Positions 1 through 64,000 of a stretch of 64,000 nucleotides of DNA are shown here, piece by piece. The position numbers and the translations under genes are program-made. Position 1 is the first letter of the stretch, and each line of letters starts with the position of its first letter. The notes beneath the pieces are model-generated. The model searched no databases. It was not told where the DNA came from and worked only from the letters and a program-made list of their open reading frames with translations. The stretch lies in the sequence record OQ223305.1; one strand, given 5' to 3'. The stretch is from Escherichia phage EO1.

Positions 1-45
1 AATAACTTTTCTACGCATCGTTTGCATTTCTTGTGGCTTTTTCAT
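1..45 (-). CDS. 29: Baseplate hub / tail-length protein gp29, N-terminal 15 codons only (gene continues beyond window start)
   Basis: ATG at 45-43 on the minus strand overlaps the gp28 stop (ATGA); translation [15 protein letters not shown]; matches T4 order 51-27-28-29. Confidence 0.5.
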   Translation of the reverse strand, partial: MKKPQEMQTMRRKVI

Positions 46-575
46 TCAAATAATCCAATAATATTGCCAATTCCGGTTATTGGACCATTAGGGCCAGGAA
101 TTGCTAAAGTTGTAAAAATATCATTTGCCCATTTTAAAACGAATGCTGGCATCTCAAGAAAATTAATTTCTTTAACTTCATCATTGACCTTAAGCAAGCA
201 TTTGGATAACATATCGCTCACCGTTAAAAATTGTTCAAATTTTCCAGGAGGTCTAAAATAAAATGTATTTCCTTGGTATTGAAATTCCAATCTTTGGCAT
301 ACATAAACATCATTAATGTCATAAGTATAACCATCTATTTCTTTACGAGATTTAATCTTTCCATTAAATTCCAATAGATGAATAGAAACGAAATCAACTT
401 CTGCCGGTGATAAATTCGGACAAATAGAATCAATAAGAAGTTTTAAATTTTCATCAGGACCTTTAACATCTTTTAAAATGTTATAATGTTTAAGACCCAT
501 TTTAGGAATAGAAACTTCTTTATTGCTTATTGGAAGAACTACTTTCTTCAGTGGTAGTATCAGATTTAAATTCAT
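42..575 (-). CDS. 28: Baseplate distal hub subunit gp28
   Basis: 177 aa ORF, same length as T4 gp28, downstream of gp27 on the minus strand; start may lie at an internal Met because it overlaps the gp27 end. Confidence 0.75.
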
Positions 576-1695
576 TTTTAACCTTAACTGGGTCTATTGT
601 TTCCAGTTTCGTTGCATTAGTGAACATATATAGATGAGTTACTGAATTATTATTTGATAATTCATGGATGACTTCATCAACGTAAAATTCTGTTTTAAAT
701 TGGTTTTTACTATCGTTAAAAATAATTTTAACGCCAGGTGTCAAGTTAAAATTACCGACAGTAGAACATTTAGCATAGCCATCGTATTGTGCCATAGTTT
801 GAAGACGAATAGCTTCTTCATATCCATTCCTATAAGTCATTTCAGAATAAGCACCTGACCTTGATACCACAATAGAGTTTTCTCCCTTTCCTGTAGTAAT
901 CATTGGCAATGAAGAATCTAAAAATGAATGCGCATAAATAGTAGCATTTTTCATTGGGTCACGTTTATGAGGATTCGATTTAGTCAACCAAACGAAATCA
1001 TATGCTAATGGATATTTTAATTCTTGGATGAATTGACCTATTAAAGATGGCTCACCGACAATCATTGGATACGGTTCTTGATTTATCATCATATCATAGT
1101 CCATCATGTTAACTCCCATGATGTCTTGCCACACAAATACAAATTTGTCACTTCCTACAGCTAGAGCAACTTCTCTAACATACGACAAATAGTTTTCAAA
1201 TGTGCTAGTCCATGGAATATCAGGAACATAAGCATTTATAGCATTTATTGCTGGAGTTAATAACGTGCGATCCTGATAAATGACACCAAGCATTTCCTTT
1301 ATAGATTCACCTGCATCAGAGAAAAACGGTCTGCCAAATTTAAGATTTTCTATAGAATGAATAGTTCCCAATTCAATAGCAATGATGTTATCACCCTTTG
1401 AATCTACAGATACAGAAAAATGCTTACATCCATAAATTCGTGTTTTAACATTATTAATATCGTTTGCATTAGCTACAGAAATCTGAATTATTTCATTTCC
1501 ATCCATTTTTGTATGGATATTTTTAGAATCATAAAACTGCAGCATTCCTTCATTTCGGCCATAAAGAGAATCCCGCATAGTTAATGTGGTAATAGTAGCA
1601 GCTAATTCAACAAATCTATTATTACTCCAAGCGTCGTAGCTATCAAATAATTTAACGCTGAGATTTGGATATCCTGGGCGTTGCAACATACTCAT
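520..1695 (-). CDS. 27: Baseplate hub subunit gp27
   Basis: 391 aa, T4 gp27 length and synteny. Confidence 0.85.
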
Positions 1696-2444
1696 TATTG
1701 TTTATCCTTCTCAATCAGTTTTAATACGAATCCGCGCTCAGCAGGAATCATTTTCATTATTGAATTTAAGCTATAATTACTTTTTACGAGCGTGTGATTG
1801 ATTTGATAAAAAGTAAATATTTCATCTGGGTTAACTAATAGCTTAAACACATCTACTATATCAGTGTATTTTTTTACATACTTATTACAGCATGACATAT
1901 GCAATGTTAAATTAATAGGATTCATTGCATCGAGAATTTTTTCTAATGTTTCTATCTCGATGGCATCAACAAGTTCTATTTGGCTTGATTCGCTAATTTC
2001 ATTCCAATCATACCACATTTCATCTACTTGAACGGAATGAATATTTTCAGTAATCATCTTTGCTTTATTTTCATAAAACTCAGAAGGAAACTTTAATTTA
2101 ATTTTAACATTAGCTACATCAAAAACAGGTTCCTTTAATTCTTTTTGATATATTTCAAATGGAACTGTCTTTTCTTTTTTACATTTTGGACATACAAATG
2201 TGACCGGTACTTTAGTTTTACCTATTGACCCTACAAATACCTGCAAAAATATAAATGGTTGCCAAGTCTTCGGATAGTCTCCAAAATAATCAGCAATTAA
2301 ATCAGCAATTATTTCTTTTTGTTCTTGTGGTGACCGATGTTCTATATCGTTTCGAACTAACAAAAAATCTCGATAATCTTCTACCGTAAATGGTTTAAAA
2401 CGATGAACACCATCTGGTAATTTACAACGAATAATGTTTGCCAT
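1695..2444 (-). CDS. 51: Baseplate hub assembly catalyst gp51
   Basis: 249 aa, synteny; divergent from gene 26. Confidence 0.8.
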
Positions 2445-2461
2445 AGATGCTCCTTTTATTC

Positions 2462-2473
2462 TATTTATAAATA
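2462..2473. promoter_or_regulatory. Overlapping divergent T4 late promoters (TATAAATA on + at 2466-2473 for gene 26; on - at 2462-2469 for gene 51)
   Basis: Sequence ctatttataaatatg reads TATAAATA on both strands. Confidence 0.5.
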
Positions 2474-2494
2474 TGATAAATAAAGGAGCTAAAT

Positions 2495-3121
2495 ATGTAT
2501 GAATACAAATTTGATGTGAGAGTTGGTTCTAAAATAATCAACTGTCGCGCATTTACTCTTAAAGAATATCTAGAACTTATTACTGCTAAAAAGAACGGTT
2601 CAGTAGAAGAGATCGTTAAAAAGCTAATCAAAGAATGCACAAATGCAAAAGATTTAAACCGCCAAGAATCAGAACTACTATTGATTCATTTATGGGCACA
2701 TTCTCTTGGAGAAGTTAATCACGAAAACTCCTGGAAGTGCACCTGCGGAACTGAAATACCAACCCATATAAATCTATTACATACACAAATAGATGCACCA
2801 GAAGACCTCTGGTATACACTGGGTGACATTAAAATTAAGTTCCATTACCCTAAAATTTTTGATGATAAAAATATAGCCCACATGATAGTATCATGTATAG
2901 AAACGATTCATGCTAACGGTGAAAGCATTCCAGTTGAAGACTTAAATGAAAAAGAATTGGAAGATTTATATTCTATCATCACAGAGTCAGATATTGTAGC
3001 TATAAAAGATATGCTTTTAAAGCCTACTGTTTATTTGGCTGTTCCAATTAAGTGTCCAGAGTGTGGAAAAACTCACGCTCATGTAATAAGAGGACTCAAA
3101 GAATTCTTTGAGCTATTGTAA
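2495..3121 (+). CDS. 26: Baseplate hub subunit gp26
   Basis: 208 aa, synteny. Confidence 0.8.
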
Positions 3122-3519
3122 TGGCAAATATTAATAAGCTTTATTCTGACATTGACCCAGAAATGAAAATGGATTGGGACAAAGACGTTTCCAGATCTCT
3201 TGGATTAAGGTCAATTAAAAATAGCCTTTTAGGAATTATTACAACCAGGAAAGGGTCAAGGCCATTTGACCCAGAATTTGGATGCGATTTATCTGATCAG
3301 CTTTTTGAGAATATGACTCCTCTTACTGCTGATACTGTTGAGCGTAACATTGAAAGCGCAGTAAGAAACTACGAGCCACGTATTGATAAATTAGCAGTTA
3401 ATGTAATACCGGTTTATGATGATTATACTCTGATAGTAGAAATACGCTTTTCAGTCATCGATAACCCTGATGATATTGAGCAGATAAAACTACAACTGGC
3501 TTCCAGTAACAGAGTATAA
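3121..3519 (+). CDS. 25: Baseplate wedge subunit gp25 (lysozyme-like fold)
   Basis: 132 aa, T4 gp25 length, synteny. Confidence 0.85.
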   Translation: MANINKLYSDIDPEMKMDWDKDVSRSLGLRSIKNSLLGIITTRKGSRPFDPEFGCDLSDQLFENMTPLTADTVERNIESAVRNYEPRIDKLAVNVIPVYDDYTLIVEIRFSVIDNPDDIEQIKLQLASSNRV

Positions 3520-3545
3520 TGCTTCACGTATAAACGTGGTATAAT
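3520..3545 (+). promoter_or_regulatory. T4 middle promoter: MotA box TGCTTCA (3520-3526) plus -10 TATAAT (3540-3545)
   Basis: MotA-box consensus about 20 bp centre-to-centre from the -10, in the 66-nt gap upstream of uvsY. Confidence 0.6.
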
Positions 3546-3585
3546 GAATCTAAGTCCATCCAATAACAATTGAATAGAGAACAAT

Positions 3586-3999
3586 ATGAGATTAGAAGAT
3601 CTTCAAGAAGAATTGAAGAAAGATGTGTTTATAGATTCGACTAAATTACAGTATGAAGCAGCTAATAATGTGATGTTATATAGTAAATGGCTCAATAAGC
3701 ATTCAAGTATTAAAAAGGAAATGCTTAGAATTGACGCGCAGAAAAAAGTTGCTCTTAAAGCTAAATTAGACTACTACTCGGGACGAGGAGACGGTGATGA
3801 ATTTAGTATGGACCGTTATGAGAAATCAGAAATGAAGACAGTTCTATCAGCTGATAAGGACGTTTTAAAAGTTGATACTTCATTACAATATTGGGGAATT
3901 TTATTAGATTTCTGTAGCGGAGCTCTTGATGCTATTAAATCACGCGGATTTGCTATTAAGCATATTCAAGACATGCGAGCATTTGAGGCTGGAAAATAA
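3586..3999 (+). CDS. uvsY: Recombination mediator UvsY
   Basis: 137 aa, T4 UvsY length, synteny after gene 25. Confidence 0.85.
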   Translation: MRLEDLQEELKKDVFIDSTKLQYEAANNVMLYSKWLNKHSSIKKEMLRIDAQKKVALKAKLDYYSGRGDGDEFSMDRYEKSEMKTVLSADKDVLKVDTSLQYWGILLDFCSGALDAIKSRGFAIKHIQDMRAFEAGK

Positions 4000-4223
4000 T
4001 GAAATATAGCATTGATGATGCTTTTAATTATGAAGAAGAATTTGAAACGGAAATTCAATTCTTAATGAAAAAGTATAATCTCAAGCGTCAGGATATTCGT
4101 ATCCTGGCCGACCATCCATGCGGTGAAGATGTACTTTATATTAAAGGAAAATTTGCCGGATATCTTGATGAATATTTTTATTCCAAAGATATGGGCATTG
4201 ATATGCATATGAGAGTTATATAA
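3999..4223 (+). CDS. Hypothetical protein (position of T4 uvsY.-1)
   Basis: 74 aa ORF coupled to uvsY stop. Confidence 0.6.
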   Translation: MKYSIDDAFNYEEEFETEIQFLMKKYNLKRQDIRILADHPCGEDVLYIKGKFAGYLDEYFYSKDMGIDMHMRVI

Positions 4224-4251
4224 ATAGATATATAATTTAGAGGAGACAATC

Positions 4252-4419
4252 ATGTCAGATAAGATTTGTGTTGTCTGTAAAACTCCAATCGATTCTGCAT
4301 TGGTTGTTGAAACAGACAAAGGTCCTGTACATCCTGGGCCTTGTTATAATTACATTAAAGAACTACCAGTTTCAGAAAGTTCGGAAGAACAATTAAATGA
4401 AACACAACTTTTGCTATAG
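4252..4419 (+). CDS. Hypothetical small Cys-containing protein (position of T4 uvsY.-2)
   Basis: 55 aa ORF below ORF-track cutoff; RBS aggagacaat before ATG; MSDKICVVCKTP... Confidence 0.45.
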   Translation: MSDKICVVCKTPIDSALVVETDKGPVHPGPCYNYIKELPVSESSEEQLNETQLLL

Positions 4420-4474
4420 TGTGACCTTTAGTCTATAGTTTTGGCCCTTCCTTTTTGGTTGGGCCTTTTTTAAT

Positions 4475-4717
4475 TTAAAAGCTTTCTTCTACTTCATCGT
4501 CTGAATCTTCTAATTCAGCTCTTTTTCCTGCCAAAGCATCTCTCACAGAGATGTCATCAGTGTCTTTTAATTCAGTTTCTTTAACTCTTTTCTTGTAATA
4601 AGCTTCAAGTTCTTCTAGACCTTCTAATGTTTGACATGATGCAATTTTACCCATAAATTCATCAATAGAAGCTTCATAAAGAAATTGTTTAAATTCTAGT
4701 AACATCTTTTTCTCCAA
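4475..4717 (-). CDS. uvsW.1: Small acidic protein UvsW.1
   Basis: 80 aa ORF immediately downstream of uvsW on the minus strand. Confidence 0.6.
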   Translation of the reverse strand: MEKKMLLEFKQFLYEASIDEFMGKIASCQTLEGLEELEAYYKKRVKETELKDTDDISVRDALAGKRAELEDSDDEVEESF

Positions 4718-4730
4718 AGGGCCGAAGCCC

Positions 4731-6242
4731 TTATAAATTAACTGTTTTCATTACGTAATTAAATTTTTCATCTGCGTAGCGCTGAATACGATCAATTCCG
4801 TGTTTTAAAAGATAGTTCAAATGAACGTATTTCTTTTTCGTATTAGCAGATTTTGGCTTAACACCGCAATCATCAATGAGGTCCCATACCGTTGCGATTG
4901 TTTTAGAACCATGCTTACGTAATACGCGACCTATTGTTTGCAATACAATAATTTTAGATTTAACACCGTGTGCTAAAATAACGTGATGCAGATTTTTAAC
5001 TGAAATACCAGTAGAAAATACACCATAACTAGCTACTATAATTATTCCTTTACCGTTTTCAGCTAGGGTTTTCATTACGTTGCGTGTTTCGGTATCAACT
5101 TCCCCTGATACGTAATAAACTTTATCGTATTCATTTTTAATTAAATCGAAAATAGCTTTACCGTGCGATACGTGTTTAAACATGACAAAAGCGTTTTCAT
5201 CTTTTTGTGCAAGTTTAATAGCTAATTTAGCGATCCATTTATTTCTTTTACTGAGCCCAGTAATAATTTTTATTTCTTCTTGGTAAGTTTTTCCCTTTAA
5301 TTTAGTAGTGAACTCATCGGGATAGCGAAGAAAAATACTATTAATTTTTAACTCAGTTACTTGTCCATCTTCCATTAATTTAGAAGTCGTTACTGGCTTA
5401 AATATTTCACCAAACATTCCAACATACTGCATGATATTAGCTTTGCCATCACGCAATGAACCTGATAGACCAAATTTAAACATGCAGTTATTTAAACCTG
5501 ATATGATAGATGAAATACTTTTTCCTGTAGCAAGATGGCATTCATCATTCATCATCATTCCAAACTGTGAGAACCATTCTTTCGGTTGTTTTACTACAGT
5601 TTGCCATGTACCAACAACGACTGGTGCATCATTTTTATATTTATCATCTTTTGATGCTCCGCCGCCAATTTTCTTTATCATTGCATGACTGAATAAACGA
5701 TAATCAACAAAGTCATCAGCCATCTGAGTTGTCAGAGCAGTTGTTGGAACAATGATAAGAATTTTACCTTCATAATTTTCCAAATAATAACGTGCAAGCA
5801 AAGCTTGAATTAAAGATTTACCTGCGGATGTTGGAAGATTAAGAATTCTACGACGATTAACTAATCCTTCGAACACTGCATCTTTTTGATACCAATGCGG
5901 TTCAATTCTTTTATTTCCTGAATAGATTTCTAATTTAGAAAGCCATTCATCAAAATCTTTTCTTGATAATTCTTCTTTTTCGTTAATTTGTGGGTCAATC
6001 CAGGCTTTATAGCCAAAGTTATCACAGAACTTTTTAATTTGCCCGACTAAGCCGAACGGAAGAAGGCGATTATAATCTAAAAGACGGATTCGTCCATCCC
6101 AGTGACCATATTTGTATTTCGGATTAAAACGATACCCATCAGCTTCAAAGCTAAAGAAATCACGGAGTTCATGAAATGTACTTTCTTCACAATCAATTCT
6201 CACGTGACTAAAATCATAAAAATGTACTTTAATGTCAGTCAT
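4731..6242 (-). CDS. uvsW: UvsW DNA/RNA helicase (SF2)
   Basis: 503 aa; helicase motifs (GKS Walker A, DECH box); T4 synteny. Confidence 0.85.
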   Translation of the reverse strand: MTDIKVHFYDFSHVRIDCEESTFHELRDFFSFEADGYRFNPKYKYGHWDGRIRLLDYNRLLPFGLVGQIKKFCDNFGYKAWIDPQINEKEELSRKDFDEWLSKLEIYSGNKRIEPHWYQKDAVFEGLVNRRRILNLPTSAGKSLIQALLARYYLENYEGKILIIVPTTALTTQMADDFVDYRLFSHAMIKKIGGGASKDDKYKNDAPVVVGTWQTVVKQPKEWFSQFGMMMNDECHLATGKSISSIISGLNNCMFKFGLSGSLRDGKANIMQYVGMFGEIFKPVTTSKLMEDGQVTELKINSIFLRYPDEFTTKLKGKTYQEEIKIITGLSKRNKWIAKLAIKLAQKDENAFVMFKHVSHGKAIFDLIKNEYDKVYYVSGEVDTETRNVMKTLAENGKGIIIVASYGVFSTGISVKNLHHVILAHGVKSKIIVLQTIGRVLRKHGSKTIATVWDLIDDCGVKPKSANTKKKYVHLNYLLKHGIDRIQRYADEKFNYVMKTVNL

Positions 6243-6271
6243 GTCTAAATACCATGTAATAAATATATCTA

Positions 6272-6279
6272 TATTTATA
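6272..6279 (-). promoter_or_regulatory. Late promoter TATAAATA (minus strand) upstream of uvsW
   Basis: tatttata on + strand, 30 nt upstream of the uvsW ATG. Confidence 0.4.
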
Positions 6280-6292
6280 CTGAGGAAATATT

Positions 6293-6973
6293 ATGATAGA
6301 TAAAGATTATATTGCAGAGCTGAAGGCTCTTGATGATAATAAAGAAGCTAAGGCTAAATTAGCTGAATATGCTGAACAGTTTGGTATAAAGGTCAAAAAG
6401 AATAAATCTTTTGATAATATCGTTATTGATATTGAAGAAGCCCTCCAGAAGCTCGCTAGTGAACCTATGCCAGAGACTGATGGGTTATCTATTAAAGACT
6501 TAATTAATGCTGCTGATGCTGCAGAGGGATTAAAATATGACGATGAAGAGGTCAATCCAGAAGCAGCACTTCTGATTGATTCTCCGGTTAAATCTGACAT
6601 TAAAATTGAAGTGGTAGAAACGGATAAAATTCCTGAAAATATCGATGTTTTGATTGAAGATACTCCTTTTGTTGAAGAAAAATTCGAACAGGCTGTAGCT
6701 GAGATTATTGAATCTGAAAAGCCGTCTGTATTTACTCTTCCGGAAAACTTTAGTCCGAATCTTCAGCTGATTGGGAAAAATCCAGGATTCTGTACTGTTC
6801 CTTGGTGGATTTATCAATGGATCGCTGAAACTCCGGATTGGAAATCTCACCCAACTAGTTTTGAACACGCGTCGGCACACCAAACTTTATTTAGCTTAAT
6901 TTACTACATTAATCGTGATGGATCAGTTCTAATTCGTGAAACACGCAATTCTTCTTTCGTAACATTAAAATAA
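6293..6973 (+). CDS. inh: Inh, inhibitor of prohead protease gp21
   Basis: 226 aa, synteny next to hoc. Confidence 0.7.
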   Translation: MIDKDYIAELKALDDNKEAKAKLAEYAEQFGIKVKKNKSFDNIVIDIEEALQKLASEPMPETDGLSIKDLINAADAAEGLKYDDEEVNPEAALLIDSPVKSDIKIEVVETDKIPENIDVLIEDTPFVEEKFEQAVAEIIESEKPSVFTLPENFSPNLQLIGKNPGFCTVPWWIYQWIAETPDWKSHPTSFEHASAHQTLFSLIYYINRDGSVLIRETRNSSFVTLK

Positions 6974-6982
6974 GGATAACTT

Positions 6983-8113
6983 ATGGCTTTTACAGTTGAT
7001 ATAACTCCTAAAACACCTACTGGAGTTATAGATCAGACTCAGCAGTTTACTGCTACACCCAGTGGTGAAACTGGAGGTGGAACTATTACCTATGCTTGGA
7101 CTGTAGATAATGTTCCACAAGATGGAACTGAAGCAACTTTTAGTTATGTACTAAAAGGACCTGCCGGTCAAAAGACTATTAAAGTAGTTGCAACAAACAC
7201 AGTTCCAGATACTGATGCTGAAACAGCAGAAGCTACTACAACTATCACAGTTCAAAATAAGACACAGACAACTACCTTAGCTGTAACTCCTGATAGTCCT
7301 GCTGCTGGAGTGATTGGAACTCCTGTTGAATTTACTGCTGCTTTAGCTTCTCAACCATCAGGCGCATCTGCTACGTATCAATGGTATGTTGACGACTCTC
7401 CTGTTAGTGAAGCAACTTCCGCTACATTTAGCTATACTCCAACTACAAGTGGAGTAAAAAGAATTAAATGCGTAGCTCAAGTAACAGCGACAGATTACGA
7501 TACAAAAGAAGTTACTTCTAATGAAGTATCACTGACTGTTAATAAGGAGTCAATGAATCCACAGGTTACATTGACTCCTCCTTCTATTAACGTTCAGCAA
7601 GATGCTTCGGCTACATTTACTGCTAATGTTACTGGCGCACCTGACGCAGCACAAATTACTTACTCGTGGAAGAAAGATTCTTCTCCTGTAGAAGGGTCAA
7701 CTAACGTATATACTATCGATACCTCATCTGTTGGAAGTCAAACTATTGAAGTTACTGCTGTCATTACAGCAACTGACTATGATAGCAAAACAGTTAAAAC
7801 AACAGGTCAAGTTCAGGTAACTGATAAAGTTGCTCCGGAACCAGAAGGTGAATTGCCTTATGTTCATCCTCTTCCACATCGTACTTCAGCTTATATCTGG
7901 TGCGGTTGGTGGGTTATGGATGAAATCCAAAAAATGACTGAAGAAGGTAAAGATTGGAAAACTGACGACCCAGATAGTAAGTACTACTTGCACCGTTACA
8001 CCCTTCAGAAGATGATGAAAGACTATCCAGAAGTTGATGTTCAAGAATCACGTAATGGATACATCATCCATAAAACTGCTTTAGAAACTGGTATCATCTA
8101 TACCTATCCATAA
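6983..8113 (+). CDS. hoc: Hoc, highly immunogenic outer capsid protein (tandem Ig-like domains)
   Basis: 376 aa, T4 Hoc length; repeated Ig-like segments (TATDYD recurring). Confidence 0.85.
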   Translation: MAFTVDITPKTPTGVIDQTQQFTATPSGETGGGTITYAWTVDNVPQDGTEATFSYVLKGPAGQKTIKVVATNTVPDTDAETAEATTTITVQNKTQTTTLAVTPDSPAAGVIGTPVEFTAALASQPSGASATYQWYVDDSPVSEATSATFSYTPTTSGVKRIKCVAQVTATDYDTKEVTSNEVSLTVNKESMNPQVTLTPPSINVQQDASATFTANVTGAPDAAQITYSWKKDSSPVEGSTNVYTIDTSSVGSQTIEVTAVITATDYDSKTVKTTGQVQVTDKVAPEPEGELPYVHPLPHRTSAYIWCGWWVMDEIQKMTEEGKDWKTDDPDSKYYLHRYTLQKMMKDYPEVDVQESRNGYIIHKTALETGIIYTYP

Positions 8114-8117
8114 TATC

Positions 8118-8145
8118 AGGGGCTTCGGCCCCTTTCTTCATTTTG
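8118..8145 (+). terminator. Rho-independent terminator (aggggc-ttcg-gcccct then T-rich)
   Basis: GC stem with UUCG tetraloop followed by ttcttcatttt. Confidence 0.6.
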
Positions 8146-8201
8146 AAAGCACACAAAACACAATCAGAAAACGATGTATATAATGGCACCAACTCGATAA
8201 C

Positions 8202-8417
8202 ATGAGATTGATTATGAGAACTGAGGTTGTGGTGTTTACACTCCATGAGTCTGGAAAGTCATTCATTGAAATTGCTCGTGAATTGAACTTACAGGCAAAA
8301 GAAGTGGCTGTATTATGGGCTCGAGCTATGACTGCTAAGAATAAATTTGAGACTCGAGAAAAAGTTGTCTATAGAAAAAGACATATTAATAAAAAGGTGA
8401 AAAATGGAACAGTATGA
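8202..8417 (+). CDS. Hypothetical basic protein
   Basis: 71 aa ORF between hoc and rnlB. Confidence 0.45.
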   Translation: MRLIMRTEVVVFTLHESGKSFIEIARELNLQAKEVAVLWARAMTAKNKFETREKVVYRKRHINKKVKNGTV

Positions 8418-8682
8418 TCTTTATGAAAATGAATCTTTCGCTAATCAATTACGCGAAAAAGCACTTAAAAGTAAACAGTTTAAACTAGAGTGTTTTATTA
8501 AAGATTTTTCGGAACTTGCTAATAAAGCAGCTGAACAAGGTAAAACATATTTTAGTTATTATTGTACTGCTCGCGATAAATTGATTACTGAAGAAATTGG
8601 TGATTGGCTGAGAAAAGAAGGATTTAGCTTTAAAGTCAATAGTGATCAGCGTGATGGTGATTGGTTAGAAATTACATTTTGA
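8404..8682 (+). CDS. Hypothetical protein
   Basis: 92 aa ORF, translationally coupled. Confidence 0.5.
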   Translation: MEQYDLYENESFANQLREKALKSKQFKLECFIKDFSELANKAAEQGKTYFSYYCTARDKLITEEIGDWLRKEGFSFKVNSDQRDGDWLEITF

Positions 8683-8691
8683 GGATTAATT

Positions 8692-9696
8692 ATGTTTAAA
8701 AAGTATAGCAGTCTTGAAAATCATTACAATTCTAAATTCATTGAAAAACTTTATAGTTTAGGATTGACTGGCGGCGAATGGGTAGCTCGTGAAAAGATTC
8801 ATGGTACAAATTTCTCATTAATTATTGAGCGCGATAAAGCAACTTGTGCTAAACGTACTGGACCGATTCTTCCTGCTGAAGATTTCTTTGGGTATGAAAT
8901 TATTTTAAAGAATTATGCTGATTCCATTAAAGCAGTGCAAGATATTATGGAAACTTCAGCAGTTGTATCTTATCAAGTCTTCGGTGAATTCGCTGGGCCT
9001 GGTATTCAGAAGAATGTCGATTATGGCGATAAAGATTTTTATGTATTTGACATTATTGTTACTACCGAAAGTGGTGATGTGACTTATGTCGATGATTATA
9101 TGATGGAATCATTCTGTAATACATTCAAATTTAAAATGGCTCCACTTTTGGGTCGTGGTAAATTTGAAGAACTTATTAAATTGCCAAATGATTTAGATTC
9201 TGTCGTCCAGGATTATAATTTTACAGTAGACCATGCTGGATTAGTTGATGCAAATAAATGCGTTTGGAATGCCGAAGCAAAAGGTGAAGTATTTACCGCT
9301 GAAGGTTATGTATTGAAACCTTGTTATCCTTCTTGGATGCCTAACGGAAATCGTGTAGCTATTAAATGCAAGAACTCTAAATTTAGTGAAAAGAAAAAGT
9401 CTGATAAGCCTATTAAAGCTAAAGTTGAGCTGTCAGAAGCTGATAATAAATTGCTGGGAATTTTAGCTTGCTACGTTACACTGAACCGGGTAAATAACGT
9501 TATTTCTAAAATTGGCGAAATTGGTCCAAAAGATTTTGGAAAGGTGATGGGACTAACTGTTCAAGATATTTTGGAAGAAACTTCTCGTGAAGGTATTACT
9601 TTAACTCAAGCGGATAATCCTTCTTTGATTAAAAAGGAATTAGTTAAAATGGTACAAGATGTACTTCGTCCGGCTTGGATTGAATTAGTGAGTTAA
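8692..9696 (+). CDS. rnlB: RNA ligase 2 (RnlB)
   Basis: 334 aa; ligase motif I lysine in EKIHGTNFS; T4 synteny. Confidence 0.85.
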
Positions 9697-9698
9697 AT

Positions 9699-9727
9699 AA
9701 AAAGGGACCGAAAGGTCCCTTTGTTTT
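9699..9727. terminator. Bidirectional terminator between convergent rnlB and gene 24
   Basis: agggacc-gaaa-ggtccct with A-run upstream and T-run downstream. Confidence 0.6.
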
Positions 9728-11009
9728 ATTCATCAACGATAATTTTTGGTAGCTTAACACCTAATAAAACAGACAAATCTGAACGACCCGCCATTTTATC
9801 CATGTCTCCACCATCAATTATTCTTGCTTCTTTTTCATCTTTTGCTACAGTGTAAGGATTTGCAGATAAAGCATATCTAACCAATAAACCGATAGATGGC
9901 TGCAAACTTTCTGGATCGACTACAACTTTAAATGCACCTACATGTTCAGGGTCATCTAAGTCAAGACCTTCTGTATACGGAGCATAGAAAATTGATCCGA
10001 CAATTTCTTTTTCACCGATATTTTCTACTACACCAACGATTACATAATCTAATGGGCTGTTAGTATCGCAATAAAGCGGTAAACCATTAGCTAAGAACCC
10101 ATAGGCATTTTGTGAAAGATATTTATCATCTTCTGGTTTATGTTTTAACCAACCTGATGCAGCAAGAATCGCAGCGGCACGAGCTGAAGCAACACAGAAC
10201 GTTGCAGTATAAGTTGATTCTTTTTGGATATGCGAAACCATTTCACATACCATTCGGTATAATGAACGACCAGCTTCAGGTGCAGATGCATAACTCAAAT
10301 CAATGAATCCGGTATCAGTAATTCCTGTAACTTTATAGCGTTTTGATACTGTAATCAAAGACTGTAGAATATCTTTATTGATTTCATCCGCCATTTCAGT
10401 TGCAAGCAAATCTTCCAAGAAATTAGGAGCATCGAATCCATTTGCTTCTAAATCTTGTGCTAATTCAACTGTGATACCAGTTTTAAGTTTACGAGATTTA
10501 ACAGCGGTTTGCCATTTATTAATCTGGAATCTAGCATCCGCAATTTCGCTATCAGAGCTTTCAAATTTGCTTGTTACTGCAGCATCAGAAAATAGACGAA
10601 CCTTTAAAAGAACAATTGCAATCTGAAGAGCTAATTCTAAATCACTTTCTTCAATGGTAGCAAATGGTGTATCTTCTAATACTTTATAAACGATATTATT
10701 ATATTTGAATAAATCGCCTTTATTGAGAGTTAATTTAGACTCTTCTGTTAATTCTGTGATTTGTTCTCGGTCTACGTACCCAGCTTCGCCAGCGTAAGTA
10801 GCACCAGTTTTAAATGTAAATTCGTTATCTGGGTTAAGGTATTTGATACCATAAAAAGCAGCAACAGGTTGATTAGTTCTTTGCGTTGCTACAATGTCAG
10901 AATATATTAATTTAGTGGTAGCGCGAGTCAAAGCAACGAGATTTGGGCGACCGATTGAGTTGCTATTCGTTGTGGTTGATTCGCGCAGAAGTTCGTTGAT
11001 TTTAGCCAT
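9726..11009 (-). CDS. 24: Capsid vertex protein gp24
   Basis: 427 aa, T4 gp24 length; paralog of gp23; synteny. Confidence 0.9.
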   Translation of the reverse strand: MAKINELLRESTTTNSNSIGRPNLVALTRATTKLIYSDIVATQRTNQPVAAFYGIKYLNPDNEFTFKTGATYAGEAGYVDREQITELTEESKLTLNKGDLFKYNNIVYKVLEDTPFATIEESDLELALQIAIVLLKVRLFSDAAVTSKFESSDSEIADARFQINKWQTAVKSRKLKTGITVELAQDLEANGFDAPNFLEDLLATEMADEINKDILQSLITVSKRYKVTGITDTGFIDLSYASAPEAGRSLYRMVCEMVSHIQKESTYTATFCVASARAAAILAASGWLKHKPEDDKYLSQNAYGFLANGLPLYCDTNSPLDYVIVGVVENIGEKEIVGSIFYAPYTEGLDLDDPEHVGAFKVVVDPESLQPSIGLLVRYALSANPYTVAKDEKEARIIDGGDMDKMAGRSDLSVLLGVKLPKIIVDE

Positions 11010-11036
11010 TGCGCTTTCCTTTTAGTTTATATGATT

Positions 11037-11044
11037 TATTTATA
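11037..11044 (-). promoter_or_regulatory. Late promoter TATAAATA (minus) upstream of gene 24
   Basis: tatttata on + strand in the 23-24 intergenic region. Confidence 0.5.
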
Positions 11045-11060
11045 CCATAAAAACAACTAA

Positions 11061-11078
11061 AGGGACCCGAAGGTCCCT
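11061..11078 (-). terminator. Terminator hairpin after gene 23
   Basis: gggacc-cgaa-ggtccc stem followed by U-rich tract on the minus-strand transcript. Confidence 0.55.
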
Positions 11079-11092
11079 TAAATCGTCAAAGA

Positions 11093-12658
11093 TTAGATAC
11101 CTTTAACATATACACGGCGGAAGTAAGCGTTTTTACCAAGGCTATTCAGAATAGAAGGCATACCGCTCTGGATGCGAGAAGCCGGAGCCTGAGCAGCGGA
11201 TTCTGCAAATGGGTTGATACCGATACCGTAACGAGTTTTGAATCCCATTACTGGTTGGAAGTTCTTCGGATCGGAACCACGCAGCGGAGTCAGAGCTACA
11301 TATGGAGCATAGTAAATACCAGCATCCATTTCGTTCGGACCTTTATAACCTACAGTGAAATAATCCTGTTTAGCATACTGGTCGATATATACACGGTATT
11401 TACCACCCAGAACACCAGCAAATACTGACTTGGTAGTATCAGTGTTAAAGCCTGTAGCCAGACCCTGTGCAGCATAAGAAATGCCAGTATCAACTGAAGC
11501 CAGAACGTTAACTACGTTACGGGAAGCGATAATGAAGTTACCTTCACCACGACCGGTCTGACGAGCAATTTCAACTGCTTCTTTGTCAATCTGGAACAAC
11601 AGAGCTTTAAAGGATTCACCCGCCCAGCGAGCACCACGAATATCAATCGGATCCTGGAAGTCAAATACACCAGCTTTAGAACCCGGAGTTAGGGTCATAC
11701 CAGATTTACCAACCTGAGCTGAGTAGTTAATCCAATCAACAACTTCACGGTTGATTTCCAGCATGATTTCGGTAGCCAGAATACCAGACAGTTCAGCATC
11801 AGCATCCATACCGTGAACAGCGCGGAGGTCTTGTGCTAATTCGATAGAGTAAGCAGCTTTCAGCTGACGAGATTTAGCTTCGATAACTTGTTTATCGATA
11901 CGGAAGCCCATTTCATTCCATGGGTTATCGGTAGAACCGTTGAAACCTTCCTGAAGTTCAGCGATAGAAGTAGCCATACCTTCAGCGATTTCTACCAGTA
12001 CACCAGCTTCCATTTGTTTCTTAATTTCAGCATCTAATTTAGCTGCATCAGTTGCGCTTGCACTAATTGTTACTTGAGCAGAAGCCTGCAGATACACAGT
12101 ACCAGTGTCCTGGAAGAAGTGAGTATAGATATCACCTACTGTGGTTTCTGTGCTAGCAGCCAGAGCCGGGAATTTCTTAGCAGCACCCTGGCCAGAGAAC
12201 ATTGCATCTGGACCATACATTGGGTGGAATGCTTCTTTAGCACCGGAAGCGATTGGGTCTTTACCATATACTGCACGCAGTGCGAATACCTGGCCAGTCG
12301 GGCTGTTCATCGGCTGAACACCACAAATATCGAAAGCAATCAGGTTAGGAATAGCACGACGTACCATACCCATAACAGCTGGGCCAATCTGAGTTACTGC
12401 GCCAGAAGTCTGACCAGCAGCGATGTTAGTAGCATTGTAACCGTGGTCACCACCGATTTCAGCTTCTGTTAAGAAAGAACCGAACGCCTGAGCGATTTTT
12501 TCGTCTTTGTACTCTGGAGCTGTCTGGAAATCTTTTTCCTGGTTTTCAAAGATTTTAGCGATAATCGCTTGTTTGCTATTAGCAATTTCCGGTAAACCTT
12601 CACCTTCCAGTAATGGCTTCCATTTGTTCAAAAGTTCAGCTTTAGTTTTGATAGTCAT
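11093..12658 (-). CDS. 23: Major capsid protein gp23
   Basis: 521 aa, T4 gp23 length, synteny. Confidence 0.95.
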   Translation of the reverse strand: MTIKTKAELLNKWKPLLEGEGLPEIANSKQAIIAKIFENQEKDFQTAPEYKDEKIAQAFGSFLTEAEIGGDHGYNATNIAAGQTSGAVTQIGPAVMGMVRRAIPNLIAFDICGVQPMNSPTGQVFALRAVYGKDPIASGAKEAFHPMYGPDAMFSGQGAAKKFPALAASTETTVGDIYTHFFQDTGTVYLQASAQVTISASATDAAKLDAEIKKQMEAGVLVEIAEGMATSIAELQEGFNGSTDNPWNEMGFRIDKQVIEAKSRQLKAAYSIELAQDLRAVHGMDADAELSGILATEIMLEINREVVDWINYSAQVGKSGMTLTPGSKAGVFDFQDPIDIRGARWAGESFKALLFQIDKEAVEIARQTGRGEGNFIIASRNVVNVLASVDTGISYAAQGLATGFNTDTTKSVFAGVLGGKYRVYIDQYAKQDYFTVGYKGPNEMDAGIYYAPYVALTPLRGSDPKNFQPVMGFKTRYGIGINPFAESAAQAPASRIQSGMPSILNSLGKNAYFRRVYVKGI

Positions 12659-12676
12659 TTGTGTTAACCTTTAAAA

Positions 12677-13486
12677 TTAGAAACGAGATGCGACTTTCGC
12701 ATATACACTTACAATATCTTCTGCACCAGGTGCAGCTTTATCTTCTACAGCTTCAGTGACGAAATTCAGTCCGGCTGCTTCAGTATCAGGAGTATTTATA
12801 CCCTCAGTAATAGTGCTTTCATCTTTATTAGACTTCTTCACCATTTCTACGATGGCACTCAATTTATTTGAGAATTCATCTGAATAATCCATACCTTCGA
12901 CCAGAGCAGAGACTTTTTCTTTTTGAGACTCAGTCAGATCTTTAGTACTTTCGCTCAATGCCACTTCACGCTGCACATAATTGATATATGCGTCACGCTT
13001 ATTGAGTTCTTCGAACAGACGAGCTGATTCTTCTTTATGTTCTTGCAGCTCTTCTTCCATTTCAGCTACAACATCAACTGATTCTTCTGGAACAACAACG
13101 TTGTGTTCAACAAAGAGCTCTTTTAATCCACCAAGCATGGATTCAAACAGTTCGGCTTTGATGCCTTTATCAACTGCTAATTTATTTTCAGCGAGCCATT
13201 CTTTCGCAAGATGGTCAATGAATTTAGAAGCTTGCTCAGCGATTTTCTTCTCAGCTTTTTCTTCGGCTTCTTCTTTATTTTTTTCTACTTCTTCTTCTGC
13301 TTTTTCAGCAATTTTAGCGATATGAGATTCAGCTAATTTAACGGCGTGCTGCTTGACGGTAGCTTCGAATACAGTGCCGAAAGTTTCTTTTGCTTCCGGA
13401 GAAATATTAACTGATTCGAAAATACTATCAAGAGCAACGGAAGCATCAATTTTTTGCGCTTCAGCAATCAGTTGTTCTTTAAGCAT
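12677..13486 (-). CDS. 22: Prohead core scaffold protein gp22
   Basis: 269 aa, highly charged E/K-rich, synteny. Confidence 0.85.
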   Translation of the reverse strand: MLKEQLIAEAQKIDASVALDSIFESVNISPEAKETFGTVFEATVKQHAVKLAESHIAKIAEKAEEEVEKNKEEAEEKAEKKIAEQASKFIDHLAKEWLAENKLAVDKGIKAELFESMLGGLKELFVEHNVVVPEESVDVVAEMEEELQEHKEESARLFEELNKRDAYINYVQREVALSESTKDLTESQKEKVSALVEGMDYSDEFSNKLSAIVEMVKKSNKDESTITEGINTPDTEAAGLNFVTEAVEDKAAPGAEDIVSVYAKVASRF

Positions 13487-13516
13487 TTTGTAGTCCTGTT
13501 GTTTAGATAATAATAT

Positions 13517-14155
13517 TTATAACGCTTTTTTCATGGCCTCTGCGAGAGCCATATAGGCGTCATCGGCACTTGTATCGGCTTCCGCCGTCTGTGATTCGGT
13601 AATTTCCTTAGGAGTTACCCATGCATCTGGAGCACTTGGACCCCATACTGCATCAACACCTACAGTTAATTTGAATCCTTCGTTTACGATACGATAACCT
13701 TTATTTGTGTCAGTCAATGAACCTAATCCACGAGAAGAAACTCCTGGAATCCATCCGGCACGAATATTAGCTGCTAATTTATCTCCAGGACCGTGGTCAC
13801 CTTCAATAACACGAGCTCGTCCGTATACGTCATTTCCTTTCCACCACATATCTTCTATAATGATAGCGGCTTGCATCGGGTCAACATTAGCGCGTGGAGG
13901 ATGATTTAATTCTCCGAGAGCTTGTTTAGTTAAAACTTGCTCATTAATATAGTCTTTTACCGCTTTTTCTAATATGCGTTTTGGATAAAGACGTTTATTT
14001 CTATTGACGACTTCTGCTTGCATGAATATTCCTTCGATGTATAAACCCGGTTTTAAACCTAAGTCTTTTCCATCGTGGGATTCGAGCATTGGCACACCAT
14101 CAATAATTTCGCCAGGTTGACCCCAAGTTTCAATTAGTAATTGGGGTTCATTCAT
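13517..14155 (-). CDS. 21: Prohead protease gp21
   Basis: 212 aa, T4 gp21 length, synteny. Confidence 0.9.
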   Translation of the reverse strand: MNEPQLLIETWGQPGEIIDGVPMLESHDGKDLGLKPGLYIEGIFMQAEVVNRNKRLYPKRILEKAVKDYINEQVLTKQALGELNHPPRANVDPMQAAIIIEDMWWKGNDVYGRARVIEGDHGPGDKLAANIRAGWIPGVSSRGLGSLTDTNKGYRIVNEGFKLTVGVDAVWGPSAPDAWVTPKEITESQTAEADTSADDAYMALAEAMKKAL

Positions 14156-14580
14156 TAGCTTAATCCTAATGCTTTACGGCGTTTAAGAGCTTTTTTACGC
14201 TTACGCTGAGCACGAGATTGACCTGCTGGATTGGCAATCTTCGTTTTGGTAGCTTTGCGAGCAATTTGTCTACGTTTTGCTTTAGACAGCCCAGTGGTTT
14301 GAAATGCATTACGTTCGCGTGTTTTGCGATCTTTAGTACGTGTAATTTCACCACGAGCTGAAACGTGCTTAACAATGAATTCATTTAACGGCATGTTTTC
14401 ATTAATAGAAGCTAATGCAACTGCTAAATCAGTTTCATCATCAAGCATATTCTCGACAATTGTATTTATATCGTCTTTATTTAAAGCAGAAGACAATTCG
14501 TCAAAGCGACCCTGTGCTTCAGGAATAAGTGCTTCGACATTCTCGAGAACTAATTCATGAGTTTCAGGGATCAGAAGCAT
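14155..14580 (-). CDS. 68: Prohead core protein gp68
   Basis: 141 aa, synteny. Confidence 0.75.
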
Positions 14581-14812
14581 TATTCATCATCCTCGTCTTC
14601 GTCAGAGTCTTTGTCTTTTTTGTCGTCTTTATCATCACCATCTTCGTCATCATCTTCGTCTTCAGGTTCTTCACCTTCGATTAAGAAATTACGAGCGATA
14701 GCGATTTTTTCTTCTTTAATTAAATCAATCGTTCTTGCAGCCATGGCTTCAGCAAAGAATTTACGAGCGGCTACGAGGTCGTTTGATTTAATAGCTTCAA
14801 TTAAACCTTCCA

Positions 14813-14813
<1 letters not shown>
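14580..14813 (-). CDS. 67: Prohead core protein gp67 (acidic D/E tract)
   Basis: 77 aa, synteny between 20 and 68. Confidence 0.7.
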
Positions 14814-16438
<1,625 letters not shown>

Positions 16439-16470
16439 TTAAGCAGGATGGGGATTTCTCCCCATTCATT

Positions 16471-16962
16471 TTATTCCCAATAATCGAGAGCGAGAGTTAC
16501 TTCAAAGGTTTGGATTTCATTGTTTGAATCCCAATCTAACTGAAGTTCACCCACGTTAGTAGGCCACAGGCCTTTAATTTCGACTTCTTTTGTTACAGTT
16601 TTAGCGTCACGAGCATATTGGCGTACAATAGCACTCTTTTTATACTCTGCTGGTTTTCCACCAGTAATTTCGTTTCCTTGCCCAGCAGCAATGCTTTGCC
16701 AGTCAACAAACTTCTGACGAGCATCATGTGCCTCATCGTTCATTACTGTAATAGTCCAGTCATCGAATGTACGATCGCCTGCTACGTTAATTTTACGGTT
16801 CATAAATCCGACTGGAATTTTTTCTACAATACCAGCTGGTAAAGCAGTGGCTTTACATTGAAACGTAAAATTTTGTCCAAGATAAGAAATTTCTACTTGG
16901 AATAAGTTAGGTCGAGCAAAATCACCAGATTCAAACGCTCGTGTTACATCATCTACAAACAT
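16471..16962 (-). CDS. 19: Tail tube protein gp19
   Basis: 163 aa, T4 gp19 length, synteny. Confidence 0.9.
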   Translation of the reverse strand: MFVDDVTRAFESGDFARPNLFQVEISYLGQNFTFQCKATALPAGIVEKIPVGFMNRKINVAGDRTFDDWTITVMNDEAHDARQKFVDWQSIAAGQGNEITGGKPAEYKKSAIVRQYARDAKTVTKEVEIKGLWPTNVGELQLDWDSNNEIQTFEVTLALDYWE

Positions 16963-16976
16963 ATTAGCCTCTGTAG

Positions 16977-17043
16977 TATTTATATCCCTATGTTTAACCT
17001 AGGGCATATAGAATTAAAGAATTAAGGATATAGTGTATTTATA
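16977..17043 (-). promoter_or_regulatory. Two late promoters TATAAATA (minus; 16977-16984 and 17036-17043) upstream of gene 19, next to a hairpin (17045-17062)
   Basis: tatttata twice on + strand; ggcctg-ccgaaa-caggcc hairpin after gene 18. Confidence 0.45.
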
Positions 17044-17078
17044 TGGCCTGCCGAAACAGGCCTTTAGAATGCACCGTA

Positions 17079-19058
17079 TTAACCTGCAAGACCAGTTAAC
17101 TCATCGAAATCTGCACCTGTAGCAGTTGCTACGAAGTTCAAGGTAATGTAGTTAATGCTTCTAGCCGGTTGGATGTAGAATGTTGCAACAAACTCATTTC
17201 TATCAATTACTGACGGAGTGTTATTTGTTGTATCGCAAACTACACGATATTCATAAATTCCACCGAGAGCTTTAATTCCCTGTAAGTATTGGGCAGTTTC
17301 TGTGCGGAATGATGAACGAGTAAACGCGTTGTTTAATTCGAACAAACGATATTTTGAACTACGTCCGATATTCGTTTTCAACATATTAAACAGACGACGA
17401 ACGTTAATACGATCAAATGGAGAAGGAACAGAAGTAGCTGTTTTATCACCATATAATACGTAACCATCACCACCTGTACCAGTTACTGGGTTGATAGCTT
17501 CTTGATATAAACGGTCGCGCTGAGCTTGGCGAGTTTCAATAGCAAGTTTAATAACGTTAAGAATCTGGCCGCGATTATAACCAGCTGGAGACATCCAAGT
17601 CTGAGAAACGTTATCGGTTCTTGCACATAAACCGGCAATATCAGCTGCTAATGGAACCCAACGATTGACATCATTATATTTGTCATACTGATATTTGTAG
17701 TTACCATCAATTGCTGCGTAGGTTGAACTGATATTAAAGTTATTATCAGTGTATGAACCTGTTGCAGTTCTCCAATTGACTAAGTTATCAACAGCGCGAG
17801 TTACAGGAATTCCAACTACAGTTTCGCGCGGTGGTGAGCACAATACTAAGCAATCCTGGCGAGCATCCCCAATTGAAACGACGTGTTTTTGGACAGTAGA
17901 TGCTGTTTCTAAAGATTCACCGGCACAAGAACCCGCAATAAACAACTGAACGTCAACAGATTCACGGTCAGCAAAGAAGTCCCAAGCTTCCATCAAATCT
18001 CCTGCTGTTACTTCAGCATTTGATGATAATCCACCAGACAGAGTTAAAATTCCAGAGAATCCTTCTGGCCAGTTTTGTGCAGTTGCGAAAATATATTCTG
18101 AACCACCTTTTGCGAAAAAGTCATCAATGTAGATGTTACTATCGTAAATATCTTTTTCACCACGCTTTGTTGAAAGAACAACGCTTTGAACAATAGCATC
18201 ATTACGACGAACTATAATAGCGTATTGCGAATCAGTTTGTGGTCCATATCCAAACACTGCTTTGGCAGTAGATGCACGTGTTCCGCCACCTGGATAAATT
18301 GGGAGTAATGCAGAAGCACCTTTTGCGTAGTCAGCTTTAGATACGATTTCAATTTCGATTTTATCGCCCAACTCGCCCGGATAAAGAGCTACTACTCCTG
18401 GAATTCCATATTTTTCGAGATTTGTTTGAAATTCAACCGCTGTCATAGCAGCTTCGGCATTTTCAATTTCAGCTAATAAAATACCAGAATCAGTAATAAT
18501 TTTTCCAAGAGTTATTACTGCAGCTAAACCAGAGGAAGACGAAGAAATTTCCGCGGTCCAGTTAGAACCTAATGCTGGATATTCACCGACTTCTTTCGCT
18601 TTAGCGATAATTTTTGCAGTAGGAATATTAATTTTCTTAATTTTTCCATCAGCATCTACTTCGGTAATTTTACCTTCCGTTTCAATGTCTTCTGAAACAT
18701 ACTTAACTGTGATTTTATCTCCAACCGCGTAGTTACTACCTGGGGTAGAAATAGTGTATTCAATATTACCAGCAATCGGAGATGAGTTTTTAGCGGTATC
18801 TCTATCGACAGCACGCACAACTCGCAAATCATTTCCGTATTGTAAGAAATTCATTGCAGACATAAAATAGTCAGCAGTTTCAGCTGTAGGTTGACCAAAA
18901 GTATTAACTAAATCTACTTCATTTGTAACCTGTTTGATCTGAAAAGCAGGACCCCACTGGAATTTACCGGCCAAAGCTGCTGTACCAGTAGAGTTATTAA
19001 CCACGGTGCTTTGAACCGTAGTTTCTTTGAGCTCAATGCCCGGAGATAATAAAGTCAT
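17079..19058 (-). CDS. 18: Tail sheath protein gp18
   Basis: 659 aa, T4 gp18 length, synteny. Confidence 0.95.
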   Translation of the reverse strand: MTLLSPGIELKETTVQSTVVNNSTGTAALAGKFQWGPAFQIKQVTNEVDLVNTFGQPTAETADYFMSAMNFLQYGNDLRVVRAVDRDTAKNSSPIAGNIEYTISTPGSNYAVGDKITVKYVSEDIETEGKITEVDADGKIKKINIPTAKIIAKAKEVGEYPALGSNWTAEISSSSSGLAAVITLGKIITDSGILLAEIENAEAAMTAVEFQTNLEKYGIPGVVALYPGELGDKIEIEIVSKADYAKGASALLPIYPGGGTRASTAKAVFGYGPQTDSQYAIIVRRNDAIVQSVVLSTKRGEKDIYDSNIYIDDFFAKGGSEYIFATAQNWPEGFSGILTLSGGLSSNAEVTAGDLMEAWDFFADRESVDVQLFIAGSCAGESLETASTVQKHVVSIGDARQDCLVLCSPPRETVVGIPVTRAVDNLVNWRTATGSYTDNNFNISSTYAAIDGNYKYQYDKYNDVNRWVPLAADIAGLCARTDNVSQTWMSPAGYNRGQILNVIKLAIETRQAQRDRLYQEAINPVTGTGGDGYVLYGDKTATSVPSPFDRINVRRLFNMLKTNIGRSSKYRLFELNNAFTRSSFRTETAQYLQGIKALGGIYEYRVVCDTTNNTPSVIDRNEFVATFYIQPARSINYITLNFVATATGADFDELTGLAG

Positions 19059-19089
19059 TTTTAATCCTCTTTAATATGCTTTAATATAT

Positions 19090-22227
<3,138 letters not shown>

Positions 22228-22268
22228 GATTTCTCCTAATCTGGGCTTTAATTAGTTTATAATATTTA

Positions 22269-23970
<1,702 letters not shown>

Positions 23971-24001
23971 TTAAAAAAATCCTTTGGGGCCTTGCGGCCC
24001 C
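23971..24001 (-). terminator. Rho-independent terminator after wac
   Basis: ggggcc-ttgc-ggcccc stem followed by U7 on the minus-strand transcript. Confidence 0.6.
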
Positions 24002-24004
24002 ATG

Positions 24005-25462
24005 TTATGCTGGTGATAAAAAGGTAGAAAGTAGTACCCATTCGCCGTCTTTACGAACGTAAGCTTGGCCATCTTTTGGAGCTTCAGGGATATAACCTGC
24101 TTCCTGTAAAGTCTGAACATCCCCCTGTAATGAAGATACATTACTTTTAATACTACGCATTTCTTGATTAATAGAAGAAATGTTAGTTTCATTAGCTTTT
24201 ATTGAATTAGTTAATCCGCGCTCTTCTACTGTTGAACCATTTGGATTTGTGCCGCTTACTAGTTTATTTAGTGCAACAACTTGGCCTTTAATTCCAGTAG
24301 TGTTATTACCAATTTCAACTTGTAAGTTTTGAACATCATTGTTCAGTCTATTAACTGAAGTTTCAACAGTTGAAACCCTATTTAAAAGAGACCCAGGAGG
24401 AGAAGGCTGACCTCCACTAGAATCAGTTCCAACGATTTGGTTTAGCCATGAAACGTTTGCTCGTAGTCCAGATGAAGTGTTTTCACCAACAATTCCATTT
24501 AAAAACTCAATTGATGTTGTATTATCTTTAATTTGACCTTTAATACTAGAAGGAATATCATCTGAGCCAATTGACGTTTCAATGACAGTCAATCGTTGTT
24601 TAATACCTCCGCTTTTATTTAGTTCATCATTTAAAGCTGAAATTTCTTGTGTATTAGTGTTAACATCTGTGATTATTGAAGTATTTCCTGGATATCCAAT
24701 AGAAGTTTTGATAGATTTAATTTCGGAACTAAGATTAATCTGCGATTGATCTAAATTATGAACACGTGAATATATGCTTTCACTGAATGAAGATGGTCTT
24801 TGTCCAAGTTCTTGTCTAAGATTTCCAACTTCAATTGTCAGTGAACCTACATCAGATTCAATAAATTTTTCTTCCAAATCACTTAGACGTATTCCTTGGG
24901 AAGTTATAGCATCTGTATTATTAATGATGCGGTGCTTCATACCCGTGCTGCTATTTCCTACAACAGGAAGACCATTGATGTCTTGCCCAGCATATTGTCC
25001 TAATTCCCTTTTAATCCATAACAAATCATTTCTAATCGTTCTATAAACTGAATTTGCTTGCGAATTAAATGGACCAATATCAGAAAGAATATTATCAACC
25101 GTAGTATTTGTGCCATTTAATATATCAGTATGTTCATTCGTGAGTGTCTTTAAATTTGATATATCATTTTTATTAACACTGATCTGTGATAGCGCTTCTA
25201 TATCTCCTGATACATCTAAAATGCCTTGAATGGTTTTAATATCTTCCTGAGATGTTTCAATGGCAGTTTTAAGAATTCCTACATTTTCGTCGAGAACCTC
25301 GACATTTTTAAACACAGAAACAGTTGGTCTATTCATTGACCCATCGTTTCCATACTTAGTACTAGCTCCTAATATTTCTTCACCATTTTTAATCCATGAA
25401 ATACGTTCCTGACCTTCGCCAGGAACGCTATCAACAAAAGGTAACTCTTTTAATTCAATCAT
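24005..25462 (-). CDS. wac: Fibritin (whisker) Wac
   Basis: 485 aa, coiled-coil heptad-rich, C-terminal foldon-like tail [27 protein letters not shown]. Confidence 0.85.
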
Positions 25463-25471
25463 TTGTAATCC

Positions 25472-27022
25472 TTAGTAATGAATTTTAATAATATAGTTTA
25501 ATGATATATTCCATGGTCTAGTTTCATAACCAATTAATCCTTCACGATTAAGTGTACCAAGGGCATCTCTCGGTCCACCCAATTCAAATCCATCATTAGT
25601 GAAGTATGAAGCATTATCCCAGTCGGCATATTTTCTAGTTCCAAGATATCCTTGATAAACGGACGCACCAAATGGAGCTTCATGTCTTTGGTATTCTCCC
25701 CAACCACCAGCATGTTTATGGTATGACATTTGTTGTGCCTGAACGCCACCAACATGCATTCCGTCGCATCCTACACCAAGTCTATCCTTCCCATAGCCAT
25801 CTTGTCCTCGTTGATTTAAAATATGACCGCCCGTGCCAGCTCCTCTGACGAAAAGACCTCTCATATCAGGAATGCCAGGGTTATTCCAATCACCACCAAA
25901 TCTTGTTCCAACTGTGTTTCTATAATCAGGATATTGATCTCCTGACACTGTTCCACCATGGCACATAATCCAACCCGGAGGTGCTGAATCTCCCGCAAAC
26001 ATCATAATAGTTCCAACTGGAACCCTTTCTGACGCATATCTTTCAGTGGCAACAGGTTGATCGCCATTTTTCCACATTCCGCCGCGCGACCAAATTCCGT
26101 TTGCTGTAAGATGGTCTAAATTTAAAGAACCATTAATAGTTTGTCCACCACGAGTATTAATTACATCTGCGTTCCATGCTAATGCACCAGAGCTATCACC
26201 TTCAGGGGCAATACCGGCTTGCGTCGTTAATTTTACCACCCCACGCATAGAACCAGTAGCTCCTCGACCATTTAGTGTTTCACCTGTTACTGCAACATCT
26301 CCTAAATTACTGTTAATTTCCGATTGTGTTCCTAAACGTATAACACCCTTATATTCTTGTGTTGCAACAGAATTCATAAAGGTATACGGAGAAATTGCAT
26401 ATCCTTCGCGGAGAGTTCCTTGACGAGTTTGCGCAACAGTAGATAATTGAACTACACCTCTCACAGATTCTGATGCAGTATCTTCGGAAGGAGCTATTTG
26501 TGAAATTAATTTTATTGCAAGTTTTTGCGTTTTTAATGGAGTCATTGCCGTAGTATCATCAACTCCAGCTAAAGCTGCAGGTGTAGATGATATTTTAATA
26601 ACCCCATTTGATGACTCAGACGAATATCTATTTTGGAACACATCGTCAGTATGGTATTTCAGTTTTTGCGGCGTTATTGATGAATTATTATCTGAGCCTT
26701 CTAATGTTTCTTCATTTGTTGAATAGCGCGTTAAACCATACTTAGTTTCAGTAGCATTTGGATACAATAATCTTGTTGCTAATGTAGCTGGTGTAACGAT
26801 TTTAGAATTATTAGTTCCATCTAAAACCTCTTGCTCTGACGCAATCATTGCTATTCCTTTAACTTCCATAGTTGCATCAGGAATACCATTTACGCCGATA
26901 TTACTTATTTTTGATAATGCAGACTGCACTGTCGTGACAGTGTCAGGAAAATTCGATCCTACTGGATCGAATTTAACATATTTTGATTCATTTGATACGT
27001 GCTGATATGTATTGTTACTCAT
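25472..27022 (-). CDS. 12: Short tail fiber gp12
   Basis: 516 aa, synteny between wac and gene 11. Confidence 0.85.
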
Positions 27023-27678
27023 GCTATTCTCTCAAAATAATAAAATACTGTAGGTTGTGTGTGACTATCTAGCGTGACAGTTTGCGCACCTAATAATTGC
27101 CAAGTTCCGTATCCAGGTTTAGAAGGAGAAATTATTTCCTGTTTGAAAGTAATTCCTTTATCAGAGTATTGTTCTAAGATATGTTCTTGGTTATCTAAAT
27201 ACTTAACTTGTATTTTATTTCCTATGGTAGGATGGTCTTCAAATGAATCAATTGCAATAAATTTTGCAACCATTTCCTGTAGAGCTGTTCTAACGGCACT
27301 GGTAAATTCGATTGAAGTCATTCCGTTAGTAGCTTTAACAGGAATGCCAAACATGTTAACAATAACTGGGTCTCCGGGTTTAGCTGAAGTATCAGTAACA
27401 GTTCCTTCAAATGACCAATAGTCTGTTTGCTGCACGCCAGTAGGAGATACGCCGCTTATATTAACTAATACAGCTCCAACTTGTTGCTCTGCCATATTTC
27501 TAACATCATTGATAGCAGATTCTACATTTGGGTCATAAAAACCCTTTGCTATTTGTGAAATTGTTACAGCGCCTACTGGCTGATTATTCATAACCGAAAT
27601 ATCATTTTTCTTAGTTCTAAAACCAAGAAAATCTGCTAAGCGGGAAATAACTCCCGCTTTATTATTAAGTAAACTCAT
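27019..27678 (-). CDS. 11: Baseplate wedge / short-fiber attachment protein gp11
   Basis: ORF 27019-27696; start trimmed to Met giving 219 aa ([13 protein letters not shown]...) as in T4. Confidence 0.8.
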
Positions 27679-29483
27679 TATGCAATCCTTATCCAACGGT
27701 ATACAGTAATAGACGGTTGAATATTACTAATATTAGCAGGAGGAGTATGTGAAGAGTTTGTTGTTGCGTAATCTTCACGGTATTTTGTATATATAGGACC
27801 AGTTTCATCTGGGTCATATTGGCAACCTCCAATAATAACCGATCCATTTTCGTCTTCAATTAAAACTCTTTCGTCGGTTTTAGTTGCAGGAAGATTTGCG
27901 TTTTCAAGCGTTACTGATGTTGTTCCAACCGTTCCACCGGCAGTATGTGAAGGATTTCCACTAGAATCTAAATCATTATTGTTTAAAGCAAAGTTTGGAT
28001 CCGTAACATCATCATTCCATCCTACTAAAACTTGTCCTTTACCAAATAATTTCCATGAACCAAATCCCATATAAGTCACCGGATTATTTGGATTTATAGC
28101 ATTTTCATAAATTGAACCTACAGGATAAATGCTATCGAAAATAGATGATATTGAATTATACGTTCTAGTATAAGAATCAACTTTTTCAACATTTGGCCAA
28201 CCGATTTTATCGAAATCTGTTAAGGCCACATCACCAGTAACTTCAGTAGATGATCCTTTGCTAACATAGCGGTCATCAGTCAATTCAATAATGTCATCTT
28301 TTTCTAAAAGAGTTCCTAAATCGTTATTGAACCATGTTATAACGATAATGTCACCGGATTCAAATTTTCTATCAAATAAAAGACTGGTAGGTTTTCCATC
28401 TTCATATTCTATAGAATAATCTGTGTTTGATTCTTTCCATTCGCCACCAAGAGATATACATCCTTCTTGTGTATCTGAACTAGCGCCTTCACACAAAAAC
28501 AGAGGATATCCAGCTGTTCCAGCCTGCTGTTGTAAAATTCCATTAAAACGAACCTCAAGAGAGTTAGGATTAATGGGTTCACCAGGAATTAATCCAAATG
28601 CAGAAAATGGAATTGATTTCATCGCCGATAAATCAGTAACATAAATGCTTCCTTCTAAAGAAGTCTTTGATGTTAGTTTTGAATCTAGTACTTTTATTTG
28701 GCGTCTAGTATATGAACTTCTCCATTGTGATACACCATCCATAAATGTTTCAATTTGAACAGTGTCACCAATATTACAAGGCTGTCTTAATCGAATATTA
28801 AATCCATCAAGAGGAACTAATTCGCCTTCATTTTCGCCCGGAGAGCCAAAGTCACTGTTTTCGCTAAATACATCACCGTAATACAATTCGTTACCACGAT
28901 GTTTTACTCTGATGTTATTGACATTATAACTAGTTCCATTAAAAACATCTAAAAAGTCTGTTTGCCCTTGAACTTCGACTAAAAATTCTTTACGAGCTAC
29001 ATTACTAATGTCTGAACTAATAATTTTATCAATTTGCTTATTTTTGACATACTCCCAGCGTCCTGGAGCGCAATAAACGAGCTCTAAATCACTAAATTGA
29101 ATATTAATTTCAACTGACGATGACGACCCTTTAATTGTATCTCCGGAAGCAGCTACTAAAGTAACTGGATTGATGTTCCATGTAGCGAATACGTCTCTAG
29201 CTCTAATTACCTTGTTGTAATCATTAACAGTTCCTTTAGGAAGTTGTAGAGTTACTCTTCCAGACGAAGTATTAATGGCATATGATTTTCCCCATTCTGC
29301 CGTTAGTGTTTGTCCAGATGAAGCATTATAAGTTTTCCAGGCACCGGCTGAATATGGAACATCTCCATCACCAAGTTCATAATAAAGTTCATCAAAGTTT
29401 TCATTTATTTTTATACCACCTTTACGCAGGTAGTCACCGGTACCATCATCAACAACATTACCGATATTAATATTTTGTTTCAT
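27678..29483 (-). CDS. 10: Baseplate wedge protein gp10
   Basis: 601 aa, synteny. Confidence 0.85.
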
Positions 29484-30349
29484 TATTGAGCCACCCCGAT
29501 TTTCTGCGTAGCGATAACTTTAACTGCTGCTCTCATACCGACAGTTGAAGAACTTATAGTCGCCGTTACATAATTTTCTTTAATACTAAATGCAATATTA
29601 GCGATTTCGTCTTCTTCGGTTTCATTCCCAACCCGCATGACAGCATATTCAGAAGAAATGACCGTTGAATTAACAGTATCTACAAGAATATTTATTTCTG
29701 CCGTTTTAATTTTTCTTCCATCTACCGATTGACACGTAACTAGTAATTTAGCCATATTGTATTCAGTACGATGAAATAATGGAATGTCAACTGATCCGGA
29801 TGTAGAAATATTCCATGTACCTTCAGCCGGTGATTCCTTTTGGCCAAACATACTTTCAATAGAATAATTCCAAACTGACGTAGAATTATCAGATGAAATA
29901 CAACGTAAAGTAACTTTACTATATGGGCTAGTTACTACCAAATTACCTGAAACACCTTTAATTGAATCAATCGCTTGAATCGTTAAAGGATTGGTAACTG
30001 ATATAGATCCATTTGAGTTAATAAATTCAACGCAATCACCAAGTTCGCCTCTTTCAATGATAACTTTAACACCTACAGCAGAGGTATCAATATCGTGTCT
30101 AGTACCAACTTTCACCGGAGTTGCGTACTCTGTGATAGAATGCTTTTGATAATATCCAGTAGCATGGATAATTTGGCCGTCAGCACCAGTACCATTTGCT
30201 ACTGCCATTTTACGCTGATCGCCAAACGCGTTATAAATTGCATTAAAATCACTATTAATTTTATTACCACCGTCGAATAAGATATCACCAGTAGAAGCGT
30301 TACCAATTTCGCCGGTATCAATCAATTTCTTTGGTTCTTGAATGAACAT
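29483..30349 (-). CDS. 9: Baseplate wedge / long-fiber socket protein gp9
   Basis: 288 aa, T4 gp9 length. Confidence 0.85.
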   Translation of the reverse strand: MFIQEPKKLIDTGEIGNASTGDILFDGGNKINSDFNAIYNAFGDQRKMAVANGTGADGQIIHATGYYQKHSITEYATPVKVGTRHDIDTSAVGVKVIIERGELGDCVEFINSNGSISVTNPLTIQAIDSIKGVSGNLVVTSPYSKVTLRCISSDNSTSVWNYSIESMFGQKESPAEGTWNISTSGSVDIPLFHRTEYNMAKLLVTCQSVDGRKIKTAEINILVDTVNSTVISSEYAVMRVGNETEEDEIANIAFSIKENYVTATISSSTVGMRAAVKVIATQKIGVAQ

Positions 30350-30373
30350 AGCGGTTTCCTTATGAGTTTATAG

Positions 30374-30407
30374 TATTTATAAAGAAAAAGGGAGCCCATG
30401 GGCTCCC
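30374..30407 (-). promoter_or_regulatory. Gene 8 terminator hairpin (30390-30407) followed by late promoter TATAAATA (30374-30381, minus) for gene 9
   Basis: gggagccc-at-gggctccc palindrome then U-run; tatttata on + strand. Confidence 0.5.
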
Positions 30408-30412
30408 TTAAT

Positions 30413-31417
30413 TTAAAATGTAAACAGAATATTGATTTCTTCCGTTTGATCCATTGCCATAATAATAGGTGGCCTATTTTCCATATAAATCATTTCGCCC
30501 GAATGCCTCATTAAATCTTCCGGATCATAGTAATCCTTTTCAGCTTTAACGTTTGGGTCATTTGGATGAACTTTAGCTTCAAGAGGATTCGTGATTATCG
30601 ATATTTGTCTAAATCCTTTATTTCCTGGCAATGCAGCTTCAGGAAAATAAACTGAATCTAAGTATGCTTTAAAACGAATAGTATTTGCCTTAACCCGGTA
30701 AATTAATCCAAAATCATCTTGCTGCCAAGTGAGGTTATCTTCATACCCCCATCTAGTCGGATCTTCTTTTAATTCCTCAGGCCAAGGAACCACGATATAT
30801 TCATTCGTGCATCTGTTTATAGATACATCAGGCGGAATCTCAAAAAGATATTCCCATACATACCCGTCTCCAGGTTCGATTGTTCCTTCCGCGTCTCCTC
30901 GACCTTCAGGAGGAGTCATTGACCTAACAGAAGGAGTCCATTTTCCACCTAGCTTAAGGCATTCATCCTTATTAGTTAAAGACTCAATTGAGCACATTCC
31001 AGTATCAGGAACATCTAAACAACGATATACTAACCAGCCTGCGCCTGATTCGGTAGCGTTGTAAGGAGCTGAGTTACACACTACAATATCGTTAATTCTA
31101 AATGTGTATGGATCCGGATATCTAGTATCTCCCCAATCTCGACGAGGAATAACTGCATCAAGCATAGATGGAAGAACCTTCACGGTTCCCATCATATGAG
31201 TCCACATGTCAGTTACACCTAACACAGAATCGGTGGGATAAGGTGGGGCAAATCCCACCTCATTTTCGTTTGATGACCACGGTTCTGATCTTCCAAATGT
31301 AATAAAGATAGTGTTTTTATCCGGACCACTTCCAATTGAATTATAAAAATTCAACATTTTTTCTGTTCTAAATTTTGAAGTAACTATCGCACGATAGATA
31401 ACACTTGAATCATTCAT
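30413..31417 (-). CDS. 8: Baseplate wedge protein gp8
   Basis: 334 aa, T4 gp8 length. Confidence 0.85.
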   Translation of the reverse strand: MNDSSVIYRAIVTSKFRTEKMLNFYNSIGSGPDKNTIFITFGRSEPWSSNENEVGFAPPYPTDSVLGVTDMWTHMMGTVKVLPSMLDAVIPRRDWGDTRYPDPYTFRINDIVVCNSAPYNATESGAGWLVYRCLDVPDTGMCSIESLTNKDECLKLGGKWTPSVRSMTPPEGRGDAEGTIEPGDGYVWEYLFEIPPDVSINRCTNEYIVVPWPEELKEDPTRWGYEDNLTWQQDDFGLIYRVKANTIRFKAYLDSVYFPEAALPGNKGFRQISIITNPLEAKVHPNDPNVKAEKDYYDPEDLMRHSGEMIYMENRPPIIMAMDQTEEINILFTF

Positions 31418-34400
31418 CTATTTTAACCTGTGTTGGATTTTCAGGGTCTCTTGGATTTCCTATATTATCTTTTAGACGTTTATTAACTAAATCCCTAAAT
31501 TGCGCAAATGTTGTTCCAGATGCATCAAATAGAGGACTCATTAATTTACGTCGTTCAGACGGCAATTGACCTTGAAATATTGAATTATTATTTTCAGCAT
31601 TATAGTCATCAGGAAGAGGATATTCTACACCAGCCATTGGGCCAGGTTCATAAATTGCTTCGCCTGTTACCGAATCATGCTCAATTTCACCGGTTGGAGT
31701 CAATTTAGCTACTCTATCAGCATATTCAGTAGGCAATCCAGAATCCCATTTATAGTTTTTGTATTTATTAATTATAGTCTCTGTGTGTTTAAGGGTTAAA
31801 CCAACATTAATAAACATTGTTAAAAGAGTAATTGCTATAAATCCAAATCCTACTGGATGAACAAAACGAATAACGTCAGATTTCCAGCGGGAAGAAGGTA
31901 AATTGGATTTAATTTTCATTACATAATATGATCTACTTCTATTAATATAGTCTATATTATTTTGAAGCAAATCCTTTCCTTTAACCCCGCGAATAATTTC
32001 GCCTTCGAAACTAGGGAGTCTTTCTGCTTTAACTTCTTGACCGGCAATTAATCTTCCCAAAAGATTATGAATAGTTACGGTCCATTGCAATTTACCATTA
32101 GAATAGCTTCTTTCTATATAAGTAACATTACATCTTCCTGTAGCTGTATAAATCGTTTGTCCTACTAAATCTTCAGTCAAAGAATCAGATTGAACGATTA
32201 TATCATATTCAGTACCAGCCCCAGATTCAATTTCAATTTCAACTTCTTCATTATAAAGAACTTTAAAAAGAAATTTGTATGATGCTTCAATTCCTTTAGT
32301 AGAATAAAAATCATAGCTACGTGATTCAAAAAATCTTGCAACAGCATCGCGTTTATCAGCATTTAAATAAATGTTTCTTTTATATATCTCTGACCACAAA
32401 TATTCCCACGCGTGCTCTTCTCGCGGATATTGGTTACGAATTAAATTTCGTAAATTGTTATACTGAGTTCCATATCCATCAGAAAGATATTGAATATATG
32501 CTTCGCAAAATGCTTCAAAATTCGAATCCTGTAACAAATAAGAATCAGGCATCATTGTGCCAATTAATGGTCTTAAATCAGGGTCAGCTAATCCACGTTC
32601 TTCTTCTGGTGACCAAGGAGTTTCGCGCTCTTGGTTTTGTAAAAATGCTTTTAAAAATACTTCAGTTGGTTTCCAAATAATTTCTACTGTATCTCTCACA
32701 CGATAGTTAAAATCATAATAAGAAATTATTTCGCCAGAAGATTTGTAGAAAAGCATTCCAGATGCATATTTTTTAAATCCGGTGAATTTAACATTTGGCA
32801 TTACTATAGTGCAATCGCCATCATCCCAGTATTCATGAACTAATCTATCTGGTGATGTTTCCGGAATATTTTCTATAACTTTAGTGTATTTTAAATCAGC
32901 ATAAACTACTACAGCTTTATCAGAGTTGTTTATCCAGCACCGTGTATTAGACTTTTTAGACCAGTTAAAGAATGGTTCTGCATAGTATTTCATTGGCTGA
33001 GGCGTAAAAGTTTCCCAATCAGACTTTTCATCTGCTATAAATGCCATCATATGATAATGCTTATCAGCTAACCATTCACGAGGAAATTCATATTTAACGG
33101 CACCGATTAACTGATATTTTGCTACAGTTTCAGAGTCATTAACAATATTATCACTTAAAAATTTAAAATTACTCGAAGATAGAGAAACTAATTTACCATC
33201 AGTTGACATATTCGCATACCCAGGTTGAATACGTCTTCTTTCTTCTTCAGTGTTGCCAAAAACTCTTTTCCACGTTTTTGTGTCATGATTTAAAACATAT
33301 ATTCCTTTATCAGCAGAATCAATTATTTTTGACGTTCTAGGATTAGCATTTAATGTTTCAACTTCGCCAATAATAAGAGCAAAAACTTTATCACCGATAG
33401 AATCCATTTTATAGCATACTGCTTTAGGATTTCCAGTTATAGTCATTGTATCAGGTTCAAAAAGTCTTTCCGAGTATGTTGGTGATAACGGGTCAGAATC
33501 TATAGGTGCATTACTCGTTTTTATATATCTAACTTTATCTCTGGCAACAACATAGATATAATCATCCGTACAAGTAATGGCTTCAGCTATACGATATACA
33601 TTCGCTGGTAAAGTCGCATAAGTAGCGAAGATTTCAACATCGAATCCTAAATGAAGTTGGTCTCCTAATTTAGCAAATGTTATATCCTGCGAACTGAATC
33701 TGACATCATCTGCTGACCATCTAACATCAGTAGATTTGCGACCATAGAAAATCTTGTCGTATCCTAGAACGTATGTTGTGTTTGCAGATTGGTAATATAC
33801 AGTCTTAGATAAAGGATATCCTACACGGTCATTGAAGAGCTTTACAGCTTTCCAAGTTTGTCCTTTATCATTTGATACTTTAACTACGGGTTGATAGCGC
33901 TCAAAAAGATATAGAATCCCTTCTGATTCCATCAAATAAACTCGGTTAATATCCTTACATACTTGCTGAATAGAACCTTGTATTTCATGATACTCGTTTT
34001 CACCAATAATAAAATTACTGATTGATGAGACATCAGCATACGATGGGCTGAACTGAAATGATTCATTCATTAACGCAGCCATTATTGTGTCATTATTGAA
34101 ATTGACATAATTAGAATTATTAAGAGTGAACTTTTCCTGAATGAATTTATTAGCTAATTGCATTTCAATCATATTTTGAAATGTGTAAGCATTCGTAGCA
34201 AAAGTTTCAAACTCTTCGGTATAAATCCAATCAGACTGCTCAAAATCTTGCGCAGCCGTAGATACTCTAATAACATATGATGTCAGTGGATCAGCATCAT
34301 CAAAAAAGAAACTATTATTTGCTGTATATCCTAAATTAATCCAACGATATTGATTACTCGGGAGATTTTCCCCCGAGTTTGTTTTTGTCTCAGCGATTTC

Positions 34401-34508
34401 TACAAAGTAGTAGAAATTAGCACCAACGTCATCCCAGCGTACTTGCACCTGATTTGCGGATAACTTGGAAATTCTGAGACTAGTGACTGAAGGTGCTTTT
34501 ACTGTCAT
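31410..34508 (-). CDS. 7: Baseplate wedge protein gp7
   Basis: 1032 aa, T4 gp7 length. Confidence 0.9.
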   Translation of the reverse strand: MTVKAPSVTSLRISKLSANQVQVRWDDVGANFYYFVEIAETKTNSGENLPSNQYRWINLGYTANNSFFFDDADPLTSYVIRVSTAAQDFEQSDWIYTEEFETFATNAYTFQNMIEMQLANKFIQEKFTLNNSNYVNFNNDTIMAALMNESFQFSPSYADVSSISNFIIGENEYHEIQGSIQQVCKDINRVYLMESEGILYLFERYQPVVKVSNDKGQTWKAVKLFNDRVGYPLSKTVYYQSANTTYVLGYDKIFYGRKSTDVRWSADDVRFSSQDITFAKLGDQLHLGFDVEIFATYATLPANVYRIAEAITCTDDYIYVVARDKVRYIKTSNAPIDSDPLSPTYSERLFEPDTMTITGNPKAVCYKMDSIGDKVFALIIGEVETLNANPRTSKIIDSADKGIYVLNHDTKTWKRVFGNTEEERRRIQPGYANMSTDGKLVSLSSSNFKFLSDNIVNDSETVAKYQLIGAVKYEFPREWLADKHYHMMAFIADEKSDWETFTPQPMKYYAEPFFNWSKKSNTRCWINNSDKAVVVYADLKYTKVIENIPETSPDRLVHEYWDDGDCTIVMPNVKFTGFKKYASGMLFYKSSGEIISYYDFNYRVRDTVEIIWKPTEVFLKAFLQNQERETPWSPEEERGLADPDLRPLIGTMMPDSYLLQDSNFEAFCEAYIQYLSDGYGTQYNNLRNLIRNQYPREEHAWEYLWSEIYKRNIYLNADKRDAVARFFESRSYDFYSTKGIEASYKFLFKVLYNEEVEIEIESGAGTEYDIIVQSDSLTEDLVGQTIYTATGRCNVTYIERSYSNGKLQWTVTIHNLLGRLIAGQEVKAERLPSFEGEIIRGVKGKDLLQNNIDYINRSRSYYVMKIKSNLPSSRWKSDVIRFVHPVGFGFIAITLLTMFINVGLTLKHTETIINKYKNYKWDSGLPTEYADRVAKLTPTGEIEHDSVTGEAIYEPGPMAGVEYPLPDDYNAENNNSIFQGQLPSERRKLMSPLFDASGTTFAQFRDLVNKRLKDNIGNPRDPENPTQVKIDE

Positions 34509-36487
34509 TGTGATATAGGCTCCAAATCGATAGTTAAGTATTGTGGACGTAAGTCATTTTCAAATACAATCAGTGAACCATCGCGAGTAAAGATAACATC
34601 ATCGGTTGGGTCAGAATATAATTCAATAGTCTGAACTTCAAATTTTTCAGATGTTAAATTAATTTTAGCGATATTCCAATAAATCATGTCAGCTGGATAA
34701 TTTATTTCACCGATAACATAGTATTTGTCGCGTCCATCAGAATTTGCTAATTTGTTAAAATCGTTGCCTGTATACGGCTGAATGTTTTCATTTTCTGTAA
34801 CATCGCCAGAAGCAAATGGACCAATAATAACTTTACCAATTCCTTTAGAATCTCGGTCTGTTGATACTATACGAACGTCATATAATACATCTTCTTCTAA
34901 ACCAGTATCAGGATTTACAACCTTTCGTCCAGAATTAAATGAAAACGTATTAGATTCCATAGAACGGTCTTTTATTTGATTATTGTATTTAATACCTGCT
35001 TCAGGAGTTTTATAGAAGTTTTGTACTTCACGAACAATTTGAATTGTCGCTGATGAACCAATGATAGAATGATCTGCATCATCTACATATGTCAACATCT
35101 TAGACTTGGCAAAAGACGAGTTAAAAATTTCTACATCTTCGGTATAATAACGATCAATTTTATCAATTATTTGACCTTCGAGCCACTGTTCGGATTCTTG
35201 CAGCTTATTTAAAGCATATGTGACTTTTAAATTAGTCTTAATAAAAAGATAATTAGGAGAAATAATTGATGGCGTAATAGGAGCTAAATTATAGTCTTTG
35301 AGATAATTTTTAATATCTTCACGTTGTACAGTAGTTAAATACAATCCTGATTTAGGTTTAGCAGCAATAAATGCATACCCAGGTTTAGTAGAATCAGTGA
35401 AAGTCTGAACAGCTTGAATAATAGAACCAAATCTCTCTGAAACGAATGTATCGTAGTCAGTCGCAGTTACGCATCGTTGTTGGGTTTCGCGTTTAATAGT
35501 ACCCAATTCGCGAATACGCTCAATATCTTCTGGATCACCGCCGCCATCTGCCCCAACAAAATCTGGGTCATCGTTTGGATTTTCATTAATATTGATGACA
35601 GTTATATTTGTTAATGTATCTGCGTATGAAAATCCGACTGCTCCGTTCGCGTCAGCACCATTAGTACTGATGTACTCAATAACAATCGTAGAGTTCTGGG
35701 TAGGTTTAAGACCTCCAATATAATTAGCGGTCAATGCTCCTTCTGCCGCATTAACGGAAATCTCACCTTCACCAAAATAAAATTCAGTATTTCCATCAAT
35801 AGTTTCACGCATGTAGTAAATTGTTGATGTAGAACCAGCATGAACCATTGACTTTCTTGTCCAGTTAATCCATTCTGCTCCATCAACATACAGCTTAACT
35901 TGGTTTCTATCAATATTTTTATCATAAATGATAATAGGTGTTAATTTATCATAAATGATTTCAGTTCTTACTATACGTCCCTGGGCCAATTTTAAACGTG
36001 GAAAATATTGGTTATTTTTATCACGAATAGCAATAACGTCTTCGGTAGAAACGAAGTTATATGGATTAACAGAAGTATCTTTTGCATATGCTAAAAAGCG
36101 AGTTCCGCGAGGAATAGTAATGTAATTCCTATTCAATGCGTCGGTGCATGTTAACATAATTTCGGTCTGCGCAGCGGATTTTGAAGTAGGTAAATATCCG
36201 TTATCTTGTGCAGCTTGAACAACTGAACTTCGTAAGTTAGCAGTACGCATAAAGCTTTCATACACAGCAGCATTACCAAACTGCTGAATGTACAATGTAT
36301 TATAAGCCAAAAGGTCACACAGAACGTTTAATCTTGAGCCTTCAAAATCATAATCCAAAAATTCATTTTGGCCATTAAGCCATTCAATGAGGTTTTGTTT
36401 TATTTCAGCAAACGTACCCCCGACGAATATCTCGGGAATAGCATTTGCTGTTCTTGTTAATTGATAATTTACAGGGGTATTTGCCAT
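34505..36487 (-). CDS. 6: Baseplate wedge protein gp6
   Basis: 660 aa, T4 gp6 length. Confidence 0.9.
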   Translation of the reverse strand: MANTPVNYQLTRTANAIPEIFVGGTFAEIKQNLIEWLNGQNEFLDYDFEGSRLNVLCDLLAYNTLYIQQFGNAAVYESFMRTANLRSSVVQAAQDNGYLPTSKSAAQTEIMLTCTDALNRNYITIPRGTRFLAYAKDTSVNPYNFVSTEDVIAIRDKNNQYFPRLKLAQGRIVRTEIIYDKLTPIIIYDKNIDRNQVKLYVDGAEWINWTRKSMVHAGSTSTIYYMRETIDGNTEFYFGEGEISVNAAEGALTANYIGGLKPTQNSTIVIEYISTNGADANGAVGFSYADTLTNITVININENPNDDPDFVGADGGGDPEDIERIRELGTIKRETQQRCVTATDYDTFVSERFGSIIQAVQTFTDSTKPGYAFIAAKPKSGLYLTTVQREDIKNYLKDYNLAPITPSIISPNYLFIKTNLKVTYALNKLQESEQWLEGQIIDKIDRYYTEDVEIFNSSFAKSKMLTYVDDADHSIIGSSATIQIVREVQNFYKTPEAGIKYNNQIKDRSMESNTFSFNSGRKVVNPDTGLEEDVLYDVRIVSTDRDSKGIGKVIIGPFASGDVTENENIQPYTGNDFNKLANSDGRDKYYVIGEINYPADMIYWNIAKINLTSEKFEVQTIELYSDPTDDVIFTRDGSLIVFENDLRPQYLTIDLEPISQ

Positions 36488-36495
36488 TTTAAATC

Positions 36496-36789
36496 CTATT
36501 TAATGAATACTTTAGATGATGCCTGAGCCACAGTATCACCGCATGATATTGGATCAGCCATTTGAACAGCTTTCTTTCCAGTGACATATACCTTAGAAGT
36601 TCTAGGTTGTGTCACTCCGCCATGTGTTTCATATGGCTTTTTAATTTCTGTATGTTCTGTAATTGGATCGCCTGCTACTAGAACAGCAATTCCTCCAGTG
36701 AATACTTTACTTTGTGTAGCATTCACAACTGTTGGAGGCCACGCTTCATGGCCAGCAGTAACACACTTATCATAACTTAATCCTGACAT
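36496..36789 (-). CDS. 5.4: PAAR-repeat spike tip protein gp5.4
   Basis: 97 aa, PAAR-like fold expected from T4 synteny. Confidence 0.8.
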
Positions 36790-37347
36790 TTATGGCCTCT
36801 CATACACGTAGCTTCTCAGTTTATTAGCCCAACGACTCCAATTTCCAACTATAGTTTTAGTATAATTTTTAACGAGAGTTTTTCTTATTGGAGCAGGAGG
36901 ATCCGTTGGTTCGGTAGTATCAAAAGATGACCTAGAATTACTGCCAGAACCTCCAGATTCACTTTGTTCTTGGTAGTCATATATTAATGTTACTTCGTAA
37001 GTGAATGTCTTCTGGAGATTCTGAGGAGCTTTCCACAAATACAACTGAGTGTCAGAATCAGTAGGAAGTTCTTCCCATGAAGCAGCAGTTTTAAATTCAT
37101 CATCTAAACGATATTTCAATGCGTCATTTCCAAATCCAAACACAGATTCATACGTTCCATATAAACGATTTTCTTCTACTAAAACCCCAGGAGTTTCTTC
37201 GTAACTAGTTATATTTATAGATACTAACGTTTCACCTGTTTCTAATTGAGCGGTAAAGGTGACGTCGATAGAAGAACCTTCCATGGATTCTCCTAAATCA
37301 GCGCTCATTGGAAGTATATTAGCCAATGTCAATCCTCGATCCATCAA
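36790..37347 (-). CDS. Hypothetical protein (position of T4 5.1); start uncertain, may be Met at 37308
   Basis: 185 aa ORF overlapping gene 5 end; acidic, Ser/Gly-rich C-terminal segment. Confidence 0.5.
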
Positions 37348-39046
37348 TTGTGTATTGACCAGATGAAATAGAACTCATAGATGCCATTTTTTCTGTCCAA
37401 TCACCACCAACGTCCCAATCAACTGTCCCAGCAACTTTCCAAGAAAGATTTCCATTTACTGTATTAGTCTGGTTTCCTTCAACTAAAGTGGTAGCATCTC
37501 CTTTAACTGTAATGTCAGCATTACCTTCAACTACAATAGTAACATTACCTTTGACTAGGATAGTTCCATTACCTTCAACCGTCTTAGTTTCATCGCCGCG
37601 GACAAATATTGTGTTGCTTCCATCTATTTGGTGAAGACGATTATCCATGTTGTAGTAAATTTCTGATCCACCGACGTTAGTCTTTTTATCGCCGGCTACC
37701 AAAAAATTACCGTCAGCATTTGTTATATCATACAAATTATCAACAGTTTTTCTCGTTCTTCTTCCTGATGGTGATACTTCCTCATATGTTCCAGTCGGAT
37801 GAACTAATCTGTATCGTTCTTGCCCAGGGGTATCATCAAATTCCTGAATATGACCGCTTTCAGTTTCCATTGTGTGAACATATGGATATTCACCTTTATA
37901 TGAAGAAACAGGTTCTTTAAATAAAATTCTCGAATCATTCGGAATAGGAGGGTCAGCTGGATCAGAAGACTTTGCTACAGTAGCAGCCATTGCTGACAAA
38001 GACTTAGCTGGTGTTTTCACTTCAATACCGTATGATTCCAAATTACCTGTAAGAATAATCATGGTAACACGAGATGCACGGCCTTTTGTTTGTTGATACC
38101 ACAATGAATCACGACCAGCTTTATATGCTTTTTCCCAATCTCCGGCTAACATAGCAGTTAACATTGTGTTAAATTTAGCTACACCGCCAACGCCCATTTG
38201 GAATGCCATATTTTCTAATGCCATTTGACGAGAACGATTAACTGCCTGCCAAACTGGGCCAACTTTAGAATGTGATTTAATGTCACGTTGCATATCAGCC
38301 AAATCACGTTCAAATAAAGCTACCGCTTCTTCCATTGTAATGGAACCTGGATTTCCTGTAATTTCACGACCAACTTGTTTTGATAAAACTTTATTAATTT
38401 GAGTCATATCACGAACTGGCTGCTTCATGATAAGATGACCAATACCAATTGTCGGATATCCTTCGGTATCCCAATAAACTTTTAGTCTTAATCCTTCATC
38501 ACGGCGAAGCATTTCAGCCATTGACATATTTGGATTATCATCAGTTGGAATCTCTGATAGTGGTCTATCATCAGGATTTATCGCAGTGTCTAGATTGCTA
38601 TCTTGGATAATATTAGAAGACGAATCATATCCTACTTCTCCGCCTTGGTTTAATACGTTAGTATCATTTCCTAGACGTCTAGGATACTGTCCAGTTGGGT
38701 CAGAAAATCCTTCAAGTCTATTAGGCTTTTCGCGAACTATTCCACCATACGTGCCAAGGACAATTCCGTTAGTTTTCCATTTGTCTAAAAAATGACCATA
38801 AACTCTAGTTCCTTCTACTGGTCCAGTAACGGAGCCTCCAATTCCAGACATTGCTGCGGAAGTTATAGGTTGAATAACTGACATCCACGGTAATTTATCA
38901 GTTGGAATACCCATTACGTCGCCTTGTGCTCTTTGAGGTGGATGCAGACCAACCACACGAACACGAACACGACCTAATTTTAATGGGTCCATTCTATCTT
39001 CAACAACACCAACAAACCAATTAAGGTTATTACTTATCATTTCCAT
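37319..39046 (-). CDS. 5: Baseplate central spike and tail lysozyme gp5
   Basis: 575 aa, T4 gp5 length; lysozyme-domain motif similar to gene e (GHLIMKQP) and C-terminal beta-helix VxGxxxxx repeats. Confidence 0.9.
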   Translation of the reverse strand: MEMISNNLNWFVGVVEDRMDPLKLGRVRVRVVGLHPPQRAQGDVMGIPTDKLPWMSVIQPITSAAMSGIGGSVTGPVEGTRVYGHFLDKWKTNGIVLGTYGGIVREKPNRLEGFSDPTGQYPRRLGNDTNVLNQGGEVGYDSSSNIIQDSNLDTAINPDDRPLSEIPTDDNPNMSMAEMLRRDEGLRLKVYWDTEGYPTIGIGHLIMKQPVRDMTQINKVLSKQVGREITGNPGSITMEEAVALFERDLADMQRDIKSHSKVGPVWQAVNRSRQMALENMAFQMGVGGVAKFNTMLTAMLAGDWEKAYKAGRDSLWYQQTKGRASRVTMIILTGNLESYGIEVKTPAKSLSAMAATVAKSSDPADPPIPNDSRILFKEPVSSYKGEYPYVHTMETESGHIQEFDDTPGQERYRLVHPTGTYEEVSPSGRRTRKTVDNLYDITNADGNFLVAGDKKTNVGGSEIYYNMDNRLHQIDGSNTIFVRGDETKTVEGNGTILVKGNVTIVVEGNADITVKGDATTLVEGNQTNTVNGNLSWKVAGTVDWDVGGDWTEKMASMSSISSGQYTIDGSRIDIG

Positions 39047-39620
39047 AAGATTTCTCCATTATACGTATAAGGTCGTTCATAAATGAATTGATGTCTGATT
39101 TTGCTATTATTTTTATTTGACGAAGTTTTTCATTTTCAAGAACAGCAGCTTCATACGTATCGACCGCAGCAAGTGCTCCTTCATATTGAGGATATTTTCT
39201 AGCTTTATCGCCTTTGTCATACCAAACATATGGATTATCATCGTATGATATTAAATTATAAAATTTTTCACCATTCTCATTCACATGATATACTATTTGG
39301 TCTCCACCTACATTTTTGTATTTTTGGATAGATGCTTGATAAGCAGCTTCTTGCGAAGTAATCCATCCATAATACGGATCATAATTATCATTACACATCA
39401 ATAAAACCCAATACAACTGTGGATTTCCATATATAGCGTTTGCTAATTCTTCCGGGCGTGGTGAACCTTTAATATAATAAGTACGTAAACGGTATCCCGC
39501 AAGAGCACGTTTGAAATAGTCTTTATAGTTTCTAAAAATATCTGTCATAGGAATAGTCGGCGCGTTTTTATTCACCGTTTTGGCCGCATATTCAATCGGA
39601 TCAAAAAATGTAAAGAGCAT
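39030..39620 (-). CDS. 53: Baseplate wedge protein gp53
   Basis: 196 aa, synteny. Confidence 0.85.
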   Translation of the reverse strand: MLFTFFDPIEYAAKTVNKNAPTIPMTDIFRNYKDYFKRALAGYRLRTYYIKGSPRPEELANAIYGNPQLYWVLLMCNDNYDPYYGWITSQEAAYQASIQKYKNVGGDQIVYHVNENGEKFYNLISYDDNPYVWYDKGDKARKYPQYEGALAAVDTYEAAVLENEKLRQIKIIAKSDINSFMNDLIRIMEKSYGNDK

Positions 39621-39633
39621 GGGCCCTCCTGTT

Positions 39634-39656
39634 TATAAATATATTATCTATTTATA
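39634..39656. promoter_or_regulatory. Divergent late promoters (TATAAATA + at 39634-39641 for gene 4; minus at 39649-39656 for gene 53)
   Basis: gtttataaatatattatctatttataagg. Confidence 0.55.
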
Positions 39657-39667
39657 AGGAGAATCCA

Positions 39668-40120
39668 ATGGCATATTCTGGAAAATGGGTTCCTAAAAAT
39701 ATATCAAAATATAGAGGTGACCCTAAAAAAATTACGTATAGATCAAATTGGGAAAAATTCTTTTTTGAATGGTTAGATAAAAATCCAGAAATTATTGCAT
39801 GGGGTAGTGAAACAGCGGTAATTCCTTATTTTTGTAATGCAGAAGGGAAAAAACGTAGATACTTCATGGATATTTGGATGAAAGATTCTTCTGGACAAGA
39901 ATTTTTTATTGAAATAAAACCTAAAAAAGAAACACAACCACCAGTTAAACCGGCACATCTAACAACTGCAGCGAAGAAAAGATTTATGAATGAAATTTAT
40001 ACATATTCCGTTAATACTGACAAATGGAAAGCAGCTCAAGCTTTAGCTGAAAAGCGTGGAATAAAATTTAGAATTCTAACAGAAGATGGATTAAGAGCTC
40101 TTGGCTTTAAGGGGGCATAA
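39668..40120 (+). CDS. 4: Head completion protein gp4
   Basis: 150 aa, synteny. Confidence 0.85.
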
Positions 40121-40944
40121 TGGCTATTTTTCAAATAATTAATGAAAGCACTCCCCAAGTTCCAAAGGTTAAGCAATCATTAAACGAAAAGAAATGGATT
40201 CAGATAGGTCTTGAATACAAAAAGGCCAAAGCAAAAGGAATGACAGGAAAGCAATTTGCTGAAGAAAGAGGAATCAAATACTCTACGTTTACTTCGGCAA
40301 TGTCAAAATATGCTTCAGGAATTAAAACGGCTGAAAAGATTCAAAAGCTTGAATCAAAACCAATGAATAAACTCAATAAGCAAGAAAGACAACTGCTTAT
40401 GATAAATTCATTCAGGCAAACATTGCGCGATAAAATTCGTAATGAAGGTGCAGCAATTAATAATAAAACCAGAAAGTGGTTTGCTGAAACTATTAAGCAG
40501 GTAAAAGGACATAAAGTTGTTCGCCCGCAGCCGGGACGAATATATGCTTTTGCTTATGATGCTAAACACAAAGAAACTCTTCCTTATTGGGATAAATTTC
40601 CTTTGATAATTTACCTCGGTTTAGGTAAACACAATTTAATGTACGGATTGAACTTGCACTATATTCCACCTAAAGCTCGTCAGCAATTTCTAGAAGAGCT
40701 TTTAAAGCAATATTCGAATACACCTACTATTACTAATAAAACGAAATTAAAAATTGATTGGAGTCAAGTGAAAGGATTTAGGGGTGCAGACCAAATGATT
40801 AAGGCATATATACCCGGTAATATTATGGGTAGCCTTGTTGAAATCGCCCCGAAAGACTGGGCGAACGTTGTATTAATGCCACTTCAGCAGTTCGTTTCAA
40901 AAGGAAAACGTTTCTCTGCAAACAAAGTCTGGTCAAATATCTAA
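40120..40944 (+). CDS. 2: DNA end-protector protein gp2
   Basis: 274 aa, synteny. Confidence 0.85.
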
Positions 40945-41050
40945 TTCTATTATCTTCCATTCTTTTCTATTGTTTGTTCTAATTGGAATTGAATGGAAGG
41001 GACTTAGACCCATTATACCACCAACATTTATAAAGCATTATGAGGAATAT

Positions 41051-41581
41051 ATGTCGCAAGCACTACAACAAATTTTTAACCAAGCAAATACAACTAACTT
41101 TGTAGTATCAATACCGCATAGTAATACTACATCTGCTTTTACTTTAAATGCTCAGTCAGTTCCTATTCCGGGAATTAGGATACCTGTTACTGATACCGTG
41201 ACTGGGCCTTTTGGACTAGGCCGAGCACAGCGTCCAGGAGTTACATTTGAGTACGACCCACTCATCGTGAGATTTATAGTTGATGAAGAGCTTAAGTCAT
41301 GGATAGGAATGTATGAATGGATGCTAGGAACTAGTAACTATCTTACAGGCGAAAATACTGCCCAAAAAACAGGTCCTGAATACATTACGCTTTACATTTT
41401 AGATAATAGTAAAACTGAAATCGTGATGTCAATAAATTTTTATAAGCCCTGGGTTTCTGACCTGTCTGAAGTAGAATTTAGCTACACAGAAGATTCAGAC
41501 CCAGCCTTAGTATGCACAGCAACGATTCCTTATACGTATTTTCAAGTAGAAAAAGATGGAAAAATTATAGCAGAAGTTTAA
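41051..41581 (+). CDS. 3: Tail completion / sheath stabilizer gp3
   Basis: ORF 40970-41581 trimmed to Met giving 176 aa (T4 gp3 length). Confidence 0.75.
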   Translation: MSQALQQIFNQANTTNFVVSIPHSNTTSAFTLNAQSVPIPGIRIPVTDTVTGPFGLGRAQRPGVTFEYDPLIVRFIVDEELKSWIGMYEWMLGTSNYLTGENTAQKTGPEYITLYILDNSKTEIVMSINFYKPWVSDLSEVEFSYTEDSDPALVCTATIPYTYFQVEKDGKIIAEV

Positions 41582-41630
41582 TGTTTCAGTTTCATGTGTT
41601 ATAATCTTAACTAAATTTGAGGAGAAACAT

Positions 41631-42355
41631 ATGAAACTAATCTTTTTAAGTGGTGTAAAGCGTAGTGGAAAAGATACTACTGCAGATTTTATTATGAATA
41701 ATTATTCTGCAGTTAAATACCAACTTGCTGGTCCTATTAAGGATGCATTAGCTTATGCATGGGGAGTATTTGCAGCAAACACTGACTATCCTTGCTTAAC
41801 TCGTAAAGAGTTTGAAGGAATTGACTATGATCGTGAGACTAATTTAAATCTGACTAAATTAGAAGTAATCACGATTATGGAACAAGCATTTTGCTATCTT
41901 AATGGTAAAAGCCCAATTAAGGGTGTGTTTGTTTTTGATGACGAAGGACAAGAATCAGTTAATTCCGTAGCATTTAACAAGATTATTGACGTTATAAATA
42001 ATATTGAAGATCAATGGTCAGTCCGTCGTCTGATGCAAGCCCTAGGTACGGATTTGATTGTTAATAACTTCGACCGCATGTACTGGGTAAAATTATTTGC
42101 TTTAGATTATCTTGATAAATTTAACTCAGGTTATGATTATTATATCGTTCCTGATACTCGTCAAGATCATGAAATGGATGCGGCTAGGGCGATGGGTGCT
42201 ACAGTAATTCATGTAGTTCGTCCTGGTCAAAAATCCAATGATACACACATTACAGAAGCTGGATTGCCAATTCGTGATGGTGATTTAGTAATTACAAACG
42301 ATGGTTCTCTTGAAGAACTTTTTTCTAAAATTAAAAATACACTAAAGGTACTATA

Positions 42356-42356
<1 letters not shown>
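41631..42356 (+). CDS. 1: Deoxynucleoside monophosphate kinase gp1
   Basis: 241 aa; P-loop GVKRSGKDT; synteny. Confidence 0.85.
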
Positions 42357-43053
<697 letters not shown>

Positions 43054-43065
43054 TTTCACAAAGTT

Positions 43066-43095
43066 GTTTACATGCTGATGAGGTAGTGATACTAT
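43066..43095 (+). promoter_or_regulatory. T4-type early promoter (GTTTAC-N18-TACTAT) with stem-loop
   Basis: aagttGTTTACa...tgaTACTAT; flanking stem tgatgag/ctcatca. Confidence 0.55.
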
Positions 43096-43125
43096 TATCT
43101 CATCAAAATTAATTGGGAAAATAAA

Positions 43126-43383
43126 ATGAAAACTTTCAAAGAGTTTGCTACAAAAACTACTATCACTGAATCTTCTCACGGTATGGAAGTAAAGCTTGGA
43201 ATGGCTTTAGCTGAAGCTGAGCGTCTTTTCTCTCGTATTAAAGAACTTGCTGCTGCAGTCGATCCTTCATCTTTTAAAGGAGACCAAACTAAAGTTAAAG
43301 CACTTTTAGCGTTATGCTCCGATGCAGGAGAAATTGCTAAAAATGGTTCTAAGATGAAGAAACGATTAGAAGATTTAAAATAA
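43126..43383 (+). CDS. Internal protein (IPI-like) with capsid targeting sequence
   Basis: 85 aa; N-terminus MKTFKEFATKTTITE resembles T4 CTS MKTYQEFIAE with an I-x-E gp21 cleavage motif; position of T4 ipI. Confidence 0.65.
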   Translation: MKTFKEFATKTTITESSHGMEVKLGMALAEAERLFSRIKELAAAVDPSSFKGDQTKVKALLALCSDAGEIAKNGSKMKKRLEDLK

Positions 43384-43395
43384 TTTCACAAAGTT

Positions 43396-43425
43396 GTTTA
43401 CATAGGGTTTTAGTTGTGATACTAT
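43396..43425 (+). promoter_or_regulatory. T4-type early promoter (GTTTAC-N18-TACTAT) with stem-loop
   Basis: Near-identical copy of the 43066 element; stem atagggt/accctat. Confidence 0.55.
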
Positions 43426-43453
43426 TACCCTATCAACTACTGAGGAGAATAAA

Positions 43454-43639
43454 ATGAAACGCTGTGAATTAATTCGAAATGTTGCTATTGCAATTTCTGC
43501 TTCTGCTTTTAGTTTTTCAATGTTTGTTGGATTTATATGCGGATTATTGACTACAGCAGAAAATGTTTTTTCACTTGTAGTAGCATTTTTAATTGGTTTA
43601 ATTGCTATCGTTATGGATAAAATTTCTAAAGGTGAATAG
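43454..43639 (+). CDS. Small membrane protein (2 predicted TM helices)
   Basis: 61 aa hydrophobic ORF with RBS gaggagaataaaatg. Confidence 0.5.
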   Translation: MKRCELIRNVAIAISASAFSFSMFVGFICGLLTTAENVFSLVVAFLIGLIAIVMDKISKGE

Positions 43640-43640
43640 A

Positions 43641-44021
43641 ATGTACAAAGTGTATGCGGATTATCAGGCTAATCCATCTGAAAAACCAGGTTGTCAAATT
43701 GGATGGGCTCATGATACTTTGCTTGAAGCAGTAGATGCTGCTCAAAAATTGGGATATAAATATGTAGAGATTGTTCAACCGTCAGGAAAAGTTATTACTC
43801 TTGAAGAGTTCAATAACATTAAACCAAACTTTTTACTTTTTGCAGGTGATAATTATTATCCTCGTGGTGGATATGCTGATTTAATAGCGAAAGCCGCTAC
43901 CGAAGATGAACTCCGTGACATTATCAAAGAAAATGAAAACAAACCAGATTATGGTTCTAATCGCTTTGATTGGTGGCAAATTGTAAATGCCAATACTCAC
44001 ACTATTGTTGATGAAGGCTGA
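43641..44021 (+). CDS. Hypothetical protein
   Basis: ORF 43602-44021 trimmed to Met after upstream stop (MYKVYADYQ...), 126 aa. Confidence 0.55.
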   Translation: MYKVYADYQANPSEKPGCQIGWAHDTLLEAVDAAQKLGYKYVEIVQPSGKVITLEEFNNIKPNFLLFAGDNYYPRGGYADLIAKAATEDELRDIIKENENKPDYGSNRFDWWQIVNANTHTIVDEG

Positions 44022-44023
44022 TA

Positions 44024-44311
44024 ATGATTCTTTATGCTAAAGTATCATCCATTGAAAATGGATATAAATACGATCAAGACGCGGCTAAAGCTTTGATTGA
44101 TGATTATGGTATTTTAACATATTTTGAAGTTGAAAAGGTTTACATTGACCGTTCATCTTCACAAGTTAAATTAGTAAAGGAAGACCGTAAATTTAATACA
44201 GTAAATTTTGATTTCTTCATTAAAACAGAAAAAGGTCCTCTTGAATATGATATTTTCAAGAATCCTTTGAGTCTTGAATGCATCGTAAATATGTATTATC
44301 ATAAATGGTAA
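44024..44311 (+). CDS. Hypothetical protein
   Basis: 95 aa ORF. Confidence 0.5.
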   Translation: MILYAKVSSIENGYKYDQDAAKALIDDYGILTYFEVEKVYIDRSSSQVKLVKEDRKFNTVNFDFFIKTEKGPLEYDIFKNPLSLECIVNMYYHKW

Positions 44312-44408
44312 ATATGCTTTAAGAATTATTTGTTATTATTAACTCATATCGCACTGATTAATACCCTCTATCATCAAGGGTTCTTGCTTAAGAGCCTTTG
44401 TTAATAAT

Positions 44409-44481
44409 TGGGAATTAGCCAAGTTGGTAAGGCACTGGATTTTGATTCCAGGATGCAAAGGTTCGAGTCCTTTATTCCCAG
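44409..44481 (+). tRNA. tRNA-Gln (anticodon TTG)
   Basis: Cloverleaf: acceptor tgggaat/attccca, anticodon loop tTTTGAt, T-arm GGTTCGAGTCC. Confidence 0.85.
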
Positions 44482-44482
44482 C

Positions 44483-44569
44483 GCGAGAATGGTCAAATTG
44501 GTAAAGGCACAGCACTTAAAATGCTGCGGAATGATTTCCTTGTGGGTTCGAGTCCCACTTCTCGCACCA
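44483..44569 (+). tRNA. tRNA-Leu (anticodon TAA), type II with CCA encoded
   Basis: acceptor gcgagaa/ttctcgc, loop cTTAAAa, long variable arm, GGTTCGAGTCC. Confidence 0.85.
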
Positions 44570-44574
44570 AATTT

Positions 44575-44648
<74 letters not shown>

Positions 44649-44694
44649 ATTTATGACTCGTCGTGAGACGCTCAGTTCTTTATTAGGGACTGAT

Positions 44695-45303
44695 ATGCAT
44701 TTTTATCTTTATAAAATAACAAATAAAATTAATAATAAAGTTTATATTGGTGTGCATTCTACCGAAAATTTAGATGATGGATATATGGGTTCTGGCAAAT
44801 TATTAAAAAGAGCCCAAGACAAGTATGGTATAGAAAATTTCTCTAAAGAAATATTAGAGTATTTTGATGATAAAGAATCTATGCTTGAAGCCGAGAAAAA
44901 TATTGTCACAGAAGAGTTTTTAAATAGACCAGACGTGTATAATTTAAAACTTGGCGGTGAAGGTGGATGGGACCATATAAATAATTATCCTATGACAGAT
45001 CAGCAACGTGAATTAATTTCATTGGGTGTTAAAAAGGCGCATTCTAACGGAAAATTAAAAGGATGGTCTTCAAATGGATTAATGAAGAATGGCTTTGCTG
45101 GTAAAACTCATTCTCAAGAAGCTAAACGTAAAATAGCAAAAGCAAACGAAGCAAAAGTTTCTGCGGATGAAAGAAAAAGAAGAATAGAAATTTCTAAATT
45201 ATATGATTTTTCTAAGCGTGGTGAATTATCTAAATATGCTAAGCATATTGGCGTAAGTCATACTCAAGCAAAAAGAATTCTAAATCAAATTAACAATATA
45301 TAA
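44695..45303 (+). mobile_element. segB: GIY-YIG homing endonuclease SegB inserted in the tRNA cluster
   Basis: ORF 44653-45303; GIY-YIG motif YLYKITNKINNKVYIGVHS...GYMGSG; start likely the second Met (MHFYLYK). Confidence 0.75.
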
Positions 45304-45308
45304 TATTT

Positions 45309-45398
45309 GGAGGCGTGGCAGAGTGGTTTAATGCACCGGTCTTGAAAACCGGCAGTCGCTCCGGCGACTCATAGGTTCAAATCCTATCGCCTCCGCCA
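45309..45398 (+). tRNA. tRNA-Ser (anticodon TGA), type II
   Basis: acceptor ggaggcg/cgcctcc, loop cTTGAAa, long variable arm, GGTTCAAATCC. Confidence 0.85.
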
Positions 45399-45403
45399 GT
45401 TTT

Positions 45404-45479
45404 GCTGATTTAGCTCAGTAGGTAGAGCAACTCACTTGTAATGAGAATGTCGGCGGTTCGATTCCGTCAATCAGCACCA
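45404..45479 (+). tRNA. tRNA-Thr (anticodon TGT)
   Basis: acceptor gctgatt/aatcagc, loop cTTGTAa, GGTTCGATTCC. Confidence 0.85.
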
Positions 45480-45480
45480 A

Positions 45481-45555
45481 GGCCCTGTAGCTGGAAGGTT
45501 CAAGCAAGCGACTCATAATCGCCAGATGGTGGTTCAATTCCACCCAGGGCCACCA
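45481..45555 (+). tRNA. tRNA with CAT anticodon (Ile2/lysidine-type or Met)
   Basis: acceptor ggccctg/cagggcc, loop cTCATAa, T-arm GGTTCAATTCC; the T4 counterpart is the AUA-reading tRNA-Ile. Confidence 0.75.
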
Positions 45556-45568
45556 AATTAAGAATTAA

Positions 45569-45655
45569 GGGGAGTTATCCCGTAGAGGTAGCGGTGTGGA
45601 CTGTAAATCCATTGTCATTGCGACTCGGGTGGTTCGACTCCATCACTCCCCACCA
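45569..45655 (+). tRNA. tRNA-Tyr (anticodon GTA), type II
   Basis: acceptor ggggagt/actcccc, loop cTGTAAa, long variable arm, GGTTCGACTCC. Confidence 0.75.
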
Positions 45656-45659
45656 ATTT

Positions 45660-45734
45660 GGATGTGTAGCTCAATGGCAGAGCGATCGCCTGTTAAGCGA
45701 TTGGTTATAGGTTCGAATCCTATCACGTCCGCCA
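45660..45734 (+). tRNA. tRNA-Asn (anticodon GTT)
   Basis: acceptor ggatgtg/cacgtcc, loop cTGTTAa, GGTTCGAATCC. Confidence 0.8.
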
Positions 45735-45848
45735 AATTTGTGACAACTGTCACATTAATATCTACTTGACGCGATTATAGGGGTTGAACTGATCACTCTT
45801 CTCTTAATTTCGTGTGAAGACATCTTGATTGTTGGAGTAGGTATTAAT
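45735..45848 (+). other. AT-rich 114-nt spacer inside the tRNA array with a short hairpin (gtgac-aact-gtcac); possible small stable RNA or internal promoter
   Basis: No tRNA fold and no ORF; occupies the position where T4 carries small stable RNAs within its tRNA cluster. Confidence 0.25.
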
Positions 45849-45924
45849 GTGGCCGTAGTTCAGTTGGTAGAACTCGAGATTGTGATTCTCGTAGTCATGG
45901 GTTCGACCCCCATCGGTCACCCCA
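45849..45924 (+). tRNA. tRNA-His (anticodon GTG)
   Basis: acceptor gtggccg/cggtcac, loop tTGTGAt, GGTTCGACCCC; no encoded G-1. Confidence 0.75.
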
Positions 45925-45928
45925 ATTA

Positions 45929-46004
45929 CGGGGCATAGCTCAGAAGGAAGAGCAAGGACCTTCTAAGTCCTAGGTCGTAGGTTCGATCCCTACTGCCTCG
46001 ACCA
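45929..46004 (+). tRNA. tRNA-Arg (anticodon TCT)
   Basis: acceptor cggggca/tgcctcg, loop cTTCTAa, GGTTCGATCCC. Confidence 0.85.
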
Positions 46005-46022
46005 ATTATAAGTGAGGAAAAT

Positions 46023-46373
46023 ATGAAAGGTAATGTTTATTTAGTAGTTCATGATTTAACATTTTACTTCAATGAATATGAAAAACATATCTCATTTCGT
46101 GAAATTAATTTACTTTATCAACACGCGGATTATATTTATATTCAAAACGAATTTGGTCATTGGCAATTTCTCAAAAATCGTTCATTTGGCTTAGATGGTT
46201 ACGAATACTTTGAACGTAAAGACCTTTTAGATAAAATTCCGTTATCTACGCAATATCAAAATCACAAATCTTTATATAAATGCCGTCCAATTCGAAATGT
46301 TGAATCCGCGTATGAAGCAATTGATTTATGGCGTGAACGCCGTAAACAGATTTATGCTTTAAAAGAATATTAA
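46023..46373 (+). CDS. Hypothetical protein
   Basis: 116 aa ORF with RBS gaggaaaatATG directly after tRNA-Arg. Confidence 0.55.
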   Translation: MKGNVYLVVHDLTFYFNEYEKHISFREINLLYQHADYIYIQNEFGHWQFLKNRSFGLDGYEYFERKDLLDKIPLSTQYQNHKSLYKCRPIRNVESAYEAIDLWRERRKQIYALKEY

Positions 46374-46682
46374 GAAGCCGGGTCGCTACCGGTAAGTCGT
46401 CGGACTGATGTTCCCTGAGTAAGGAATTGCGTTAATAATCTTTGCGTTTATTGATGCCCTCTTACATCACAGCAGAAACGGCGCACCGAATTATCGATTC
46501 GAGGAAATATCTTTGCCGTAAGCCGAGTAGCGTTTTTGACGGAACGTTCGGATATGGTCGAGATATGGCCTTTTAAAAATATTGAGTAGCGTCAACTGCT
46601 TAATAACCGGGTTCGAATCCCGGCGTTTCGTACAAACACTTGCCTTAGCAGGTGGAACCCCGACAAGGTTGCCGCAAGGCTT
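46374..46682 (+). ncRNA. GC-rich ORF-free structured region; candidate stable RNA or degenerate tRNA-like element
   Basis: About 310 nt with no ORF of 60 aa or more on either strand, GC-rich against an AT-rich genome; contains tRNA T-arm-like ccgGGTTCGAATCCcgg and a repeated gagtagcgt motif. Confidence 0.3.
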
Positions 46683-46720
46683 AGCCCCGACCGAAAGGTT
46701 GGGGCTTTTTGGTATAAATA
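46683..46720 (+). terminator. Strong rho-independent terminator (46683-46711) followed directly by late promoter TATAAATA (46713-46720)
   Basis: agccccgacc-gaaa-ggttggggct plus ttttt; then gGTATAAATAtag. Confidence 0.65.
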
Positions 46721-46760
46721 TAGTAGTATATTAAATCCACGAATTAAAACAGGAAATAAG

Positions 46761-47234
46761 ATGAAATCATATACTCAATTTTTAAATGAAGCGGTGTTAA
46801 ATGAAGCATCTAGCACCGAAATTCAAGCTGTCGCAAAAGCAGCCATTGCAGCGGGTAAATATTCTTATAAAGATGCTTCTGATGAATCGCGATTCCAGTT
46901 CGCACGCGACATGAAAGCGGAAGGATTTACGGGAAATGCAGTTAGTATGGCCTGGAAAAGTTTAGTTGCTACTGGCGCTGCTTTTGCAAAGGCTTCGGGT
47001 AAACCTGCTCCTAAAGCAGATCCTAAAGCTGCACAAGAAAAAAATATTGTTAAAGGAATTATCGCTAAATATGAAGCTATCCTTAAAGAGCTTTTAGTAA
47101 TCAAAACCGAAGGCCAAAAGCTAGCTCGTGCTTATAGTTTCAAAGATAACCCACATGCTCATGACCTAGAGTATGTTGAAGATCTCCAAAAAATCATCAA
47201 AGACCGCATTTGGTCTGCTAAACAAATCAAATAA
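46761..47234 (+). CDS. Internal-protein-like protein with capsid targeting sequence
   Basis: 157 aa; N-terminus MKSYTQFLNEAVLNE resembles the T4 CTS (L-x-E cleavage motif); Ala/Lys-rich. Confidence 0.55.
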   Translation: MKSYTQFLNEAVLNEASSTEIQAVAKAAIAAGKYSYKDASDESRFQFARDMKAEGFTGNAVSMAWKSLVATGAAFAKASGKPAPKADPKAAQEKNIVKGIIAKYEAILKELLVIKTEGQKLARAYSFKDNPHAHDLEYVEDLQKIIKDRIWSAKQIK

Positions 47235-47251
47235 CATTCTTAGCCCTAGCC

Positions 47252-47280
47252 GAAAGGTTGGGGCTTTTTGGTATCTAGGC
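47252..47280 (+). terminator. Rho-independent terminator, near-duplicate of the 46683 terminator
   Basis: agccctagc-cgaaa-ggttggggct plus ttttt. Confidence 0.65.
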
Positions 47281-47401
47281 CTTTCCAGGCCTCTCTAGAC
47301 ATCATTTAGTTTCTACCCTTTATAATATATTATCCTATCCTTTGATTTCCCCTCCCTGCCCTAGAATTCCCCAAAACTTTTTAAAAATTTTTCACAAAAC
47401 T

Positions 47402-47431
47402 GTTTACACCCTTGTCATTCCATGGTACTAT
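47402..47431 (+). promoter_or_regulatory. T4-type early promoter (GTTTAC-N18-TACTAT) plus conserved leader ACAACTATCAACTAC
   Basis: ctGTTTACa...catggTACTATacaactatcaactact. Confidence 0.55.
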
Positions 47432-47474
47432 ACAACTATCAACTACTGATACAGAAAACAACTTGGAGAATGAA

Positions 47475-47738
47475 ATGGATAATTATGGTGAACTGTTCAA
47501 CTTCTTTATGAAATGTGTTTCAGAAGATTTTGGTCGTACAGTGAATGATATTAAAGTTATCGGTCCTGACCATCCGATGTTTGAAACTTACGCAGTAATG
47601 GGTAATGAAGATGGTCAGTGGTATACTGTAAAGGTTGTGATTAACATGTTCACAGCAGAAGGTTATGTTAAACTGTCTTCTAAAGTTTACCATGATAACG
47701 ACGAAATCGCAGAAGAATATTTCAATAATATGAAATAA
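47475..47738 (+). CDS. Hypothetical acidic protein
   Basis: ORF 47412-47738 trimmed to Met after RBS ggagaatgaa (the N-terminal extension is translated promoter and leader); 87 aa. Confidence 0.55.
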   Translation: MDNYGELFNFFMKCVSEDFGRTVNDIKVIGPDHPMFETYAVMGNEDGQWYTVKVVINMFTAEGYVKLSSKVYHDNDEIAEEYFNNMK

Positions 47739-47806
47739 TTGTGTACAAACACCAAGGATGGTGTTATTATAGACTTATCAAAACAAATACAGAAACGGAG
47801 AAATAA

Positions 47807-47983
47807 ATGACTACTTTAATTATTTGGTTCGACGAGAATGAAGAAACATACTGCGTGAATATTGGTGAAAGCCCAATGCCAGAGTTTGAATCTTCAGATA
47901 AAAATTCGGTTGTATCCTGGGCTGAAGGTTATAAAGCAGCAAAAGGCGATGTCGAAATAGTTTATAAACTCTTTGGAGTATAA
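47807..47983 (+). CDS. Hypothetical small protein
   Basis: 58 aa ORF with RBS acggagaaataaATG. Confidence 0.4.
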   Translation: MTTLIIWFDENEETYCVNIGESPMPEFESSDKNSVVSWAEGYKAAKGDVEIVYKLFGV

Positions 47984-48028
47984 TACTCCCACGGATTATA
48001 AAACCCTTAATTAACTAAAGGAAATGCT

Positions 48029-48622
48029 ATGAACATGCTGAAGAAAATTGTTGAGTTTATTCGCACTAAACTTGGTTCTGCTATGGCTAAAAATCTATCT
48101 GTTGAAGAGCAGTATACTGCCGCAGCAGCAAAATTGCTTGATAAAATTAAAGATCTAAAAACTGCTTCTGTTAAATCTATTAATGAAGAAAAGCGTATTC
48201 GTGAACTTATTGTCGAAAAGAATAAGCAGGCCGAATCAAAAGAGCGTGAAATTCGCAAGCTCCTTTCGGAAGGTCAAGATGTAACAATGCATGCTAAACT
48301 TGGTTTACTATATCGTCGAACAGCTGAGCAGTTGACTACTAAAGCTGATGGTTATGCTGAAATGCGAATTGAAATCGCCAAGAAAGTAGTTGAGTTAGAT
48401 GATGCTCGCCAAGAACTTGCAGTTAAATTGGAATATATCCGTGAAACTCGCGCCGCGAATGCCCTTGGAATTAGTACTGCTGATGATGTAGTTGAAATTG
48501 CAGCACTGACTAAGGTTGATATTGAAGATACTCTTGCTCGAGTTGAAACCTTTAATGGTAATATTTCTGGGGTTGAAACTACCTCTGCCGATGTTCAGGA
48601 ATATATTAATTCTCTGAAATAA
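48029..48622 (+). CDS. Coiled-coil protein of unknown function
   Basis: 197 aa, long heptad-rich helical segments, E/K/R-rich. Confidence 0.55.
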
Positions 48623-48627
48623 TGATA

Positions 48628-48650
48628 AGGGGCTTCGGCCCCTATTACTT
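48628..48650 (+). terminator. Terminator hairpin (aggggc-ttcg-gcccct), copy of the hoc terminator stem
   Basis: Identical stem-loop to 8118-8133. Confidence 0.5.
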
Positions 48651-48663
48651 GGAGTAAGTAGGA

Positions 48664-49272
48664 ATGAAAATGCAAAGTGATTTCAATTCAATGTTTGAAG
48701 AGTTCCAAAGACAGGTTGATGTTCCAGACCAATTATTAAATGCTCTTAAACGTATGGCAGAAGGACGTAATTATTATTGGGGTTCTTCATATGAAACTGT
48801 TGAAAGTCTTTCTGGAAGATTTTCTAGAGGTAAAAAGTCTTTAATACGTCCTGGAATACTTATTAACAGTATTGAATCAATTCATTTATTAACATGCGAT
48901 TTTGACGTTGAATTTACTGATTTTGTTTCTCCTGAATGGACGGTCTGTTATTTAAACGACGATTATGATTATCTTGGCGTTTATAGTTTAAGTGATGCAT
49001 GGTTTAAACGTAATTTACAAAAGTCAAATTTATTCTATATTGATACTACTGTAAAATTTCAGGGCAAGAAATATTTCTTTACTCTTATAGTTGACTCTGA
49101 AACAAAATATGAAAATAAACGTATTCTTAGTAAAAAGAATATCTTAACTACTGTCGATGATCTTTTTGATAAATTCGTAGAAAATCCCAATTTTGAAAGC
49201 GATTTATTATTAGAAAAATTTGTTAAGGAATGCAGAGAATATGTCAAAACCATCACTATACCTTCCAAGTAA
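48664..49272 (+). CDS. Hypothetical protein ending in a conserved FVKECR tail
   Basis: 202 aa ORF, RBS ggagtaagtaggaATG. Confidence 0.55.
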   Translation: MKMQSDFNSMFEEFQRQVDVPDQLLNALKRMAEGRNYYWGSSYETVESLSGRFSRGKKSLIRPGILINSIESIHLLTCDFDVEFTDFVSPEWTVCYLNDDYDYLGVYSLSDAWFKRNLQKSNLFYIDTTVKFQGKKYFFTLIVDSETKYENKRILSKKNILTTVDDLFDKFVENPNFESDLLLEKFVKECREYVKTITIPSK

Positions 49273-49633
49273 ACCGTTGAAGTATGAATTAAAGCGTCAG
49301 ATAATTTCTACTGATGTGTTAATAGGTCCTGTGGTAGCTGTATCATTTGTGATTCTGCTGATTGCTGGAATGGTTATAGACGTTATGACTGATATTGGAT
49401 CTAATACAATATTTGCGTCAACGCTAATTCTTCCATTGGTAGTTCCGCTTTTATTAGTACCTATAAATTGGATAGGATATTGGTATCAAGGAAGACACTA
49501 TCGTAAACGTGTACGTGATTGGAAAGCCCAGTGCAAAAAGATTAAAAAAGAACATCAGCTTAAACTTGCTGCGTATGAATTTGATGAAATTATGAAATTT
49601 GTTAAGGAATCACGATGCAAAAGCCAAAACTAA
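49241..49633 (+). CDS. Small 2-TM membrane protein (paralog family); start uncertain (49220 or 49241)
   Basis: Two hydrophobic helices; C-terminal FVKESRCK tail; overlaps upstream gene. Confidence 0.5.
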   Translation: MSKPSLYLPSKPLKYELKRQIISTDVLIGPVVAVSFVILLIAGMVIDVMTDIGSNTIFASTLILPLVVPLLLVPINWIGYWYQGRHYRKRVRDWKAQCKKIKKEHQLKLAAYEFDEIMKFVKESRCKSQN

Positions 49634-49989
49634 ATAAAGTCAAATATTCTCTTCCTGAGTCATTTTTAATTTTTGCTGTAGCGTTGGCTACAGCTCTTGC
49701 GGGTAGTCTTTTTGGATTGTTAATTGACTGTCTTATTTTAAACATCCGTAGTAACGTCAGCGGTATAATAGATATAATAGAAGTTTGGAGTGAACTTCAT
49801 TATACTATAGCGATTTCATTATTTTCATTCTTTGGTACAATGTTATATTTTCATTATGATAATTTTAAAATAAATTGGCAAAGAAAAAAGGATTACAAAA
49901 TACAATTAAAGGAATATAATAGCTACATGTCTTATATTGAAAAAGAATCAATGGAAGAGTTTGTGAGTGATTGTAGGAAAATTAAATGA
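49615..49989 (+). CDS. Small 2-TM membrane protein (paralog family)
   Basis: 124 aa; two hydrophobic helices; C-terminal FVSDCRKIK. Confidence 0.55.
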   Translation: MQKPKLNKVKYSLPESFLIFAVALATALAGSLFGLLIDCLILNIRSNVSGIIDIIEVWSELHYTIAISLFSFFGTMLYFHYDNFKINWQRKKDYKIQLKEYNSYMSYIEKESMEEFVSDCRKIK

Positions 49990-50474
49990 TTTTAAAAACT
50001 CGCTGGTATGATTTAGATGACGGGGATGATGGCATTTCAGTTGATAGAGTTGACTGGAATGGCTGTTCCGAAGATATGAAAAATTTGCTGATTAGGGAGT
50101 TTAGAATGGGATATCAACCAGTTAAGCCATCTACTGCAACAGATGATAAATTCGTGTGTATTCATAATGGTCGCGCTAAATTAACGAACGCTGATTGGTT
50201 CACAGATAAAATTATGATTCTATGGTATATTATTAGTCTTCCTGTGACATCATTCGTATTTTACTTTTTTATAAAAAATCCAATGGACAGAATAGGAGAT
50301 TGGATTCTTTTAACCATACTTGTTAATATTTTTACTGCAGCAATATTATCTGGGATATGGTACACGTTCATTGAAATGCCATGGCGTTTACGCAGACAAC
50401 AAAAGATTTTTGATGAAAAGAAATATACCCAAAATTTAAATAGCTTTATCACTGAATGCAGGAAATTAAAATGA
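49986..50474 (+). CDS. Small 2-TM membrane protein (paralog family)
   Basis: 162 aa; two hydrophobic helices; C-terminal FITECRKLK; ATGA overlap with upstream gene. Confidence 0.55.
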   Translation: MILKTRWYDLDDGDDGISVDRVDWNGCSEDMKNLLIREFRMGYQPVKPSTATDDKFVCIHNGRAKLTNADWFTDKIMILWYIISLPVTSFVFYFFIKNPMDRIGDWILLTILVNIFTAAILSGIWYTFIEMPWRLRRQQKIFDEKKYTQNLNSFITECRKLK

Positions 50475-50911
50475 AAACATTATCAGCTGGTATTATCTTT
50501 ATGACAGAAGATAAAGATTTATTTATGGGACGAGTTACTGGTTCTCGTAAGCCTGGAATGATGGCACATCGCTGGGATATTCCAAAAGGTCGTGTAGAAA
50601 ATTCTGATTTAAGCGCATTAGATGCAGCACGAAGAGAATGCTCAGAAGAGACTGGTTTTAACAATTATAATCCAGACCTTCTAGAAGACCTAGGTGTATT
50701 TAAATATTCTAGTAATAAAGACTTACAGTTATTTTATTATACGATTCCAGTAGAGCATGAGATGTTCAGAAATTGCCGTTGTGAGTCTTATTTTGAAAAT
50801 AAAGATGGCGTTATGATTCCAGAGATGGATGCTTTTGCTCTTATTCCTCGTACTCAGTGGCAATATGTGATGGGTCCTTCACTTTACCGAATAATGAACA
50901 GCCTCTTTTAA
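50471..50911 (+). CDS. nudE: Nudix hydrolase NudE
   Basis: Nudix box GRVENSDLSALDAARRECSEETGF; ORF 50456-50911 trimmed to Met after RBS (MKTLSAG); position upstream of e. Confidence 0.8.
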   Translation: MKTLSAGIIFMTEDKDLFMGRVTGSRKPGMMAHRWDIPKGRVENSDLSALDAARRECSEETGFNNYNPDLLEDLGVFKYSSNKDLQLFYYTIPVEHEMFRNCRCESYFENKDGVMIPEMDAFALIPRTQWQYVMGPSLYRIMNSLF

Positions 50912-51442
<531 letters not shown>

Positions 51443-51446
51443 AGTT

Positions 51447-51476
51447 GTTTACTTTCTCCTAGAATTGTGATAGTAT
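51447..51476 (+). promoter_or_regulatory. T4-type early promoter (GTTTAC-N18-TAGTAT)
   Basis: aaagttGTTTACtttctcctagaattgtgaTAGTATattc. Confidence 0.5.
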
Positions 51477-51501
51477 ATTCACAGTTACTTGGAGGGATAA
51501 A

Positions 51502-51918
51502 ATGACTCGTATTAATTTGACTTTAGTATCTGAACTTGCTGATCAACATTTAATCGCAGAATACCGTGAATTGCCGCGTGTTTTTGGTATAGTTCGTAAG
51601 CATGTGGCAAACGGTAAGCGCGTTAAAGATTTTAAAATATCTTCTAAATTTATTTTAGGTTCTGGTCATGTTACGTTCTTTTATGATAAGTTAGAATTTT
51701 TGCGAAAGCGTCAATCGGACATTATAACGGAATGCTTAAAACGCGGGTTTAGTATAAAAGATACTGAAGTTCCTGACATCGGCGATATTCCAGCAGAATG
51801 GAAAAATGATTATAATCCATGCAAATCAGCTATTAAATTGAGTCAACAACGACTTGATGAAAAAATTTTAATGAAACCACATTGGTATAAGTATTACGGT
51901 AAAAATATTTACATTTAA
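51502..51918 (+). CDS. denV: Endonuclease V (pyrimidine dimer DNA glycosylase, DenV)
   Basis: 138 aa; [17 protein letters not shown]...[11 protein letters not shown] matches T4 endo V from memory. Confidence 0.9.
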
Positions 51919-51927
51919 AGGAAACCC

Positions 51928-52401
51928 ATGAAAACATATCAAGAATTTATTACTGAAGCAGCTATTAATTCTCAAATTATTGCTGAATCTTTTACTGATC
52001 TTTTGAAATTTAAAAAAGGTCAAAAAATCACTGCTGTATTGGATGATGGTACAGAAGTTGAGATGGATGTACAGGGATATAATTATGCAGTAGATGGAAA
52101 ACTGTATAATAAATCTCATGCTAAATTTGATTCATTTGACGACTTTGTTAATACAGTTGAAGATGAAAAAACTCGTCGATCCATTGCAACTGGTGATGCT
52201 AAGGTTCTTATGGCACATGGTCATGAACGCATTCGCGCTAAACAGAATAAAATGGGTGAAGATAATTTTGCATTAGTTGGTTATCAATCTGGTAAACAAA
52301 CTTATGGCTATCAACGTACTGCTACCATGTATAATAAAAATGGTAAAATCGCCTTTGTGAATAGCAAAGGTTCTGTTCAGTATGTCAAATCATTCAAATA
52401 A
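51928..52401 (+). CDS. Internal protein (IPII/IPIII-like) with canonical capsid targeting sequence
   Basis: 157 aa; N-terminus MKTYQEFITE near-identical to T4 CTS MKTYQEFIAE; position of T4 ipII/ipIII. Confidence 0.7.
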   Translation: MKTYQEFITEAAINSQIIAESFTDLLKFKKGQKITAVLDDGTEVEMDVQGYNYAVDGKLYNKSHAKFDSFDDFVNTVEDEKTRRSIATGDAKVLMAHGHERIRAKQNKMGEDNFALVGYQSGKQTYGYQRTATMYNKNGKIAFVNSKGSVQYVKSFK

Positions 52402-52554
52402 GCAAATAAGAAATATGGGAACAAGCTGGACCTCATGATTCTATGAGGGATTCCCGCCAACCTGTAATAAGGTCGAGCCCAAGTGCGGTAATGGGTAAAT
52501 ACAGAAATGGAAAATTCATGCGCCATGGAATGGCCCAAATTTAGAGATAACAAA

Positions 52555-53094
52555 ATGAGAACATTTTTAACTGGTCCTTATCTATCCCTGATGAATGCTT
52601 TTACACACCATTCTGATGCTAGAGTAGAAGAAATTTGTAAAAACGATTATATCCCACCATTTGAAGACTTACTCAAGCAGTATTGCACACTTCGATTAGA
52701 TGGTGGCAGACAATCCGGTAAATCAACTGCTGTGACTAACTTTGCTGCTAATTGGCTGTATGATGGTGGAACAGTTATTGTTCTTTCTAATACTTCAGCT
52801 TACGCTAAAATTTCTGCAGGCCACATTAAAAAAGAATTTTCTCGTTATTCTGGCGATGATATTCGATTCCGCTTATTTACCGATTCTGTCCGTAGTTTTA
52901 TCGGTAATAAAGGAAGCAAGTTCAGAGGTTTATCGCTTTCACGAATTTTGTATATAATTGATGAGCCTGTTAAAGCTCCTGATATGGATAAAATTTACGA
53001 TATTCATATTGAAACTGTACATTACTGTTGCAATAGTAAATGCTGCATTGGTGGTATTACTCGTCCACAGTTTTTCATAATCGGAATGCAATGA
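52555..53094 (+). CDS. Small P-loop NTPase-like protein
   Basis: Walker A-like GGRQSGKST and Walker B-like ILYIIDEP; ORF 52507-53094, start tentatively Met at 52555. Confidence 0.45.
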   Translation: MRTFLTGPYLSLMNAFTHHSDARVEEICKNDYIPPFEDLLKQYCTLRLDGGRQSGKSTAVTNFAANWLYDGGTVIVLSNTSAYAKISAGHIKKEFSRYSGDDIRFRLFTDSVRSFIGNKGSKFRGLSLSRILYIIDEPVKAPDMDKIYDIHIETVHYCCNSKCCIGGITRPQFFIIGMQ

Positions 53095-53420
53095 TGACAG
53101 ACACACAGCTTTTCGAATATCTTTATTTTTCGCCAAAAACTATTAAAAATAAATTGGTGAATCATTTTGAAATTTTGGCAAATAATAACGTCTTGAGCGA
53201 ATTTTATCCTAAGCAATACAAATTACAAAAAGGCGTATTCAAAGGATGCAGAGTTTTGTGCACTGCTCCTAATGCAAGATTAATGAATAAAATTCCATAT
53301 TTTACCATGGAATTTATTGATGGACCTTTTAAAGGACTAATCACCCAAAGTTTAATGGCATATGATTCTGAGCCATTTTTAATTAAAGAACAGTCTTGGA
53401 TAAATTTATTTTCTAATTGA
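53091..53420 (+). CDS. Hypothetical protein
   Basis: ORF 53040-53420 trimmed to ATGATG at the upstream stop; 109 aa. Confidence 0.45.
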   Translation: MMTDTQLFEYLYFSPKTIKNKLVNHFEILANNNVLSEFYPKQYKLQKGVFKGCRVLCTAPNARLMNKIPYFTMEFIDGPFKGLITQSLMAYDSEPFLIKEQSWINLFSN

Positions 53421-53426
53421 GGTTAT

Positions 53427-53789
53427 ATGAAAGCATATCAAATTCTTGAAGGCACACATAAAGGTACTATTTATTTTGAAGATGGTATTCAAGCACGAAT
53501 TATTGTCTCCAAAACCTTTAAAGAGGACTCTTTTGTAGACCCAGAAATTTTCTACGGTTTGCATGCCCGTGAAATTGAAATTGAGCAACAGCCTACAGTT
53601 AAAATTGAAGGTGGTCAACACCTGAACGTTAACGTTCTGCGTCGTGAAACTCTGGAAGATGCAGTTAAGCATCCGGAAAAATATCCGCAGCTGACCATCC
53701 GTGTATCCGGTTATGCAGTTCGCTTTAACTCTCTGACTCCGGAACAGCAGCGCGACGTTATCGCTCGTACCTTTACCGAGAGTCTGTAA
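53427..53789 (+). CDS. Autonomous glycyl radical cofactor (GrcA/YfiD-like; counterpart of T4 Y06I)
   Basis: C-terminal 60-odd residues ...[61 protein letters not shown] carry the glycyl radical motif RVSGY and match E. coli GrcA from memory. Confidence 0.8.
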
Positions 53790-54010
53790 TGGCAAAGATA
53801 ATTATTGAAGGTTCTAAAGATGTGCTAAATGCTTTCGCCGAGTGGTTTAGTAATTCAGGCGAACAGCAATTTAATGAAGCATGGAATATGGGTGATATTG
53901 ATGGAATTTATCCTACGACAGAAATTTCTGCTCAGGGATATGGCATTCATGAACCTATTCGTTTAGTTGAATATGATTTAGGTACTGGTGAGGAAGTAAA
54001 ATATGATTGA
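53789..54010 (+). CDS. Hypothetical protein
   Basis: 73 aa ORF, ATGG overlap with upstream stop. Confidence 0.45.
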   Translation: MAKIIIEGSKDVLNAFAEWFSNSGEQQFNEAWNMGDIDGIYPTTEISAQGYGIHEPIRLVEYDLGTGEEVKYD

Positions 54011-54269
54011 AGATATTAAGGGTTATAAGCCACATACTGAAGAGAAAATCGGTAAAGTGAATGCTATCAAAGATGCTGAAGTTCGTTTAGGACTTATCTT
54101 TGATGCTTTATATGATGAATTCTGGGAAGCACTAGATAATTGTGAAGACTGTGAATTCGCAAAGAATTATGCTGAAAGTCTTGATCAGTTAACTATTGCT
54201 AAAACGAAACTCAAAGAAGCCAGTATGTGGGCTTGTCGTGCTGTGTTCCAACCAGAGGAAAAATATTAA
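54003..54269 (+). CDS. Hypothetical protein
   Basis: 88 aa ORF. Confidence 0.45.
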
Positions 54270-54547
54270 TGGCTCAATTAAGCGCAGGGTTTGGTTATGA
54301 GTATTATACTGCCCCTCGTCGTGCATCTGTTGCTCCTAAGAAAATTCAAAGTCTTGATGACTTCCAAGAAGTAGTCCGTAAAGCTTTCCAGGACTATGCA
54401 CGTTATCTTAAAGAAGATTCACAGGACTGTCTCGAAGAAGATGAAATTGCTTACTATACGCAGCGTCTTGAACAGCTCAAAAATCTACATGAGGTTCGTG
54501 CAGAAGTTTCAAAGTCTATGAATAAATTGATTAGATTTAAAGAATAA
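54269..54547 (+). CDS. Hypothetical protein
   Basis: ORF 54227-54547 trimmed to Met after RBS ([13 protein letters not shown]), 92 aa. Confidence 0.45.
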
Positions 54548-54549
54548 CT

Positions 54550-54579
54550 GTTTACTTTTCCTCTTGACTGTGGTATAAT
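54550..54579 (+). promoter_or_regulatory. T4-type early promoter (GTTTAC-N18-TATAAT, TG-extended) with RBS-sequestering stem
   Basis: ctGTTTACttttcctcttgactgtggTATAAT; stem cctcttgactg/cagttaagagg. Confidence 0.6.
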
Positions 54580-54606
54580 TTTTCTATCAGTTAAGAGGAG
54601 AATAAC

Positions 54607-55068
54607 ATGACTATCAATACAGAAGTTTTTATCCGTCGAAATAAGCTTCGTCGTCACTTTGAGTCGGAGTTTCGTCAAATTAACAATGAGATTCGTGAGG
54701 CATCAAAAGCAGCAGGGGTCTCATCGTTTCATCTAAAATATTCTCAGCATCTTCTTGATCGTGCAATTCAACGGGAGATTGATGAGACATATGTTTTTGA
54801 ATTATTCCACAAAATAAAAGACCATGTTTTAGAAGTTAATGAATTCCTGAGTATGCCTCCGCGTCCTGACATTGACGAGGATTTTATTGATGGGGTTGAA
54901 TATCGTCCTGGGCGTTTGGAAATTACAGATGGAAATCTTTGGCTTGGATTTACAGTTTGTAAGCCTAATGAGAAGTTCAAAAACCCGTCACTTCAATGCA
55001 GGATGGCAATTATCAACAGTCGTCGTTTACCAGGAAAGGCTTCTAAAGCAGTAATTAAAACTCAATGA
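54607..55068 (+). CDS. regB: Sequence-specific endoribonuclease RegB
   Basis: 153 aa, T4 RegB length; early promoter upstream; synteny near denV. Confidence 0.7.
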   Translation: MTINTEVFIRRNKLRRHFESEFRQINNEIREASKAAGVSSFHLKYSQHLLDRAIQREIDETYVFELFHKIKDHVLEVNEFLSMPPRPDIDEDFIDGVEYRPGRLEITDGNLWLGFTVCKPNEKFKNPSLQCRMAIINSRRLPGKASKAVIKTQ

Positions 55069-55075
55069 GGTAAGC

Positions 55076-55621
55076 ATGAGAAAAGCACTACTCGCTGGTC
55101 TATTGGCCATTTCAATGATGGCACATAGCTCCGAGCATACTTTCAGTAATGTCCAACTCGATAACATGCGTTACGCGTATCAATTCGGGGAACAATTTTC
55201 TAAGGATGGAAAATATAAAACACACAAAAATATCCACAAGAGCGGATTAGGTCATATAATGGCTGCTATTTTATGGCAAGAAAGCTCTGGCGGAGTTAAT
55301 TTAAAATCTAAACCAAAGCATCACGCCTACGGAATGTTCCAAAATTATTTGCCTACTATGCGAGCAAGAGTTAAGGAACTTGGTTATAATATGACCGATG
55401 CTGAAATAAAAAGAATGTTGAATAAACGGTCCAATTCAGCTTCCTGGGCGTACATTGAACTTTCTTATTGGTTAAATATACATAAGGGCGATATAAGAAA
55501 AGCAATATCCTCTTATAATTCGGGATGGAATGTTAAAGCAGGTTCTAAATATGCTTCTGAAGTCCTAGAAAAGGCTAATTACCTTAAAAATAATAAACTT
55601 TTGGAAATAGTAAATGACTAA
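55076..55621 (+). CDS. Secreted lytic transglycosylase-like protein (SLT domain)
   Basis: N-terminal signal peptide MRKALLAGLLAISMMAHS; SLT motifs LWQESSGG, YGMFQ, SYNSGWN. Confidence 0.6.
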   Translation: MRKALLAGLLAISMMAHSSEHTFSNVQLDNMRYAYQFGEQFSKDGKYKTHKNIHKSGLGHIMAAILWQESSGGVNLKSKPKHHAYGMFQNYLPTMRARVKELGYNMTDAEIKRMLNKRSNSASWAYIELSYWLNIHKGDIRKAISSYNSGWNVKAGSKYASEVLEKANYLKNNKLLEIVND

Positions 55622-55955
55622 AATTTTGGTTTTATGTATAGGATTAATTTCATTTTCTGCGTTAGCAGATACATCATATACTGAAATTAGAGAGTATGTA
55701 AACCGTACTGCAGCGGATTATTGCGGGAAAAATAAAGCATGCCAAGCTGAATTTGCACAGAAATTAATATATGCATATAAAGACGGAGAAAGAGATAAAT
55801 CAAGCAGATACAAAAATGATACATTGTTAAAACGATATGCTAAAAAGTGGAATACCTTAGAATGTTCAGTTGCGGAGGAGAAAGATAAAGCCGCTTGTCA
55901 TTCAATGGTTGACCGTTTAGTAGATTCTTATAATCGAGGATTGAGTACTAGATGA
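55614..55955 (+). CDS. Secreted Cys-containing protein
   Basis: Signal peptide MTKILVLCIGLISFSALA; four Cys. Confidence 0.5.
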   Translation: MTKILVLCIGLISFSALADTSYTEIREYVNRTAADYCGKNKACQAEFAQKLIYAYKDGERDKSSRYKNDTLLKRYAKKWNTLECSVAEEKDKAACHSMVDRLVDSYNRGLSTR

Positions 55956-56431
55956 TTGTAAAATATATCAAGGGCGATATTGTCGCCCTATTTCTTCAAG
56001 GTAATATTATTGCGCACGGGTGCAATTGTTTTCATACTATGGGTTCAGGTGTAGCGGGTCAATTAGCAAGAGCCTATCCCAAAATTTTAGAAATAGATAA
56101 AACTACTACCGAGTACGGTTCTCGTGATAAATTAGGCGATATGTCTATTGTTTTTAAACATAGTCCTACGGGATTTGGTATATGCTATAACCTGTATACA
56201 CAATACGAACCGGGTCCTAATCTTGATTATGGTGCTTTAGTAAACTGCATGATAGAATTAAATCTACAGGCAGAAACCCTTTTGTTTAAACCAGTAATTT
56301 ACATTCCACGCATAGGTTGCGGTATTGCTGGCGGCGATTGGGATAAGGTTTCTAAATTAATCGACATGTTTACTCCTGATATTGATTTAATAGTGGTGGA
56401 TTATGAAAGTACATTACCCGCATCCGTTTGA
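55952..56431 (+). CDS. Macro domain protein (ADP-ribose binding/processing)
   Basis: GNIIAHGCNCFHTMGSGVAGQLA and IPRIGCGIAGGDW resemble macro-domain signature motifs; 159 aa. Confidence 0.55.
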   Translation: MIVKYIKGDIVALFLQGNIIAHGCNCFHTMGSGVAGQLARAYPKILEIDKTTTEYGSRDKLGDMSIVFKHSPTGFGICYNLYTQYEPGPNLDYGALVNCMIELNLQAETLLFKPVIYIPRIGCGIAGGDWDKVSKLIDMFTPDIDLIVVDYESTLPASV

Positions 56432-56615
56432 TCCTAAAAACAAAGTGGAAATTATTCGTCAATGGGAACGCATTTGCCGTACTAAATGCCCAATTAATAG
56501 TCCACATGATGTAGATAAAGACTATATTGGAACATTCGTTGAATATACCTTTATTGATAGGAAAGGTCGTAAACAACATGTAGAAGAATATTGTTTAAAG
56601 GTTACATGGTTATGA
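56403..56615 (+). CDS. Hypothetical protein
   Basis: 70 aa ORF. Confidence 0.4.
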   Translation: MKVHYPHPFDPKNKVEIIRQWERICRTKCPINSPHDVDKDYIGTFVEYTFIDRKGRKQHVEEYCLKVTWL

Positions 56616-56818
56616 GCCAAACTAGTATTCTTAAAAATGCCCACTGCGAAAAGTGTGAATGGCCAGTTGTTTTTGCTTTATGTAATGATGAAATGGCTTG
56701 TGATTTCGATTATTGGTGCTATTGTTCCAATAAAGGATGCATCAATCATAAAGGTGAAGGATTTTATTCAGGATTTTATCCTTATCCTGATTTCGTTAAA
56801 GAAGGTAAACCGAAATGA
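56591..56818 (+). CDS. Cys-rich small protein (putative zinc-binding)
   Basis: CEKCEW...CNDEMACDFDYWCYCSNKGCINHKGE; 75 aa. Confidence 0.45.
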   Translation: MFKGYMVMSQTSILKNAHCEKCEWPVVFALCNDEMACDFDYWCYCSNKGCINHKGEGFYSGFYPYPDFVKEGKPK

Positions 56819-56988
56819 ATAGTTTTGAGTTACAATATGAAGTGTTACGTGAGCTTGATAATTTAATTGAACTCGCTGTCAATAAAGGTTTTGCCATTGG
56901 AATCGGTCAAAAAGATACTGGTCATTTAACTATGGAAATATTTAAGCAAAAGCGAATTATTTTAAAACTCCTGGAAATTAATATATGA
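56815..56988 (+). CDS. Hypothetical small protein
   Basis: 57 aa ORF below cutoff; ATGA overlaps at both ends. Confidence 0.35.
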   Translation: MNSFELQYEVLRELDNLIELAVNKGFAIGIGQKDTGHLTMEIFKQKRIILKLLEINI

Positions 56989-57170
56989 GTCTGAGTAAAG
57001 AACAAAAAGATAAATTGTTTGAGCTTATCCATGAACTTCTAGATGAGCATACAGAAGCAAACACCTTTTATGATGAATACGGCCCGCTATCTCCCGAACA
57101 GCAAGAAGAATTTGCTGATCGGTTTGATAAGAAAGAAAACGAATTAATAGCTTATGTGAATATGCTTTAA
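56985..57170 (+). CDS. Hypothetical acidic protein
   Basis: 61 aa ORF. Confidence 0.4.
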   Translation: MSLSKEQKDKLFELIHELLDEHTEANTFYDEYGPLSPEQQEEFADRFDKKENELIAYVNML

Positions 57171-57179
57171 GAAGGTGAT

Positions 57180-57761
57180 ATGGCGAGTTTAATTTTTACT
57201 TACGCAGCAATGAATGCTGGAAAATCTGCTTCTCTTTTGACTGCTGCACATAATTATAAAGAACGTGGAATGAGTGTATTAGTTCTTAAGCCTGCTATTG
57301 ATACTCGCGATTCTGTCTGTGAAGTCGTTTCTCGCATTGGAATTAAGCAGGAAGCGAATATTATTACGGATGATATGGATATTTTTGAGTTCTATAAATG
57401 GGCTGAAGCACAAAAAGATATTCATTGTGTATTTGTAGATGAAGCTCAGTTTTTAAAAACTGAACAGGTGCATCAATTAAGTCGAATTGTTGATACATAT
57501 AATGTTCCTGTTATGGCTTATGGGCTAAGGACTGATTTCGCTGGAAAATTATTTGAAGGTTCTAAAGAACTTTTGGCGATTGCAGATAAACTTATTGAAC
57601 TAAAGGCAGTTTGTCATTGTGGTAAAAAAGCTATTATGACAGCTCGATTAATGGAAGATGGAACACCAGTTAAAGAAGGTAATCAAATCTGTATTGGTGA
57701 TGAAATTTATGTTTCTTTGTGTAGAAAACATTGGAACGAATTAACTAAAAAGCTCGGTTAG
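57180..57761 (+). CDS. tk: Thymidine kinase
   Basis: 193 aa; P-loop AAMNAGKSASLL; C-terminal Zn-ribbon CxxC...CxxH; T4 Tk length. Confidence 0.9.
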   Translation: MASLIFTYAAMNAGKSASLLTAAHNYKERGMSVLVLKPAIDTRDSVCEVVSRIGIKQEANIITDDMDIFEFYKWAEAQKDIHCVFVDEAQFLKTEQVHQLSRIVDTYNVPVMAYGLRTDFAGKLFEGSKELLAIADKLIELKAVCHCGKKAIMTARLMEDGTPVKEGNQICIGDEIYVSLCRKHWNELTKKLG

Positions 57762-57770
57762 TGCAAAAGT

Positions 57771-57778
57771 TATAAATA
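57771..57778 (+). promoter_or_regulatory. Late promoter TATAAATA upstream of the rI region
   Basis: gtTATAAATAgg. Confidence 0.5.
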
Positions 57779-57803
57779 GGTTTATCTAACTAAAGGGGTA
57801 TAT

Positions 57804-58016
57804 ATGCTACAATTAACTGAAAAGCAACTTCGCAATCTTACTGTTCTTCAATTAGATGAAATTCGTAGGGAAGTTGGAAATATCATTTCAGCTTTGCGTC
57901 GAGAAGTATCACTCAACCAATCTCCGGCAGACTATACTAGATTGCGAAATTTTGAAAAATACCTTGATAAAGTTAAGGCCGTGCATCGGCATAAAGTAAA
58001 TACAGGACAAAAATGA
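57804..58016 (+). CDS. Hypothetical protein (position of T4 rI.-1)
   Basis: 70 aa ORF. Confidence 0.5.
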
Positions 58017-58028
58017 TAGGAGGCCTTT

Positions 58029-58322
58029 ATGGCCTTAAAAGCAACGGCACTATTTGCCATGCTAGGATTAGCGTTTGCTTTATCTCCACCGATTGAAGCG
58101 AATGTCGATCCTCATTTTGATAAATTTATGGAATCTGGCATTAGACATGTTTATATGCTTTTTGAAAATAAAAGCGTAGAATCATCTGAACAGTTCTATA
58201 GTTTTATGCGAACGACCTATAAAAATGACCCGTGCTCTTCCGATTTTGAATGTATAGAGCGAGGCGCGGAGATGGCACAATCATACGCTAGAATTATGAA
58301 CATTAAATTGGAGACTGAATGA
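58029..58322 (+). CDS. rI: Lysis inhibition regulator (antiholin) RI
   Basis: 97 aa; signal-anchor MALKATALFAMLGLAFALSPPIEA; T4 RI length; position after tk. Confidence 0.8.
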   Translation: MALKATALFAMLGLAFALSPPIEANVDPHFDKFMESGIRHVYMLFENKSVESSEQFYSFMRTTYKNDPCSSDFECIERGAEMAQSYARIMNIKLETE

Positions 58323-58705
58323 AATTCAGCGACTTTTCACAAAGTGGAAAACCTTCAAAGGCAGATGAATACTTAGGTTTATTAATGGCTGCACAAGCTT
58401 ATTTTCATTCTGCACATTTTGAAACTAAAAGTTATGCTAGACACAAAGCATACGATTTTATTTTCTCCGAGTTGCCAGATTTGATTGATAAATTTGGTGA
58501 GCAATATTTGGGGTATTCTGGTAGAAAATACACACCTTCAATTCCAGATGCCAGTAAACTTCCTACCGACACAATTAAAATGATTGATCGCATACTAGAC
58601 CAATCTAACAGCATTTATAAAGAAATGCCTCCAGCCATCCAAAGCACGATAGATGATATTACTGGAATGTTTTACCAGAGTAAATATCTTCTTTCCCTCG
58701 AATAA
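58319..58705 (+). CDS. Hypothetical protein (position of T4 rI.1)
   Basis: 128 aa ORF coupled to rI. Confidence 0.55.
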
Positions 58706-58709
58706 CATT

Positions 58710-58733
58710 AGTCTCCTTCGGGAGACTTTTTTC
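58710..58733 (+). terminator. Rho-independent terminator
   Basis: agtctcc-ttcg-ggagact plus tttttt. Confidence 0.7.
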
Positions 58734-58741
58734 ATTTTACC

Positions 58742-58771
58742 GGTTTACTTTCCATTTGAGCTGTGATACTA
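58742..58771 (+). promoter_or_regulatory. T4-type early promoter (GTTTAC-N18-TACTAT)
   Basis: gGTTTACtttccatttgagctgtgaTACTATacaacc. Confidence 0.55.
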
Positions 58772-58800
58772 TACAACCATCGGATAAAGAGGAGAACATC

Positions 58801-58989
58801 ATGAAAATTGAAGCACTTAATCAAGAAGGAAATATCTACGTCATTATTAATGGTGATTTTTTCGTCGACATGGATGAAGTTACTAGTGAAGAACTTGTAG
58901 AACTTCTTAAGAAACGTTATAATATGTGTGATGAAGTTGCAACTCACATGGCATGTGCAATATTCTCTCTTTCATATGTGGTGGAATAA
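58801..58989 (+). CDS. Hypothetical protein
   Basis: ORF 58756-58989 trimmed to Met after RBS gaggagaacatcATG; 62 aa. Confidence 0.45.
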
Positions 58990-59192
58990 TGATTAGTATT
59001 GAACAAGCAGATAAAATTAAGGAATTAGTGGCTTCAATTCGTAAAGCAGATGAAGAGCTGATTGACTTTGATTGGTATTCATCGGGTATTTCTAATAAAG
59101 GCATTAAAGACTTTGAAACTAAAGTGGATAATGCTATAGAAGCGTTAGATATGTTTCTTGATGAAATTATCGATCATAATACAAGAGTGTAA
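58989..59192 (+). CDS. Hypothetical protein
   Basis: ORF 58953-59192 trimmed to TAATG-overlap start; 67 aa. Confidence 0.4.
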   Translation: MISIEQADKIKELVASIRKADEELIDFDWYSSGISNKGIKDFETKVDNAIEALDMFLDEIIDHNTRV

Positions 59193-59194
59193 GT

Positions 59195-59389
59195 ATGCTA
59201 ACACGCGAACAGTTTGAAAAAATCATTAAATTAGCACGTGATATTGAAATAGATTCATATCAATTAGCAGTTGAGCATTGTGAAGGATATTCATACGACG
59301 GTATAGAAGCAGCTAAAAAGGATTTGGATAAATCTAAAGCTAAGCTAGTTCAATATCTTGAAATGATTAGGTGGAATAATGAAAACTGA
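59195..59389 (+). CDS. Hypothetical protein
   Basis: 64 aa ORF. Confidence 0.4.
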   Translation: MLTREQFEKIIKLARDIEIDSYQLAVEHCEGYSYDGIEAAKKDLDKSKAKLVQYLEMIRWNNEN

Positions 59390-59552
59390 AAAGCAGATGT
59401 TTTTAATGAAACTAATTGAAGAATATGCTAATGCAGTTTCTGACTATGAATGTTCTTCTCGGGAAAGAGGTACAGCTTTCGCCAAAGAAGAAATGAAAAT
59501 CATGGTTGATGCTCACACAAAGCTTCAGAATTTTATTGAAAACGTCATTTAA
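59379..59552 (+). CDS. Hypothetical small protein
   Basis: 57 aa ORF below cutoff, overlaps upstream stop. Confidence 0.35.
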   Translation: MKTEKQMFLMKLIEEYANAVSDYECSSRERGTAFAKEEMKIMVDAHTKLQNFIENVI

Positions 59553-59554
59553 TG

Positions 59555-59584
59555 GTTTACAAGTTGGCAAGGTTATGGTATAGT
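59555..59584 (+). promoter_or_regulatory. T4-type early promoter (GTTTAC-N18-TATAGT) with flanking stem ttggca/tgccaa
   Basis: gGTTTACaagttggcaaggttatggTATAGTaatcttgtcaactgccaagg. Confidence 0.5.
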
Positions 59585-59716
59585 AATCTTGTCAACTGCC
59601 AAGGAGAAGAGAATGAAAGTTTTGTTTGTTATATATGTGATGATTCAATATAATTACCCAATGTTTACTTATAATTTGGTGAATAACATTATTGATATTA
59701 TTCAAAGGAGTATGTA

Positions 59717-59902
59717 ATGACAAGTGAGCAGGCTTTTAAATTAAGAGAATTAATTGAGACGTATAGTAGAGCTGTTCATACATCAACAATTATTGATGAA
59801 TCAGCTTTCTCCGGACATGCTAACAAGATTAAATACAAAACTCTTATGGAAGAAGCTAAAGTAAATCTTGATTGTTATATTGAAACTTTAATTGGTAAAT
59901 AA
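59717..59902 (+). CDS. Hypothetical protein
   Basis: 61 aa ORF with RBS aaaggagtatgtaATG. Confidence 0.45.
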   Translation: MTSEQAFKLRELIETYSRAVHTSTIIDESAFSGHANKIKYKTLMEEAKVNLDCYIETLIGK

Positions 59903-59903
59903 T

Positions 59904-60446
59904 ATGAAAGCTGTAATTGAAACAACTGATTTGTTCGGTAATCTAGTTATCGAAAAACGCGGTAATGTATATGTTCTGACGCAGGAAGACGATAGTATTA
60001 TTATTCTTCCTATGGAACTGGCTGCGATTTTATCTTATGCTCCCTCAAGAGTTACCGGTGTAACTAATATTACAGACGACCTCCAAGTTCGTTTTTATCG
60101 TGGCCTTTACGGCGGTAATATTGAAACTGAATTTATGTGTCTTTCTATCAACAATTGGGCAACATTCGTTGCCAAGGTGAAAGAATTCTTGGAATCTGAA
60201 ACAGTCGAAACACCCGAAAAGGCTAAACTTCAATGGGCTAAAGATCGCGGTGCTAGCATTATTAATCCAGTAGCTGCAAATTATACTACGACTTTGGATG
60301 TCAAGACTTCTTATGAAGATGGCGATGTCGTACTTGTTCGCCAAATTGATGATTCTCGAGCACATATTGTCACATTTACCAAAGATGAAGCTATTGCACT
60401 AAAGACTTATCTTGATTCTGTCATTCCAACTATGATTTCAAAGTGA
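59904..60446 (+). CDS. Hypothetical protein (paralog A)
   Basis: ORF 59892-60446 trimmed to MKAVIETT; C-terminus resembles that of the next gene. Confidence 0.5.
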   Translation: MKAVIETTDLFGNLVIEKRGNVYVLTQEDDSIIILPMELAAILSYAPSRVTGVTNITDDLQVRFYRGLYGGNIETEFMCLSINNWATFVAKVKEFLESETVETPEKAKLQWAKDRGASIINPVAANYTTTLDVKTSYEDGDVVLVRQIDDSRAHIVTFTKDEAIALKTYLDSVIPTMISK

Positions 60447-60452
60447 GGAAAT

Positions 60453-60974
60453 ATGTTTATTTCAAGTGGAAGTGGTTTAATTCGTGTTGAATTTAAAAAT
60501 GACATCTTTCTTATTCAAGGAGATGATATTATTAAAATGAGTTATGACGAAATCAAGAAAATTTGTCATGCTCTTGAAAGTCATGGAAAAGTGAACGCTG
60601 TTATTGATATTGGCGATTTATGGGTGACACTTTATGAAGTATCCGAAGGATTTAACATTGAAGATGAAAATAACATTTTAGCTATTGATAAAAGAACTGA
60701 TTTGTTTGATGTATTAAAAGTTTATGAACAGTCAAATGGCGGAAGAAAAGCTGTATTGATTTATCAAAAACCGCATTCATGTGGAACTGCTTCAATCATT
60801 TCAAATATTGAAGGCGAAGTTGATACTTATATGTGTGTTTTAAAAGCTGGTGGTGACCGTCATCCGGATTTTATTTCTATTCGTCAAAACAATGGAGAAA
60901 TTTCATTGTCAAAATCAGAAGCTGAAGCTATGATTAAGTATTTAACAACCGTTACGCCTTCAATGAAAGGATAG
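60453..60974 (+). CDS. Hypothetical protein (paralog B)
   Basis: 173 aa; C-terminal ...SKSEAEAMIKYLTTVTPSM resembles ...TKDEAIALKTYLDSVIPTM of paralog A. Confidence 0.5.
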   Translation: MFISSGSGLIRVEFKNDIFLIQGDDIIKMSYDEIKKICHALESHGKVNAVIDIGDLWVTLYEVSEGFNIEDENNILAIDKRTDLFDVLKVYEQSNGGRKAVLIYQKPHSCGTASIISNIEGEVDTYMCVLKAGGDRHPDFISIRQNNGEISLSKSEAEAMIKYLTTVTPSMKG

Positions 60975-60976
60975 TT

Positions 60977-61291
60977 ATGATTATTAATGAAAACTCTTGG
61001 CACTATAAATTATTCAAATTGTTTAACGATGAATGGCAACGACCTAAGACACTATGTGCATACTTTTGGTCTATTGTTATCCCTACATTTTTCGTTTCTT
61101 TTTTCGGATGCACTATACTCGCAGGTCTAACTATCATCTGTGCAGAAATCATACAGAAATGGCTTATTTTTGGTAGTTTATGGACTCTTATTCCATCAGC
61201 ATTTATACTTGCTATTTTGCTTGTTTTACTTATTATCGGTTCATTTGTTATTCCTGTACATTTGCATGAAAAATATAAAGATTATAAATGA
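60977..61291 (+). CDS. Small membrane protein (2-3 TM helices)
   Basis: 104 aa, strongly hydrophobic. Confidence 0.5.
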   Translation: MIINENSWHYKLFKLFNDEWQRPKTLCAYFWSIVIPTFFVSFFGCTILAGLTIICAEIIQKWLIFGSLWTLIPSAFILAILLVLLIIGSFVIPVHLHEKYKDYK

Positions 61292-61434
61292 AAAAAGGAT
61301 TATGCTTTACACGTAGAAAATATTGATAGAGCGTATAAAGGTTTACCTCCTATTCAACCCAAGAAATCTATTATCGTCGAATTTTTAAAAGCGCGTAAAG
61401 CTAAAGTATGTCCTGTTATTGAATATAAGGCTGA

Positions 61435-62448
61435 ATGATGAAAACAGTAATGAAAAGTTATTTTGGTAGTCATCTTTATGGAATTTCTACCCCAGAATCT
61501 GATGTAGATTTTAAAGAAATCTTTGTTCCTCCTGCTCGCGATATTCTTATTGGAAATGTCAAAGAGCATATGAGTAAAAACACTAACAACACATCATCTA
61601 AAAACACTAAAGATGATATTGACCATGAACTATACAGTCTTAAGTATTTCTTTAAATTAGCAGCAGATGGTGAAACTGTAGCGTTAGATATGCTTCACAC
61701 TCCGCCTGAACTAGTGGTTAAATCTGATTTGCCTGATGTATGGAAGTTTATTCAAGACAATCGTTCTCGTTTTTATACGACTAACATGAAATCCTACTTA
61801 GGATATGTTCGCAAGCAAGCTTCTAAATACGGTGTTAAGGGTTCTCGTTTGGCTGCATTACGTGATGTATTGAAAGTAGTTAATCAAATCCCCGATCAGT
61901 GGGTTGATTACCGAGAAGATGGAACACAAGGACAACGTCGCACTAAAGTTGAAGATATTAAGCATCGTCTTCCAGAAAACGAATTCTGTGAATGGGTGTT
62001 CCATAATCATGAGAAAACAGGTCCACAAACGTTCTACACTGTATTGGGTCGTAAATATCAGACAACGCTTTCTCTTATTGAGCTTAAGCAGTCTTTGAAT
62101 AAACTTGATGCTGAATATGGTGAACGCGCTCGTAAGGCTGAAGCCAATGAAGGTATTGACTGGAAAGCTCTGAGCCATGCTTGTCGTGGTGGACTCCAAC
62201 TATTGGAAATTTACAAAACTGGCGACTTAGTTTATCCACTCCAAGATGCTCCATTTATTCTCGACGTGAAGCTGGGTAAACATCCATTTAAAACTGTTCA
62301 AGAGTTTTTGGAAGATGTGGTCGATCAAGTAGAAGCAGCATCTACTGAAGCTTCTAAGAATGGTATGCCTAAAACAGTAGATATGAGCTTTTGGAATAAT
62401 TTCCTCGAACAGGTTTATCTTGAAAACCACCGAAGTTATTATAAATGA
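61435..62448 (+). CDS. Pol-beta-superfamily nucleotidyltransferase-like protein
   Basis: N-terminal motif FGSHLYGISTPESDVDF fits the hG[GS]x9-13Dh[DE]h NTase signature; 337 aa with helical C-terminal region. Confidence 0.5.
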   Translation: MMKTVMKSYFGSHLYGISTPESDVDFKEIFVPPARDILIGNVKEHMSKNTNNTSSKNTKDDIDHELYSLKYFFKLAADGETVALDMLHTPPELVVKSDLPDVWKFIQDNRSRFYTTNMKSYLGYVRKQASKYGVKGSRLAALRDVLKVVNQIPDQWVDYREDGTQGQRRTKVEDIKHRLPENEFCEWVFHNHEKTGPQTFYTVLGRKYQTTLSLIELKQSLNKLDAEYGERARKAEANEGIDWKALSHACRGGLQLLEIYKTGDLVYPLQDAPFILDVKLGKHPFKTVQEFLEDVVDQVEAASTEASKNGMPKTVDMSFWNNFLEQVYLENHRSYYK

Positions 62449-62449
62449 T

Positions 62450-62474
62450 AGGGAGCCTTCGGGCTCCCTTTTTA
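62450..62474 (+). terminator. Rho-independent terminator
   Basis: gggagcc-ttcg-ggctccc plus ttttt. Confidence 0.7.
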
Positions 62475-62497
62475 TTTCAAAAATTTTTCACAAAGTT

Positions 62498-62527
62498 GTT
62501 TACAAGCATAAAGCTTTATGGTACTAT
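62498..62527 (+). promoter_or_regulatory. T4-type early promoter (GTTTAC-N18-TACTAT) plus conserved leader
   Basis: caaagttGTTTACaagcataaagctttatggTACTATacaactatcaactg. Confidence 0.55.
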
Positions 62528-62561
62528 ACAACTATCAACTGATACGGATTTGGAGAATAAA

Positions 62562-63530
62562 ATGAAAACTGTAACTATCAATAAGGGTATCTACTTCGGT
62601 AAAGAAATCTCTGGAACTTTTGAGCTCTTAGGCGAATGGTTCCCAGATAATGCTCCGGTAGATGCACAAGGAGATGGTAAAGTTTTTGTTGAAATTGACG
62701 GTAAGCGTCGCGGTGTTTGGGTTTACAAATCAGACATTTCATATGATGGTGTAAAAGTTGAAGAAGTTAAAGAATCGTATGAAGATATGAAAACCCGCAT
62801 TAATAAAAGATTTAATGTTATGGGAATGATGACGAATGGTATTATTAATGGAAATATTCGTTCATTAATTATCTCTGGCGCAGCAGGTATTGGTAAAACG
62901 TATTCTTTAGATAAAGCTTTAAATAAAGCAAATGATATTGGATACATTGAATATAAAAGCATTAATGGTAAAATCTCTGGTATTGGTCTTTATGAGCAGC
63001 TTTGGAATAATCGTGAAGAGAATTCTGTCCTTTTGATTGATGATGTGGATGTTTTCTCTGATATGGACATTCTTAATCTTCTGAAAGCTGCTCTGGACAC
63101 TGGAGAGACCCGTAAAGTCTGCTGGAGCACCGCATCTTCTTACTTAGAAGAAAAAGGCATTGAGCGTGAGTTTGAATTTAAAGGAACGATTGTTTTTATC
63201 ACAAACGTTGACATTGACCGCGAATTAGACCGTGGTACTAAACTTGCTCCACATTTACAAGCATTAGTGTCCCGCTCAGTTTATTTGGATTTGGGTGTTC
63301 ACACTAATGAAGAAATTATGGTCAGGGTTGAAGATGTTATTCTTTCAACTGACATGATGCAAAAGCGTGGTCTTTCTGATGAAGAAACTTATAAAGCATT
63401 ATCATGGATGAAAGTCAATGTTAATCGTTTACGCAATGTTTCACTGCGTACTGCTCTTTATCTTGCTGACTTTATTATGACCGACAAAAACGGTTGGGAA
63501 GAAATTGCTACGGTTACTCTTCTGAAATAA
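62562..63530 (+). CDS. P-loop (AAA-like) ATPase
   Basis: Walker A SGAAGIGKT and Walker B VLLIDDVD; ORF 62445-63530 trimmed to Met after RBS ggagaataaaATG; 322 aa. Confidence 0.55.
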   Translation: MKTVTINKGIYFGKEISGTFELLGEWFPDNAPVDAQGDGKVFVEIDGKRRGVWVYKSDISYDGVKVEEVKESYEDMKTRINKRFNVMGMMTNGIINGNIRSLIISGAAGIGKTYSLDKALNKANDIGYIEYKSINGKISGIGLYEQLWNNREENSVLLIDDVDVFSDMDILNLLKAALDTGETRKVCWSTASSYLEEKGIEREFEFKGTIVFITNVDIDRELDRGTKLAPHLQALVSRSVYLDLGVHTNEEIMVRVEDVILSTDMMQKRGLSDEETYKALSWMKVNVNRLRNVSLRTALYLADFIMTDKNGWEEIATVTLLK

Positions 63531-63632
63531 ATTCATAAGAGGACTTCTAAGACAAAAAGGCAGTTCAGAAATAGATTATATGGACTGCCATCAAAAAGAT
63601 GACTAGAATTAAACTGGTAAATGGAGGTAAAG

Positions 63633-63935
63633 ATGTTATACTCAAAAGCTCGTGAAATTTATGAAACTAAAATTAAAGACGCGGTTCATCAGTTCGCAAC
63701 GACAATGCGTTGGACAAATGACTGGGAATACTCCAAGAATCATAAGAAGCCCTTGGTGACAAGAAAGGCTCATATGTTAGTGTTAATAGACCGTGAGCAG
63801 ATTAAAGCCCGAGAAGCCCTCCAGAATCATAAAAAGGCTGCCTTTGAATGGTTTATGGATAACACTGCTCCTGAGACTAAGAAAGCAGTGAGCGCTTGGT
63901 TCAGTGGAAAAAATTGTGAAAGAAGTTTCTTTTAG
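63633..63935 (+). CDS. Hypothetical protein
   Basis: ORF 63621-63935, start probably Met at 63633 after RBS ggaggtaaag. Confidence 0.45.
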   Translation: MLYSKAREIYETKIKDAVHQFATTMRWTNDWEYSKNHKKPLVTRKAHMLVLIDREQIKAREALQNHKKAAFEWFMDNTAPETKKAVSAWFSGKNCERSFF

Positions 63936-63937
63936 TT

Positions 63938-63967
63938 GTTTACAAGACTGTTCCTCTGTGGTACTAT
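63938..63967 (+). promoter_or_regulatory. T4-type early promoter (GTTTAC-N18-TACTAT) inside an RBS-sequestering stem-loop
   Basis: GTTTACaagactgttcctctgtggTACTATacaactatcaactacggaggaacag; stem ctgttcctc/gaggaacag. Confidence 0.55.
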
Positions 63968-64000
63968 ACAACTATCAACTACGGAGGAACAGAAAATGAA

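Follow-up and report, generated by a model that had tools for sequence, protein, structure and literature searches.

Nine T4-type early promoters with associated stem-loops in the early region of Escherichia phage EO1

What are the nine near-identical repeats that punctuate the early region of Escherichia phage EO1, and do they mark places where genes are shuffled? The window, a 64-kb stretch (64,000 nucleotides) of sequence record OQ223305.1, is an early region of the Tequatrovirus (T4-like) type that follows the T4 gene order from 57B to nrdC.8. A preliminary description took the repeats for early promoters with stem-loops, of the kind proposed as recombination hotspots. The repeats are the usual strong early promoters found in T4-like phages. 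They are already in the literature as promoter/stem-loop cassettes (PeSLs) at which such phages sometimes recombine when their gene content changes, so the observation is real but known. The only angle that may be new is that the hairpins may insulate translation from read-through transcripts.

Nine copies of one motif

Scanning both strands of the window for GTTTAC-N18-TABWRT, with a −10 box of TA(C/G/T)(T/A)(A/G)T, returns exactly nine matches where 0.19 are expected by chance; none of 100 shuffled sequences reaches nine. This bears out the copy number, hexamer, exact spacer and −10 pattern first described. All nine matches lie on the + strand and between genes, with the downstream ATG 25–43 nt past the −10 box. 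They start at 43066, 43396, 47402, 51447, 54550, 58743, 59555, 62498, and 63938; eight of these positions had been given correctly, and the other (58742) was one base off. The GTTTAC-to-hexamer spacer is exactly 18 nt in every copy (17 nt counted from TTTACN). Relaxing it to 17–19 nt yields no further GTTTAC copy on the + strand, and when the nine copies are made into a weight matrix, no other site in the window scores above 12 bits, whichever strand is scanned. An independent repeat search recovers the nine elements as the three largest direct-repeat families (36–77 nt).

43042..43128, + strand: early promoter 1, between 57B and an ip5-like internal-protein gene; UP region; GTTTAC 43066-43071; TG and TACTAT 43090-43095; predicted +1 43102; Shine-Dalgarno sequence (SD) GGGAAA; ATG 43126
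43372..43456, + strand: early promoter 2, between the ip5-like gene and trna.4; GTTTAC 43396; TACTAT 43420-43425; predicted +1 43432 (ATCAACTAC...); GGAG SD; ATG 43454
47378..47477, + strand: early promoter 3, 5′ of e.8; GTTTAC 47402; TACTAT; leader ACAACTATCAACTAC; ATG 47475
51423..51504, + strand: early promoter 4, between e and denV; GTTTAC 51447; TAGTAT; predicted +1 51483; GGAG SD; ATG 51502
54526..54609, + strand: early promoter 5, 5′ of regB; GTTTAC 54550; TATAAT; predicted +1 54586; GAGGAG SD; ATG 54607
58728..58803, + strand: early promoter 6, 5′ of mobD.5; GTTTAC 58743; TACTAT; ATG 58801
59531..59615, + strand: early promoter 7, 5′ of mobD.2; GTTTAC 59555; TATAGT; ATG 59613
62474..62564, + strand: early promoter 8, 5′ of nrdC.10; GTTTAC 62498; TACTAT; leader ACAACTATCAAC; ATG 62562
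63914..63998, + strand: early promoter 9, 5′ of nrdC.8; GTTTAC 63938; TACTAT; predicted +1 63974; GGAGG SD; ATG 63996

Every element carries TG at −15/−14. Six have the −10 box TACTAT, and the others have TATAAT, TAGTAT, and TATAGT. The −60 to −37 interval averages 79% A+T, against 64.5% regionally (P<1e-4); element 58743 departs from this (58%), since its interval is taken up by a terminator. The SD is GGAG in all copies except 43066. The base at the predicted +1, 7 nt past the −10 box, is A in eight of nine copies, often within ATCAAC. Further flanking identity had been overstated: upstream ttcacaaagtt, said to be shared by many copies, is exact in three (43055, 43385, 62487) and near-exact in a fourth (47391), and the downstream leader ACAACTATCAACTAC is exact in two (47432, 63968), with its first 12 nt in a third (62528). 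The upstream 32 nt of promoter 2 (43372-43403) are identical to 43042-43073, the two copies lying 330 bp apart, an identity that could serve as substrate for mini-circle formation.

Two further copies had been overlooked, one degenerate and one degraded:

47717..47809, + strand: tenth, degenerate element; GTGTAC 47741-47746; N18; TATTAT 47765-47770; TG at −15/−14; ATG 47807
47960..48031, + strand: degraded element; GTTTAT; 13-nt spacer only; TATAAT 47979-47984; then the e.6 leader

The tenth element has a stem, ACACCA/TGGTGT, inside its spacer, and collinearity breaks at 47770 in nine of 12 relatives. An intact version of the degraded element is present in phage AndreasVesalius.

Early promoters

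The T4 early consensus comprises GTTTAC at −36 to −31, a GT-rich/TGn extended −10, and an A-rich UP region (Nolan 2006 PMC1524935; Hinton 2010 PMC2988021); both papers summarise the consensus of Liebig & Rueger 1989, Wilkens & Rueger 1996, and Miller et al. 2003. An extended −10 motif, TGTG(A/G)TA(C/T)(A/T)AT, is quoted in a preprint. GTTTAC at the 18-nt spacing and the extended −10 are found in nine of nine elements, and the A/T-rich UP element in all but 58743. The earlier identification as stereotyped early promoters agrees with this published consensus. Moreover, each of the nine has a T4 orthologue at the same position, with 76/92 to 92/92 identity. Promoter 1 matches the T4 ipI promoter region (T4 73939) at 88/92 positions, and promoter 4 is orthologous to the T4 ipIII promoter (T4 66498). 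The T4 regB early promoter, which is documented, is orthologous to element 54550 and identical to it at 92/92 positions.

We put the probability at about 0.9 that the nine elements and the degenerate tenth at 47741 are T4-type early promoters of the kind to which the published PeSL recombination model, as one explanation, applies. Their activity in phage EO1 is predicted from the consensus and from T4 literature and orthology, and the start sites from the −10 boxes. Unmodified host σ70 RNA polymerase would read the elements immediately after infection, using in each the A/T-rich UP region, GTTTAC at −36 to −31, the TGn extended −10, and the TAnnnT −10 box. Each element would head an early transcription unit on the + strand, with a short leader whose GGAG SD is the RegB target.

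Hairpins and terminators

Folding identifies a significant hairpin enclosing the −10 box in six of the nine elements (z −2.3 to −5.2):

43076..43105, + strand: promoter 1 hairpin; arms 43076-43088 and 43093-43105 around the −10 box; SD outside; −14.8 kcal/mol, z −3.46
43402..43433, + strand: promoter 2 hairpin; ATAGGGT/ACCCTAT with the −10 box in the loop; z −2.26
51453..51497, + strand: promoter 4 hairpin; spacer anti-SD UUUCUCC pairs with GGAGGGA (SD); inner stem brackets the −10 box; −18.8 kcal/mol, z −4.0
54556..54602, + strand: promoter 5 hairpin; spacer UUUUCCUCUUGACUGUGG pairs with CAGUUAAGAGGAGAA, SD included; −22.4 kcal/mol, z −4.82
59562-59576 / 59583-59597, + strand: promoter 7 hairpin; encloses the −10 box; SD 5 nt 3′ of the stem; −19.0 kcal/mol, z −3.85
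63948..63992, + strand: promoter 9 hairpin; arm 63948-63962 pairs with 63978-63992, SD included; −23.2 kcal/mol, z −5.18

The promoter 1 hairpin is significant against spacer shuffles (P=0.004), and the promoter 2 arm recurs in relatives at a different spacer position. Folding gives no embedded hairpin at 47402 (z −0.56), 58743 (z −0.30), or 62498 (z +1.1). Each of these three elements has an intrinsic terminator upstream, 136, 15, and 28 nt away respectively, the most distant within a direct repeat:

46680..46715, + strand: terminator-containing direct repeat, copy 1; flanks the cassette of ORF 46761-47234
47239..47274, + strand: terminator-containing direct repeat, copy 2; 136 nt upstream of promoter 3
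58710..58727, + strand: intrinsic terminator, AGTCTCCTTCGGGAGACT then a T run; 15 nt upstream of promoter 6
62450..62469, + strand: intrinsic terminator, AGGGAGCCTTCGGGCTCCCT then a T run; 28 nt upstream of promoter 8

Stems with the ribosome-binding site in the 3′ arm had been proposed for several leaders. When the leaders are folded, this holds for three of the six hairpins (51447, 54550, and 63938) and for none of the other six elements. The stem given as the example, ctgttcctc/gaggaacag, is real but lies at 63948-63956 / 63984-63992 rather than 63953-63999.

Spacers and leaders appear matched: cognate pairs reach −13.9 kcal/mol and non-cognate pairs −8.5 kcal/mol (permutation P=5e-5). Among 56 non-redundant promoters from T4-like phages, 19 have hairpins significant at P≤0.01.

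The hairpins may act in RNA or in DNA. The 5′ arms, at −30 to −12, lie upstream of the predicted +1, and so in RNA the hairpin could form only in transcripts reading through from upstream promoters. A tentative reading, possible but short of even odds, is that the embedded hairpins are translational insulators against such transcripts. The spacer 5′ arm would pair with the leader, sometimes with the SD itself, blocking ribosome entry and RegB cleavage; transcripts starting inside the loop would lack the 5′ arm and be translated. Early promoters would then have their own equivalent of the late-promoter switch described for T4 e, soc, 49, and I-TevI (PMC3014915).

Several observations fit translational insulation. 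The SD, which would be sequestered in read-through RNA from the three copies named above, lies likewise in the 3′ arm at the T4 denV and ipII promoters. A spacer anti-SD motif (CTCC/CCTC/TCCT) occurs in 11 of the 56 promoters, where 8.6% is expected. The arms covary across paralogues and genera (GGGCC/GGCCC, GGGTC/GACCC, GGCTC/GAGCC, TAGGGT/ACCCTA), and stem substitutions between the window and T4 yield G·U wobbles on the sense strand. Hairpins accompany one of nine promoters with an upstream intrinsic terminator and 27 of 47 without (Fisher P=0.025), although this exclusivity rests on few independent loci. Other observations argue against it. The hairpins that leave the SD unpaired end at −6 to +3, and would leave the ribosome site free. 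Across 32 hairpins there is no overall bias in stability between sense and antisense strands (Wilcoxon P=0.10; G·U counts 23 vs 23). One such stem-loop causes terminator-like attenuation (Arbiol 2010 PMC2839356), which is a different role.

It is doubtful, though worth stating, that early-promoter hairpins of T4-like phages form a general device that uncouples gene blocks from read-through and whose matched arms are kept during cassette exchange. If so, roughly a third to half of T4-like early promoters would be built inside a hairpin (5′ arm in the spacer, 3′ arm in the discriminator/leader), and in about a fifth the 3′ arm would cover the SD. Hairpins would be used in place of an upstream intrinsic terminator, as an early version of the e/soc/49/I-TevI switch, and recombination would have to keep the arms matched. 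The PeSL papers (PMC2839356, PMC4122927) describe the stem-loops and interpret them solely as terminators; for translational control by a promoter within a hairpin, the reviews consulted list late-promoter cases only (e.g. PMC3014915).

Cassette boundaries in relatives

Comparison with 12 relatives places cassette boundaries inside six of the nine elements. In T6 the e|regB junction is an exact chimera of two promoters: it matches element 51447 upstream through GTTTACTTT and element 54550 thereafter, with one mismatch, in the leader. This chimera removes 3088 bp and is present in three T6 records from at least two independent submissions. AndreasVesalius, T6, and SHFML-26 carry an additional ip gene within element 43396, overlapping by 24 nt; relatives hold one to three different ip genes between tandem promoter copies, and chimeric promoters are present at the ip locus. 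T4 has ipIII and ipII inserted in the leader of element 51447. Indels fall inside element 62498 in AndreasVesalius, JE01, ECO07P4, and CrRp10. In the T4 mutant T4_583L, a crossover joining the promoters of denV and regB has removed denV to vs.3.

These junctions would be products of homologous recombination. The elements are the longest dispersed direct repeats of the hyperplastic region (30–77 nt), and so T4 recombination would occasionally cross over between copies. Such a crossover would delete, insert, or swap the intervening genes, as in the published PeSL model.

Statistically, the elements do not earn the name of hotspot. An event is found at seven of nine promoter junctions and at 26 of 50 other junctions, not a significant excess (Fisher P=0.14); when only junctions whose spacer is 40 nt or longer are compared, the proportions are seven of nine and six of eight, with no enrichment (P=0.66). 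Breakpoint clusters fall in the elements, which make up 6% of the length, in 16 of 76 cases. Boundaries coincide with some elements, as had been suggested, but 60 of 76 clusters (79%) are outside them, in terminator repeats, at homing-endonuclease genes, at the ends of tRNA genes, and at junctions where start and stop codons overlap. Near 47402, for example, the junctions of T4, T6, JE01, SHFML-26, and CrRp10 are in the terminator repeat (47239..47274) and not in the promoter. Elements 59555 and 63938 show no event in the 12 relatives. Nor is the claim supported that each element precedes a variable gene: of the eight scorable downstream genes, only the ip5-like gene and denV vary in presence among the 12 relatives, compared with 19 of the 41 other genes, while trna.4, e.8, regB, mobD.5, mobD.2, and nrdC.10 are present in 12 of 12 relatives.

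These counts would fit elements that are promoters only, their similarity kept by selection for RNA polymerase binding, with no special role in shuffling; boundaries would coincide with them because indels are tolerated only in intergenic DNA. The missing enrichment over other long intergenic spacers, the breakpoints elsewhere, the two eventless elements, and the conserved downstream genes all point this way. We nevertheless think it unlikely that this is the whole account. The T6 e|regB, ip-gene, JE01 (62550-62570), and T4_583L junctions are exact two-promoter chimeras or 14–24 nt overlaps inside an element, and therefore carry the signature of crossover within a repeat rather than of a merely tolerated position. 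Moreover, mini-circles between flanking PeSLs have been detected in RB49/phi1 (Arbiol 2010 PMC2839356).

Alternatively, the stem-loops could be attenuators or terminators of upstream transcription that isolate each cassette transcriptionally, as proposed for PeSLs. One PeSL stem-loop attenuates strongly in a lacZ assay (Arbiol 2010 PMC2839356), three elements have canonical intrinsic terminators upstream (two at 15–28 nt, one at 136 nt), and such terminators and embedded hairpins tend to exclude each other, as would fit a common insulating function. The reading nevertheless seems rather unlikely. U tracts are present only at the three upstream stem-loops; the embedded hairpins, all six, run into AAAAUG, UAACAUG, or UAAAAUG and are therefore not canonical intrinsic terminators.

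A dedicated site-specific recombinase or nuclease that targets the elements to move cassettes, raised as speculation by Arbiol 2010 (PMC2839356), is very hard to credit, as no recombinase gene is associated with the elements and the crossover point differs between events (−35 hexamer in T6, spacer in T4_583L, −10 box/leader at the ip locus, leader/SD in JE01), which fits general homologous or microhomology recombination and not a fixed cleavage site.

Comparison with known systems

The EO1 elements share with T4 early promoters the −36 to −31 GTTTAC, the 17-nt spacer from TTTACN, the extended −10, TA(C/T)(A/T)AT, the A-rich UP region, and a position on the early strand 5′ of early genes. Nothing of substance differs; two EO1 copies have the −10 variants TAGTAT and TATAGT, and activity in EO1 is predicted.

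In T4 e, soc, 49, and I-TevI, a late promoter within a hairpin controls translation (McPheeters et al. 1986, as reviewed in PMC3014915). The arrangement is the same, with the promoter in the 5′ strand or loop and the SD in the 3′ strand; long transcripts from upstream would leave the downstream gene unexpressed, and promoter-proximal ones would be translated. Those promoters are late (gp55) and exert temporal control, whereas here they are early and the SD is covered in three of nine, by prediction.

The match to PeSLs, also claimed at the outset, extends to consensus, stem-loop placement, and SD/ATG layout. The PST/T4 PeSL consensus is TTTACW-N17-TAYWAT (Comeau 2014 PMC4122927). All nine elements have TTTACW; seven have strict TAYWAT, and all nine a loose match (the exceptions being TAGTAT and TATAGT). 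In the commonest PeSL subclasses the stem-loop lies between −35 and −10 or overlaps the −10 box (Arbiol 2010 PMC2839356); here six elements have a hairpin around the −10 box and three an upstream terminator. Both systems combine an A/T-rich region, early promoter, stem-loop, SD, and ATG in intergenic DNA of hyperplastic regions, in EO1 the 57B-nrdC block with SD and ATG at the 3′ end of each element. Indel junctions between close relatives, a feature of PeSLs, fall inside six of the nine elements here, with an association no stronger than at other intergenic spacers. For Arbiol 2010 (PMC2839356), the elements of T-even phages are analogous rather than homologous to the RB49/phi1 PeSLs, since their boxes are of T4 type and not perfect σ70 boxes, and their stems are weaker and richer in A/T.

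Finally, T-even phages have shuffling elements in their IP loci (Repoila et al. 1994, cited by PMC2839356 and PMC4122927), and these appear, from those citations, to have counterparts here. Only three of the nine EO1 elements sit in IP loci: 43066 and 43396 likewise flank an internal-protein gene, and 51447 opens a second IP locus (ipIII/ipII in T4, Ip4 here).

Predicted early promoters

A scan of the window for GTTTAC-N18-TA(C/G/T)(A/T)(A/G)T returned nine matches, all on the plus strand, against a mean of 0.19 in dinucleotide-preserving shuffles. The nine copies claimed in the preliminary description are thereby confirmed; eight of its positions were exact, and 58742 was one base off. Named by the first base of the −35 hexamer, and with the gene that follows, the elements are:

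43066, plus strand, 5' of an ip5-like internal-protein gene (43126–43383, between repeats identical over 32 nt)
43396, plus strand, 5' of trna.4
47402, plus strand, 5' of e.8
51447, plus strand, 5' of denV
54550, plus strand, 5' of regB
58743, plus strand, 5' of mobD.5
59555, plus strand, 5' of mobD.2
62498, plus strand, 5' of nrdC.10
63938, plus strand, 5' of nrdC.8

A weight matrix built from the nine copies found no further site above 12 bits on either strand, and a blind repeat search recovered the elements as the region's three largest direct-repeat families (36–77 nt). All nine are intergenic, carry TG at −15/−14, and are followed by a start codon 25–43 nt past the −10 box; eight have a GGAG Shine-Dalgarno (SD) sequence. 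The stretch upstream is A/T-rich (79% A+T versus 64.5% for the region). The flank ttcacaaagtt and the leader ACAACTATCAACTAC, both described as widely shared, are less general than stated, being exact in three and two copies, respectively. Significance is confined to the T4-specific pattern: a generic σ70 scan was uninformative, at chance level (84 matches versus 78.7 expected).

The T4 early consensus comprises GTTTAC at −36 to −31, an A-rich, UP-like region at −40 to −44, and a GT-rich segment 5' of −12 (Nolan 2006, PMC1524935). T4 early promoters have been termed UP/−35/TGn/−10 (Hinton 2010, PMC2988021), and the early −10 motif is given as TGTG(A/G)TA(C/T)(A/T)AT in a dRNA-seq preprint. All nine copies fit the consensus, the class, and the motif. 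By T4 numbering, transcription is predicted to begin 7 nt past the −10 box, the base there being A in eight of nine copies. The predicted starts are 43102, 43432, 47438, 51483, 54586, 58779, 59591, 62534, and 63974, corresponding to T4 73903, 73536, 70660, 66462, 62761, 58744, 57954, 55348, and 53907. A wider, non-redundant set of 56 promoters with GTTTAC-N18-TAnnnT was drawn from T4, 12 relatives, and 22 T4-like viral contigs; in 21 of them, ATCAA falls exactly at the predicted start site.

The preliminary description had likened the elements to promoter-early stem-loops (PeSLs), the published promoter/stem-loop cassettes of T4-like phages, and this identification was correct. The elements match TTTACW-N17-TAYWAT, the consensus published for PeSL promoters of the PST/T4 pair (Comeau 2014, PMC4122927). 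Five PeSL subclasses have been defined by stem-loop position, the commonest being those in which the stem-loop lies between −35 and −10 or overlaps the −10 box (Arbiol 2010, PMC2839356). The latter authors also mention, as analogues, elements that Repoila et al. 1994 described at the T-even IP locus. The elements are thus predicted T4-type early promoters that fit the published PeSL description. The finding itself is already known: since the consensus of the promoters, PeSLs as a concept, and shuffling at the IP locus have been published before, little is added to the biology beyond annotation. For annotation, the result yields ten early transcription units (one headed by a degenerate element) with predicted start sites and leaders, and it confirms that sequence alone is enough to recover a T4-like phage's set of early promoters.

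Genome setting

The window belongs to a Tequatrovirus. At least 80% of 43–64 kb is covered by about 390 phage records, and identity is 95–99% for 457 of the records that match. Gene order is that of T4 from 57B through nrdC.8, the plus strand being the early-gene direction, and Pfam confirms the assignments of RegB and the pyrimidine-dimer glycosylase DenV. All of the elements have orthologues in corresponding positions in T4, with identity over −66 to +26 ranging from 76/92 to the 92/92 of the regB element.

The only hits of an Rfam search of 42.5–64 kb were ten tRNAs (T4 has eight tRNA genes). None of the leaders matched a curated family, and neither did 46373–46715, a stretch homologous to rnaD and rnaC, the small stable RNAs of T4 (97.7% identical). 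A segB-like GIY-YIG homing-endonuclease gene occupies 44653–45303, between tRNA-Gly and tRNA-Ser, unlike segB of T4 and T6, which lies elsewhere in the tRNA cluster. The ORF at 60977–61291 encodes 104 aa and is separated from nrdC.11 by 143 nt; relatives have at 60977–61434 an annotated 462-nt ORF abutting nrdC.11, and the window's ORF may reflect a truncation or frameshift.

Degenerate and additional copies

A relaxed scan, which tolerated a single mismatch to the −35 hexamer and required TGn, gave no matches on the minus strand and two more on the plus strand, an intergenic tenth copy and a site within gene e. A degraded copy lies nearby:

47741–47809, plus strand, tenth early-promoter-like element: GTGTAC-N18-TATTAT, one −35 mismatch, TG at −15/−14
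47960–47984, degraded promoter copy: GTTTAT-N13-TATAAT, its spacer shortened to 13 nt
51338–51367, plus strand, promoter-like site in the 3' part of lysozyme gene e: GTTAAC-N18-TATAAT, after TGG

The tenth element has a stem, ACACCA/TGGTGT, within its spacer, and collinearity is lost exactly at 47770, the end of its −10 box, in nine of 12 relatives. The degraded copy overlaps the stop codon of a 58-aa ORF (47807–47983) and has an intact counterpart in AndreasVesalius (L004:7438). The site within e may represent either an internal promoter or a match by chance.

Cassette boundaries and crossovers

In the preliminary description, the elements were likened to PeSLs as proposed recombination hotspots for gene cassettes. 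The 42.4–64 kb region was aligned to 12 relatives: T4, RB51, AndreasVesalius, PE37, T6, CrRp10, Sf25, JE01, Pu-Krd-SF7, SHFML-26, ECO07P4, and e11/2. Collinearity breaks of at least 40 bp (105) reduced to 76 distinct breakpoints, of which 16 lie inside the nine elements (6% of length). Events at the elements include:

43160–43378, ip5-like gene body replaced in T4, PE37, and JE01
Element 43396, extra internal-protein gene inside the element (24-nt overlap) in AndreasVesalius, T6, and SHFML-26
Element 51447, ipIII and ipII inserted in the leader in T4
51460–54549, missing from T6
Element 58743, terminator and −35 hexamer lost in Sf25
Element 62498, insertions in AndreasVesalius, JE01, and ECO07P4; deletion in CrRp10

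Six of the nine elements thus have at least one event, so cassette boundaries do fall at them, but most breakpoints lie elsewhere: mostly at overlapping start/stop junctions, tRNA gene ends, and segB-like or seg-like homing-endonuclease genes. Elements 59555 and 63938 show no event in the 12 relatives. Junctions with an event number 7/9 for promoters versus 26/50 for others (P = 0.14), or 7/9 versus 6/8 when the spacer is at least 40 nt (P = 0.66). Because neither difference is significant, the strong "hotspot" wording is rejected; in this sample, they are no more prone to breakpoints than the rest of the hyperplastic region's intergenic DNA. Nor does each element precede a variable gene, as had been supposed, since presence varies among the 12 relatives for only 2/8 genes directly 3' of elements versus 19/41 others. 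The promoters mostly head conserved early units.

Many breaks cluster at the ends of the segB-like gene and at tRNA gene boundaries. RB51, T6, and JE01 have a 724-bp seg-like endonuclease gene between nrdC.10 and nrdC.9; the window lacks this insert, and no promoter element lies at the site (63509–63538).

At the 47402 junction, events fall not in the promoter but in two direct repeats of 36 nt (92% identical), themselves intrinsic terminators, that flank ORF 46761–47234:

46680–46715, first terminator repeat
47239–47274, second terminator repeat

This ORF is missing from T4, T6, JE01, and SHFML-26, with the junction within the terminator repeat, and CrRp10 and ECO07P4 carry a 667-bp insertion at the second repeat. 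Here, terminators seem to play the part in shuffling that promoters play elsewhere.

In some lineages, the elements demonstrably serve as crossover substrates. The T6 junction follows element 51447 upstream through GTTTACTTT and then element 54550, with one leader mismatch, which places the crossover in the −35 hexamer. It is present in three T6 records among 507 matching records. The sole other full-length match, with a different junction, is T4_583L (MZ375356), a laboratory T4 mutant: a genome-reduced clone from a CRISPR genome-reduction study. This clone lost denV through vs.3 by crossover between the denV and regB promoters, and ipIII by crossover in a 51-nt leader and N-terminus common to ipIII and ipII. 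(These multi-gene deletion junctions are at 370–850 of our T4_583L sequence, L064, and at 65.3–66.5 kb and 62.8 kb of T4.) They probably formed by Cas9-break repair using endogenous repeats. Because crossover points vary between events, site-specific recombination is rejected. T6 provides a clean natural example, and T4_583L a laboratory one, of multi-kilobase deletion by crossover between different early promoters, which may be worth a short follow-up.

Promoter-embedded hairpins

Each element was folded from −36 as far as its start codon, and six of nine gave significant hairpins (z −2.3 to −5.2). All six hold the −10 box in the loop and have their 5' arm upstream of the predicted start. Stems with the ribosome-binding site in the 3' arm, as described, were found at 51447, 54550, and 63938, where the SD lies within that arm; the stem offered as an example is real, but its arms are at 63948–63956 and 63984–63992, not 63953–63999. 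Cognate spacer/leader duplexes average −13.9 kcal/mol versus −8.5 for non-cognate pairs (permutation P = 5e-5). The T4 denV promoter (12590–12650, reverse complement, of our T4 sequence, L001; about 65.36–65.41 kb of T4) has a 17-nt spacer, and is therefore missed by the N18 pattern; in its nested hairpin, spacer CTCCTGTAG pairs with CTACAGGAG, the SD.

Hairpins are significant in 19 of the 56 promoters at P ≤ 0.01 and in 28 at P ≤ 0.05, and their arms covary (for example GGGCC/GGCCC, GGGTC/GACCC, and GGCTC/GAGCC). The promoter-embedded hairpin is a general feature of T4-like early promoters. An anti-SD motif as a general spacer feature is rejected, the motif being a minority feature present in only 11/56 (8.6% expected). 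Three substitutions between the window and T4 yield G·U wobbles on the sense strand; neither sense-versus-antisense stability nor G·U counts showed an overall bias in 32 hairpins.

The three hairpin-free elements, 47402, 58743, and 62498, are the three with an upstream intrinsic terminator (136, 15, and 28 nt upstream, respectively). In the wider set, 1/9 promoters with an upstream terminator have hairpins versus 27/47 without (Fisher P = 0.025, on counts inflated by orthologues). The embedded hairpins lack a U tract, and therefore are not canonical terminators. Possibly they insulate translation and so stand in for upstream terminators, a role of which no account was found in the literature consulted and the only angle here of which that is true. 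Widespread, covarying, sometimes sequestering the SD, and seemingly replacing upstream terminators, they may merit follow-up.

Their geometry matches that of the T4 genes e, soc, 49, and I-TevI, which are controlled through a late promoter within a hairpin (PMC3014915). By analogy, similar hairpin control might operate on the early genes here.

What the first reader, a model, noticed from the sequence alone, without database searches (positions are those of the whole stretch)
46374..46712. GC-rich ORF-free structured region downstream of the tRNA array
About 310 nt with no ORF of 60 aa or more on either strand, GC-rich within an AT-rich genome. It contains a perfect tRNA T-arm-like element ccgGGTTCGAATCCcgg (46607-46623) and a repeated gagtagcgt motif, and ends in a strong terminator. 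It could encode a stable small RNA, a degenerate tRNA, or another structured RNA.
Basis: seen in the sequence. Interest (0 to 1): 0.5.

Follow-up and report, generated by a model that had tools for sequence, protein, structure and literature searches.

The report
T4 stable RNAs rnaD and rnaC
The flagged stretch holds this T4-like phage's copies of two small stable RNAs known since the 1970s (species 2/rnaD and species 1/rnaC) plus the tRNA-operon terminator, so it is a rediscovery; their function is still unknown, and the comparison here shows rnaC to be a conserved tRNA-like fold locked by a loop-loop contact.

Summary
The region 46374-46712 has no ORF of 60 aa or more, about 44% GC against 31-36% nearby, a perfect T-arm at 46607-46623, GAGTAGCGT twice, and a 10-bp terminator.

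It is not new. The stretch is about 98% identical to phage T4 rnaD (species 2 RNA) and rnaC (species 1 RNA), the last genes of the tRNA operon. Here they map to 46370-46487 and 46494-46632. Rfam has no family for either, and papers up to 2025 call their function unknown.

- rnaC occurs in at least six named genera of Tevenvirinae, with or without rnaD.
- It folds as a tRNA-like cloverleaf: an acceptor-like stem with two invariant U.U mismatches, a long arm in the D-arm position, a 10-bp hairpin and a canonical T-arm.
- 97-98.5% of cells are paired and 25-30 pairs show compensatory changes.
- The two apical loops, UUGACG and CGUCAA, are exact complements. In Klebsiella phages they change together to UUGGCG/CGCCAA, which points to a kissing-loop contact.
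- rnaD is a rod with conserved ends and a hypervariable tip.

Most likely rnaC is a non-chargeable tRNA top-half mimic cut out by tRNA-processing enzymes. Its partner is unknown.

The parts
46370..46487 (+). rnaD orthologue (T4 species 2 RNA), about 118 nt. The true 5' end in this phage is not known; the stop codon of the upstream ORF (46371-46373) overlaps its first bases.
   Evidence: It aligns to T4 rnaD (NC_000866.4 71053-71171, minus strand) with 1 substitution and 1 single-base deletion after the first 3 nt. The consensus fold on 24 sequences has 97.5% of cells paired and 5 pairs with compensatory change; slid controls give 2 or fewer.
46377..46393 (+). rnaD hairpin 1: stem GCCGG/CCGGU with an invariant 7-nt loop GUCGCUA (46382-46388).
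   Evidence: The closing pair covaries as A-U (17 sequences), G-U (3) and G-C (4), and is never A-C.
46396..46402 (+). rnaD closing stem, 5' strand GUCGUCG. It pairs with 46479-46486 (CGGCGCAC, with C46484 bulged).
   Evidence: RNAalifold consensus. All pairs are invariant, so the comparison neither supports nor contradicts this helix.
46423..46461 (+). rnaD hypervariable apical segment.
   Evidence: At least three unrelated sequence types occupy this position among 24 T4-like phages, while the 5' 46 nt and the 3' 25 nt are nearly invariant.
46488..46493 (+). A/U-rich spacer GAAUUA between rnaD and rnaC; a probable endonuclease (RNase E-type) cleavage region.
   Evidence: An A-rich spacer of similar composition (AAUUA, AAUAA, AACAA) precedes rnaC in most lineages, whether the upstream gene is rnaD or a tRNA ending in CCA; two lineages differ (GACUA, GGUAU). 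Cleavage there is inferred, not shown.
46494..46632 (+). rnaC orthologue (T4 species 1 RNA), 139 nt.
   Evidence: 137 of 139 bases are identical to T4 rnaC (70908-71046, minus strand). MFE -50.2 kcal/mol, z = -4.55. Covariance model R1 scores it at 163.8 bits (the window sequence was in the training set).
46495..46501 (+). rnaC acceptor-like stem, 5' strand CGAUUCG. It pairs with 46624-46630 (CGUUUCG) and contains two invariant central U.U mismatches.
   Evidence: The third pair covaries: A-U in 16 sequences and G-C in 15, with none broken. The other four pairs are invariant.
46502..46571 (+). rnaC long arm, in the D-arm position. It runs from the AGG/CCU base helix through helices with internal loops to the apical loop, and includes the junction GG at 46567-46568.
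   Evidence: 18 of its 21 variable-region pairs (helices 3 and 4) show compensatory changes. Two unrelated sequence classes of this arm keep the same shape.
46536..46541 (+). Apical loop UUGACG of the long arm; kissing-loop partner 1.
   Evidence: It is invariant in 29 of 31 sequences, including those whose stems are entirely different. In Klebsiella phages it is UUGGCG, together with the matching change in the partner loop.
46572..46579 (+). Single-stranded A/U-rich linker UUUAAAAA.
   Evidence: Unpaired in both the consensus and the MFE folds. The A-run is largely conserved.
46580..46605 (+). 10-bp hairpin in the anticodon or variable-arm position, with the 6-nt loop CGUCAA (46590-46595); kissing-loop partner 2.
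   Evidence: 9 of 10 stem pairs show compensatory changes. The loop is the exact reverse complement of 46536-46541. All 6 inter-loop pairs are intact in 31 of 31 sequences, and one of them changes from A-U to G-C.
46607..46623 (+). T-arm CCGGG-UUCGAAU-CCCGG.
   Evidence: The middle stem pair covaries between G-C (17 sequences) and U-A (12). The loop is UUCRARU everywhere except in CIP9-type phages.
46631..46636 (+). 3' tail region UACAAA. The T4 annotation ends the mature RNA at UA (46632).
   Evidence: After the acceptor-like stem all lineages read U-[A/C]-C-A-[A/G]; Klebsiella phages read UCCAA, that is N73-CCA.
46637..46680 (+). Trailer with three small hairpins: CACUUGC/GCAGGUG at 46637-46654, AACC/GGUU at 46656-46670, and GCC-GCAA-GGC at 46671-46680.
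   Evidence: MFE fold of 46633-46715. The trailer is retained directly after rnaD in phages that lack rnaC (JS98, LQ5).
46683..46711 (+). Intrinsic terminator of the tRNA operon: AGCCCCGACC-GAAA-GGUUGGGGCU followed by UUUUU.
   Evidence: Terminator scan. It is identical in T4. Published work says the T4 tRNA-operon transcript terminates after the species I gene (PMC2330249).

Best explanation
The region carries the last two genes of the phage's tRNA operon, followed by the operon terminator. These genes are the orthologues of T4 rnaD (species 2 RNA, 46370-46487) and rnaC (species 1 RNA, 46494-46632).

Shown here:
- The sequence identity with the T4 genes and the shared gene order.
- rnaC folds into a cloverleaf with tRNA topology. 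It has a 7-position acceptor-like stem with two invariant U.U mismatches, stacked next to a canonical T-arm. A roughly 70-nt long arm replaces the D-arm. A 10-bp hairpin sits in place of the anticodon or variable arm.
- The long arm's loop (UUGACG) and the hairpin's loop (CGUCAA) are exact complements that co-vary.
- rnaD is an independent module with conserved 5' and 3' ends. Its predicted fold (part covariation-supported, closing stem invariant) is a small 5' hairpin plus a rod closed by those ends, with a free-evolving tip.

Taken from the literature:
- Both RNAs are made as part of the long tRNA-operon transcript.
- RNAC is validated in T4 as a discrete RNA by Northern blot, and RNAC and RNAD are classed as late RNAs (PMC9697503).

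Inferred, not shown:
- They are cut out by the host tRNA-processing machinery: RNase P at the tRNA-like 5' end of rnaC, endonuclease cuts in the A/U spacers, and 3' trimming.
- rnaC cannot be charged or decode. It has no anticodon loop, and position 74 is A rather than C in most lineages.
- It acts in trans as a mimic of the tRNA 'top half' (acceptor, T-arm and elbow), binding a factor that recognises that part of tRNA, as decoy, sponge or scaffold. The kissing loops lock the rest of the molecule into a compact, nuclease-resistant body.

My confidence is about 0.97 for the identity, about 0.85 for the secondary structure, about 0.6 for the loop-loop contact, and about 0.35 for the trans-acting tRNA-mimic function. 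The single confidence value given for this explanation (0.8) refers to the identity plus the structural description, not to the inferred function.
For: Identity:
- The alignment to T4 and to the T4 annotation gives rnaC 137/139 identical and rnaD 1 substitution plus 1 indel.
- 805 phage records match, most of them Escherichia and Shigella Tequatrovirus.
- The T2L record annotates the same two RNAs after the same trna.2 ORF.

Transcription and stability:
- PMC2330249 describes a 1.75-kb primary transcript that is the precursor of 8 tRNAs and of species I and II, terminating after species I.
- PMC9697503 reports late accumulation of RNAC and RNAD and a Northern blot of RNAC.

Structure of rnaC:
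- RNAalifold predicts 45 pairs, 25 of them with compensatory change.
- 98.5% of cells are paired. There are 25 compensatory pairs against 7.4 +/- 1.7 in shuffles (0 of 500 reach 25) and 10 or fewer in slid controls.
- With 31 sequences from more genera: 97.0% paired and 30 compensatory pairs.

Kissing loops:
- All 6 inter-loop pairs are intact in 31 of 31 sequences.
- The loops are invariant even where the stem sequences are unrelated.
- They change from A-U to G-C together in the Klebsiella-phage clade.

tRNA-likeness:
- ARAGORN calls a 95-nt 'tRNA-Met' on the homologue in phage id4496.
- Rfam gives a weak tRNA-Sec match at 46539-46631.
- The 3' flank is U-[A/C]-CA.
- In Karamvirus, Kanagawavirus, Gelderlandvirus and Moonvirus phages rnaC sits inside the tRNA array, between two tRNAs.

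Modularity:
- rnaC occurs without rnaD in Enterobacter, Klebsiella, Citrobacter, Salmonella and Kosakonia phages.
- rnaD occurs without rnaC in JS98, LQ5 and TH40.
Against: - No experiment or computation here shows any binding partner or phenotype. The function is still called unknown in 2010, 2022 and 2025 papers.
- By my recollection of the older literature (not checked here), T4 deletions that remove the whole tRNA region are viable on laboratory strains, so any function is conditional.
- The kissing-loop covariation rests on a single evolutionary event in one clade. It cannot tell an intramolecular contact from an intermolecular one.
- RNase P cleavage, the exact 5' and 3' ends in this phage, and the absence of CCA addition are inferred, not shown.
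- rnaD's closing stem is invariant, so it has no comparative support, and its fold energy is not unusual (z = -1.36).
- The covariance-model alignments lean towards the model's structure. The independent MAFFT/RNAalifold run gave the same fold.
Confidence: 0.8

Rival explanations
1. rnaC is a decaying pseudo-tRNA (a relic of a class II tRNA gene with a long variable arm) and rnaD is spacer RNA. Both merely survive because they are structured, and neither has a function.
For: - A canonical T-arm and an acceptor-like stem are present.
- ARAGORN calls a 95-nt tRNA-Met on a homologue, and other records label it tRNA-Met or tRNA-OTHER.
- There is a weak Rfam tRNA-Sec match (16.6 bits, E = 4.5).
- The location is in or next to tRNA arrays.
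- By my recollection, tRNA-region deletions are viable.
Against: - 25-30 base pairs are kept by compensatory changes across at least six named genera.
- Two 6-nt loops, the tandem U.U mismatches and the junction GG are invariant while neighbouring stems turn over completely. That is the signature of selection on the RNA, not of decay.
- The internal 5' strand that the tRNA-finder uses (ACGGAACG) becomes ACGAAACG in most phages whose 3' strand is CGUUCCG. This gives an A.C mismatch, so that 'tRNA' pairing is not conserved.
- rnaC is 90-99% identical across hundreds of phages whose rnaD centre has diverged beyond recognition.
Confidence: 0.05
2. The RNAs are cis-acting parts of the tRNA operon. 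They act as structured 3' modules that protect the precursor from 3' exonucleases or guide its ordered processing, and have no role once released.
For: - In T4-type phages they lie at the 3' end of the operon, directly before the terminator.
- They are part of the same primary transcript (PMC2330249).
- A/U-rich spacers resembling nuclease sites flank them.
Against: - In Karamvirus, Kanagawavirus, Gelderlandvirus and Moonvirus phages rnaC lies in the middle of the array with tRNAs on both sides, not at the 3' end.
- JS98 and LQ5 keep rnaD, the trailer and the terminator but have lost rnaC exactly. The modules are therefore not needed for one another or for termination.
- RNAC is validated as a discrete RNA by Northern blot, and RNAC and RNAD accumulate late in infection (PMC9697503).
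- A protective hairpin would not need two invariant complementary loops and a T-loop.
Confidence: 0.12
3. They are base-pairing regulatory sRNAs (Hfq-type) that act on phage or host mRNAs through their single-stranded segments, for example UUUAAAAA in rnaC or the GUCGCUA loop in rnaD.
For: - Their size is 118-139 nt.
- There are conserved unpaired segments.
- A convergent SNP in rnaD arose when a T4-like phage adapted to a semi-permissive host (PMC12685909).
Against: - The mature RNAs annotated in T4 end before the terminator, so they lack the hairpin plus U-tail that Hfq-dependent sRNAs normally carry.
- The most conserved unpaired bases of rnaC are complementary to each other rather than free.
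- No trans-acting sRNA has been characterised in T4 (PMC3014915).
- There is no similarity to E. coli genomes at blastn sensitivity, although short seeds would be missed.
Confidence: 0.1
rnaC would then form dimers or rings, and the oligomer would be the active species.
For: - The two loops are non-self-complementary, mutually complementary 6-mers that co-vary. That is exactly the arrangement that drives pRNA ring formation.
- Covariation cannot distinguish intra- from intermolecular pairing.
- The long arm (about 24 bp) is much longer than the 10-bp hairpin, so an intramolecular kiss needs a sharp bend.
Against: - No T4 process is known to need an RNA ring; T4 packaging works without RNA (established knowledge, not tested here).
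- The internal loops and the 3-nt bulge in the long arm could supply the bend.
Confidence: 0.1
5. The region encodes small proteins (ORFs of 44 or 50 aa) rather than RNAs.
For: - ORFs 46442-46576 (TTG start, 44 aa) and 46582-46734 (TTG start, 50 aa) exist.
- Several GenBank records annotate 'hypothetical protein' here.
Against: - Both ORFs straddle module boundaries that are broken in relatives. The first spans the rnaD/rnaC junction, which is absent in phages lacking rnaD. The second runs through the terminator, which is replaced by a tRNA gene in Karamvirus.
- The substitutions are paired stem changes, not codon-position changes.
Confidence: 0.01

Closest known systems
Phage T4 rnaC (species 1 / species I RNA; T4s001)
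   Same: 137 of 139 bases are identical. It has the same neighbours (rnaD upstream, the trailer and terminator downstream) and the same predicted fold.
   Different: Two substitutions: U to C at 46559 in the long arm, and A to G at 46598 in the hairpin stem, where the pair becomes U.G. Otherwise nothing differs; this is the same gene.
Phage T4 rnaD (species 2 / species II RNA; T4s002)
   Same: The same 5' 46 nt, the same 3' 25 nt and the same central type as T4 itself.
   Different: In T4 it starts 1 nt after tRNA-Arg. Here, as in T2L, the 116-aa ORF trna.2 lies between them, and its stop codon overlaps the first bases of rnaD, so the 5' end must be made differently. One G is deleted after 46409. 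The base after the 3' ACC is G, not A.
Transfer RNA (especially class II tRNAs with a long variable arm)
   Same: - Cloverleaf topology with four helices.
- A 7-position acceptor stem next to a 5-bp T-stem with a UUCGAAU loop.
- A 3' flank resembling N73-CCA.
- Location in a tRNA operon.
- A possible GG/T-loop elbow contact.
   Different: - No D-arm; a roughly 70-nt arm stands in its place.
- No 7-nt anticodon loop; the equivalent hairpin has a 10-bp stem and a 6-nt invariant loop paired to another loop.
- An 8-nt single strand replaces nucleotide 26.
- Two U.U mismatches in the acceptor stem.
- CCA is not encoded in most lineages.
- Not called by ARAGORN or by Rfam tRNA.
tRNA-like domain of tmRNA
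   Same: The 5' and 3' ends form an acceptor stem next to a T-arm. The D-arm is replaced, and the body of the RNA is held together by tertiary pairings.
   Different: - No G3.U70 alanine identity pair; the third pair is A-U or G-C.
- No tag reading frame.
- 139 nt rather than about 360 nt.
- ARAGORN finds no tmRNA.
Bacterial Y-RNA-like YrlA (tRNA-like module bound by Rsr/Ro60)
   Same: A non-coding RNA that copies the acceptor, T-arm and D-arm part of tRNA and is handled by tRNA enzymes. rnaD's layout (conserved stem closed by the two ends, with a bulged C and a variable tip) resembles the Ro-binding stem layout of Y RNAs. Both points are resemblances recalled from memory and were not tested.
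   Different: In YrlA the tRNA-like part is internal and the ends form the Ro-binding stem. Here the ends form the acceptor stem. No Y_RNA or YrlA match appeared in Rfam. As far as I know, E. coli K-12 has no Rsr.
   Same: Two loops in one RNA that are complementary to each other and co-vary.
   Different: pRNA loops pair between molecules to build a ring on the packaging motor. There is no sequence or fold similarity to rnaC, and the T4 motor needs no RNA.

Membership tests
T4 rnaC (species 1 RNA) | Sequence homology to T4 70908-71046 over the full length | tested here: met
   137 of 139 identical, no gaps; alignment.
T4 rnaC (species 1 RNA) | Position: distal end of the tRNA cluster, after rnaD and before the operon terminator | tested here: met
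   The order is tRNA array, trna.2 ORF, rnaD, rnaC, terminator.
T4 rnaC (species 1 RNA) | Accumulates as a discrete stable RNA of about 140 nt in infected cells | not testable with these tools
   Shown for T4 by Northern blot (PMC9697503). No expression data exist for this phage.
T4 rnaD (species 2 RNA) | Sequence homology to T4 71053-71171 over the full length | tested here: met
   From T4 position 4 to 119 there is 1 substitution and 1 single-base deletion. The first 3 nt differ because of the upstream ORF.
T4 rnaD (species 2 RNA) | Immediately follows tRNA-Arg in the operon | tested here: not met
   A 351-bp ORF (46023-46373, equivalent to T2L trna.2) separates tRNA-Arg (45929-46004) from rnaD. 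This is the T2L arrangement, in which the RNA is still annotated as rnaD, so the feature is not truly defining.
tRNA | Recognised by tRNA detectors or covariance models | tested here: not met
   ARAGORN finds 10 tRNAs and none in 46370-46712. Rfam tRNA gives no match. The only clan match is tRNA-Sec at 16.6 bits against a gathering score of 47.
tRNA | Acceptor stem of 7 pairs plus a T-arm with a T-psi-C loop | tested here: met
   CGAUUCG/CGUUUCG has 5 Watson-Crick pairs and 2 invariant U.U mismatches, and its third pair covaries. The T-arm CCGGG-UUCGAAU-CCCGG has a covarying stem pair.
tRNA | D-arm, and an anticodon arm with a 7-nt loop | tested here: not met
   The D position is occupied by a roughly 70-nt arm. 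The other hairpin has a 10-bp stem and an invariant 6-nt loop complementary to the long-arm loop.
tRNA | 3' CCA end (encoded or added) and aminoacylation | tested here: inconclusive
   The genome reads U-ACA here and U-CCA in Klebsiella phages. The T4 annotation ends the RNA at UA. Addition of CCA and charging cannot be tested here.
tmRNA | Called by ARAGORN; G3.U70 pair; tag reading frame | tested here: not met
   No tmRNA is called. The third acceptor pair is A-U or G-C. No tag frame was found: ARAGORN, which looks for one, called no tmRNA; I did not search for a frame separately.
Any Rfam family | Match at or above a family's gathering score | tested here: not met
   Only the 10 tRNAs reach threshold in the window. 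In 45950-47350 nothing other than tRNA has E below 0.9.
Intrinsic (Rho-independent) terminator | G+C-rich hairpin followed by a U-run, at the end of a transcription unit | tested here: met
   46683-46706 is a 10-bp stem with 7 G-C pairs and a GAAA loop, followed by TTTTT. It is conserved in T4. Termination itself is taken from the literature.

The most novel reading that the evidence does not exclude
rnaC may be a dedicated, non-chargeable mimic of the tRNA acceptor, T-arm and elbow, with a body locked by a kissing loop. It is conserved across Tevenvirinae that infect Enterobacterales. On this reading the phage uses it as a host-specific counter-measure, for example as a decoy for a host factor or defence toxin that attacks or senses the acceptor end or elbow of tRNAs, or as a modulator of RNase P or CCA-end metabolism. 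rnaD, with its conserved base and fast-evolving tip, would be a second, independently acquired host-range RNA. That fits the convergent rnaD mutation reported during adaptation to a semi-permissive E. coli strain (PMC12685909). The evidence here does not exclude this reading, but it does not point to a particular partner either.
Probability: 0.15. Interest if true: 0.7.

Novelty: already known. Interest (0 to 1): 0.3.

Why it matters
As a scan result it matters little, because the element is annotated in the T4 reference genome and has been known for about fifty years.

It is nevertheless one of the oldest unsolved items in T4 biology. These are two abundant phage RNAs with no known role, and neither has an Rfam family. 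The comparative model built here gives concrete handles for solving it:
- a cloverleaf with invariant tandem U.U mismatches;
- a co-varying kissing-loop pair;
- a possible T-loop/GG elbow contact;
- modular presence and absence of rnaC and rnaD across genera.

It would also stop recurrent mis-annotation of this locus as 'hypothetical protein', 'tRNA-Met' or 'tRNA-OTHER' in phage genomes.

Tried and rejected
1. Rfam at gathering and at E up to 10: no family. The only tRNA-clan match is a sub-threshold tRNA-Sec alignment.
2. ARAGORN on the window: nothing in the region.
3. Alternative acceptor pairing of the 3' strand with the internal ACGGAACG (46539-46546), as used by ARAGORN and Rfam on relatives. 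Rejected because most CGUUCCG-type phages have ACGAAACG there, giving an A.C mismatch, and the variable base is explained instead by a local U-R pair in the long-arm tip helix.
4. Pairing of GAAACG at the 3' end of rnaD with CGUUUC of rnaC: only 6 bp, and impossible in phages that lack rnaD. Not pursued.
5. Complementarity of the rnaD loop CGCUA to the repeated UAGCG of rnaC: 5 nt, lying in stems, and not conserved where rnaD is absent. Judged to be chance.
6. A kink-turn reading of rnaD's conserved 6x4 internal loop (GACUGA/GAAA): the G.A/A.G positions do not fit.
7. rnaD as tRNA-like because T4 reads ...CACCA. Rejected: the last bases vary (CACCG, CACAG, CACCU) and are paired in the fold.
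8. Metagenome scan with TTCGAGGA-N(95-125)-GGCGTTYCGTA.
9. Two viral-contig scans added 17 and 3 true homologues but no second covariation event in the loops.
10. E. coli genomes by blastn: no homologue, so there is no sign of a host origin or a host copy.
11. The older primary literature (1970s sequencing, RNase III and RNase P work, the Miller 2003 review) is not in the searchable library. Statements about it are marked as recollection.
Full report
**What is in the sequence.**
- The window region 46374-46712 has no ORF of 60 aa or more; the longest are 44, 34 and 50 aa.
- GC is 0.42-0.44, against 0.31-0.37 in flanking coding DNA and 0.50 over the tRNA genes.
- CCGGG-TTCGAAT-CCCGG lies at 46607-46623.
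- GAGTAGCGT occurs twice, at 46525-46533 and 46584-46592, against 0.15 expected in the whole window.
- A 10-bp terminator with a GAAA loop lies at 46683-46706 and is followed by a T-run.
- Upstream, ARAGORN and Rfam find ten tRNA genes at 44409-46004. Neither tool, nor an E-value-mode Rfam scan, assigns the flagged region to any family. The only tRNA-clan signal is a tRNA-Sec alignment at 16.6 bits, far below its threshold of 47.

**Identity.** blastn against phage genomes gives 805 records, mostly Escherichia and Shigella Tequatrovirus, 679 of them covering at least 80% of the query.
- In the T4 reference genome the homologous stretch carries two annotated misc_RNA genes directly after tRNA-Arg. 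These are rnaD ('small, stable RNA; species 2 RNA', 71053-71171) and rnaC ('species 1 RNA', 70908-71046).
- The window aligns to them almost base for base. rnaC corresponds to 46494-46632 with 137 of 139 bases identical. rnaD corresponds to about 46370-46487 with one substitution and one single-base deletion.
- The 116-aa ORF at 46023-46373, which separates tRNA-Arg from rnaD here, is absent from T4. It is the 'trna.2' ORF of phage T2L, whose record also annotates rnaD and rnaC after it.
- The finding is therefore a rediscovery of two named genes.

**What is known about them.**
- Within the searchable literature their role is stated to be unknown in 2010 (PMC3014915), 2022 (PMC9697503) and 2025 (PMC12685909).
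- They are made as part of a roughly 1.75-kb primary transcript from a middle promoter upstream of the tRNA cluster. That transcript is the precursor of the eight T4 tRNAs and of both RNAs, and it terminates after the species I gene (PMC2330249).
- They behave as late-accumulating RNAs, and RNAC was confirmed by Northern blot.
- In an evolution experiment, a T4-like phage adapting to the semi-permissive strain ECOR34 acquired the same SNP inside rnaD in all lines.
- The 1970s primary papers are not in the library. My recollections that species 1 RNA is an in vitro RNase III substrate and that T4 deletions of the whole tRNA region are viable on laboratory strains are unverified here.

**Distribution.** The two RNAs are separable modules.
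- rnaC is found with rnaD in Tequatrovirus, Mosigvirus and Gaprivervirus VR7.
- rnaC is found without rnaD in Karamvirus and Kanagawavirus (Enterobacter and Kosakonia phages), Moonvirus (Salmonella KM16, Citrobacter NM4.3), Gelderlandvirus (Salmonella Melville), Citrobacter phage Ursula, an Edwardsiella PEi20-type contig, and a clade of Klebsiella phages.
- In many of these phages rnaC lies inside the tRNA array, a few bases after a tRNA ending in CCA and a few bases before the next tRNA.
- Conversely, JS98 (Dhakavirus), LQ5 and TH40 keep rnaD but have no detectable rnaC. In JS98 and LQ5, rnaD joins directly to the trailer and terminator; in TH40 about 500 nt of other sequence lie between.
- rnaC is much the more conserved: most records are 90-99% identical. 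For rnaD most records are 80-90% identical and 98 fall below 80%.
- No similar sequence exists in 5,426 complete E. coli genomes at blastn sensitivity.

**Structure of rnaC.** RNAalifold on a MAFFT alignment of 23 distinct sequences gives the same fold as the single-sequence minimum-energy fold. In order along the RNA it consists of:
- a terminal stem CGAUUCG/CGUUUCG (46495-46501 with 46624-46630), whose two central positions are U.U in every sequence;
- a 3-bp helix AGG/CCU that opens into a long arm of about 70 nt (46502-46571);
- an unpaired UUUAAAAA (46572-46579);
- a 10-bp hairpin (46580-46605);
- one unpaired A;
- the T-arm (46607-46623), followed by the 3' strand of the terminal stem and UA.

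This has the four-helix topology of a tRNA cloverleaf, with the acceptor-like stem adjacent to the T-arm.

Support from comparison is strong.
- 98.5% of cells are paired. 25 of 45 pairs have compensatory changes, against 7.4 +/- 1.7 in column shuffles (0 of 500 reach 25) and 10 or fewer when partners are slid by 1-3 columns.
- With 31 sequences aligned by a covariance model built from the first alignment, 97.0% are paired and 30 pairs are compensatory.
- The third pair of the acceptor-like stem switches cleanly between A-U (16 sequences) and G-C (15). The middle T-stem pair switches between G-C (17) and U-A (12).
- The long arm exists in two unrelated sequence classes that keep the same helices.

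**A loop-loop contact.** This is the one observation I did not expect.
- The apical loop of the long arm, UUGACG (46536-46541), is the exact reverse complement of the loop of the 10-bp hairpin, CGUCAA (46590-46595).
- Both are invariant in 29 of 31 sequences, including all those in which the supporting stems have been completely replaced.
- In the Klebsiella-phage clade they read UUGGCG and CGCCAA, so the A-U pair has become G-C.
- All six inter-loop pairs are thus intact in all 31 sequences, with one compensatory change.
- That is a single evolutionary event, roughly a 1-in-18 coincidence if two independent single changes had occurred. Two further viral-contig scans found no second event.
- Together with the prior improbability of a perfect 6-mer match between two loops, I rate a kissing-loop contact as likely (about 0.6). 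Comparative data cannot say whether it forms within one molecule or between molecules.

**Further tRNA-like details.**
- The T-loop is UUCRARU in every lineage except CIP9-type Kanagawavirus, where it is UGCAUGC.
- That same lineage is the only one in which the otherwise invariant junction GG (46567-46568) reads CG.
- This co-change is what one would expect if GG contacts the T-loop as G18-G19 do in tRNA. It is again a single event.
- After the acceptor-like stem every lineage reads U-[A/C]-C-A-[A/G]: UACAA here and UCCAA in Klebsiella phages. This resembles N73-CCA with position 74 usually A.
- Tools and annotators are sometimes fooled. ARAGORN calls a 95-nt 'tRNA-Met' on the homologue in phage id4496, and other records carry 'tRNA-Met' or 'tRNA-OTHER' here.
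- That call uses an internal strand (ACGGAACG) as the 5' acceptor strand. In most phages with the CGUUCCG 3' strand the internal strand is ACGAAACG, an A.C mismatch, so the pairing is not conserved.
- rnaC therefore resembles a tRNA but fails the defining tests. It has no D-arm and no 7-nt anticodon loop, and it is not recognised by tRNA models.

**Structure of rnaD.**
- The 5' 46 nt and the 3' 25 nt are almost invariant, while the middle 40 nt or so occurs in at least three unrelated versions.
- The consensus fold is a small 5' hairpin (46377-46393, loop GUCGCUA) followed by a long irregular rod. The rod is closed by GUCGUCG (46396-46402) with CGGCGCAC (46479-46486, one bulged C). It contains a conserved asymmetric internal loop (GACUGA/GAAA).
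- Support is moderate. 97.5% of cells are paired and five pairs are compensatory, against 2 or fewer in slid controls. The count of such pairs is not above the shuffles (159 of 500), the closing stem never varies, and the fold energy is unremarkable (z = -1.36).

**How it most likely works.**
- Shown here: the identity, the synteny, the fold of rnaC and the modular distribution.
- From the literature: co-transcription with the tRNAs and accumulation as discrete RNAs.
- Inferred: release by the tRNA-processing machinery. The steps would be RNase P at the base of the acceptor-like stem, endonuclease cuts in the A/U-rich spacers that flank rnaC in most lineages, and 3' trimming.
- Inferred: rnaC is a non-decoding, probably non-chargeable mimic of the upper half of a tRNA. 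It would work in trans by occupying something that recognises the acceptor, T-arm and elbow, with the kissing loops giving a compact, stable body.
- I give this last step about 0.35.

Rivals, with reasons set out in the rival section:
- a cis-acting processing or stability module (0.12), weakened by rnaC lying mid-array in several genera and by its clean loss in JS98;
- a base-pairing sRNA (0.10);
- a functionless tRNA relic (0.05), which is hard to reconcile with 25-30 compensated pairs and invariant loops;
- small proteins (0.01).

Noticed in passing
window 46680-46715 and 47239-47274, with ORF 46761-47234 between them: The 36-nt terminator module is duplicated (92% identical, 559 bp apart). 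The two copies flank a 157-aa ORF with no Pfam match. T4 has one copy and no ORF there, and its sequence after the terminator continues as the window's does after the second copy. This looks like a gene cassette inserted or exchanged by recombination between terminator copies.
   Followed up: partly
window 44653-45303: A GIY-YIG/NUMOD3 homing-endonuclease ORF (216 aa) sits between tRNA-Gly and tRNA-Ser. T4's segB sits elsewhere in the cluster, between tRNA-Ile and tRNA-Arg. The tRNA set also differs from T4: Met, Tyr, Asn and His are present, and Pro and Ile are absent.
   Followed up: partly
window 46023-46373: A 116-aa ORF with no Pfam match lies between tRNA-Arg and rnaD. It is equivalent to T2L 'trna.2' and is absent from T4. 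Its stop codon overlaps the first bases of rnaD, so the 5' end of rnaD cannot be produced here as it is in T4.
   Followed up: partly
L004 1554-1648; GenBank records MK373781, NC_054918, PQ819475-7, NC_054920 and others: Public annotations over rnaC and rnaD are often wrong. They include short 'hypothetical protein' CDSs, a 95-nt 'tRNA-Met' and a 'tRNA-OTHER'. Only a few records (T4, T4T, T2L, RB3, Kha5h) name rnaC or rnaD.
   Followed up: yes
L003 1509-1648, L061 4203-4342 (also L017, L050): CIP9-type Kanagawavirus phages are the only lineage with a non-canonical T-loop (UGCAUGC). They are also the only lineage in which the invariant junction GG is CG. This is a possible co-change of a tRNA-like elbow contact, seen as one event only.
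   Followed up: partly
L075 (JS98) 501-704, L006 (LQ5) 1499-1704, L007 (TH40) 1499-2193: These phages keep rnaD and the trailer plus terminator but lack rnaC. In JS98 and LQ5 the junction is exact, while TH40 has about 500 nt of other sequence in its place.
   Followed up: partly
window 45735-45848: A 114-nt non-coding gap lies between tRNA-Asn and tRNA-His. It contains a short palindrome (TGTGACAACTGTCACA). It was not examined.
   Followed up: no
window 45569-45655: tRNA-Tyr scores only 30.2 bits with the Rfam tRNA model, just above the threshold of 29. The other nine tRNAs score 59-74 bits. ARAGORN calls it as an 87-nt class II tRNA.
   Followed up: no

What the first reader, a model, noticed from the sequence alone, without database searches (positions are those of the whole stretch)
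46683..47280. Second internal-protein-like cassette flanked by duplicated terminators at a non-canonical location
A 157-aa protein with a CTS-like N-terminus (MKSYTQFLNE) lies between the tRNA cluster and the e.x genes, rather than at the T4 ipI or ipII/ipIII sites. It has its own late promoter (TATAAATA at 46713) and is flanked on both sides by near-identical terminator hairpins (ccgaaaggttggggcttttt at 46691-46711 and 47260-47280). This suggests a mobile promoter-gene-terminator module encoding an additional injected protein.
Basis: partly seen in the sequence, partly recalled or inferred. Interest (0 to 1): 0.5.

Follow-up and report, generated by a model that had tools for sequence, protein, structure and literature searches.

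The report
Unrecognised T4-like internal-protein cassette locus
A small late gene wedged between two copies of a terminator hairpin in a T4-like phage looks like a capsid-packaged, host-injected "internal protein". It sits at a third, so far unannotated internal-protein site that T2, T4 and T6 happen to lack.

Summary
ORF 46761-47234 (+) encodes a 157-aa basic protein starting MKSYTQFLNE. TATAAATA lies at 46713-46720.

Comparison with T4, T2, T6 and PST shows one hairpin and no gene at this rnaC–e.8 site. The window therefore carries an exact 559-bp unit (late promoter, gene, hairpin) joined at the hairpin.

The same site holds other cargo elsewhere:
- a 188-aa gene (MKTYAEFLTE…) alone;
- both genes in tandem;
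- a 205-aa gene in Dhakavirus.

All three proteins belong to phrog_2280 ("unknown function"). They keep the residues shown experimentally to drive T4 capsid targeting (Y4, F7) and gp21 processing (L/I8, E10).

A 97.5%-identical ortholog (fD1 g140) was found by LC-MS/MS in purified virions, but that dataset has low specificity.

Best reading: a late-expressed, capsid-targeted, gp21-processed internal protein in a terminator-bounded recombinational cassette, probably an anti-defence effector. Packaging, cleavage and injection remain untested. This is a new member and locus of a known kind; every source seen calls it "hypothetical protein".

The parts
46494..46632 (+). rnaC (species 1 RNA) homolog. 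It is the last gene of the tRNA/stable-RNA transcription unit and is given as context for the left border.
   Evidence: Mapped from the RB68 annotation (L001 3892-4030; offset from the match). The sequence is nearly identical to T4 rnaC. No Rfam family matched.
46680..46715 (+). Left copy of the 36-nt direct repeat: hairpin 46683-46706 (AGCCCCGACC-GAAA-GGTTGGGGCT), T-run 46707-46711, then GGTAT. It is the terminator of the tRNA/rnaC unit and the left recombination joint.
   Evidence: T4, T2, T6 and PST have this same hairpin as their single copy.
46713..46720 (+). T4-type late promoter motif TATAAATA. It overlaps the end of the repeat (GGTAT|AAATA).
   Evidence: The same hairpin-T-run-(G/A)GTATAAATA junction precedes the homologous genes in ime09, IME08 (Dhakavirus) and KpV477 (Jiaodavirus); Mosigvirus has AATAAATA. 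No sigma-70-like site lies between the hairpin and the ATG.
46751..46756 (+). Shine-Dalgarno AGGAAA, 4 nt before the ATG.
   Evidence: Read directly from the sequence.
46761..47234 (+). CDS of 157 aa (17.2 kDa, pI 9.4), member of phrog_2280 and identical to EO1_120 of Escherichia phage EO1. Predicted layout: leader helix, a small 3-helix N-domain (aa 20-78), a Lys/Pro/Ala linker (aa 79-87 in the model; KPAPKADPK) and a long helical hairpin (aa 88-154).
46761..46805 (+). Leader / putative capsid-targeting sequence MKSYTQFLNE|AVLNE|A, with two tandem L-N-E gp21-type cleavage motifs (after E10 and E15).
   Evidence: Key residues are from PMC9026906. In the AF2 model the leader is a helix (aa 4-13) followed by a disordered stretch (aa 13-17). 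The leader is the only part similar to T4 IPIII, to the IpIV-like protein and to the B protein.
47239..47274 (+). Right copy of the direct repeat: hairpin 47242-47265 (AGCCCTAGCC-GAAA-GGTTGGGGCT), T-run 47266-47270, then GGTAT. It is the terminator of the cassette and the right recombination joint.
   Evidence: All three differences from the left copy lie in the 5' arm and keep pairing through G-U or A-U, as read from the sequences.
47403..47431 (+). T4-type early promoter (TTTACA-17-TACTAT with TG) of the e.8 homolog (CDS 47475-47738). Given as context for the right border.
   Evidence: The same region follows the single hairpin in T4. The core 47422-47446 is repeated at 62518 and 63959 in the window.

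Best explanation
The 559-bp unit from about 46716 to 47274 is a self-contained late-gene cassette. It sits at the terminator that ends the tRNA/rnaC transcription unit.

**Proposed mechanism**
1. The upstream hairpin stops early and middle transcription coming from the tRNA operon (inferred).
2. The TATAAATA that abuts its T-run starts late transcription, and the second hairpin ends it (inferred from motifs and their conservation).
3. The product is a basic 17-kDa protein. Its first 10 residues (MKSYTQFLNE) act as a capsid-targeting sequence that docks it onto the scaffolding core of the assembling prohead (inferred).
4. The prohead protease gp21 then cuts after E10 and/or E15 (L-x-E motifs), leaving a mature protein of about 15.5-16 kDa inside the head with the DNA (inferred).
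5. That protein is ejected into the next host, where it most likely neutralises a first-line defence. This follows T4 Ip1, Ip2 and Ip3, each of which blocks a different GmrSD type IV restriction enzyme (analogy only).

**Evolution of the site.** The cassette is gained, lost or swapped by homologous recombination within the shared hairpin 3' arm and T-run (GGTTGGGGCTTTTT). This makes the rnaC–e.8 gap a third polymorphic internal-protein locus. It holds paralogous phrog_2280 genes, which I call A (this one), B and C.

**Shown versus inferred.** Shown here: the anatomy, the exact indel, the alternative cargoes, the family relationship and conservation of the leader. Inferred: promoter and terminator activity, packaging, cleavage, injection and the target.
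For: **Leader**
- Y4, F7, L8 and E10 match the residues that control targeting (4, 7) and processing (8, 10) in IPIII (PMC9026906).
- The motif is about 400-fold over chance in the window.
- The leader stays conserved across family members whose mature parts are only 25-29% identical or not detectably similar: A vs C is 29% (E=1e-8), C vs B is 25% (E=1e-3), and A vs B shows leader similarity only.
- The leader is the only region similar to T4 IPIII and to the window's IpIV-like protein. That is the defining pattern of T-even Ips (PMC12373910).

**Protein properties**
- A, B and C all match phrog_2280 over their full length, E=1e-54 to 1e-59.
- The protein is basic, pI 9.4.
- Relatives occur only in T4-like phages, among 1.8 billion representative proteins.

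**Expression signals**
- TATAAATA directly after the hairpin T-run is conserved in Tequatrovirus, Dhakavirus and Jiaodavirus.
- There is no early-promoter-like site in front of the gene.

**Cassette structure**
- The site is empty in T4, T2, T6, PST and phi25-307.
- It holds A alone in the window, RB68 and fPS-2; B alone in Pu-Krd-SF7 and SP1; and A+B in ime09 and PhAPEC2.
- All junctions fall at the end of a hairpin T-run.

**Virion evidence**
- fD1 g140, 97.5% identical (H44), is flagged as a particle-associated protein at the strict threshold in LC-MS/MS of purified virions (PMC8309999).
Against: - No direct evidence exists for gp21 cleavage or injection.
- The fD1 proteome also flags clearly non-structural proteins (DenV, lysozyme, NudE, thymidine kinase; 113-137 of 277 gene products). 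Detection therefore adds only modest weight.
- The leader differs from the canonical MKTYQEFIAE at 5 of 10 positions (S3, T5, Q6, L8, N9). tblastn with protein A does not pick up known ip gene starts, whereas B and C do.
- TATAAATA occurs by chance fairly often in this AT-rich DNA, and the Mosigvirus and B cassettes have only AATAAATA.
- No annotation source names the protein an internal protein.
Confidence: 0.65

Rival explanations
1. It is a late cytoplasmic accessory protein that is not packaged. On this reading the CTS-like start is a relic of recombination within the conserved 5' ends of ip genes, or simply a well-translated N-terminus, and has no targeting role.
For: - Half of the leader residues differ from the canonical CTS, and protein A's leader does not retrieve known ip genes by tblastn.
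- The virion MS evidence is of low specificity.
- All databases call it hypothetical.
Against: - The four functionally mapped CTS positions are all retained.
- They stay conserved across A, B, C and the Klebsiella and Yersinia-phage homologs while the rest of the protein diverges to 25-40% identity.
- A relic would not be expected to stay under such selection.
- Late-only expression fits head assembly.
Confidence: 0.15
2. It is a packaged structural or DNA-condensing head component, either a scaffold-core accessory or a histone-like counter-ion for packaged DNA. On this reading it is not an anti-defence effector, and it may or may not be ejected.
For: - The protein is basic (pI 9.4) and has a Lys/Pro/Ala-rich linker (KPAPKADPKAAQEK).
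- In the IME08 paralog this linker expands to about 45 residues of KPA/AKP repeats, reminiscent of H1/AlgP-type DNA-binding tails.
- The fold is all-helical with a long coiled hairpin.
Against: - The gene is dispensable: T2, T4, T6 and PST lack all phrog_2280 genes at this site.
- It is patchily distributed and swapped within genera, which is the behaviour of adaptive accessory genes rather than structural ones.
- T4 Ip1-3 are also small packaged proteins, and all three proved to be inhibitors of type IV restriction enzymes (PMC12373910).
Confidence: 0.12
3. The duplicated hairpins are independent regulatory terminators kept similar by selection, not recombination scars. On this reading the gene is an ancestral resident that T4-type phages simply deleted, so there is no cassette mobility.
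For: - The gene family occupies the same syntenic site in four genera, so it is old.
- The occupied state is the majority.
- A deletion between the two repeats would give exactly the T4 sequence.
Against: - The repeat extends beyond the structure: the 25-nt exact core includes GGTAT after the T-run.
- Empty, A, B and A+B states occur side by side within both Tequatrovirus and Mosigvirus. This needs repeated exchange, not one loss.
- The B-only state joins the rnaC hairpin directly to the B leader region (AGTTTGAATCAC). In A+B phages that sequence follows the second hairpin. Exchange at the hairpin predicts exactly this.
- Loss and gain are not mutually exclusive.
Confidence: 0.1

Closest known systems
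T4 internal proteins IPI, IPII and IPIII (Ip1-3), and the polymorphic Ip4-Ip10+ of other T-even phages (Repoila et al. 1994 as cited in PMC12373910; Mullaney & Black 1996 as cited in PMC9026906)
   Same: - A small, basic, non-essential protein with a conserved N-terminal leader: M-K-S/T-Y/F-x-E/Q-F-(I/L)-x-E.
- Otherwise unrelated mature parts.
- An L/I-x-E protease motif at the end of the leader.
- Presence/absence and swapping between close relatives.
- The window also carries classical examples: an Ip5-like gene at 43126-43383 (phrog_3499) and an IpIV-like gene at 51928-52401 (phrog_3155).
   Different: - A different locus (rnaC–e.8) from the two recognised Ip loci (57B–tRNA.4, and next to e/denV).
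- A different protein family (phrog_2280, unannotated).
- It is driven by its own late promoter directly behind a terminator, whereas the ipI-site gene has an early promoter (43067-43095).
- The leader carries a duplicated cleavage motif (LNEAVLNEA).
- Packaging and processing have not been demonstrated.
PeSL (promoter-early stem-loop) cassettes of T4-type phages (Arbiol et al. 2010, PMC2839356; Comeau et al. 2014, PMC4122927)
   Same: - A variable ORF bracketed by repeated stem-loop/promoter motifs.
- Close relatives differ by exactly the bracketed unit and retain a single, possibly chimeric, motif.
- The proposed mechanism is recombination between the flanking motifs.
- The downstream border here (hairpin, then the early promoter TTTACA-N17-TACTAT of e.8) matches the PST/T4 PeSL promoter consensus TTTACW-N17-TAYWAT.
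   Different: - The 5' motif of this cassette is a stem-loop plus a late promoter (TATAAATA), not an early one.
- The shared recombination core is the terminator's 3' arm and T-run rather than the AT-rich promoter region.
- Minicircles were not tested.
RB69ORF149c-like protein (cassette B) and IME08 orf129 (cassette C)
   Same: - The same PHROG (phrog_2280).
- The same site and the same leader.
- The same three-part layout: N-domain, K/P/A linker, C-terminal helical hairpin.
   Different: - Only 25-29% identical to each other or to A, or not detectably similar to A outside the leader.
- B ends with a different hairpin (CCCTATCTAAATGATAGGG).
- B is frameshifted in RB69 itself (H189).

Membership tests
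T-even internal proteins (CTS-bearing, gp21-processed, injected) | N-terminal capsid-targeting sequence with the targeting residues at positions 4 and 7 (Y/F and F in IPIII) | tested here: met
   MKSYTQFLNE has Y4 and F7. The criterion comes from PMC9026906. The motif gives 2 hits against 0.005 expected in the window.
T-even internal proteins (CTS-bearing, gp21-processed, injected) | Prohead-protease motif (L/I)-x-E at leader positions 8-10 | tested here: met
   L8-N9-E10, repeated at L13-N14-E15. The motif is conserved in A, B and C and in the Klebsiella and Yersinia-phage homologs.
T-even internal proteins (CTS-bearing, gp21-processed, injected) | Similarity to other Ips confined to the leader | tested here: met
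   hhalign and BLASTP against T4 IPIII, the IpIV-like protein and B align only about the first 12 residues.
T-even internal proteins (CTS-bearing, gp21-processed, injected) | Physical presence in the mature virion | tested here: inconclusive
   fD1 g140 (97.5% identical) is flagged as particle-associated by LC-MS/MS. So are many non-structural proteins in that dataset (PMC8309999).
T-even internal proteins (CTS-bearing, gp21-processed, injected) | gp21-dependent removal of the leader, and ejection into the host | not testable with these tools
   This needs semi-tryptic MS or N-terminal sequencing of the virion protein, and infection assays.
T-even internal proteins (CTS-bearing, gp21-processed, injected) | Location in one of the two recognised Ip loci (57B–tRNA.4, or beside e/denV) | tested here: not met
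   The gene lies between rnaC and e.8. 'The two Ip loci' is the wording of PMC12373910. Location is a habit of the family rather than a functional requirement.
PeSL cassettes | Variable ORF flanked on both sides by a repeated stem-loop motif, with close relatives differing by exactly that unit | tested here: met
   The window differs from T4, T2, T6 and PST by a 559-bp unit bounded by the 36-nt repeat.
PeSL cassettes | The stem-loop is coupled to a sigma-70-type early promoter in front of the ORF | tested here: not met
   No early-promoter-like site lies between 46716 and 46760; a late TATAAATA is present instead. The downstream border does have the early promoter, but it belongs to e.8.
PeSL cassettes | Excision as minicircles by recombination between the flanking motifs | not testable with these tools
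   This requires inverse PCR on infected cells, as in PMC2839356.
phrog_2280 | Full-length match to the family profile | tested here: met
   E=1.4e-59 over residues 1-157. B gives 1.2e-53 and C gives 4.9e-59.
Autonomous mobile element (homing endonuclease gene, transposon) | Encodes its own endonuclease, transposase or recombinase | tested here: not met
   The unit holds a single ORF with no Pfam or NCBIfam enzyme domain.

The most novel reading that the evidence does not exclude
The rnaC–e.8 gap is a third, previously unrecognised internal-protein locus of the Tevenvirinae. Its phrog_2280 paralogs (A, B, C) are injected inhibitors, each specific for a different first-line host defence. Candidates include GmrSD/type IV restriction variants for which no Ip partner was found among Ip1-10. 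T2, T4 and T6 naturally lack all of these genes, so expressing A, B or C in trans should widen the host range of those phages on particular wild E. coli strains.
Probability: 0.3. Interest if true: 0.65.

Novelty: new member of a known kind. Interest (0 to 1): 0.45.

Why it matters
Internal proteins are the only phage anti-defence factors delivered before any phage gene is expressed. Ip1, Ip2 and Ip3 of T4 each disarm a different GmrSD type IV restriction enzyme (PMC12373910), and that work treats T-even phages as having two Ip loci.

A third locus, occupied in most sequenced Tequatroviruses and present in three further genera, would add two or three families of candidate injected inhibitors. 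These are currently labelled 'hypothetical' in hundreds of genomes, many of them therapeutic-phage candidates.

The three laboratory T-evens lack the locus. They therefore provide clean gain-of-function backgrounds for testing it.

The terminator-plus-late-promoter junction also extends the PeSL idea, in which regulatory motifs act as portable recombination joints, from early to late transcription units.

Tried and rejected
- **Domain searches.** Pfam and NCBIfam gave only sub-threshold noise.
- **Exhaustive phmmer.** Hits to 750-2300-aa proteins looked like a repeated domain. They are a chance match of 'AAGSYSYK' inside Ig-like repeats and were rejected.
- **IMG/VR hairpin scan.** An exact scan for the hairpin found only 2 loci and was not useful for a census.
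- **Rfam.** Nothing matched the hairpins or rnaC/rnaD.
- **Literature searches.** Searches for ORF names (RB32ORF132c etc.) and for Ip9-Ip13 returned unrelated papers.
- **Papers that could not be used.**
  - The fPS-2, ACG-C40 and RB69 papers hold no virion proteome for this gene.
  - The SH7 proteome found only 13 proteins.
  - Repoila 1994 and the AR1 paper are not in the library.
  - The supplement of PMC12373910 gives no sequences for Ip4-10, so I could not rule out by sequence that one of them equals this protein. The empty site in T2, T4, T6 and PST, and the uniform 'hypothetical' labels, argue against it.
- **Autonomous mobile element.** Considered and rejected: the unit encodes no enzyme.
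- **Homology to the second 157-aa CTS gene.** I checked whether the gene at 51928 is a homolog. It is not, apart from the leader.

Full report
**What is there**

The window is a Tequatrovirus. The 801 bp around the finding are 97-98% identical to phages such as teqhal, slur02/04, wV7, RB51 and RB68. The protein is 100% identical to EO1_120 of Escherichia phage EO1.

ORF 46761-47234 (+) encodes 157 aa beginning MKSYTQFLNEAVLNEASS. It follows ten tRNA genes, a 116-aa ORF, and the rnaD and rnaC stable RNAs (mapped from RB68). It precedes the e.8 homolog, whose ATG is at 47475.

A 36-nt direct repeat brackets the gene at 46680-46715 and 47239-47274 (92% identity, with an exact 25-nt core). No shuffle of the window gave two such matches. 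Each copy is a 10-bp stem with a GAAA loop, five T's and GGTAT. The folding energies are -20.3 and -18.3 kcal/mol, and these are the two best terminator-like sites in 11 kb.

The three differences between the copies all lie in the 5' arm. All three keep the pair (C-G to U-G, G-U to A-U, A-U to G-U), so the structure itself is under selection.

TATAAATA sits at 46713-46720 and overlaps the end of the left repeat. An AGGAAA Shine-Dalgarno lies 4 nt before the ATG.

**The cassette is a discrete unit**

T4 has no gene between rnaC and e.8. Its sequence reads …TTAGCCCCGACCGAAAGGTTGGGGCTTTTTGGTAT|CTAAGCCTTTCCAG…. That is one hairpin followed directly by the sequence which, in the window, follows the second hairpin. 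T2, T6, PST and the Mosigvirus phi25-307 are the same.

The window therefore differs from these phages by exactly 559 bp: late promoter, gene and one hairpin, joined at the hairpin.

The same site carries other cargo in other phages.

| State at the rnaC–e.8 site | Phages |
|---|---|
| Empty (one hairpin, no gene) | T4, T2, T6, PST (Tequatrovirus); phi25-307 (Mosigvirus) |
| A only (157 aa, MKSYTQFLNE…) | the window, RB68, fPS-2 (Tequatrovirus) |
| B only (188 aa, MKTYAEFLTEAAK…; RB69ORF149c-like, ending in a different hairpin) | Pu-Krd-SF7, SP1 (Tequatrovirus) |
| A then B in tandem | ime09 (Tequatrovirus); PhAPEC2 (Mosigvirus) |
| C (205 aa, MKTYNEFLNESVLTEAG…) behind hairpin-TTTTTT-GTATAAATA | IME08 (Dhakavirus) |
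| Homolog MKFKEFLAEAS… behind a different hairpin + AGTATAAATA (interrupted by an in-frame TAG in KpV477, intact in KP01) | KpV477 (Jiaodavirus) |

Every junction falls at the end of a hairpin T-run. What follows is GGTATCTAGG (the e.8 leader region), (G/A)GTATAAATA (cassette A) or AGTTTGAATCAC (cassette B).

Empty, A, B and A+B states coexist within Tequatrovirus. Empty, A+B and a frameshifted B (RB69) coexist within Mosigvirus. This patchiness points to repeated exchange rather than one ancient event.

By count, 511 phage records hold a homolog of A and 165 hold B. Of 675 records matching the region, 439 cover at least 80% of it, which requires the A cassette. The occupied state is thus the common one, and the three classical T-evens are the exceptions.

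**Is it an internal protein?**

The review of Black's work (PMC9026906) summarises the Mullaney & Black mutagenesis of the 10-residue IPIII capsid-targeting sequence. Residues 4 and 7 carry the targeting; residues 8 and 10 carry the processing.

The present leader has Y4, F7, L8 and E10, and a second L-N-E five residues later. A pattern built on these positions hits the six-frame translation of the window twice. The hits are this ORF and the IpIV-like gene at 51928. Shuffles give 0.005.

The leader is conserved throughout the family:
- MKSYAEFLTE|Q
- MKTYNEFLNE|SVLTE|A
- MKTYAEFLTE|A
- MLKFNEFLAE|G
- MKFKEFLAE|A

Meanwhile the mature parts drop to 25-40% identity.

Against T4 IPIII, the IpIV-like protein and B, only the first ~12 residues of the A-family profile align. 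[quoted passage not shown]

A, B and C nevertheless all match one PHROG, phrog_2280 ('unknown function'), over their full length. They are divergent paralogs or alleles. The window's two classical Ip genes fall instead in PHROGs labelled internal virion/head protein.

Other properties:
- The protein is basic, pI 9.4.
- The AF2 model (pLDDT 73) is all-helical. The leader forms a helix, followed by a disordered stretch at residues 13-17 where cleavage is predicted. Then come a small three-helix domain, a KPAPKADPK linker and a long helical hairpin.
- Exhaustive searches find relatives only in T4-like phages.

**Experimental evidence from the literature**

The virion LC-MS/MS study of Yersinia phage fD1 (PMC8309999) lists g140 as a 'PPAP' (phage particle-associated protein) at the strict threshold. 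g140 is 157 aa, sits at the same position and is marked as absent from T4. It is 97.5% identical to the window protein (H44).

That preparation also yielded 113-137 of the 277 phage gene products and 672 host proteins. Among the phage proteins were DenV, lysozyme, NudE and thymidine kinase. The result shows that the protein is made and is compatible with packaging, but it does not prove packaging. Only fully tryptic peptides were searched, so processing was not addressed.

**Expression**

No sigma-70-like site lies between the left hairpin and the ATG. The ipI-site gene at 43126, by contrast, has a T4-type early promoter (43067-43095).

TATAAATA alone is weak evidence: the window has 25 against about 10 expected. 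Its position immediately after the terminator T-run recurs in three genera, however. Mosigvirus A and the B cassettes carry AATAAATA instead.

I infer late-only transcription, insulated from the tRNA operon by the upstream hairpin. That timing would suit a prohead-core passenger.

**Mechanism and rivals**

*Best explanation (confidence about 0.65).* This is a late-expressed, CTS-targeted, gp21-trimmed internal protein carried in a cassette. The cassette is exchanged by homologous recombination in the hairpin 3' arm and T-run.

*Function.* The likely function is an injected anti-defence factor, by analogy with Ip1-3 and GmrSD (PMC12373910) and with IPIII and ECOR17 (Srikant et al. preprint, 10.1101/2022.04.14.488369). 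This last step is analogy only; I would put it at roughly 0.35-0.4.

*Rivals.*
- A non-packaged late protein with a relic leader (0.15).
- A packaged DNA-condensing or structural passenger rather than an effector (0.12). The K/P/A linker, which expands to about 45 residues in IME08, favours some DNA affinity.
- Pure ancestral residence with simple loss in T4-type phages and no exchange (0.1).

The direction of the T4/window difference cannot be decided from the junction. A crossover in the shared 25-nt core gives the same product either way.

**Relation to known systems and novelty**

Polymorphic Ip cassettes with a shared leader date from Repoila et al. 1994, cited in PMC12373910. Stem-loop/promoter motifs as recombination joints (PeSLs) are also known (PMC2839356, PMC4122927).

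What I could not find described is this site as an Ip locus, or phrog_2280 as an Ip family:
- Curated annotations that do name Ip genes leave it 'hypothetical' (RB68). PST, whose annotation also names Ip genes, has the site empty.
- All cluster members read are 'hypothetical protein'.
- The 2025 study speaks of 'the two Ip loci' and tested Ip1-10.

The likely reason is that T2, T4 and T6 all have the empty site.

The cassette also differs from a canonical PeSL in pairing the stem-loop with a late promoter rather than an early one.

I class it as a new member (family and locus) of a known kind, of moderate interest. It is ordinary in principle. It is still useful, because it nominates widespread, testable candidates for injected anti-defence proteins.

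Noticed in passing
window 51928-52401 (+): A second 157-aa CTS gene (MKTYQEFITE|AA…) lies directly after denV. It matches phrog_3155 'internal virion protein' and corresponds to IpIV of phage PST and 'head protein' g129 of fD1. The order here is e–denV–ipIV, whereas T4 has e–ipIII–ipII–denV. It is unrelated to the finding's protein apart from the leader.
   Followed up: partly
window 43126-43383 (+), promoter 43067-43095: An Ip5-like 85-aa internal protein (MKTFKEFATKTTITE…, phrog_3499) sits at the classical ipI site. It has its own T4-type early promoter, in contrast to the late-only cassette at 46761.
   Followed up: partly
L014 (T2), L015 (T6), L002 (T4), L008 (PST): rnaC–e.8 gap: All three classical T-even phages and PST have the empty site (one hairpin, no phrog_2280 gene). 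This probably explains why the locus is missing from the internal-protein literature.
   Followed up: yes
window 46782-46808 (aa 8-16): The leader carries a tandem duplication of the cleavage motif (LNEA-V-LNEA). Mosigvirus orthologs have a single FLTE|Q. IME08 C and some A variants have FLNE|SVLTE|A. This may give two cuts and smaller leader fragments.
   Followed up: no
L011 (IME08) 482-1096; window aa 80-93: The Lys/Pro/Ala linker (KPAPKADPKAAQEK) expands to about 45 residues of KPA/AKP repeats in the Dhakavirus paralog. It resembles histone-H1/AlgP-type DNA-binding tails, and gave only a weak TonB Pro-rich hit in NCBIfam.
   Followed up: no
protein P0013 (94 aa, a 2.9-kb assembled contig): A chimeric ORF joins a tRNA.3-like N-terminus (compare window 43602-44021) to the last ~31 residues of the A protein. 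This implies a deletion that removed the whole tRNA cluster, rnaC/rnaD and most of gene A in some phage.
   Followed up: no
L006 (Klebsiella phage KpV477) about 2490-3030: The Jiaodavirus homolog is interrupted by an in-frame TAG and is annotated as two short CDSs. The ortholog in phage KP01 (P0010, 177 aa) is intact. RB69's copy of cassette B is likewise split into ORF149c and ORF148c. Pseudogenisation appears to recur at this locus.
   Followed up: no
window 47422-47446, 62518-62540, 63959-63982: The core of the e.8 early promoter (-10 and start region) is repeated exactly (23-24 nt) at two other places in the window. These are typical conserved T4 early-promoter/PeSL-type repeats and could also serve as recombination joints.
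   Followed up: no
window 44653-45303 (+): A SegB-like GIY-YIG homing-endonuclease ORF (216 aa) is inserted between tRNA-Gly and tRNA-Ser. The cluster has 10 tRNAs, including Met, Tyr, Asn and His, which T4 lacks.
   Followed up: no

What the first reader, a model, noticed from the sequence alone, without database searches (positions are those of the whole stretch)
48664..50474. Tandem family of translationally coupled small membrane proteins sharing a C-terminal F-V-x-E/D-C-R tail
Four consecutive genes end in related tails (KFVKECREY, KFVKESRCK, EFVSDCRKIK, SFITECRKLK), and three encode two-TM proteins. Each stop overlaps the next start, and the last overlaps nudE. The repeated tail coincides with the downstream RBS, so the conservation may reflect duplication of whole gene units or a conserved coupling junction. 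Small early membrane proteins in T4-like phages include superinfection-exclusion and lysis-timing factors.
Basis: seen in the sequence. Interest (0 to 1): 0.45.

Follow-up and report, generated by a model that had tools for sequence, protein, structure and literature searches.

The report
Shared tail next to phage PspA
Four neighbouring T4-type phage genes of unknown function (e.5, e.4, e.3, e.2) end in the same short protein motif, which recurs across T4-like phages beside the phage's copy of the membrane-repair protein PspA and probably docks these proteins onto one shared partner.

Summary
The window is a Tequatrovirus (98% identical to wV7/RB51). The four genes are T4 e.5 (soluble) and e.4, e.3 and e.2 (inner-membrane hairpins with both ends in the cytoplasm). 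All carry F-[VI]-x-[ED]-[CS]-R near the C-terminus. The ORFs overlap by 32, 19, 4 and 4 nt.

The tail is a protein-level motif, not a ribosome-binding-site by-product:
- Across 27 tails the Cys and Arg codons vary freely (TGC/TGT; AGA/AGG/CGT/CGA/CGC).
- The downstream start moves relative to the motif.
- Some tail-bearing genes have no coupled downstream gene.

Only e.4 and e.3 look like full-length paralogues. e.2 and e.5 share the tail alone.

The motif (L-E-x-[FWY]-[IV]-x-x-C-[RK]) is present in ten Straboviridae genera and one metagenomic phage. It always occurs on the protein encoded just downstream of e.6 (one short ORF intervenes in RB43), and in most of them on further small membrane or soluble proteins. 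e.6 is a PspA/Vipp1 homologue, already noted in a 2021 genome announcement and confirmed here.

Best reading, which is inferred and not shown: the tail is a cytoplasmic amphipathic docking helix that links these proteins to the phage PspA, much as PspC, LiaI or PspM partner bacterial PspA. The repeated junctions also serve as recombination points for gene loss.

The parts
48029..48622 (+). e.6: a PspA/IM30/Vipp1-like protein (ESCRT-III superfamily), 197 aa. It is the conserved upstream neighbour of the tail-bearing genes.
   Evidence: AF2 model: pLDDT 74, N-terminal helix plus a long helical hairpin. The top nine Foldseek PDB hits are all Vipp1. A sequence profile of 48 family members against PDB gives Vipp1/PspA as the top eight hits, E 1.4e-5 to 4.7e-4, aligned from residue 1. 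Two family members give sub-threshold Pfam PspA_IM30 hits in register. The homology was already noted by HHpred in PMC7862958.
48625..48645 (+). G+C-rich hairpin (GGGGCTTCGGCCCC) between e.6 and e.5
   Evidence: Read from the sequence. The scan flags it as terminator-like on the minus strand only. A terminator is annotated at the equivalent place in phage NBG1.
48664..49272 (+). e.5: a soluble 202-aa protein with the motif F186-R191 in its C-terminal helix
   Evidence: PHROG 2607. AF2 places the motif in helix 180-196, but the model is weak (pLDDT 62.6). F..ECREY.K is the only contiguous block conserved between the Tequatrovirus and Dhaka/Gaprivervirus versions.
49219..49236 (+). e.5 tail motif F-V-K-E-C-R (TTT GTT AAG GAA TGC AGA). 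The AAGGAA at 49225-49230 lies 10 nt before the e.4 ATG at 49241.
49241..49633 (+). e.4: a 130-aa two-TM hairpin protein (TM 26-42, 57-73) with a basic cytoplasmic C-tail
   Evidence: PHROG 2604. Full-length hhalign match to e.3.
49598..49615 (+). e.4 tail motif F-V-K-E-S-R. The AAGGAA at 49604-49609 is the RBS for e.3, whose ATG (49615) overlaps the Arg codon.
49615..49989 (+). e.3: a 124-aa two-TM hairpin protein (TM 17-33, 63-79)
   Evidence: PHROG 2330. F116 and C120 are invariant across four genera.
49960..49977 (+). e.3 tail motif F-V-S-D-C-R. The AGGAAA at 49975-49980 is the RBS for e.2 (ATG 49986, ATGA overlap).
49986..50474 (+). e.2: a 162-aa protein with an acidic N-terminal domain (1-75), a two-TM hairpin (76-92, 108-124) and a C-tail
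   Evidence: PHROG 2203, 'membrane protein'. Homologues at 30-35% identity in Dhaka/Gaprivervirus-type phages keep the tail SFIEECRK*.
50445..50462 (+). e.2 tail motif F-I-T-E-C-R. The AGGAAA at 50460-50465 is the RBS for nudE (ATG 50471, ATGA overlap).
50471..50911 (+). nudE (Nudix hydrolase), translationally coupled to e.2. It carries no motif and is listed only as the downstream boundary.
   Evidence: Pfam NUDIX, E 1e-13. RB51 annotation.

Best explanation
e.5, e.4, e.3 and e.2 are accessory proteins of a phage-encoded Psp-like membrane-maintenance module headed by e.6, a PspA/Vipp1 homologue.

The three membrane proteins are inner-membrane hairpins with both ends in the cytoplasm; e.5 is cytoplasmic. 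Each ends in a short amphipathic helix with the core L-E-x-[FWY]-[IV]-x-x-C-[RK]. Its hydrophobic face (L, F, I/V, C) serves as a common docking element.

The most likely partner is the e.6 polymer. The membrane proteins would then anchor or recruit e.6 at the inner membrane, and e.5 would be a soluble regulator or adaptor. This parallels the way PspC, LiaI or PspM partner bacterial PspA.

Because T4-type phages shut off host transcription, the host cannot mount its own sigma-54-dependent Psp response. A phage copy with its own fast-evolving sensors or anchors would keep the membrane energised during infection.

What is shown: the motif is real, is under protein-level selection, and is linked to e.6 by conserved neighbourhood; e.6 is PspA-like; the tails are predicted to be cytoplasmic.

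What is inferred: the tail is a binding helix, its partner is e.6, and the physiological role is membrane maintenance.

Side effect: because each tail also holds the next gene's RBS and start, the repeated junctions allow in-frame gain or loss of whole gene units by recombination.
For: (1) Protein-level selection. In 27 non-redundant tails from seven genera, F is TTT 18 / TTC 7, C is TGC 11 / TGT 9, and R is AGA 9, AGG 5, CGT 5, CGA 3, CGC 3.

(2) The tail is the only part conserved once the protein bodies have diverged. Tequatrovirus e.5 against Dhaka/Gaprivervirus e.5-like gives hhalign E 1.3e-5 with the tail and 0.33 without.

(3) The motif sits on unrelated scaffolds: two-TM proteins, e.5-like proteins, and small soluble proteins of 92-131 aa.

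(4) The gene just downstream of e.6 carries the motif in all lineages examined, although the flanking genes differ (tRNA/e.8 context versus nrdD/nrdG/nrdH context). These are Tequatro-, Mosig-, Dhaka-, Gapriver-, Kanagawa-, Jiaoda-, Karam-, Pseudoteven- (one short ORF intervenes in RB43), Biquarta- and Bragavirus, plus one metagenomic phage.

(5) e.6 is a PspA/Vipp1 homologue (PMC7862958).

(6) Bacterial PspA systems recurrently pair with small lineage-specific membrane proteins, including the two-TM PspC and PspM (PMC11237479). The C-terminal part of E. coli PspC (residues 69-119) binds PspA (PMC3068692).

(7) The topology prediction puts all tails in the cytoplasm, and the motif is amphipathic in most copies.
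Against:
- Gene order is broadly conserved in T4-like phages, so neighbourhood is weaker evidence here than in bacteria.
- A hairpin or terminator separates e.6 from e.5.
- None of the four proteins matches the PspB, PspC or LiaI families in Pfam or NCBIfam.
- The Cys is replaced by V, I, S, T or M in some membrane members, so its role may be only hydrophobic packing.
- The amphipathic moment is not significant in several copies.
Confidence: 0.42

Rival explanations
1. The tail is a docking or oligomerisation helix, but not for e.6. Either the tails bundle with each other, so that e.5, e.4, e.3 and e.2 form one hetero-oligomeric membrane complex, or they all bind another conserved phage or host protein.
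For: All the evidence for a protein-level motif on several scaffolds applies equally here. Several tail-bearing proteins are co-expressed from coupled ORFs, which favours stoichiometric complexes. Enterobacterial phages have 3-6 tail-bearing genes, whereas the Aeromonas phage and RB43 have only the e.5-like one.
Against: The e.5-like protein keeps the tail in phages where no other nearby protein carries it (the Aeromonas phage 31 and RB43 regions examined). The tail therefore does not need other tails. No candidate partner other than e.6 co-varies in the loci examined.
Confidence: 0.27
2. The tail has no function of its own. It is a relic of tandem duplication, kept because these codons also encode the Shine-Dalgarno sequence and start of the next gene (a conserved translational-coupling junction).
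For: Each tail in the window contains the next gene's RBS (AAGGAA or AGGAAA) and overlaps or abuts its start. e.5 and e.4 share 16 identical nucleotides, AAATTTGTTAAGGAAT. K-E and R-K are the commonest residues at the RBS-encoding positions.
Against: - F, I/V and C are not RBS-encoding.
- Arg uses both codon families, including CGT and CGC, which do not resemble an RBS.
- The RBS falls on different motif positions in different genes (K-E in e.4, R-K in e.3 and e.2).
- The motif is kept where the downstream start is 20 nt or more away or absent (TH22 e.5, Klebsiella 5N 102-aa protein, Enterobacter 131-aa protein, RB43).
- The protein bodies have diverged beyond recognition while the tail stays.
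Confidence: 0.08
3. The conserved Cys-Arg is a chemical site rather than a docking surface. It could be a metal- or redox-sensing thiol shared between subunits, or a target of phage ADP-ribosyltransferases acting on Arg, possibly linked to the neighbouring Nudix hydrolase NudE.
For: Cys is invariant in all e.5-like proteins examined and Arg/Lys is nearly invariant. nudE is coupled to e.2. That T4 ADP-ribosyltransferases modify arginines is from my own knowledge.
Against: Cys is replaced by V, I, M, S or T in several membrane members, and Arg by Lys. This fits packing and charge better than chemistry. There is a single Cys per tail and no CxxC or His partners. NudE is not adjacent in several genera.
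Confidence: 0.1
4. The repeated junctions exist mainly as recombination cassettes that shuffle small genes in a hyperplastic region. This would be analogous to the promoter-stem-loop cassettes described for T4-type phages (own knowledge: Arbiol et al. 2010).
For: Dhakavirus C6 lacks e.4. Its e.5/e.3 junction is an exact hybrid of the two junctions seen in Gaprivervirus TH22, with the crossover inside the shared AARGRGGTTCnnAATG. The number of tail-bearing genes varies from 1 to 6 between genera.
Against: Recombination needs nucleotide identity, yet the tails differ widely at synonymous sites within a genome. Only some junction pairs share more than about 13 nt. Selection is plainly on the peptide. 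This is better seen as a by-product.
Confidence: 0.05

Closest known systems
Bacterial Psp/Lia systems: PspA with small membrane partners (PspB/PspC in E. coli, LiaI/LiaF in Bacillus, PspM in mycobacteria)
   Same: A PspA-family protein (e.6) is encoded next to several small integral membrane proteins. Two-TM partners are known (PspC, PspM; PMC11237479). PspC binds PspA through its C-terminal region (PMC3068692). Lineage-specific partners are the rule.
   Different: No sequence homology of e.5-e.2 to PspB, PspC, LiaI or PspM. The system is phage-encoded. There are several partners per genome, unified only by a 9-residue C-terminal motif. One partner (e.5-like) is soluble and is the universally conserved one. 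No PspF-like regulator is present. Binding is untested.
ESCRT-III recruitment by short terminal helices (MIM motifs binding MIT domains; own knowledge)
   Same: A short amphipathic helix at a protein terminus is used as a portable recruitment element in an ESCRT-III-type system.
   Different: In eukaryotes the motif sits on the ESCRT-III subunit itself and binds Vps4 and other MIT proteins. Here it sits on the putative partners. The sequences are not similar. This is an analogy only.
T4 e.2-e.8 cluster of 'conserved hypothetical, predicted membrane' ORFs
   Same: These are those very genes (annotations of RB51 and T4 GT7).
   Different: The annotations give no function. I found no published note of the shared tail in the searches I could run, but those searches by gene name are weak.
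T4 small membrane proteins of superinfection exclusion and lysis timing (Imm, Sp, RI, RIII, holin T)
   Same: Small early phage proteins of the inner membrane.
   Different: PHROGs placed the four proteins only in their own families, of unknown function or labelled 'membrane protein', with no significant hit to other families. The tail motif occurs nowhere else in the 64-kb window.

Membership tests
PspA/IM30/Vipp1 (ESCRT-III superfamily), for the neighbour e.6 | Sequence-profile similarity to PspA/Vipp1 over helices alpha0-alpha3, in register from the N-terminus | tested here: met
   An e.6-family profile (48 sequences) against PDB sequences gives Vipp1/PspA as the top eight hits (E 1.4e-5 to 4.7e-4, positions 1-146 against 1-147). 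E. coli PspA 4WHE scores E 0.18. Pfam PspA_IM30 hits are below the curated cut-off but in register for two family members. The window protein alone gives no Pfam hit. HHpred 99.9% is reported in PMC7862958.
PspA/IM30/Vipp1 (ESCRT-III superfamily), for the neighbour e.6 | Fold: N-terminal amphipathic helix, long alpha1/alpha2-3 hairpin, then shorter helices | tested here: met
PspA/IM30/Vipp1 (ESCRT-III superfamily), for the neighbour e.6 | Self-assembly into rings or rods and membrane binding or remodelling | not testable with these tools
   Needs biochemistry or cryo-EM.
Psp partner membrane proteins (PspB, PspC, LiaI-LiaF-TM, PspM) | Homology to one of the partner domains | tested here: not met
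   No Pfam or NCBIfam match for e.5, e.4, e.3 or e.2 at E up to 1, other than chance-level hits.
Psp partner membrane proteins (PspB, PspC, LiaI-LiaF-TM, PspM) | Small integral membrane protein encoded beside a pspA homologue, conserved as a neighbourhood | tested here: met
   e.6 is followed by tail-bearing genes in ten genera and one metagenomic contig, in two different flanking contexts.
Psp partner membrane proteins (PspB, PspC, LiaI-LiaF-TM, PspM) | Physical binding to the PspA-family protein | not testable with these tools
   No multimer prediction was available. Only a weak, post hoc resemblance exists to M-E-R-Y-V in the PspA-binding C-terminal part of E. coli PspC.
   e.4 against e.3: Smith-Waterman z 5.5; hhalign 88% probability, E 2.7e-6, full length, but E 5e-3 without the tail. 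e.2 and e.5 against the others: nothing beyond the tail. The profiles were shallow (4-5 sequences).
Translational-coupling junction as the cause of the conservation | Overlapping stop/start with a Shine-Dalgarno sequence inside the upstream ORF | tested here: met
   Overlaps of 32, 19, 4 and 4 nt; AAGGAA or AGGAAA 5 nt upstream of three of the four starts.
Translational-coupling junction as the cause of the conservation | Conservation at nucleotide rather than amino-acid level, tied to the position of the downstream start | tested here: not met
   Synonymous codons are used freely at F, C and R. The start position ranges from overlapping the Arg codon to more than 20 nt away or absent.
T4 superinfection-exclusion / lysis-timing membrane proteins (Imm, Sp, RI, RIII) | Sequence homology to those families | tested here: not met
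   The PHROGs scan returns only PHROGs 2607, 2604, 2330 and 2203 and fragments of them, of unknown function or labelled 'membrane protein'. No direct pairwise comparison with Imm, Sp or RI was run.

The most novel reading that the evidence does not exclude
The L-E-x-F-I-x-x-C-R tail is a portable 'PspA-interaction peptide'. T4-like phages would then carry an ESCRT-III-type membrane-repair polymer (e.6). A fast-evolving, recombining set of membrane sensors and soluble adaptors would aim it at sites of damage, for example to keep the membrane energised during lysis inhibition or to blunt host defence effectors that kill by depolarising the membrane.
Probability: 0.25. Interest if true: 0.75.

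Novelty: new variant of a known kind. Interest (0 to 1): 0.52.

Why it matters
- It gives a concrete, cheaply testable hypothesis for five T4 genes (e.2 to e.6) that have had no function for decades.
- If the tail binds e.6, it would define a short recruitment motif for a bacterial-type ESCRT-III/PspA protein, and a viral Psp-like system with its own membrane partners. How PspA-family proteins are targeted to membranes is still an open question.
- It would also suggest that large lytic phages actively maintain host membrane integrity after shutting off the host's own stress response. That could bear on membrane-targeting abortive-infection defences.
- Independently of function, the motif is a practical marker for annotating a set of otherwise unrecognisable small genes in Straboviridae genomes.

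Tried and rejected
- Pfam, NCBIfam and PHROGs scans of the four proteins gave no informative family.
- PDB sequence searches with e.6 alone, a six-sequence e.6 profile and an e.5 profile found nothing useful. Only the broad e.6 profile worked.
- AF2 of e.5 was weak (pLDDT 62.6). Its Foldseek hits to small alarmone synthetases have TM about 0.2 and E about 1e-2, so I reject them as evidence.
- The afdb50 fold library was unavailable.
- An exhaustive HMMER search with the e.6 profile found only phage-type proteins of about 200 aa, with no bridge to bacterial PspA.
- The word-indexed homologue search with e.3 reached only Tequatrovirus.
- Literature searches by gene name (e.2 to e.6) returned nothing relevant. 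The T4 genome review is not held.
- The promoter scan was at background level.
- A tail-only profile search of the large protein libraries was considered and dropped. A motif of about 9 residues cannot reach significance against 10^9 sequences.
- Cleavage by the T4 prohead protease at L/I-x-E was considered and dropped, because the Glu is not conserved outside four genera.
- The 'sulfurtransferase' and 'host specificity protein' labels in some GenBank records have no support.
- Several loci fetched in batches did not reach the Python sandbox, so they were read with the ORF listing, get_sequence and DNA alignment instead.
Full report
**What is there.** The window region is 98% identical to Escherichia phages wV7 and RB51, which are Tequatroviruses. 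By the RB51 and T4 annotations the four genes are e.5, e.4, e.3 and e.2. They are followed by nudE, e (lysozyme) and denV, and preceded by e.6. The ORFs are:

| Gene | Coordinates | Length |
|---|---|---|
| e.5 | 48664-49272 | 202 aa |
| e.4 | 49241-49633 | 130 aa |
| e.3 | 49615-49989 | 124 aa |
| e.2 | 49986-50474 | 162 aa |

They overlap by 32, 19, 4 and 4 nt.

The pattern F[VI].[ED][CS]R occurs four times in the six-frame translation of the whole 64 kb, only at these four C-termini. Shuffles give 0.41 on average. A relaxed pattern finds no further member in the window.

Hydropathy and charge distribution give two membrane helices in e.4, e.3 and e.2, with both termini in the cytoplasm. e.5 has none.

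**Are the four proteins paralogues?** Only partly.
- e.4 and e.3 align over their full length (hhalign 88% probability, E 2.7e-6; E 5e-3 once the tail is cut off; Smith-Waterman z 5.5). They also share the N-terminal M-x-K-P-x-L.
- e.3 against e.2, and e.5 against the others, align only over the tail.

The four are better described as different proteins carrying one C-terminal motif.

**Protein motif or nucleotide element?** I collected 37 tails (27 non-redundant) from seven genera and aligned them on the Phe codon.
- Phe is TTT 18 / TTC 7.
- Cys is TGC 11 / TGT 9.
- Arg is AGA 9, AGG 5, CGT 5, CGA 3, CGC 3, so both Arg codon families are used.
- The consensus extends to L(-3)-E(-2)-x-[FW]-[IV]-x-[E]-C-R-[KRGE].

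The next gene's ribosome-binding site lies on K-E of the motif in e.4 but on R-K in e.3 and e.2. The downstream start ranges from overlapping the Arg codon to more than 20 nt away.

Some tail-bearing genes have no coupled downstream gene. These are a 102-aa protein of Klebsiella phage 5N and a 131-aa protein of Enterobacter phage myPSH1140. In RB43 the motif lies 25 residues from the end.

The conservation is therefore on the peptide. The ribosome-binding site uses codons that happen to be purine-rich.

**The tail outlasts the proteins that carry it.** e.5 of Tequatrovirus/Mosigvirus and the e.5-like protein of Dhakavirus/Gaprivervirus sit at the same place and have similar lengths. F..ECREY.K is their only contiguous conserved block. 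hhalign gives E 1.3e-5 with the tail and 0.33 without it. In e.3, F116 and C120 are among only twelve invariant columns across four genera.

**Wider distribution.** I used the well-conserved e.6 as an anchor (1,106 phage records) and read the genes downstream of it in the lineages below.

| Genus (phage) | Tail of the e.5-like protein just downstream of e.6 | Other tail-bearing proteins |
|---|---|---|
| Mosigvirus (NBG1) | QFIMECREY | four more members |
| Dhakavirus (C6) | RFIAECREY | one membrane protein (FIKECKS*) |
| Gaprivervirus (TH22); also the unclassified phages 212 and vB_YenM_P8 | RFI[TA]ECREY | e.4-, e.3- and e.2-like proteins (FIKEVR, FIKECKS*, FIEECRK*) |
| Kanagawavirus (Kosakonia phage 305) | DFVDQCR | membrane protein (LFIKNVRRK*), 92-aa soluble protein (SFIQMCRGK) |
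| Jiaodavirus (Klebsiella phage 5N) | EFIKYCRE | three membrane proteins, 102-aa soluble protein |
| Karamvirus (Enterobacter phage myPSH1140) | DFINYCRG | four membrane proteins, 131-aa soluble protein |
| Pseudotevenvirus (RB43; one short ORF intervenes) | LEKFIHSCKK | none seen nearby |
| Biquartavirus (Aeromonas phage 31) | ELFVDYCRR | none seen nearby |
| Bragavirus (Proteus phage phiP4-3) | EEYIMQCRKK | membrane proteins with YI..[ST]KR |
| Metagenomic T4-like contig | AEFVNFCKE | three further members |

With Tequatrovirus that makes ten genera and one metagenomic phage. In every case the protein encoded just downstream of e.6 carries the motif. The surrounding genes differ: tRNA/e.8 context in T4-type phages, and nrdD/nrdG/nrdH context in RB43 and the Aeromonas phage.

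**What e.6 is.**
- An AF2 model built on 48 homologues (pLDDT 74) shows an N-terminal helix, a long helical hairpin and short C-terminal helices.
- The top nine Foldseek PDB hits are all Vipp1, and archaeal CdvB2 also appears.
- A sequence profile of 48 diverse e.6-family members against PDB sequences gives Vipp1/PspA as its top eight hits (E 1.4e-5 to 4.7e-4), aligned from residue 1 to about 146.
- Two family members give in-register, sub-threshold Pfam PspA_IM30 hits.
- The homology had already been noted for a T4-like Klebsiella phage (HHpred 99.9% to E. coli PspA; PMC7862958).
- A 2024 survey of Psp systems and a 2025 review of bacterial ESCRT-III do not discuss viral copies.

**Most likely mechanism.** PspA-family proteins recurrently work with small, lineage-specific inner-membrane partners: PspB and PspC, LiaI and LiaF, and PspM. 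PspC and PspM have two membrane helices (PMC11237479). The C-terminal part of E. coli PspC binds PspA (PMC3068692).

The phage genes fit this theme. They are hairpin membrane proteins whose cytoplasmic C-terminus ends in a short helix with L, F, I/V and C on one face. They are encoded beside a PspA homologue, together with one soluble protein that bears the same helix.

I therefore propose that the tail is a common docking helix, most likely for e.6. It would link the phage PspA to the membrane and to e.5. Since the phage shuts off host transcription (own knowledge), the host's own Psp response cannot be induced. A phage-borne module would keep the membrane intact and energised.

Only the motif, its selection, its neighbourhood, the predicted topology and the nature of e.6 are shown here. 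The binding, the partner and the physiology are inferred. A weak, post hoc lead also exists. M-E-R-Y-V in the PspA-binding part of E. coli PspC is the only match to [LIVM]E.[FYW][IV] in PspA to PspD.

**Rivals.**
- The tails may bind each other or another partner. This is not excluded, but the e.5-like tail persists where no other tail-bearing protein is nearby.
- A pure duplication or RBS relic is contradicted by the codon data and by uncoupled members.
- A chemical role for Cys-Arg is weakened by C-to-V/I/S/T/M and R-to-K replacements in the membrane members.
- A role as recombination cassettes is real, but looks secondary.

**Junction recombination.** Dhakavirus C6 lacks e.4. Its e.5/e.3 junction (…ECREYAKEVQNGTA*) matches the TH22 e.5/e.4 junction closely (four substitutions) up to the shared AARGRGGTTCnnAATG. 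From there on it matches the TH22 e.4/e.3 junction. One gene unit was thus removed exactly from start codon to start codon, leaving expression signals intact. This explains how the number of tail-bearing genes can vary from one to six between genera.

**Known or new?** The genes are the long-known hypothetical T4 ORFs e.2 to e.5. That e.6 is PspA-like is published. I found no description of the shared C-terminal motif, of its spread over unrelated scaffolds, or of its constant association with e.6, although my literature searches by gene name were weak. I rate it a new variant of a known kind: a Psp-type system with phage-specific partners. Interest is moderate, because it is testable with simple experiments and would matter for PspA/ESCRT-III targeting and phage-host membrane biology. 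The mechanism is still an inference.

Noticed in passing
window about 50271-50276; L004 (T4 GT7) 3860-4347: The window has an A6 run and an intact 162-aa e.2. T4 GT7 has A5 at the same place, so its annotated e.2 stops at 102 aa. The second membrane helix and the FITECRKLK tail are left as an unannotated 63-aa ORF (L004 4156-4347) that still overlaps nudE by ATGA. Another T4 record also matches in two pieces. This could be a lineage frameshift, or slippage on the A-run.
   Followed up: partly
L002 3857-4651; L003 3851-5094; L005 2366-3427; L010 6710-8315; L012 6272-6825; L015 5230-5755: A second family of 2-5 small soluble proteins lies just after the tail-bearing membrane genes. They all end in W-[VIL]-S-S-S-x-x-C* or W-x-x-S-S-C* (for example GAWVSSSALC*, GGWVSSSSEC*, KIWYPSSC*). 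It is present in Mosig-, Dhaka-, Gapriver-, Kanagawa- and Karamvirus. I did not look for it in the window. Function unknown.
   Followed up: no
window 48029-48622: e.6 is a PspA/Vipp1 (ESCRT-III superfamily) homologue conserved in more than 1,000 Straboviridae records. It has been noted once in a genome announcement, but the Psp and ESCRT-III review and survey I read do not discuss it.
   Followed up: yes
L017 (E. coli K-12 pspC), residues 101-105: The PspA-binding C-terminal part of E. coli PspC contains M-E-R-Y-V. This is the only match to the first half of the phage motif ([LIVM]E.[FYW][IV]) in PspA to PspD. It is weak and post hoc.
   Followed up: partly
GenBank annotations seen: Homologues of e.3 and e.4 are labelled 'sulfurtransferase' and e.6 is labelled 'host specificity protein' in several records. 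Pfam and NCBIfam give no support, so these look like propagated mis-annotations.
   Followed up: partly
window 49986-50210 (e.2 residues 1-75); L005 6582-7169; L008 3551-4042: The N-terminal cytoplasmic domain of e.2 carries a conserved acidic block, W-x-[DN]-[LI]-D-D-G-[DN]-[DE]-G-I...V-D-W-x-x-C, across three genera. It matches no family.
   Followed up: no
window 46683-46706 and 47242-47265: Two near-identical strong terminator-like hairpins (AGCCCnnnCCGAAAGGTTGGGGCT followed by a T-run) flank the 157-aa ORF at 46761-47234. RB51 annotates the homologous ORF as 'flanked by 34 bp imperfect direct repeat', which suggests a mobile cassette.
   Followed up: no
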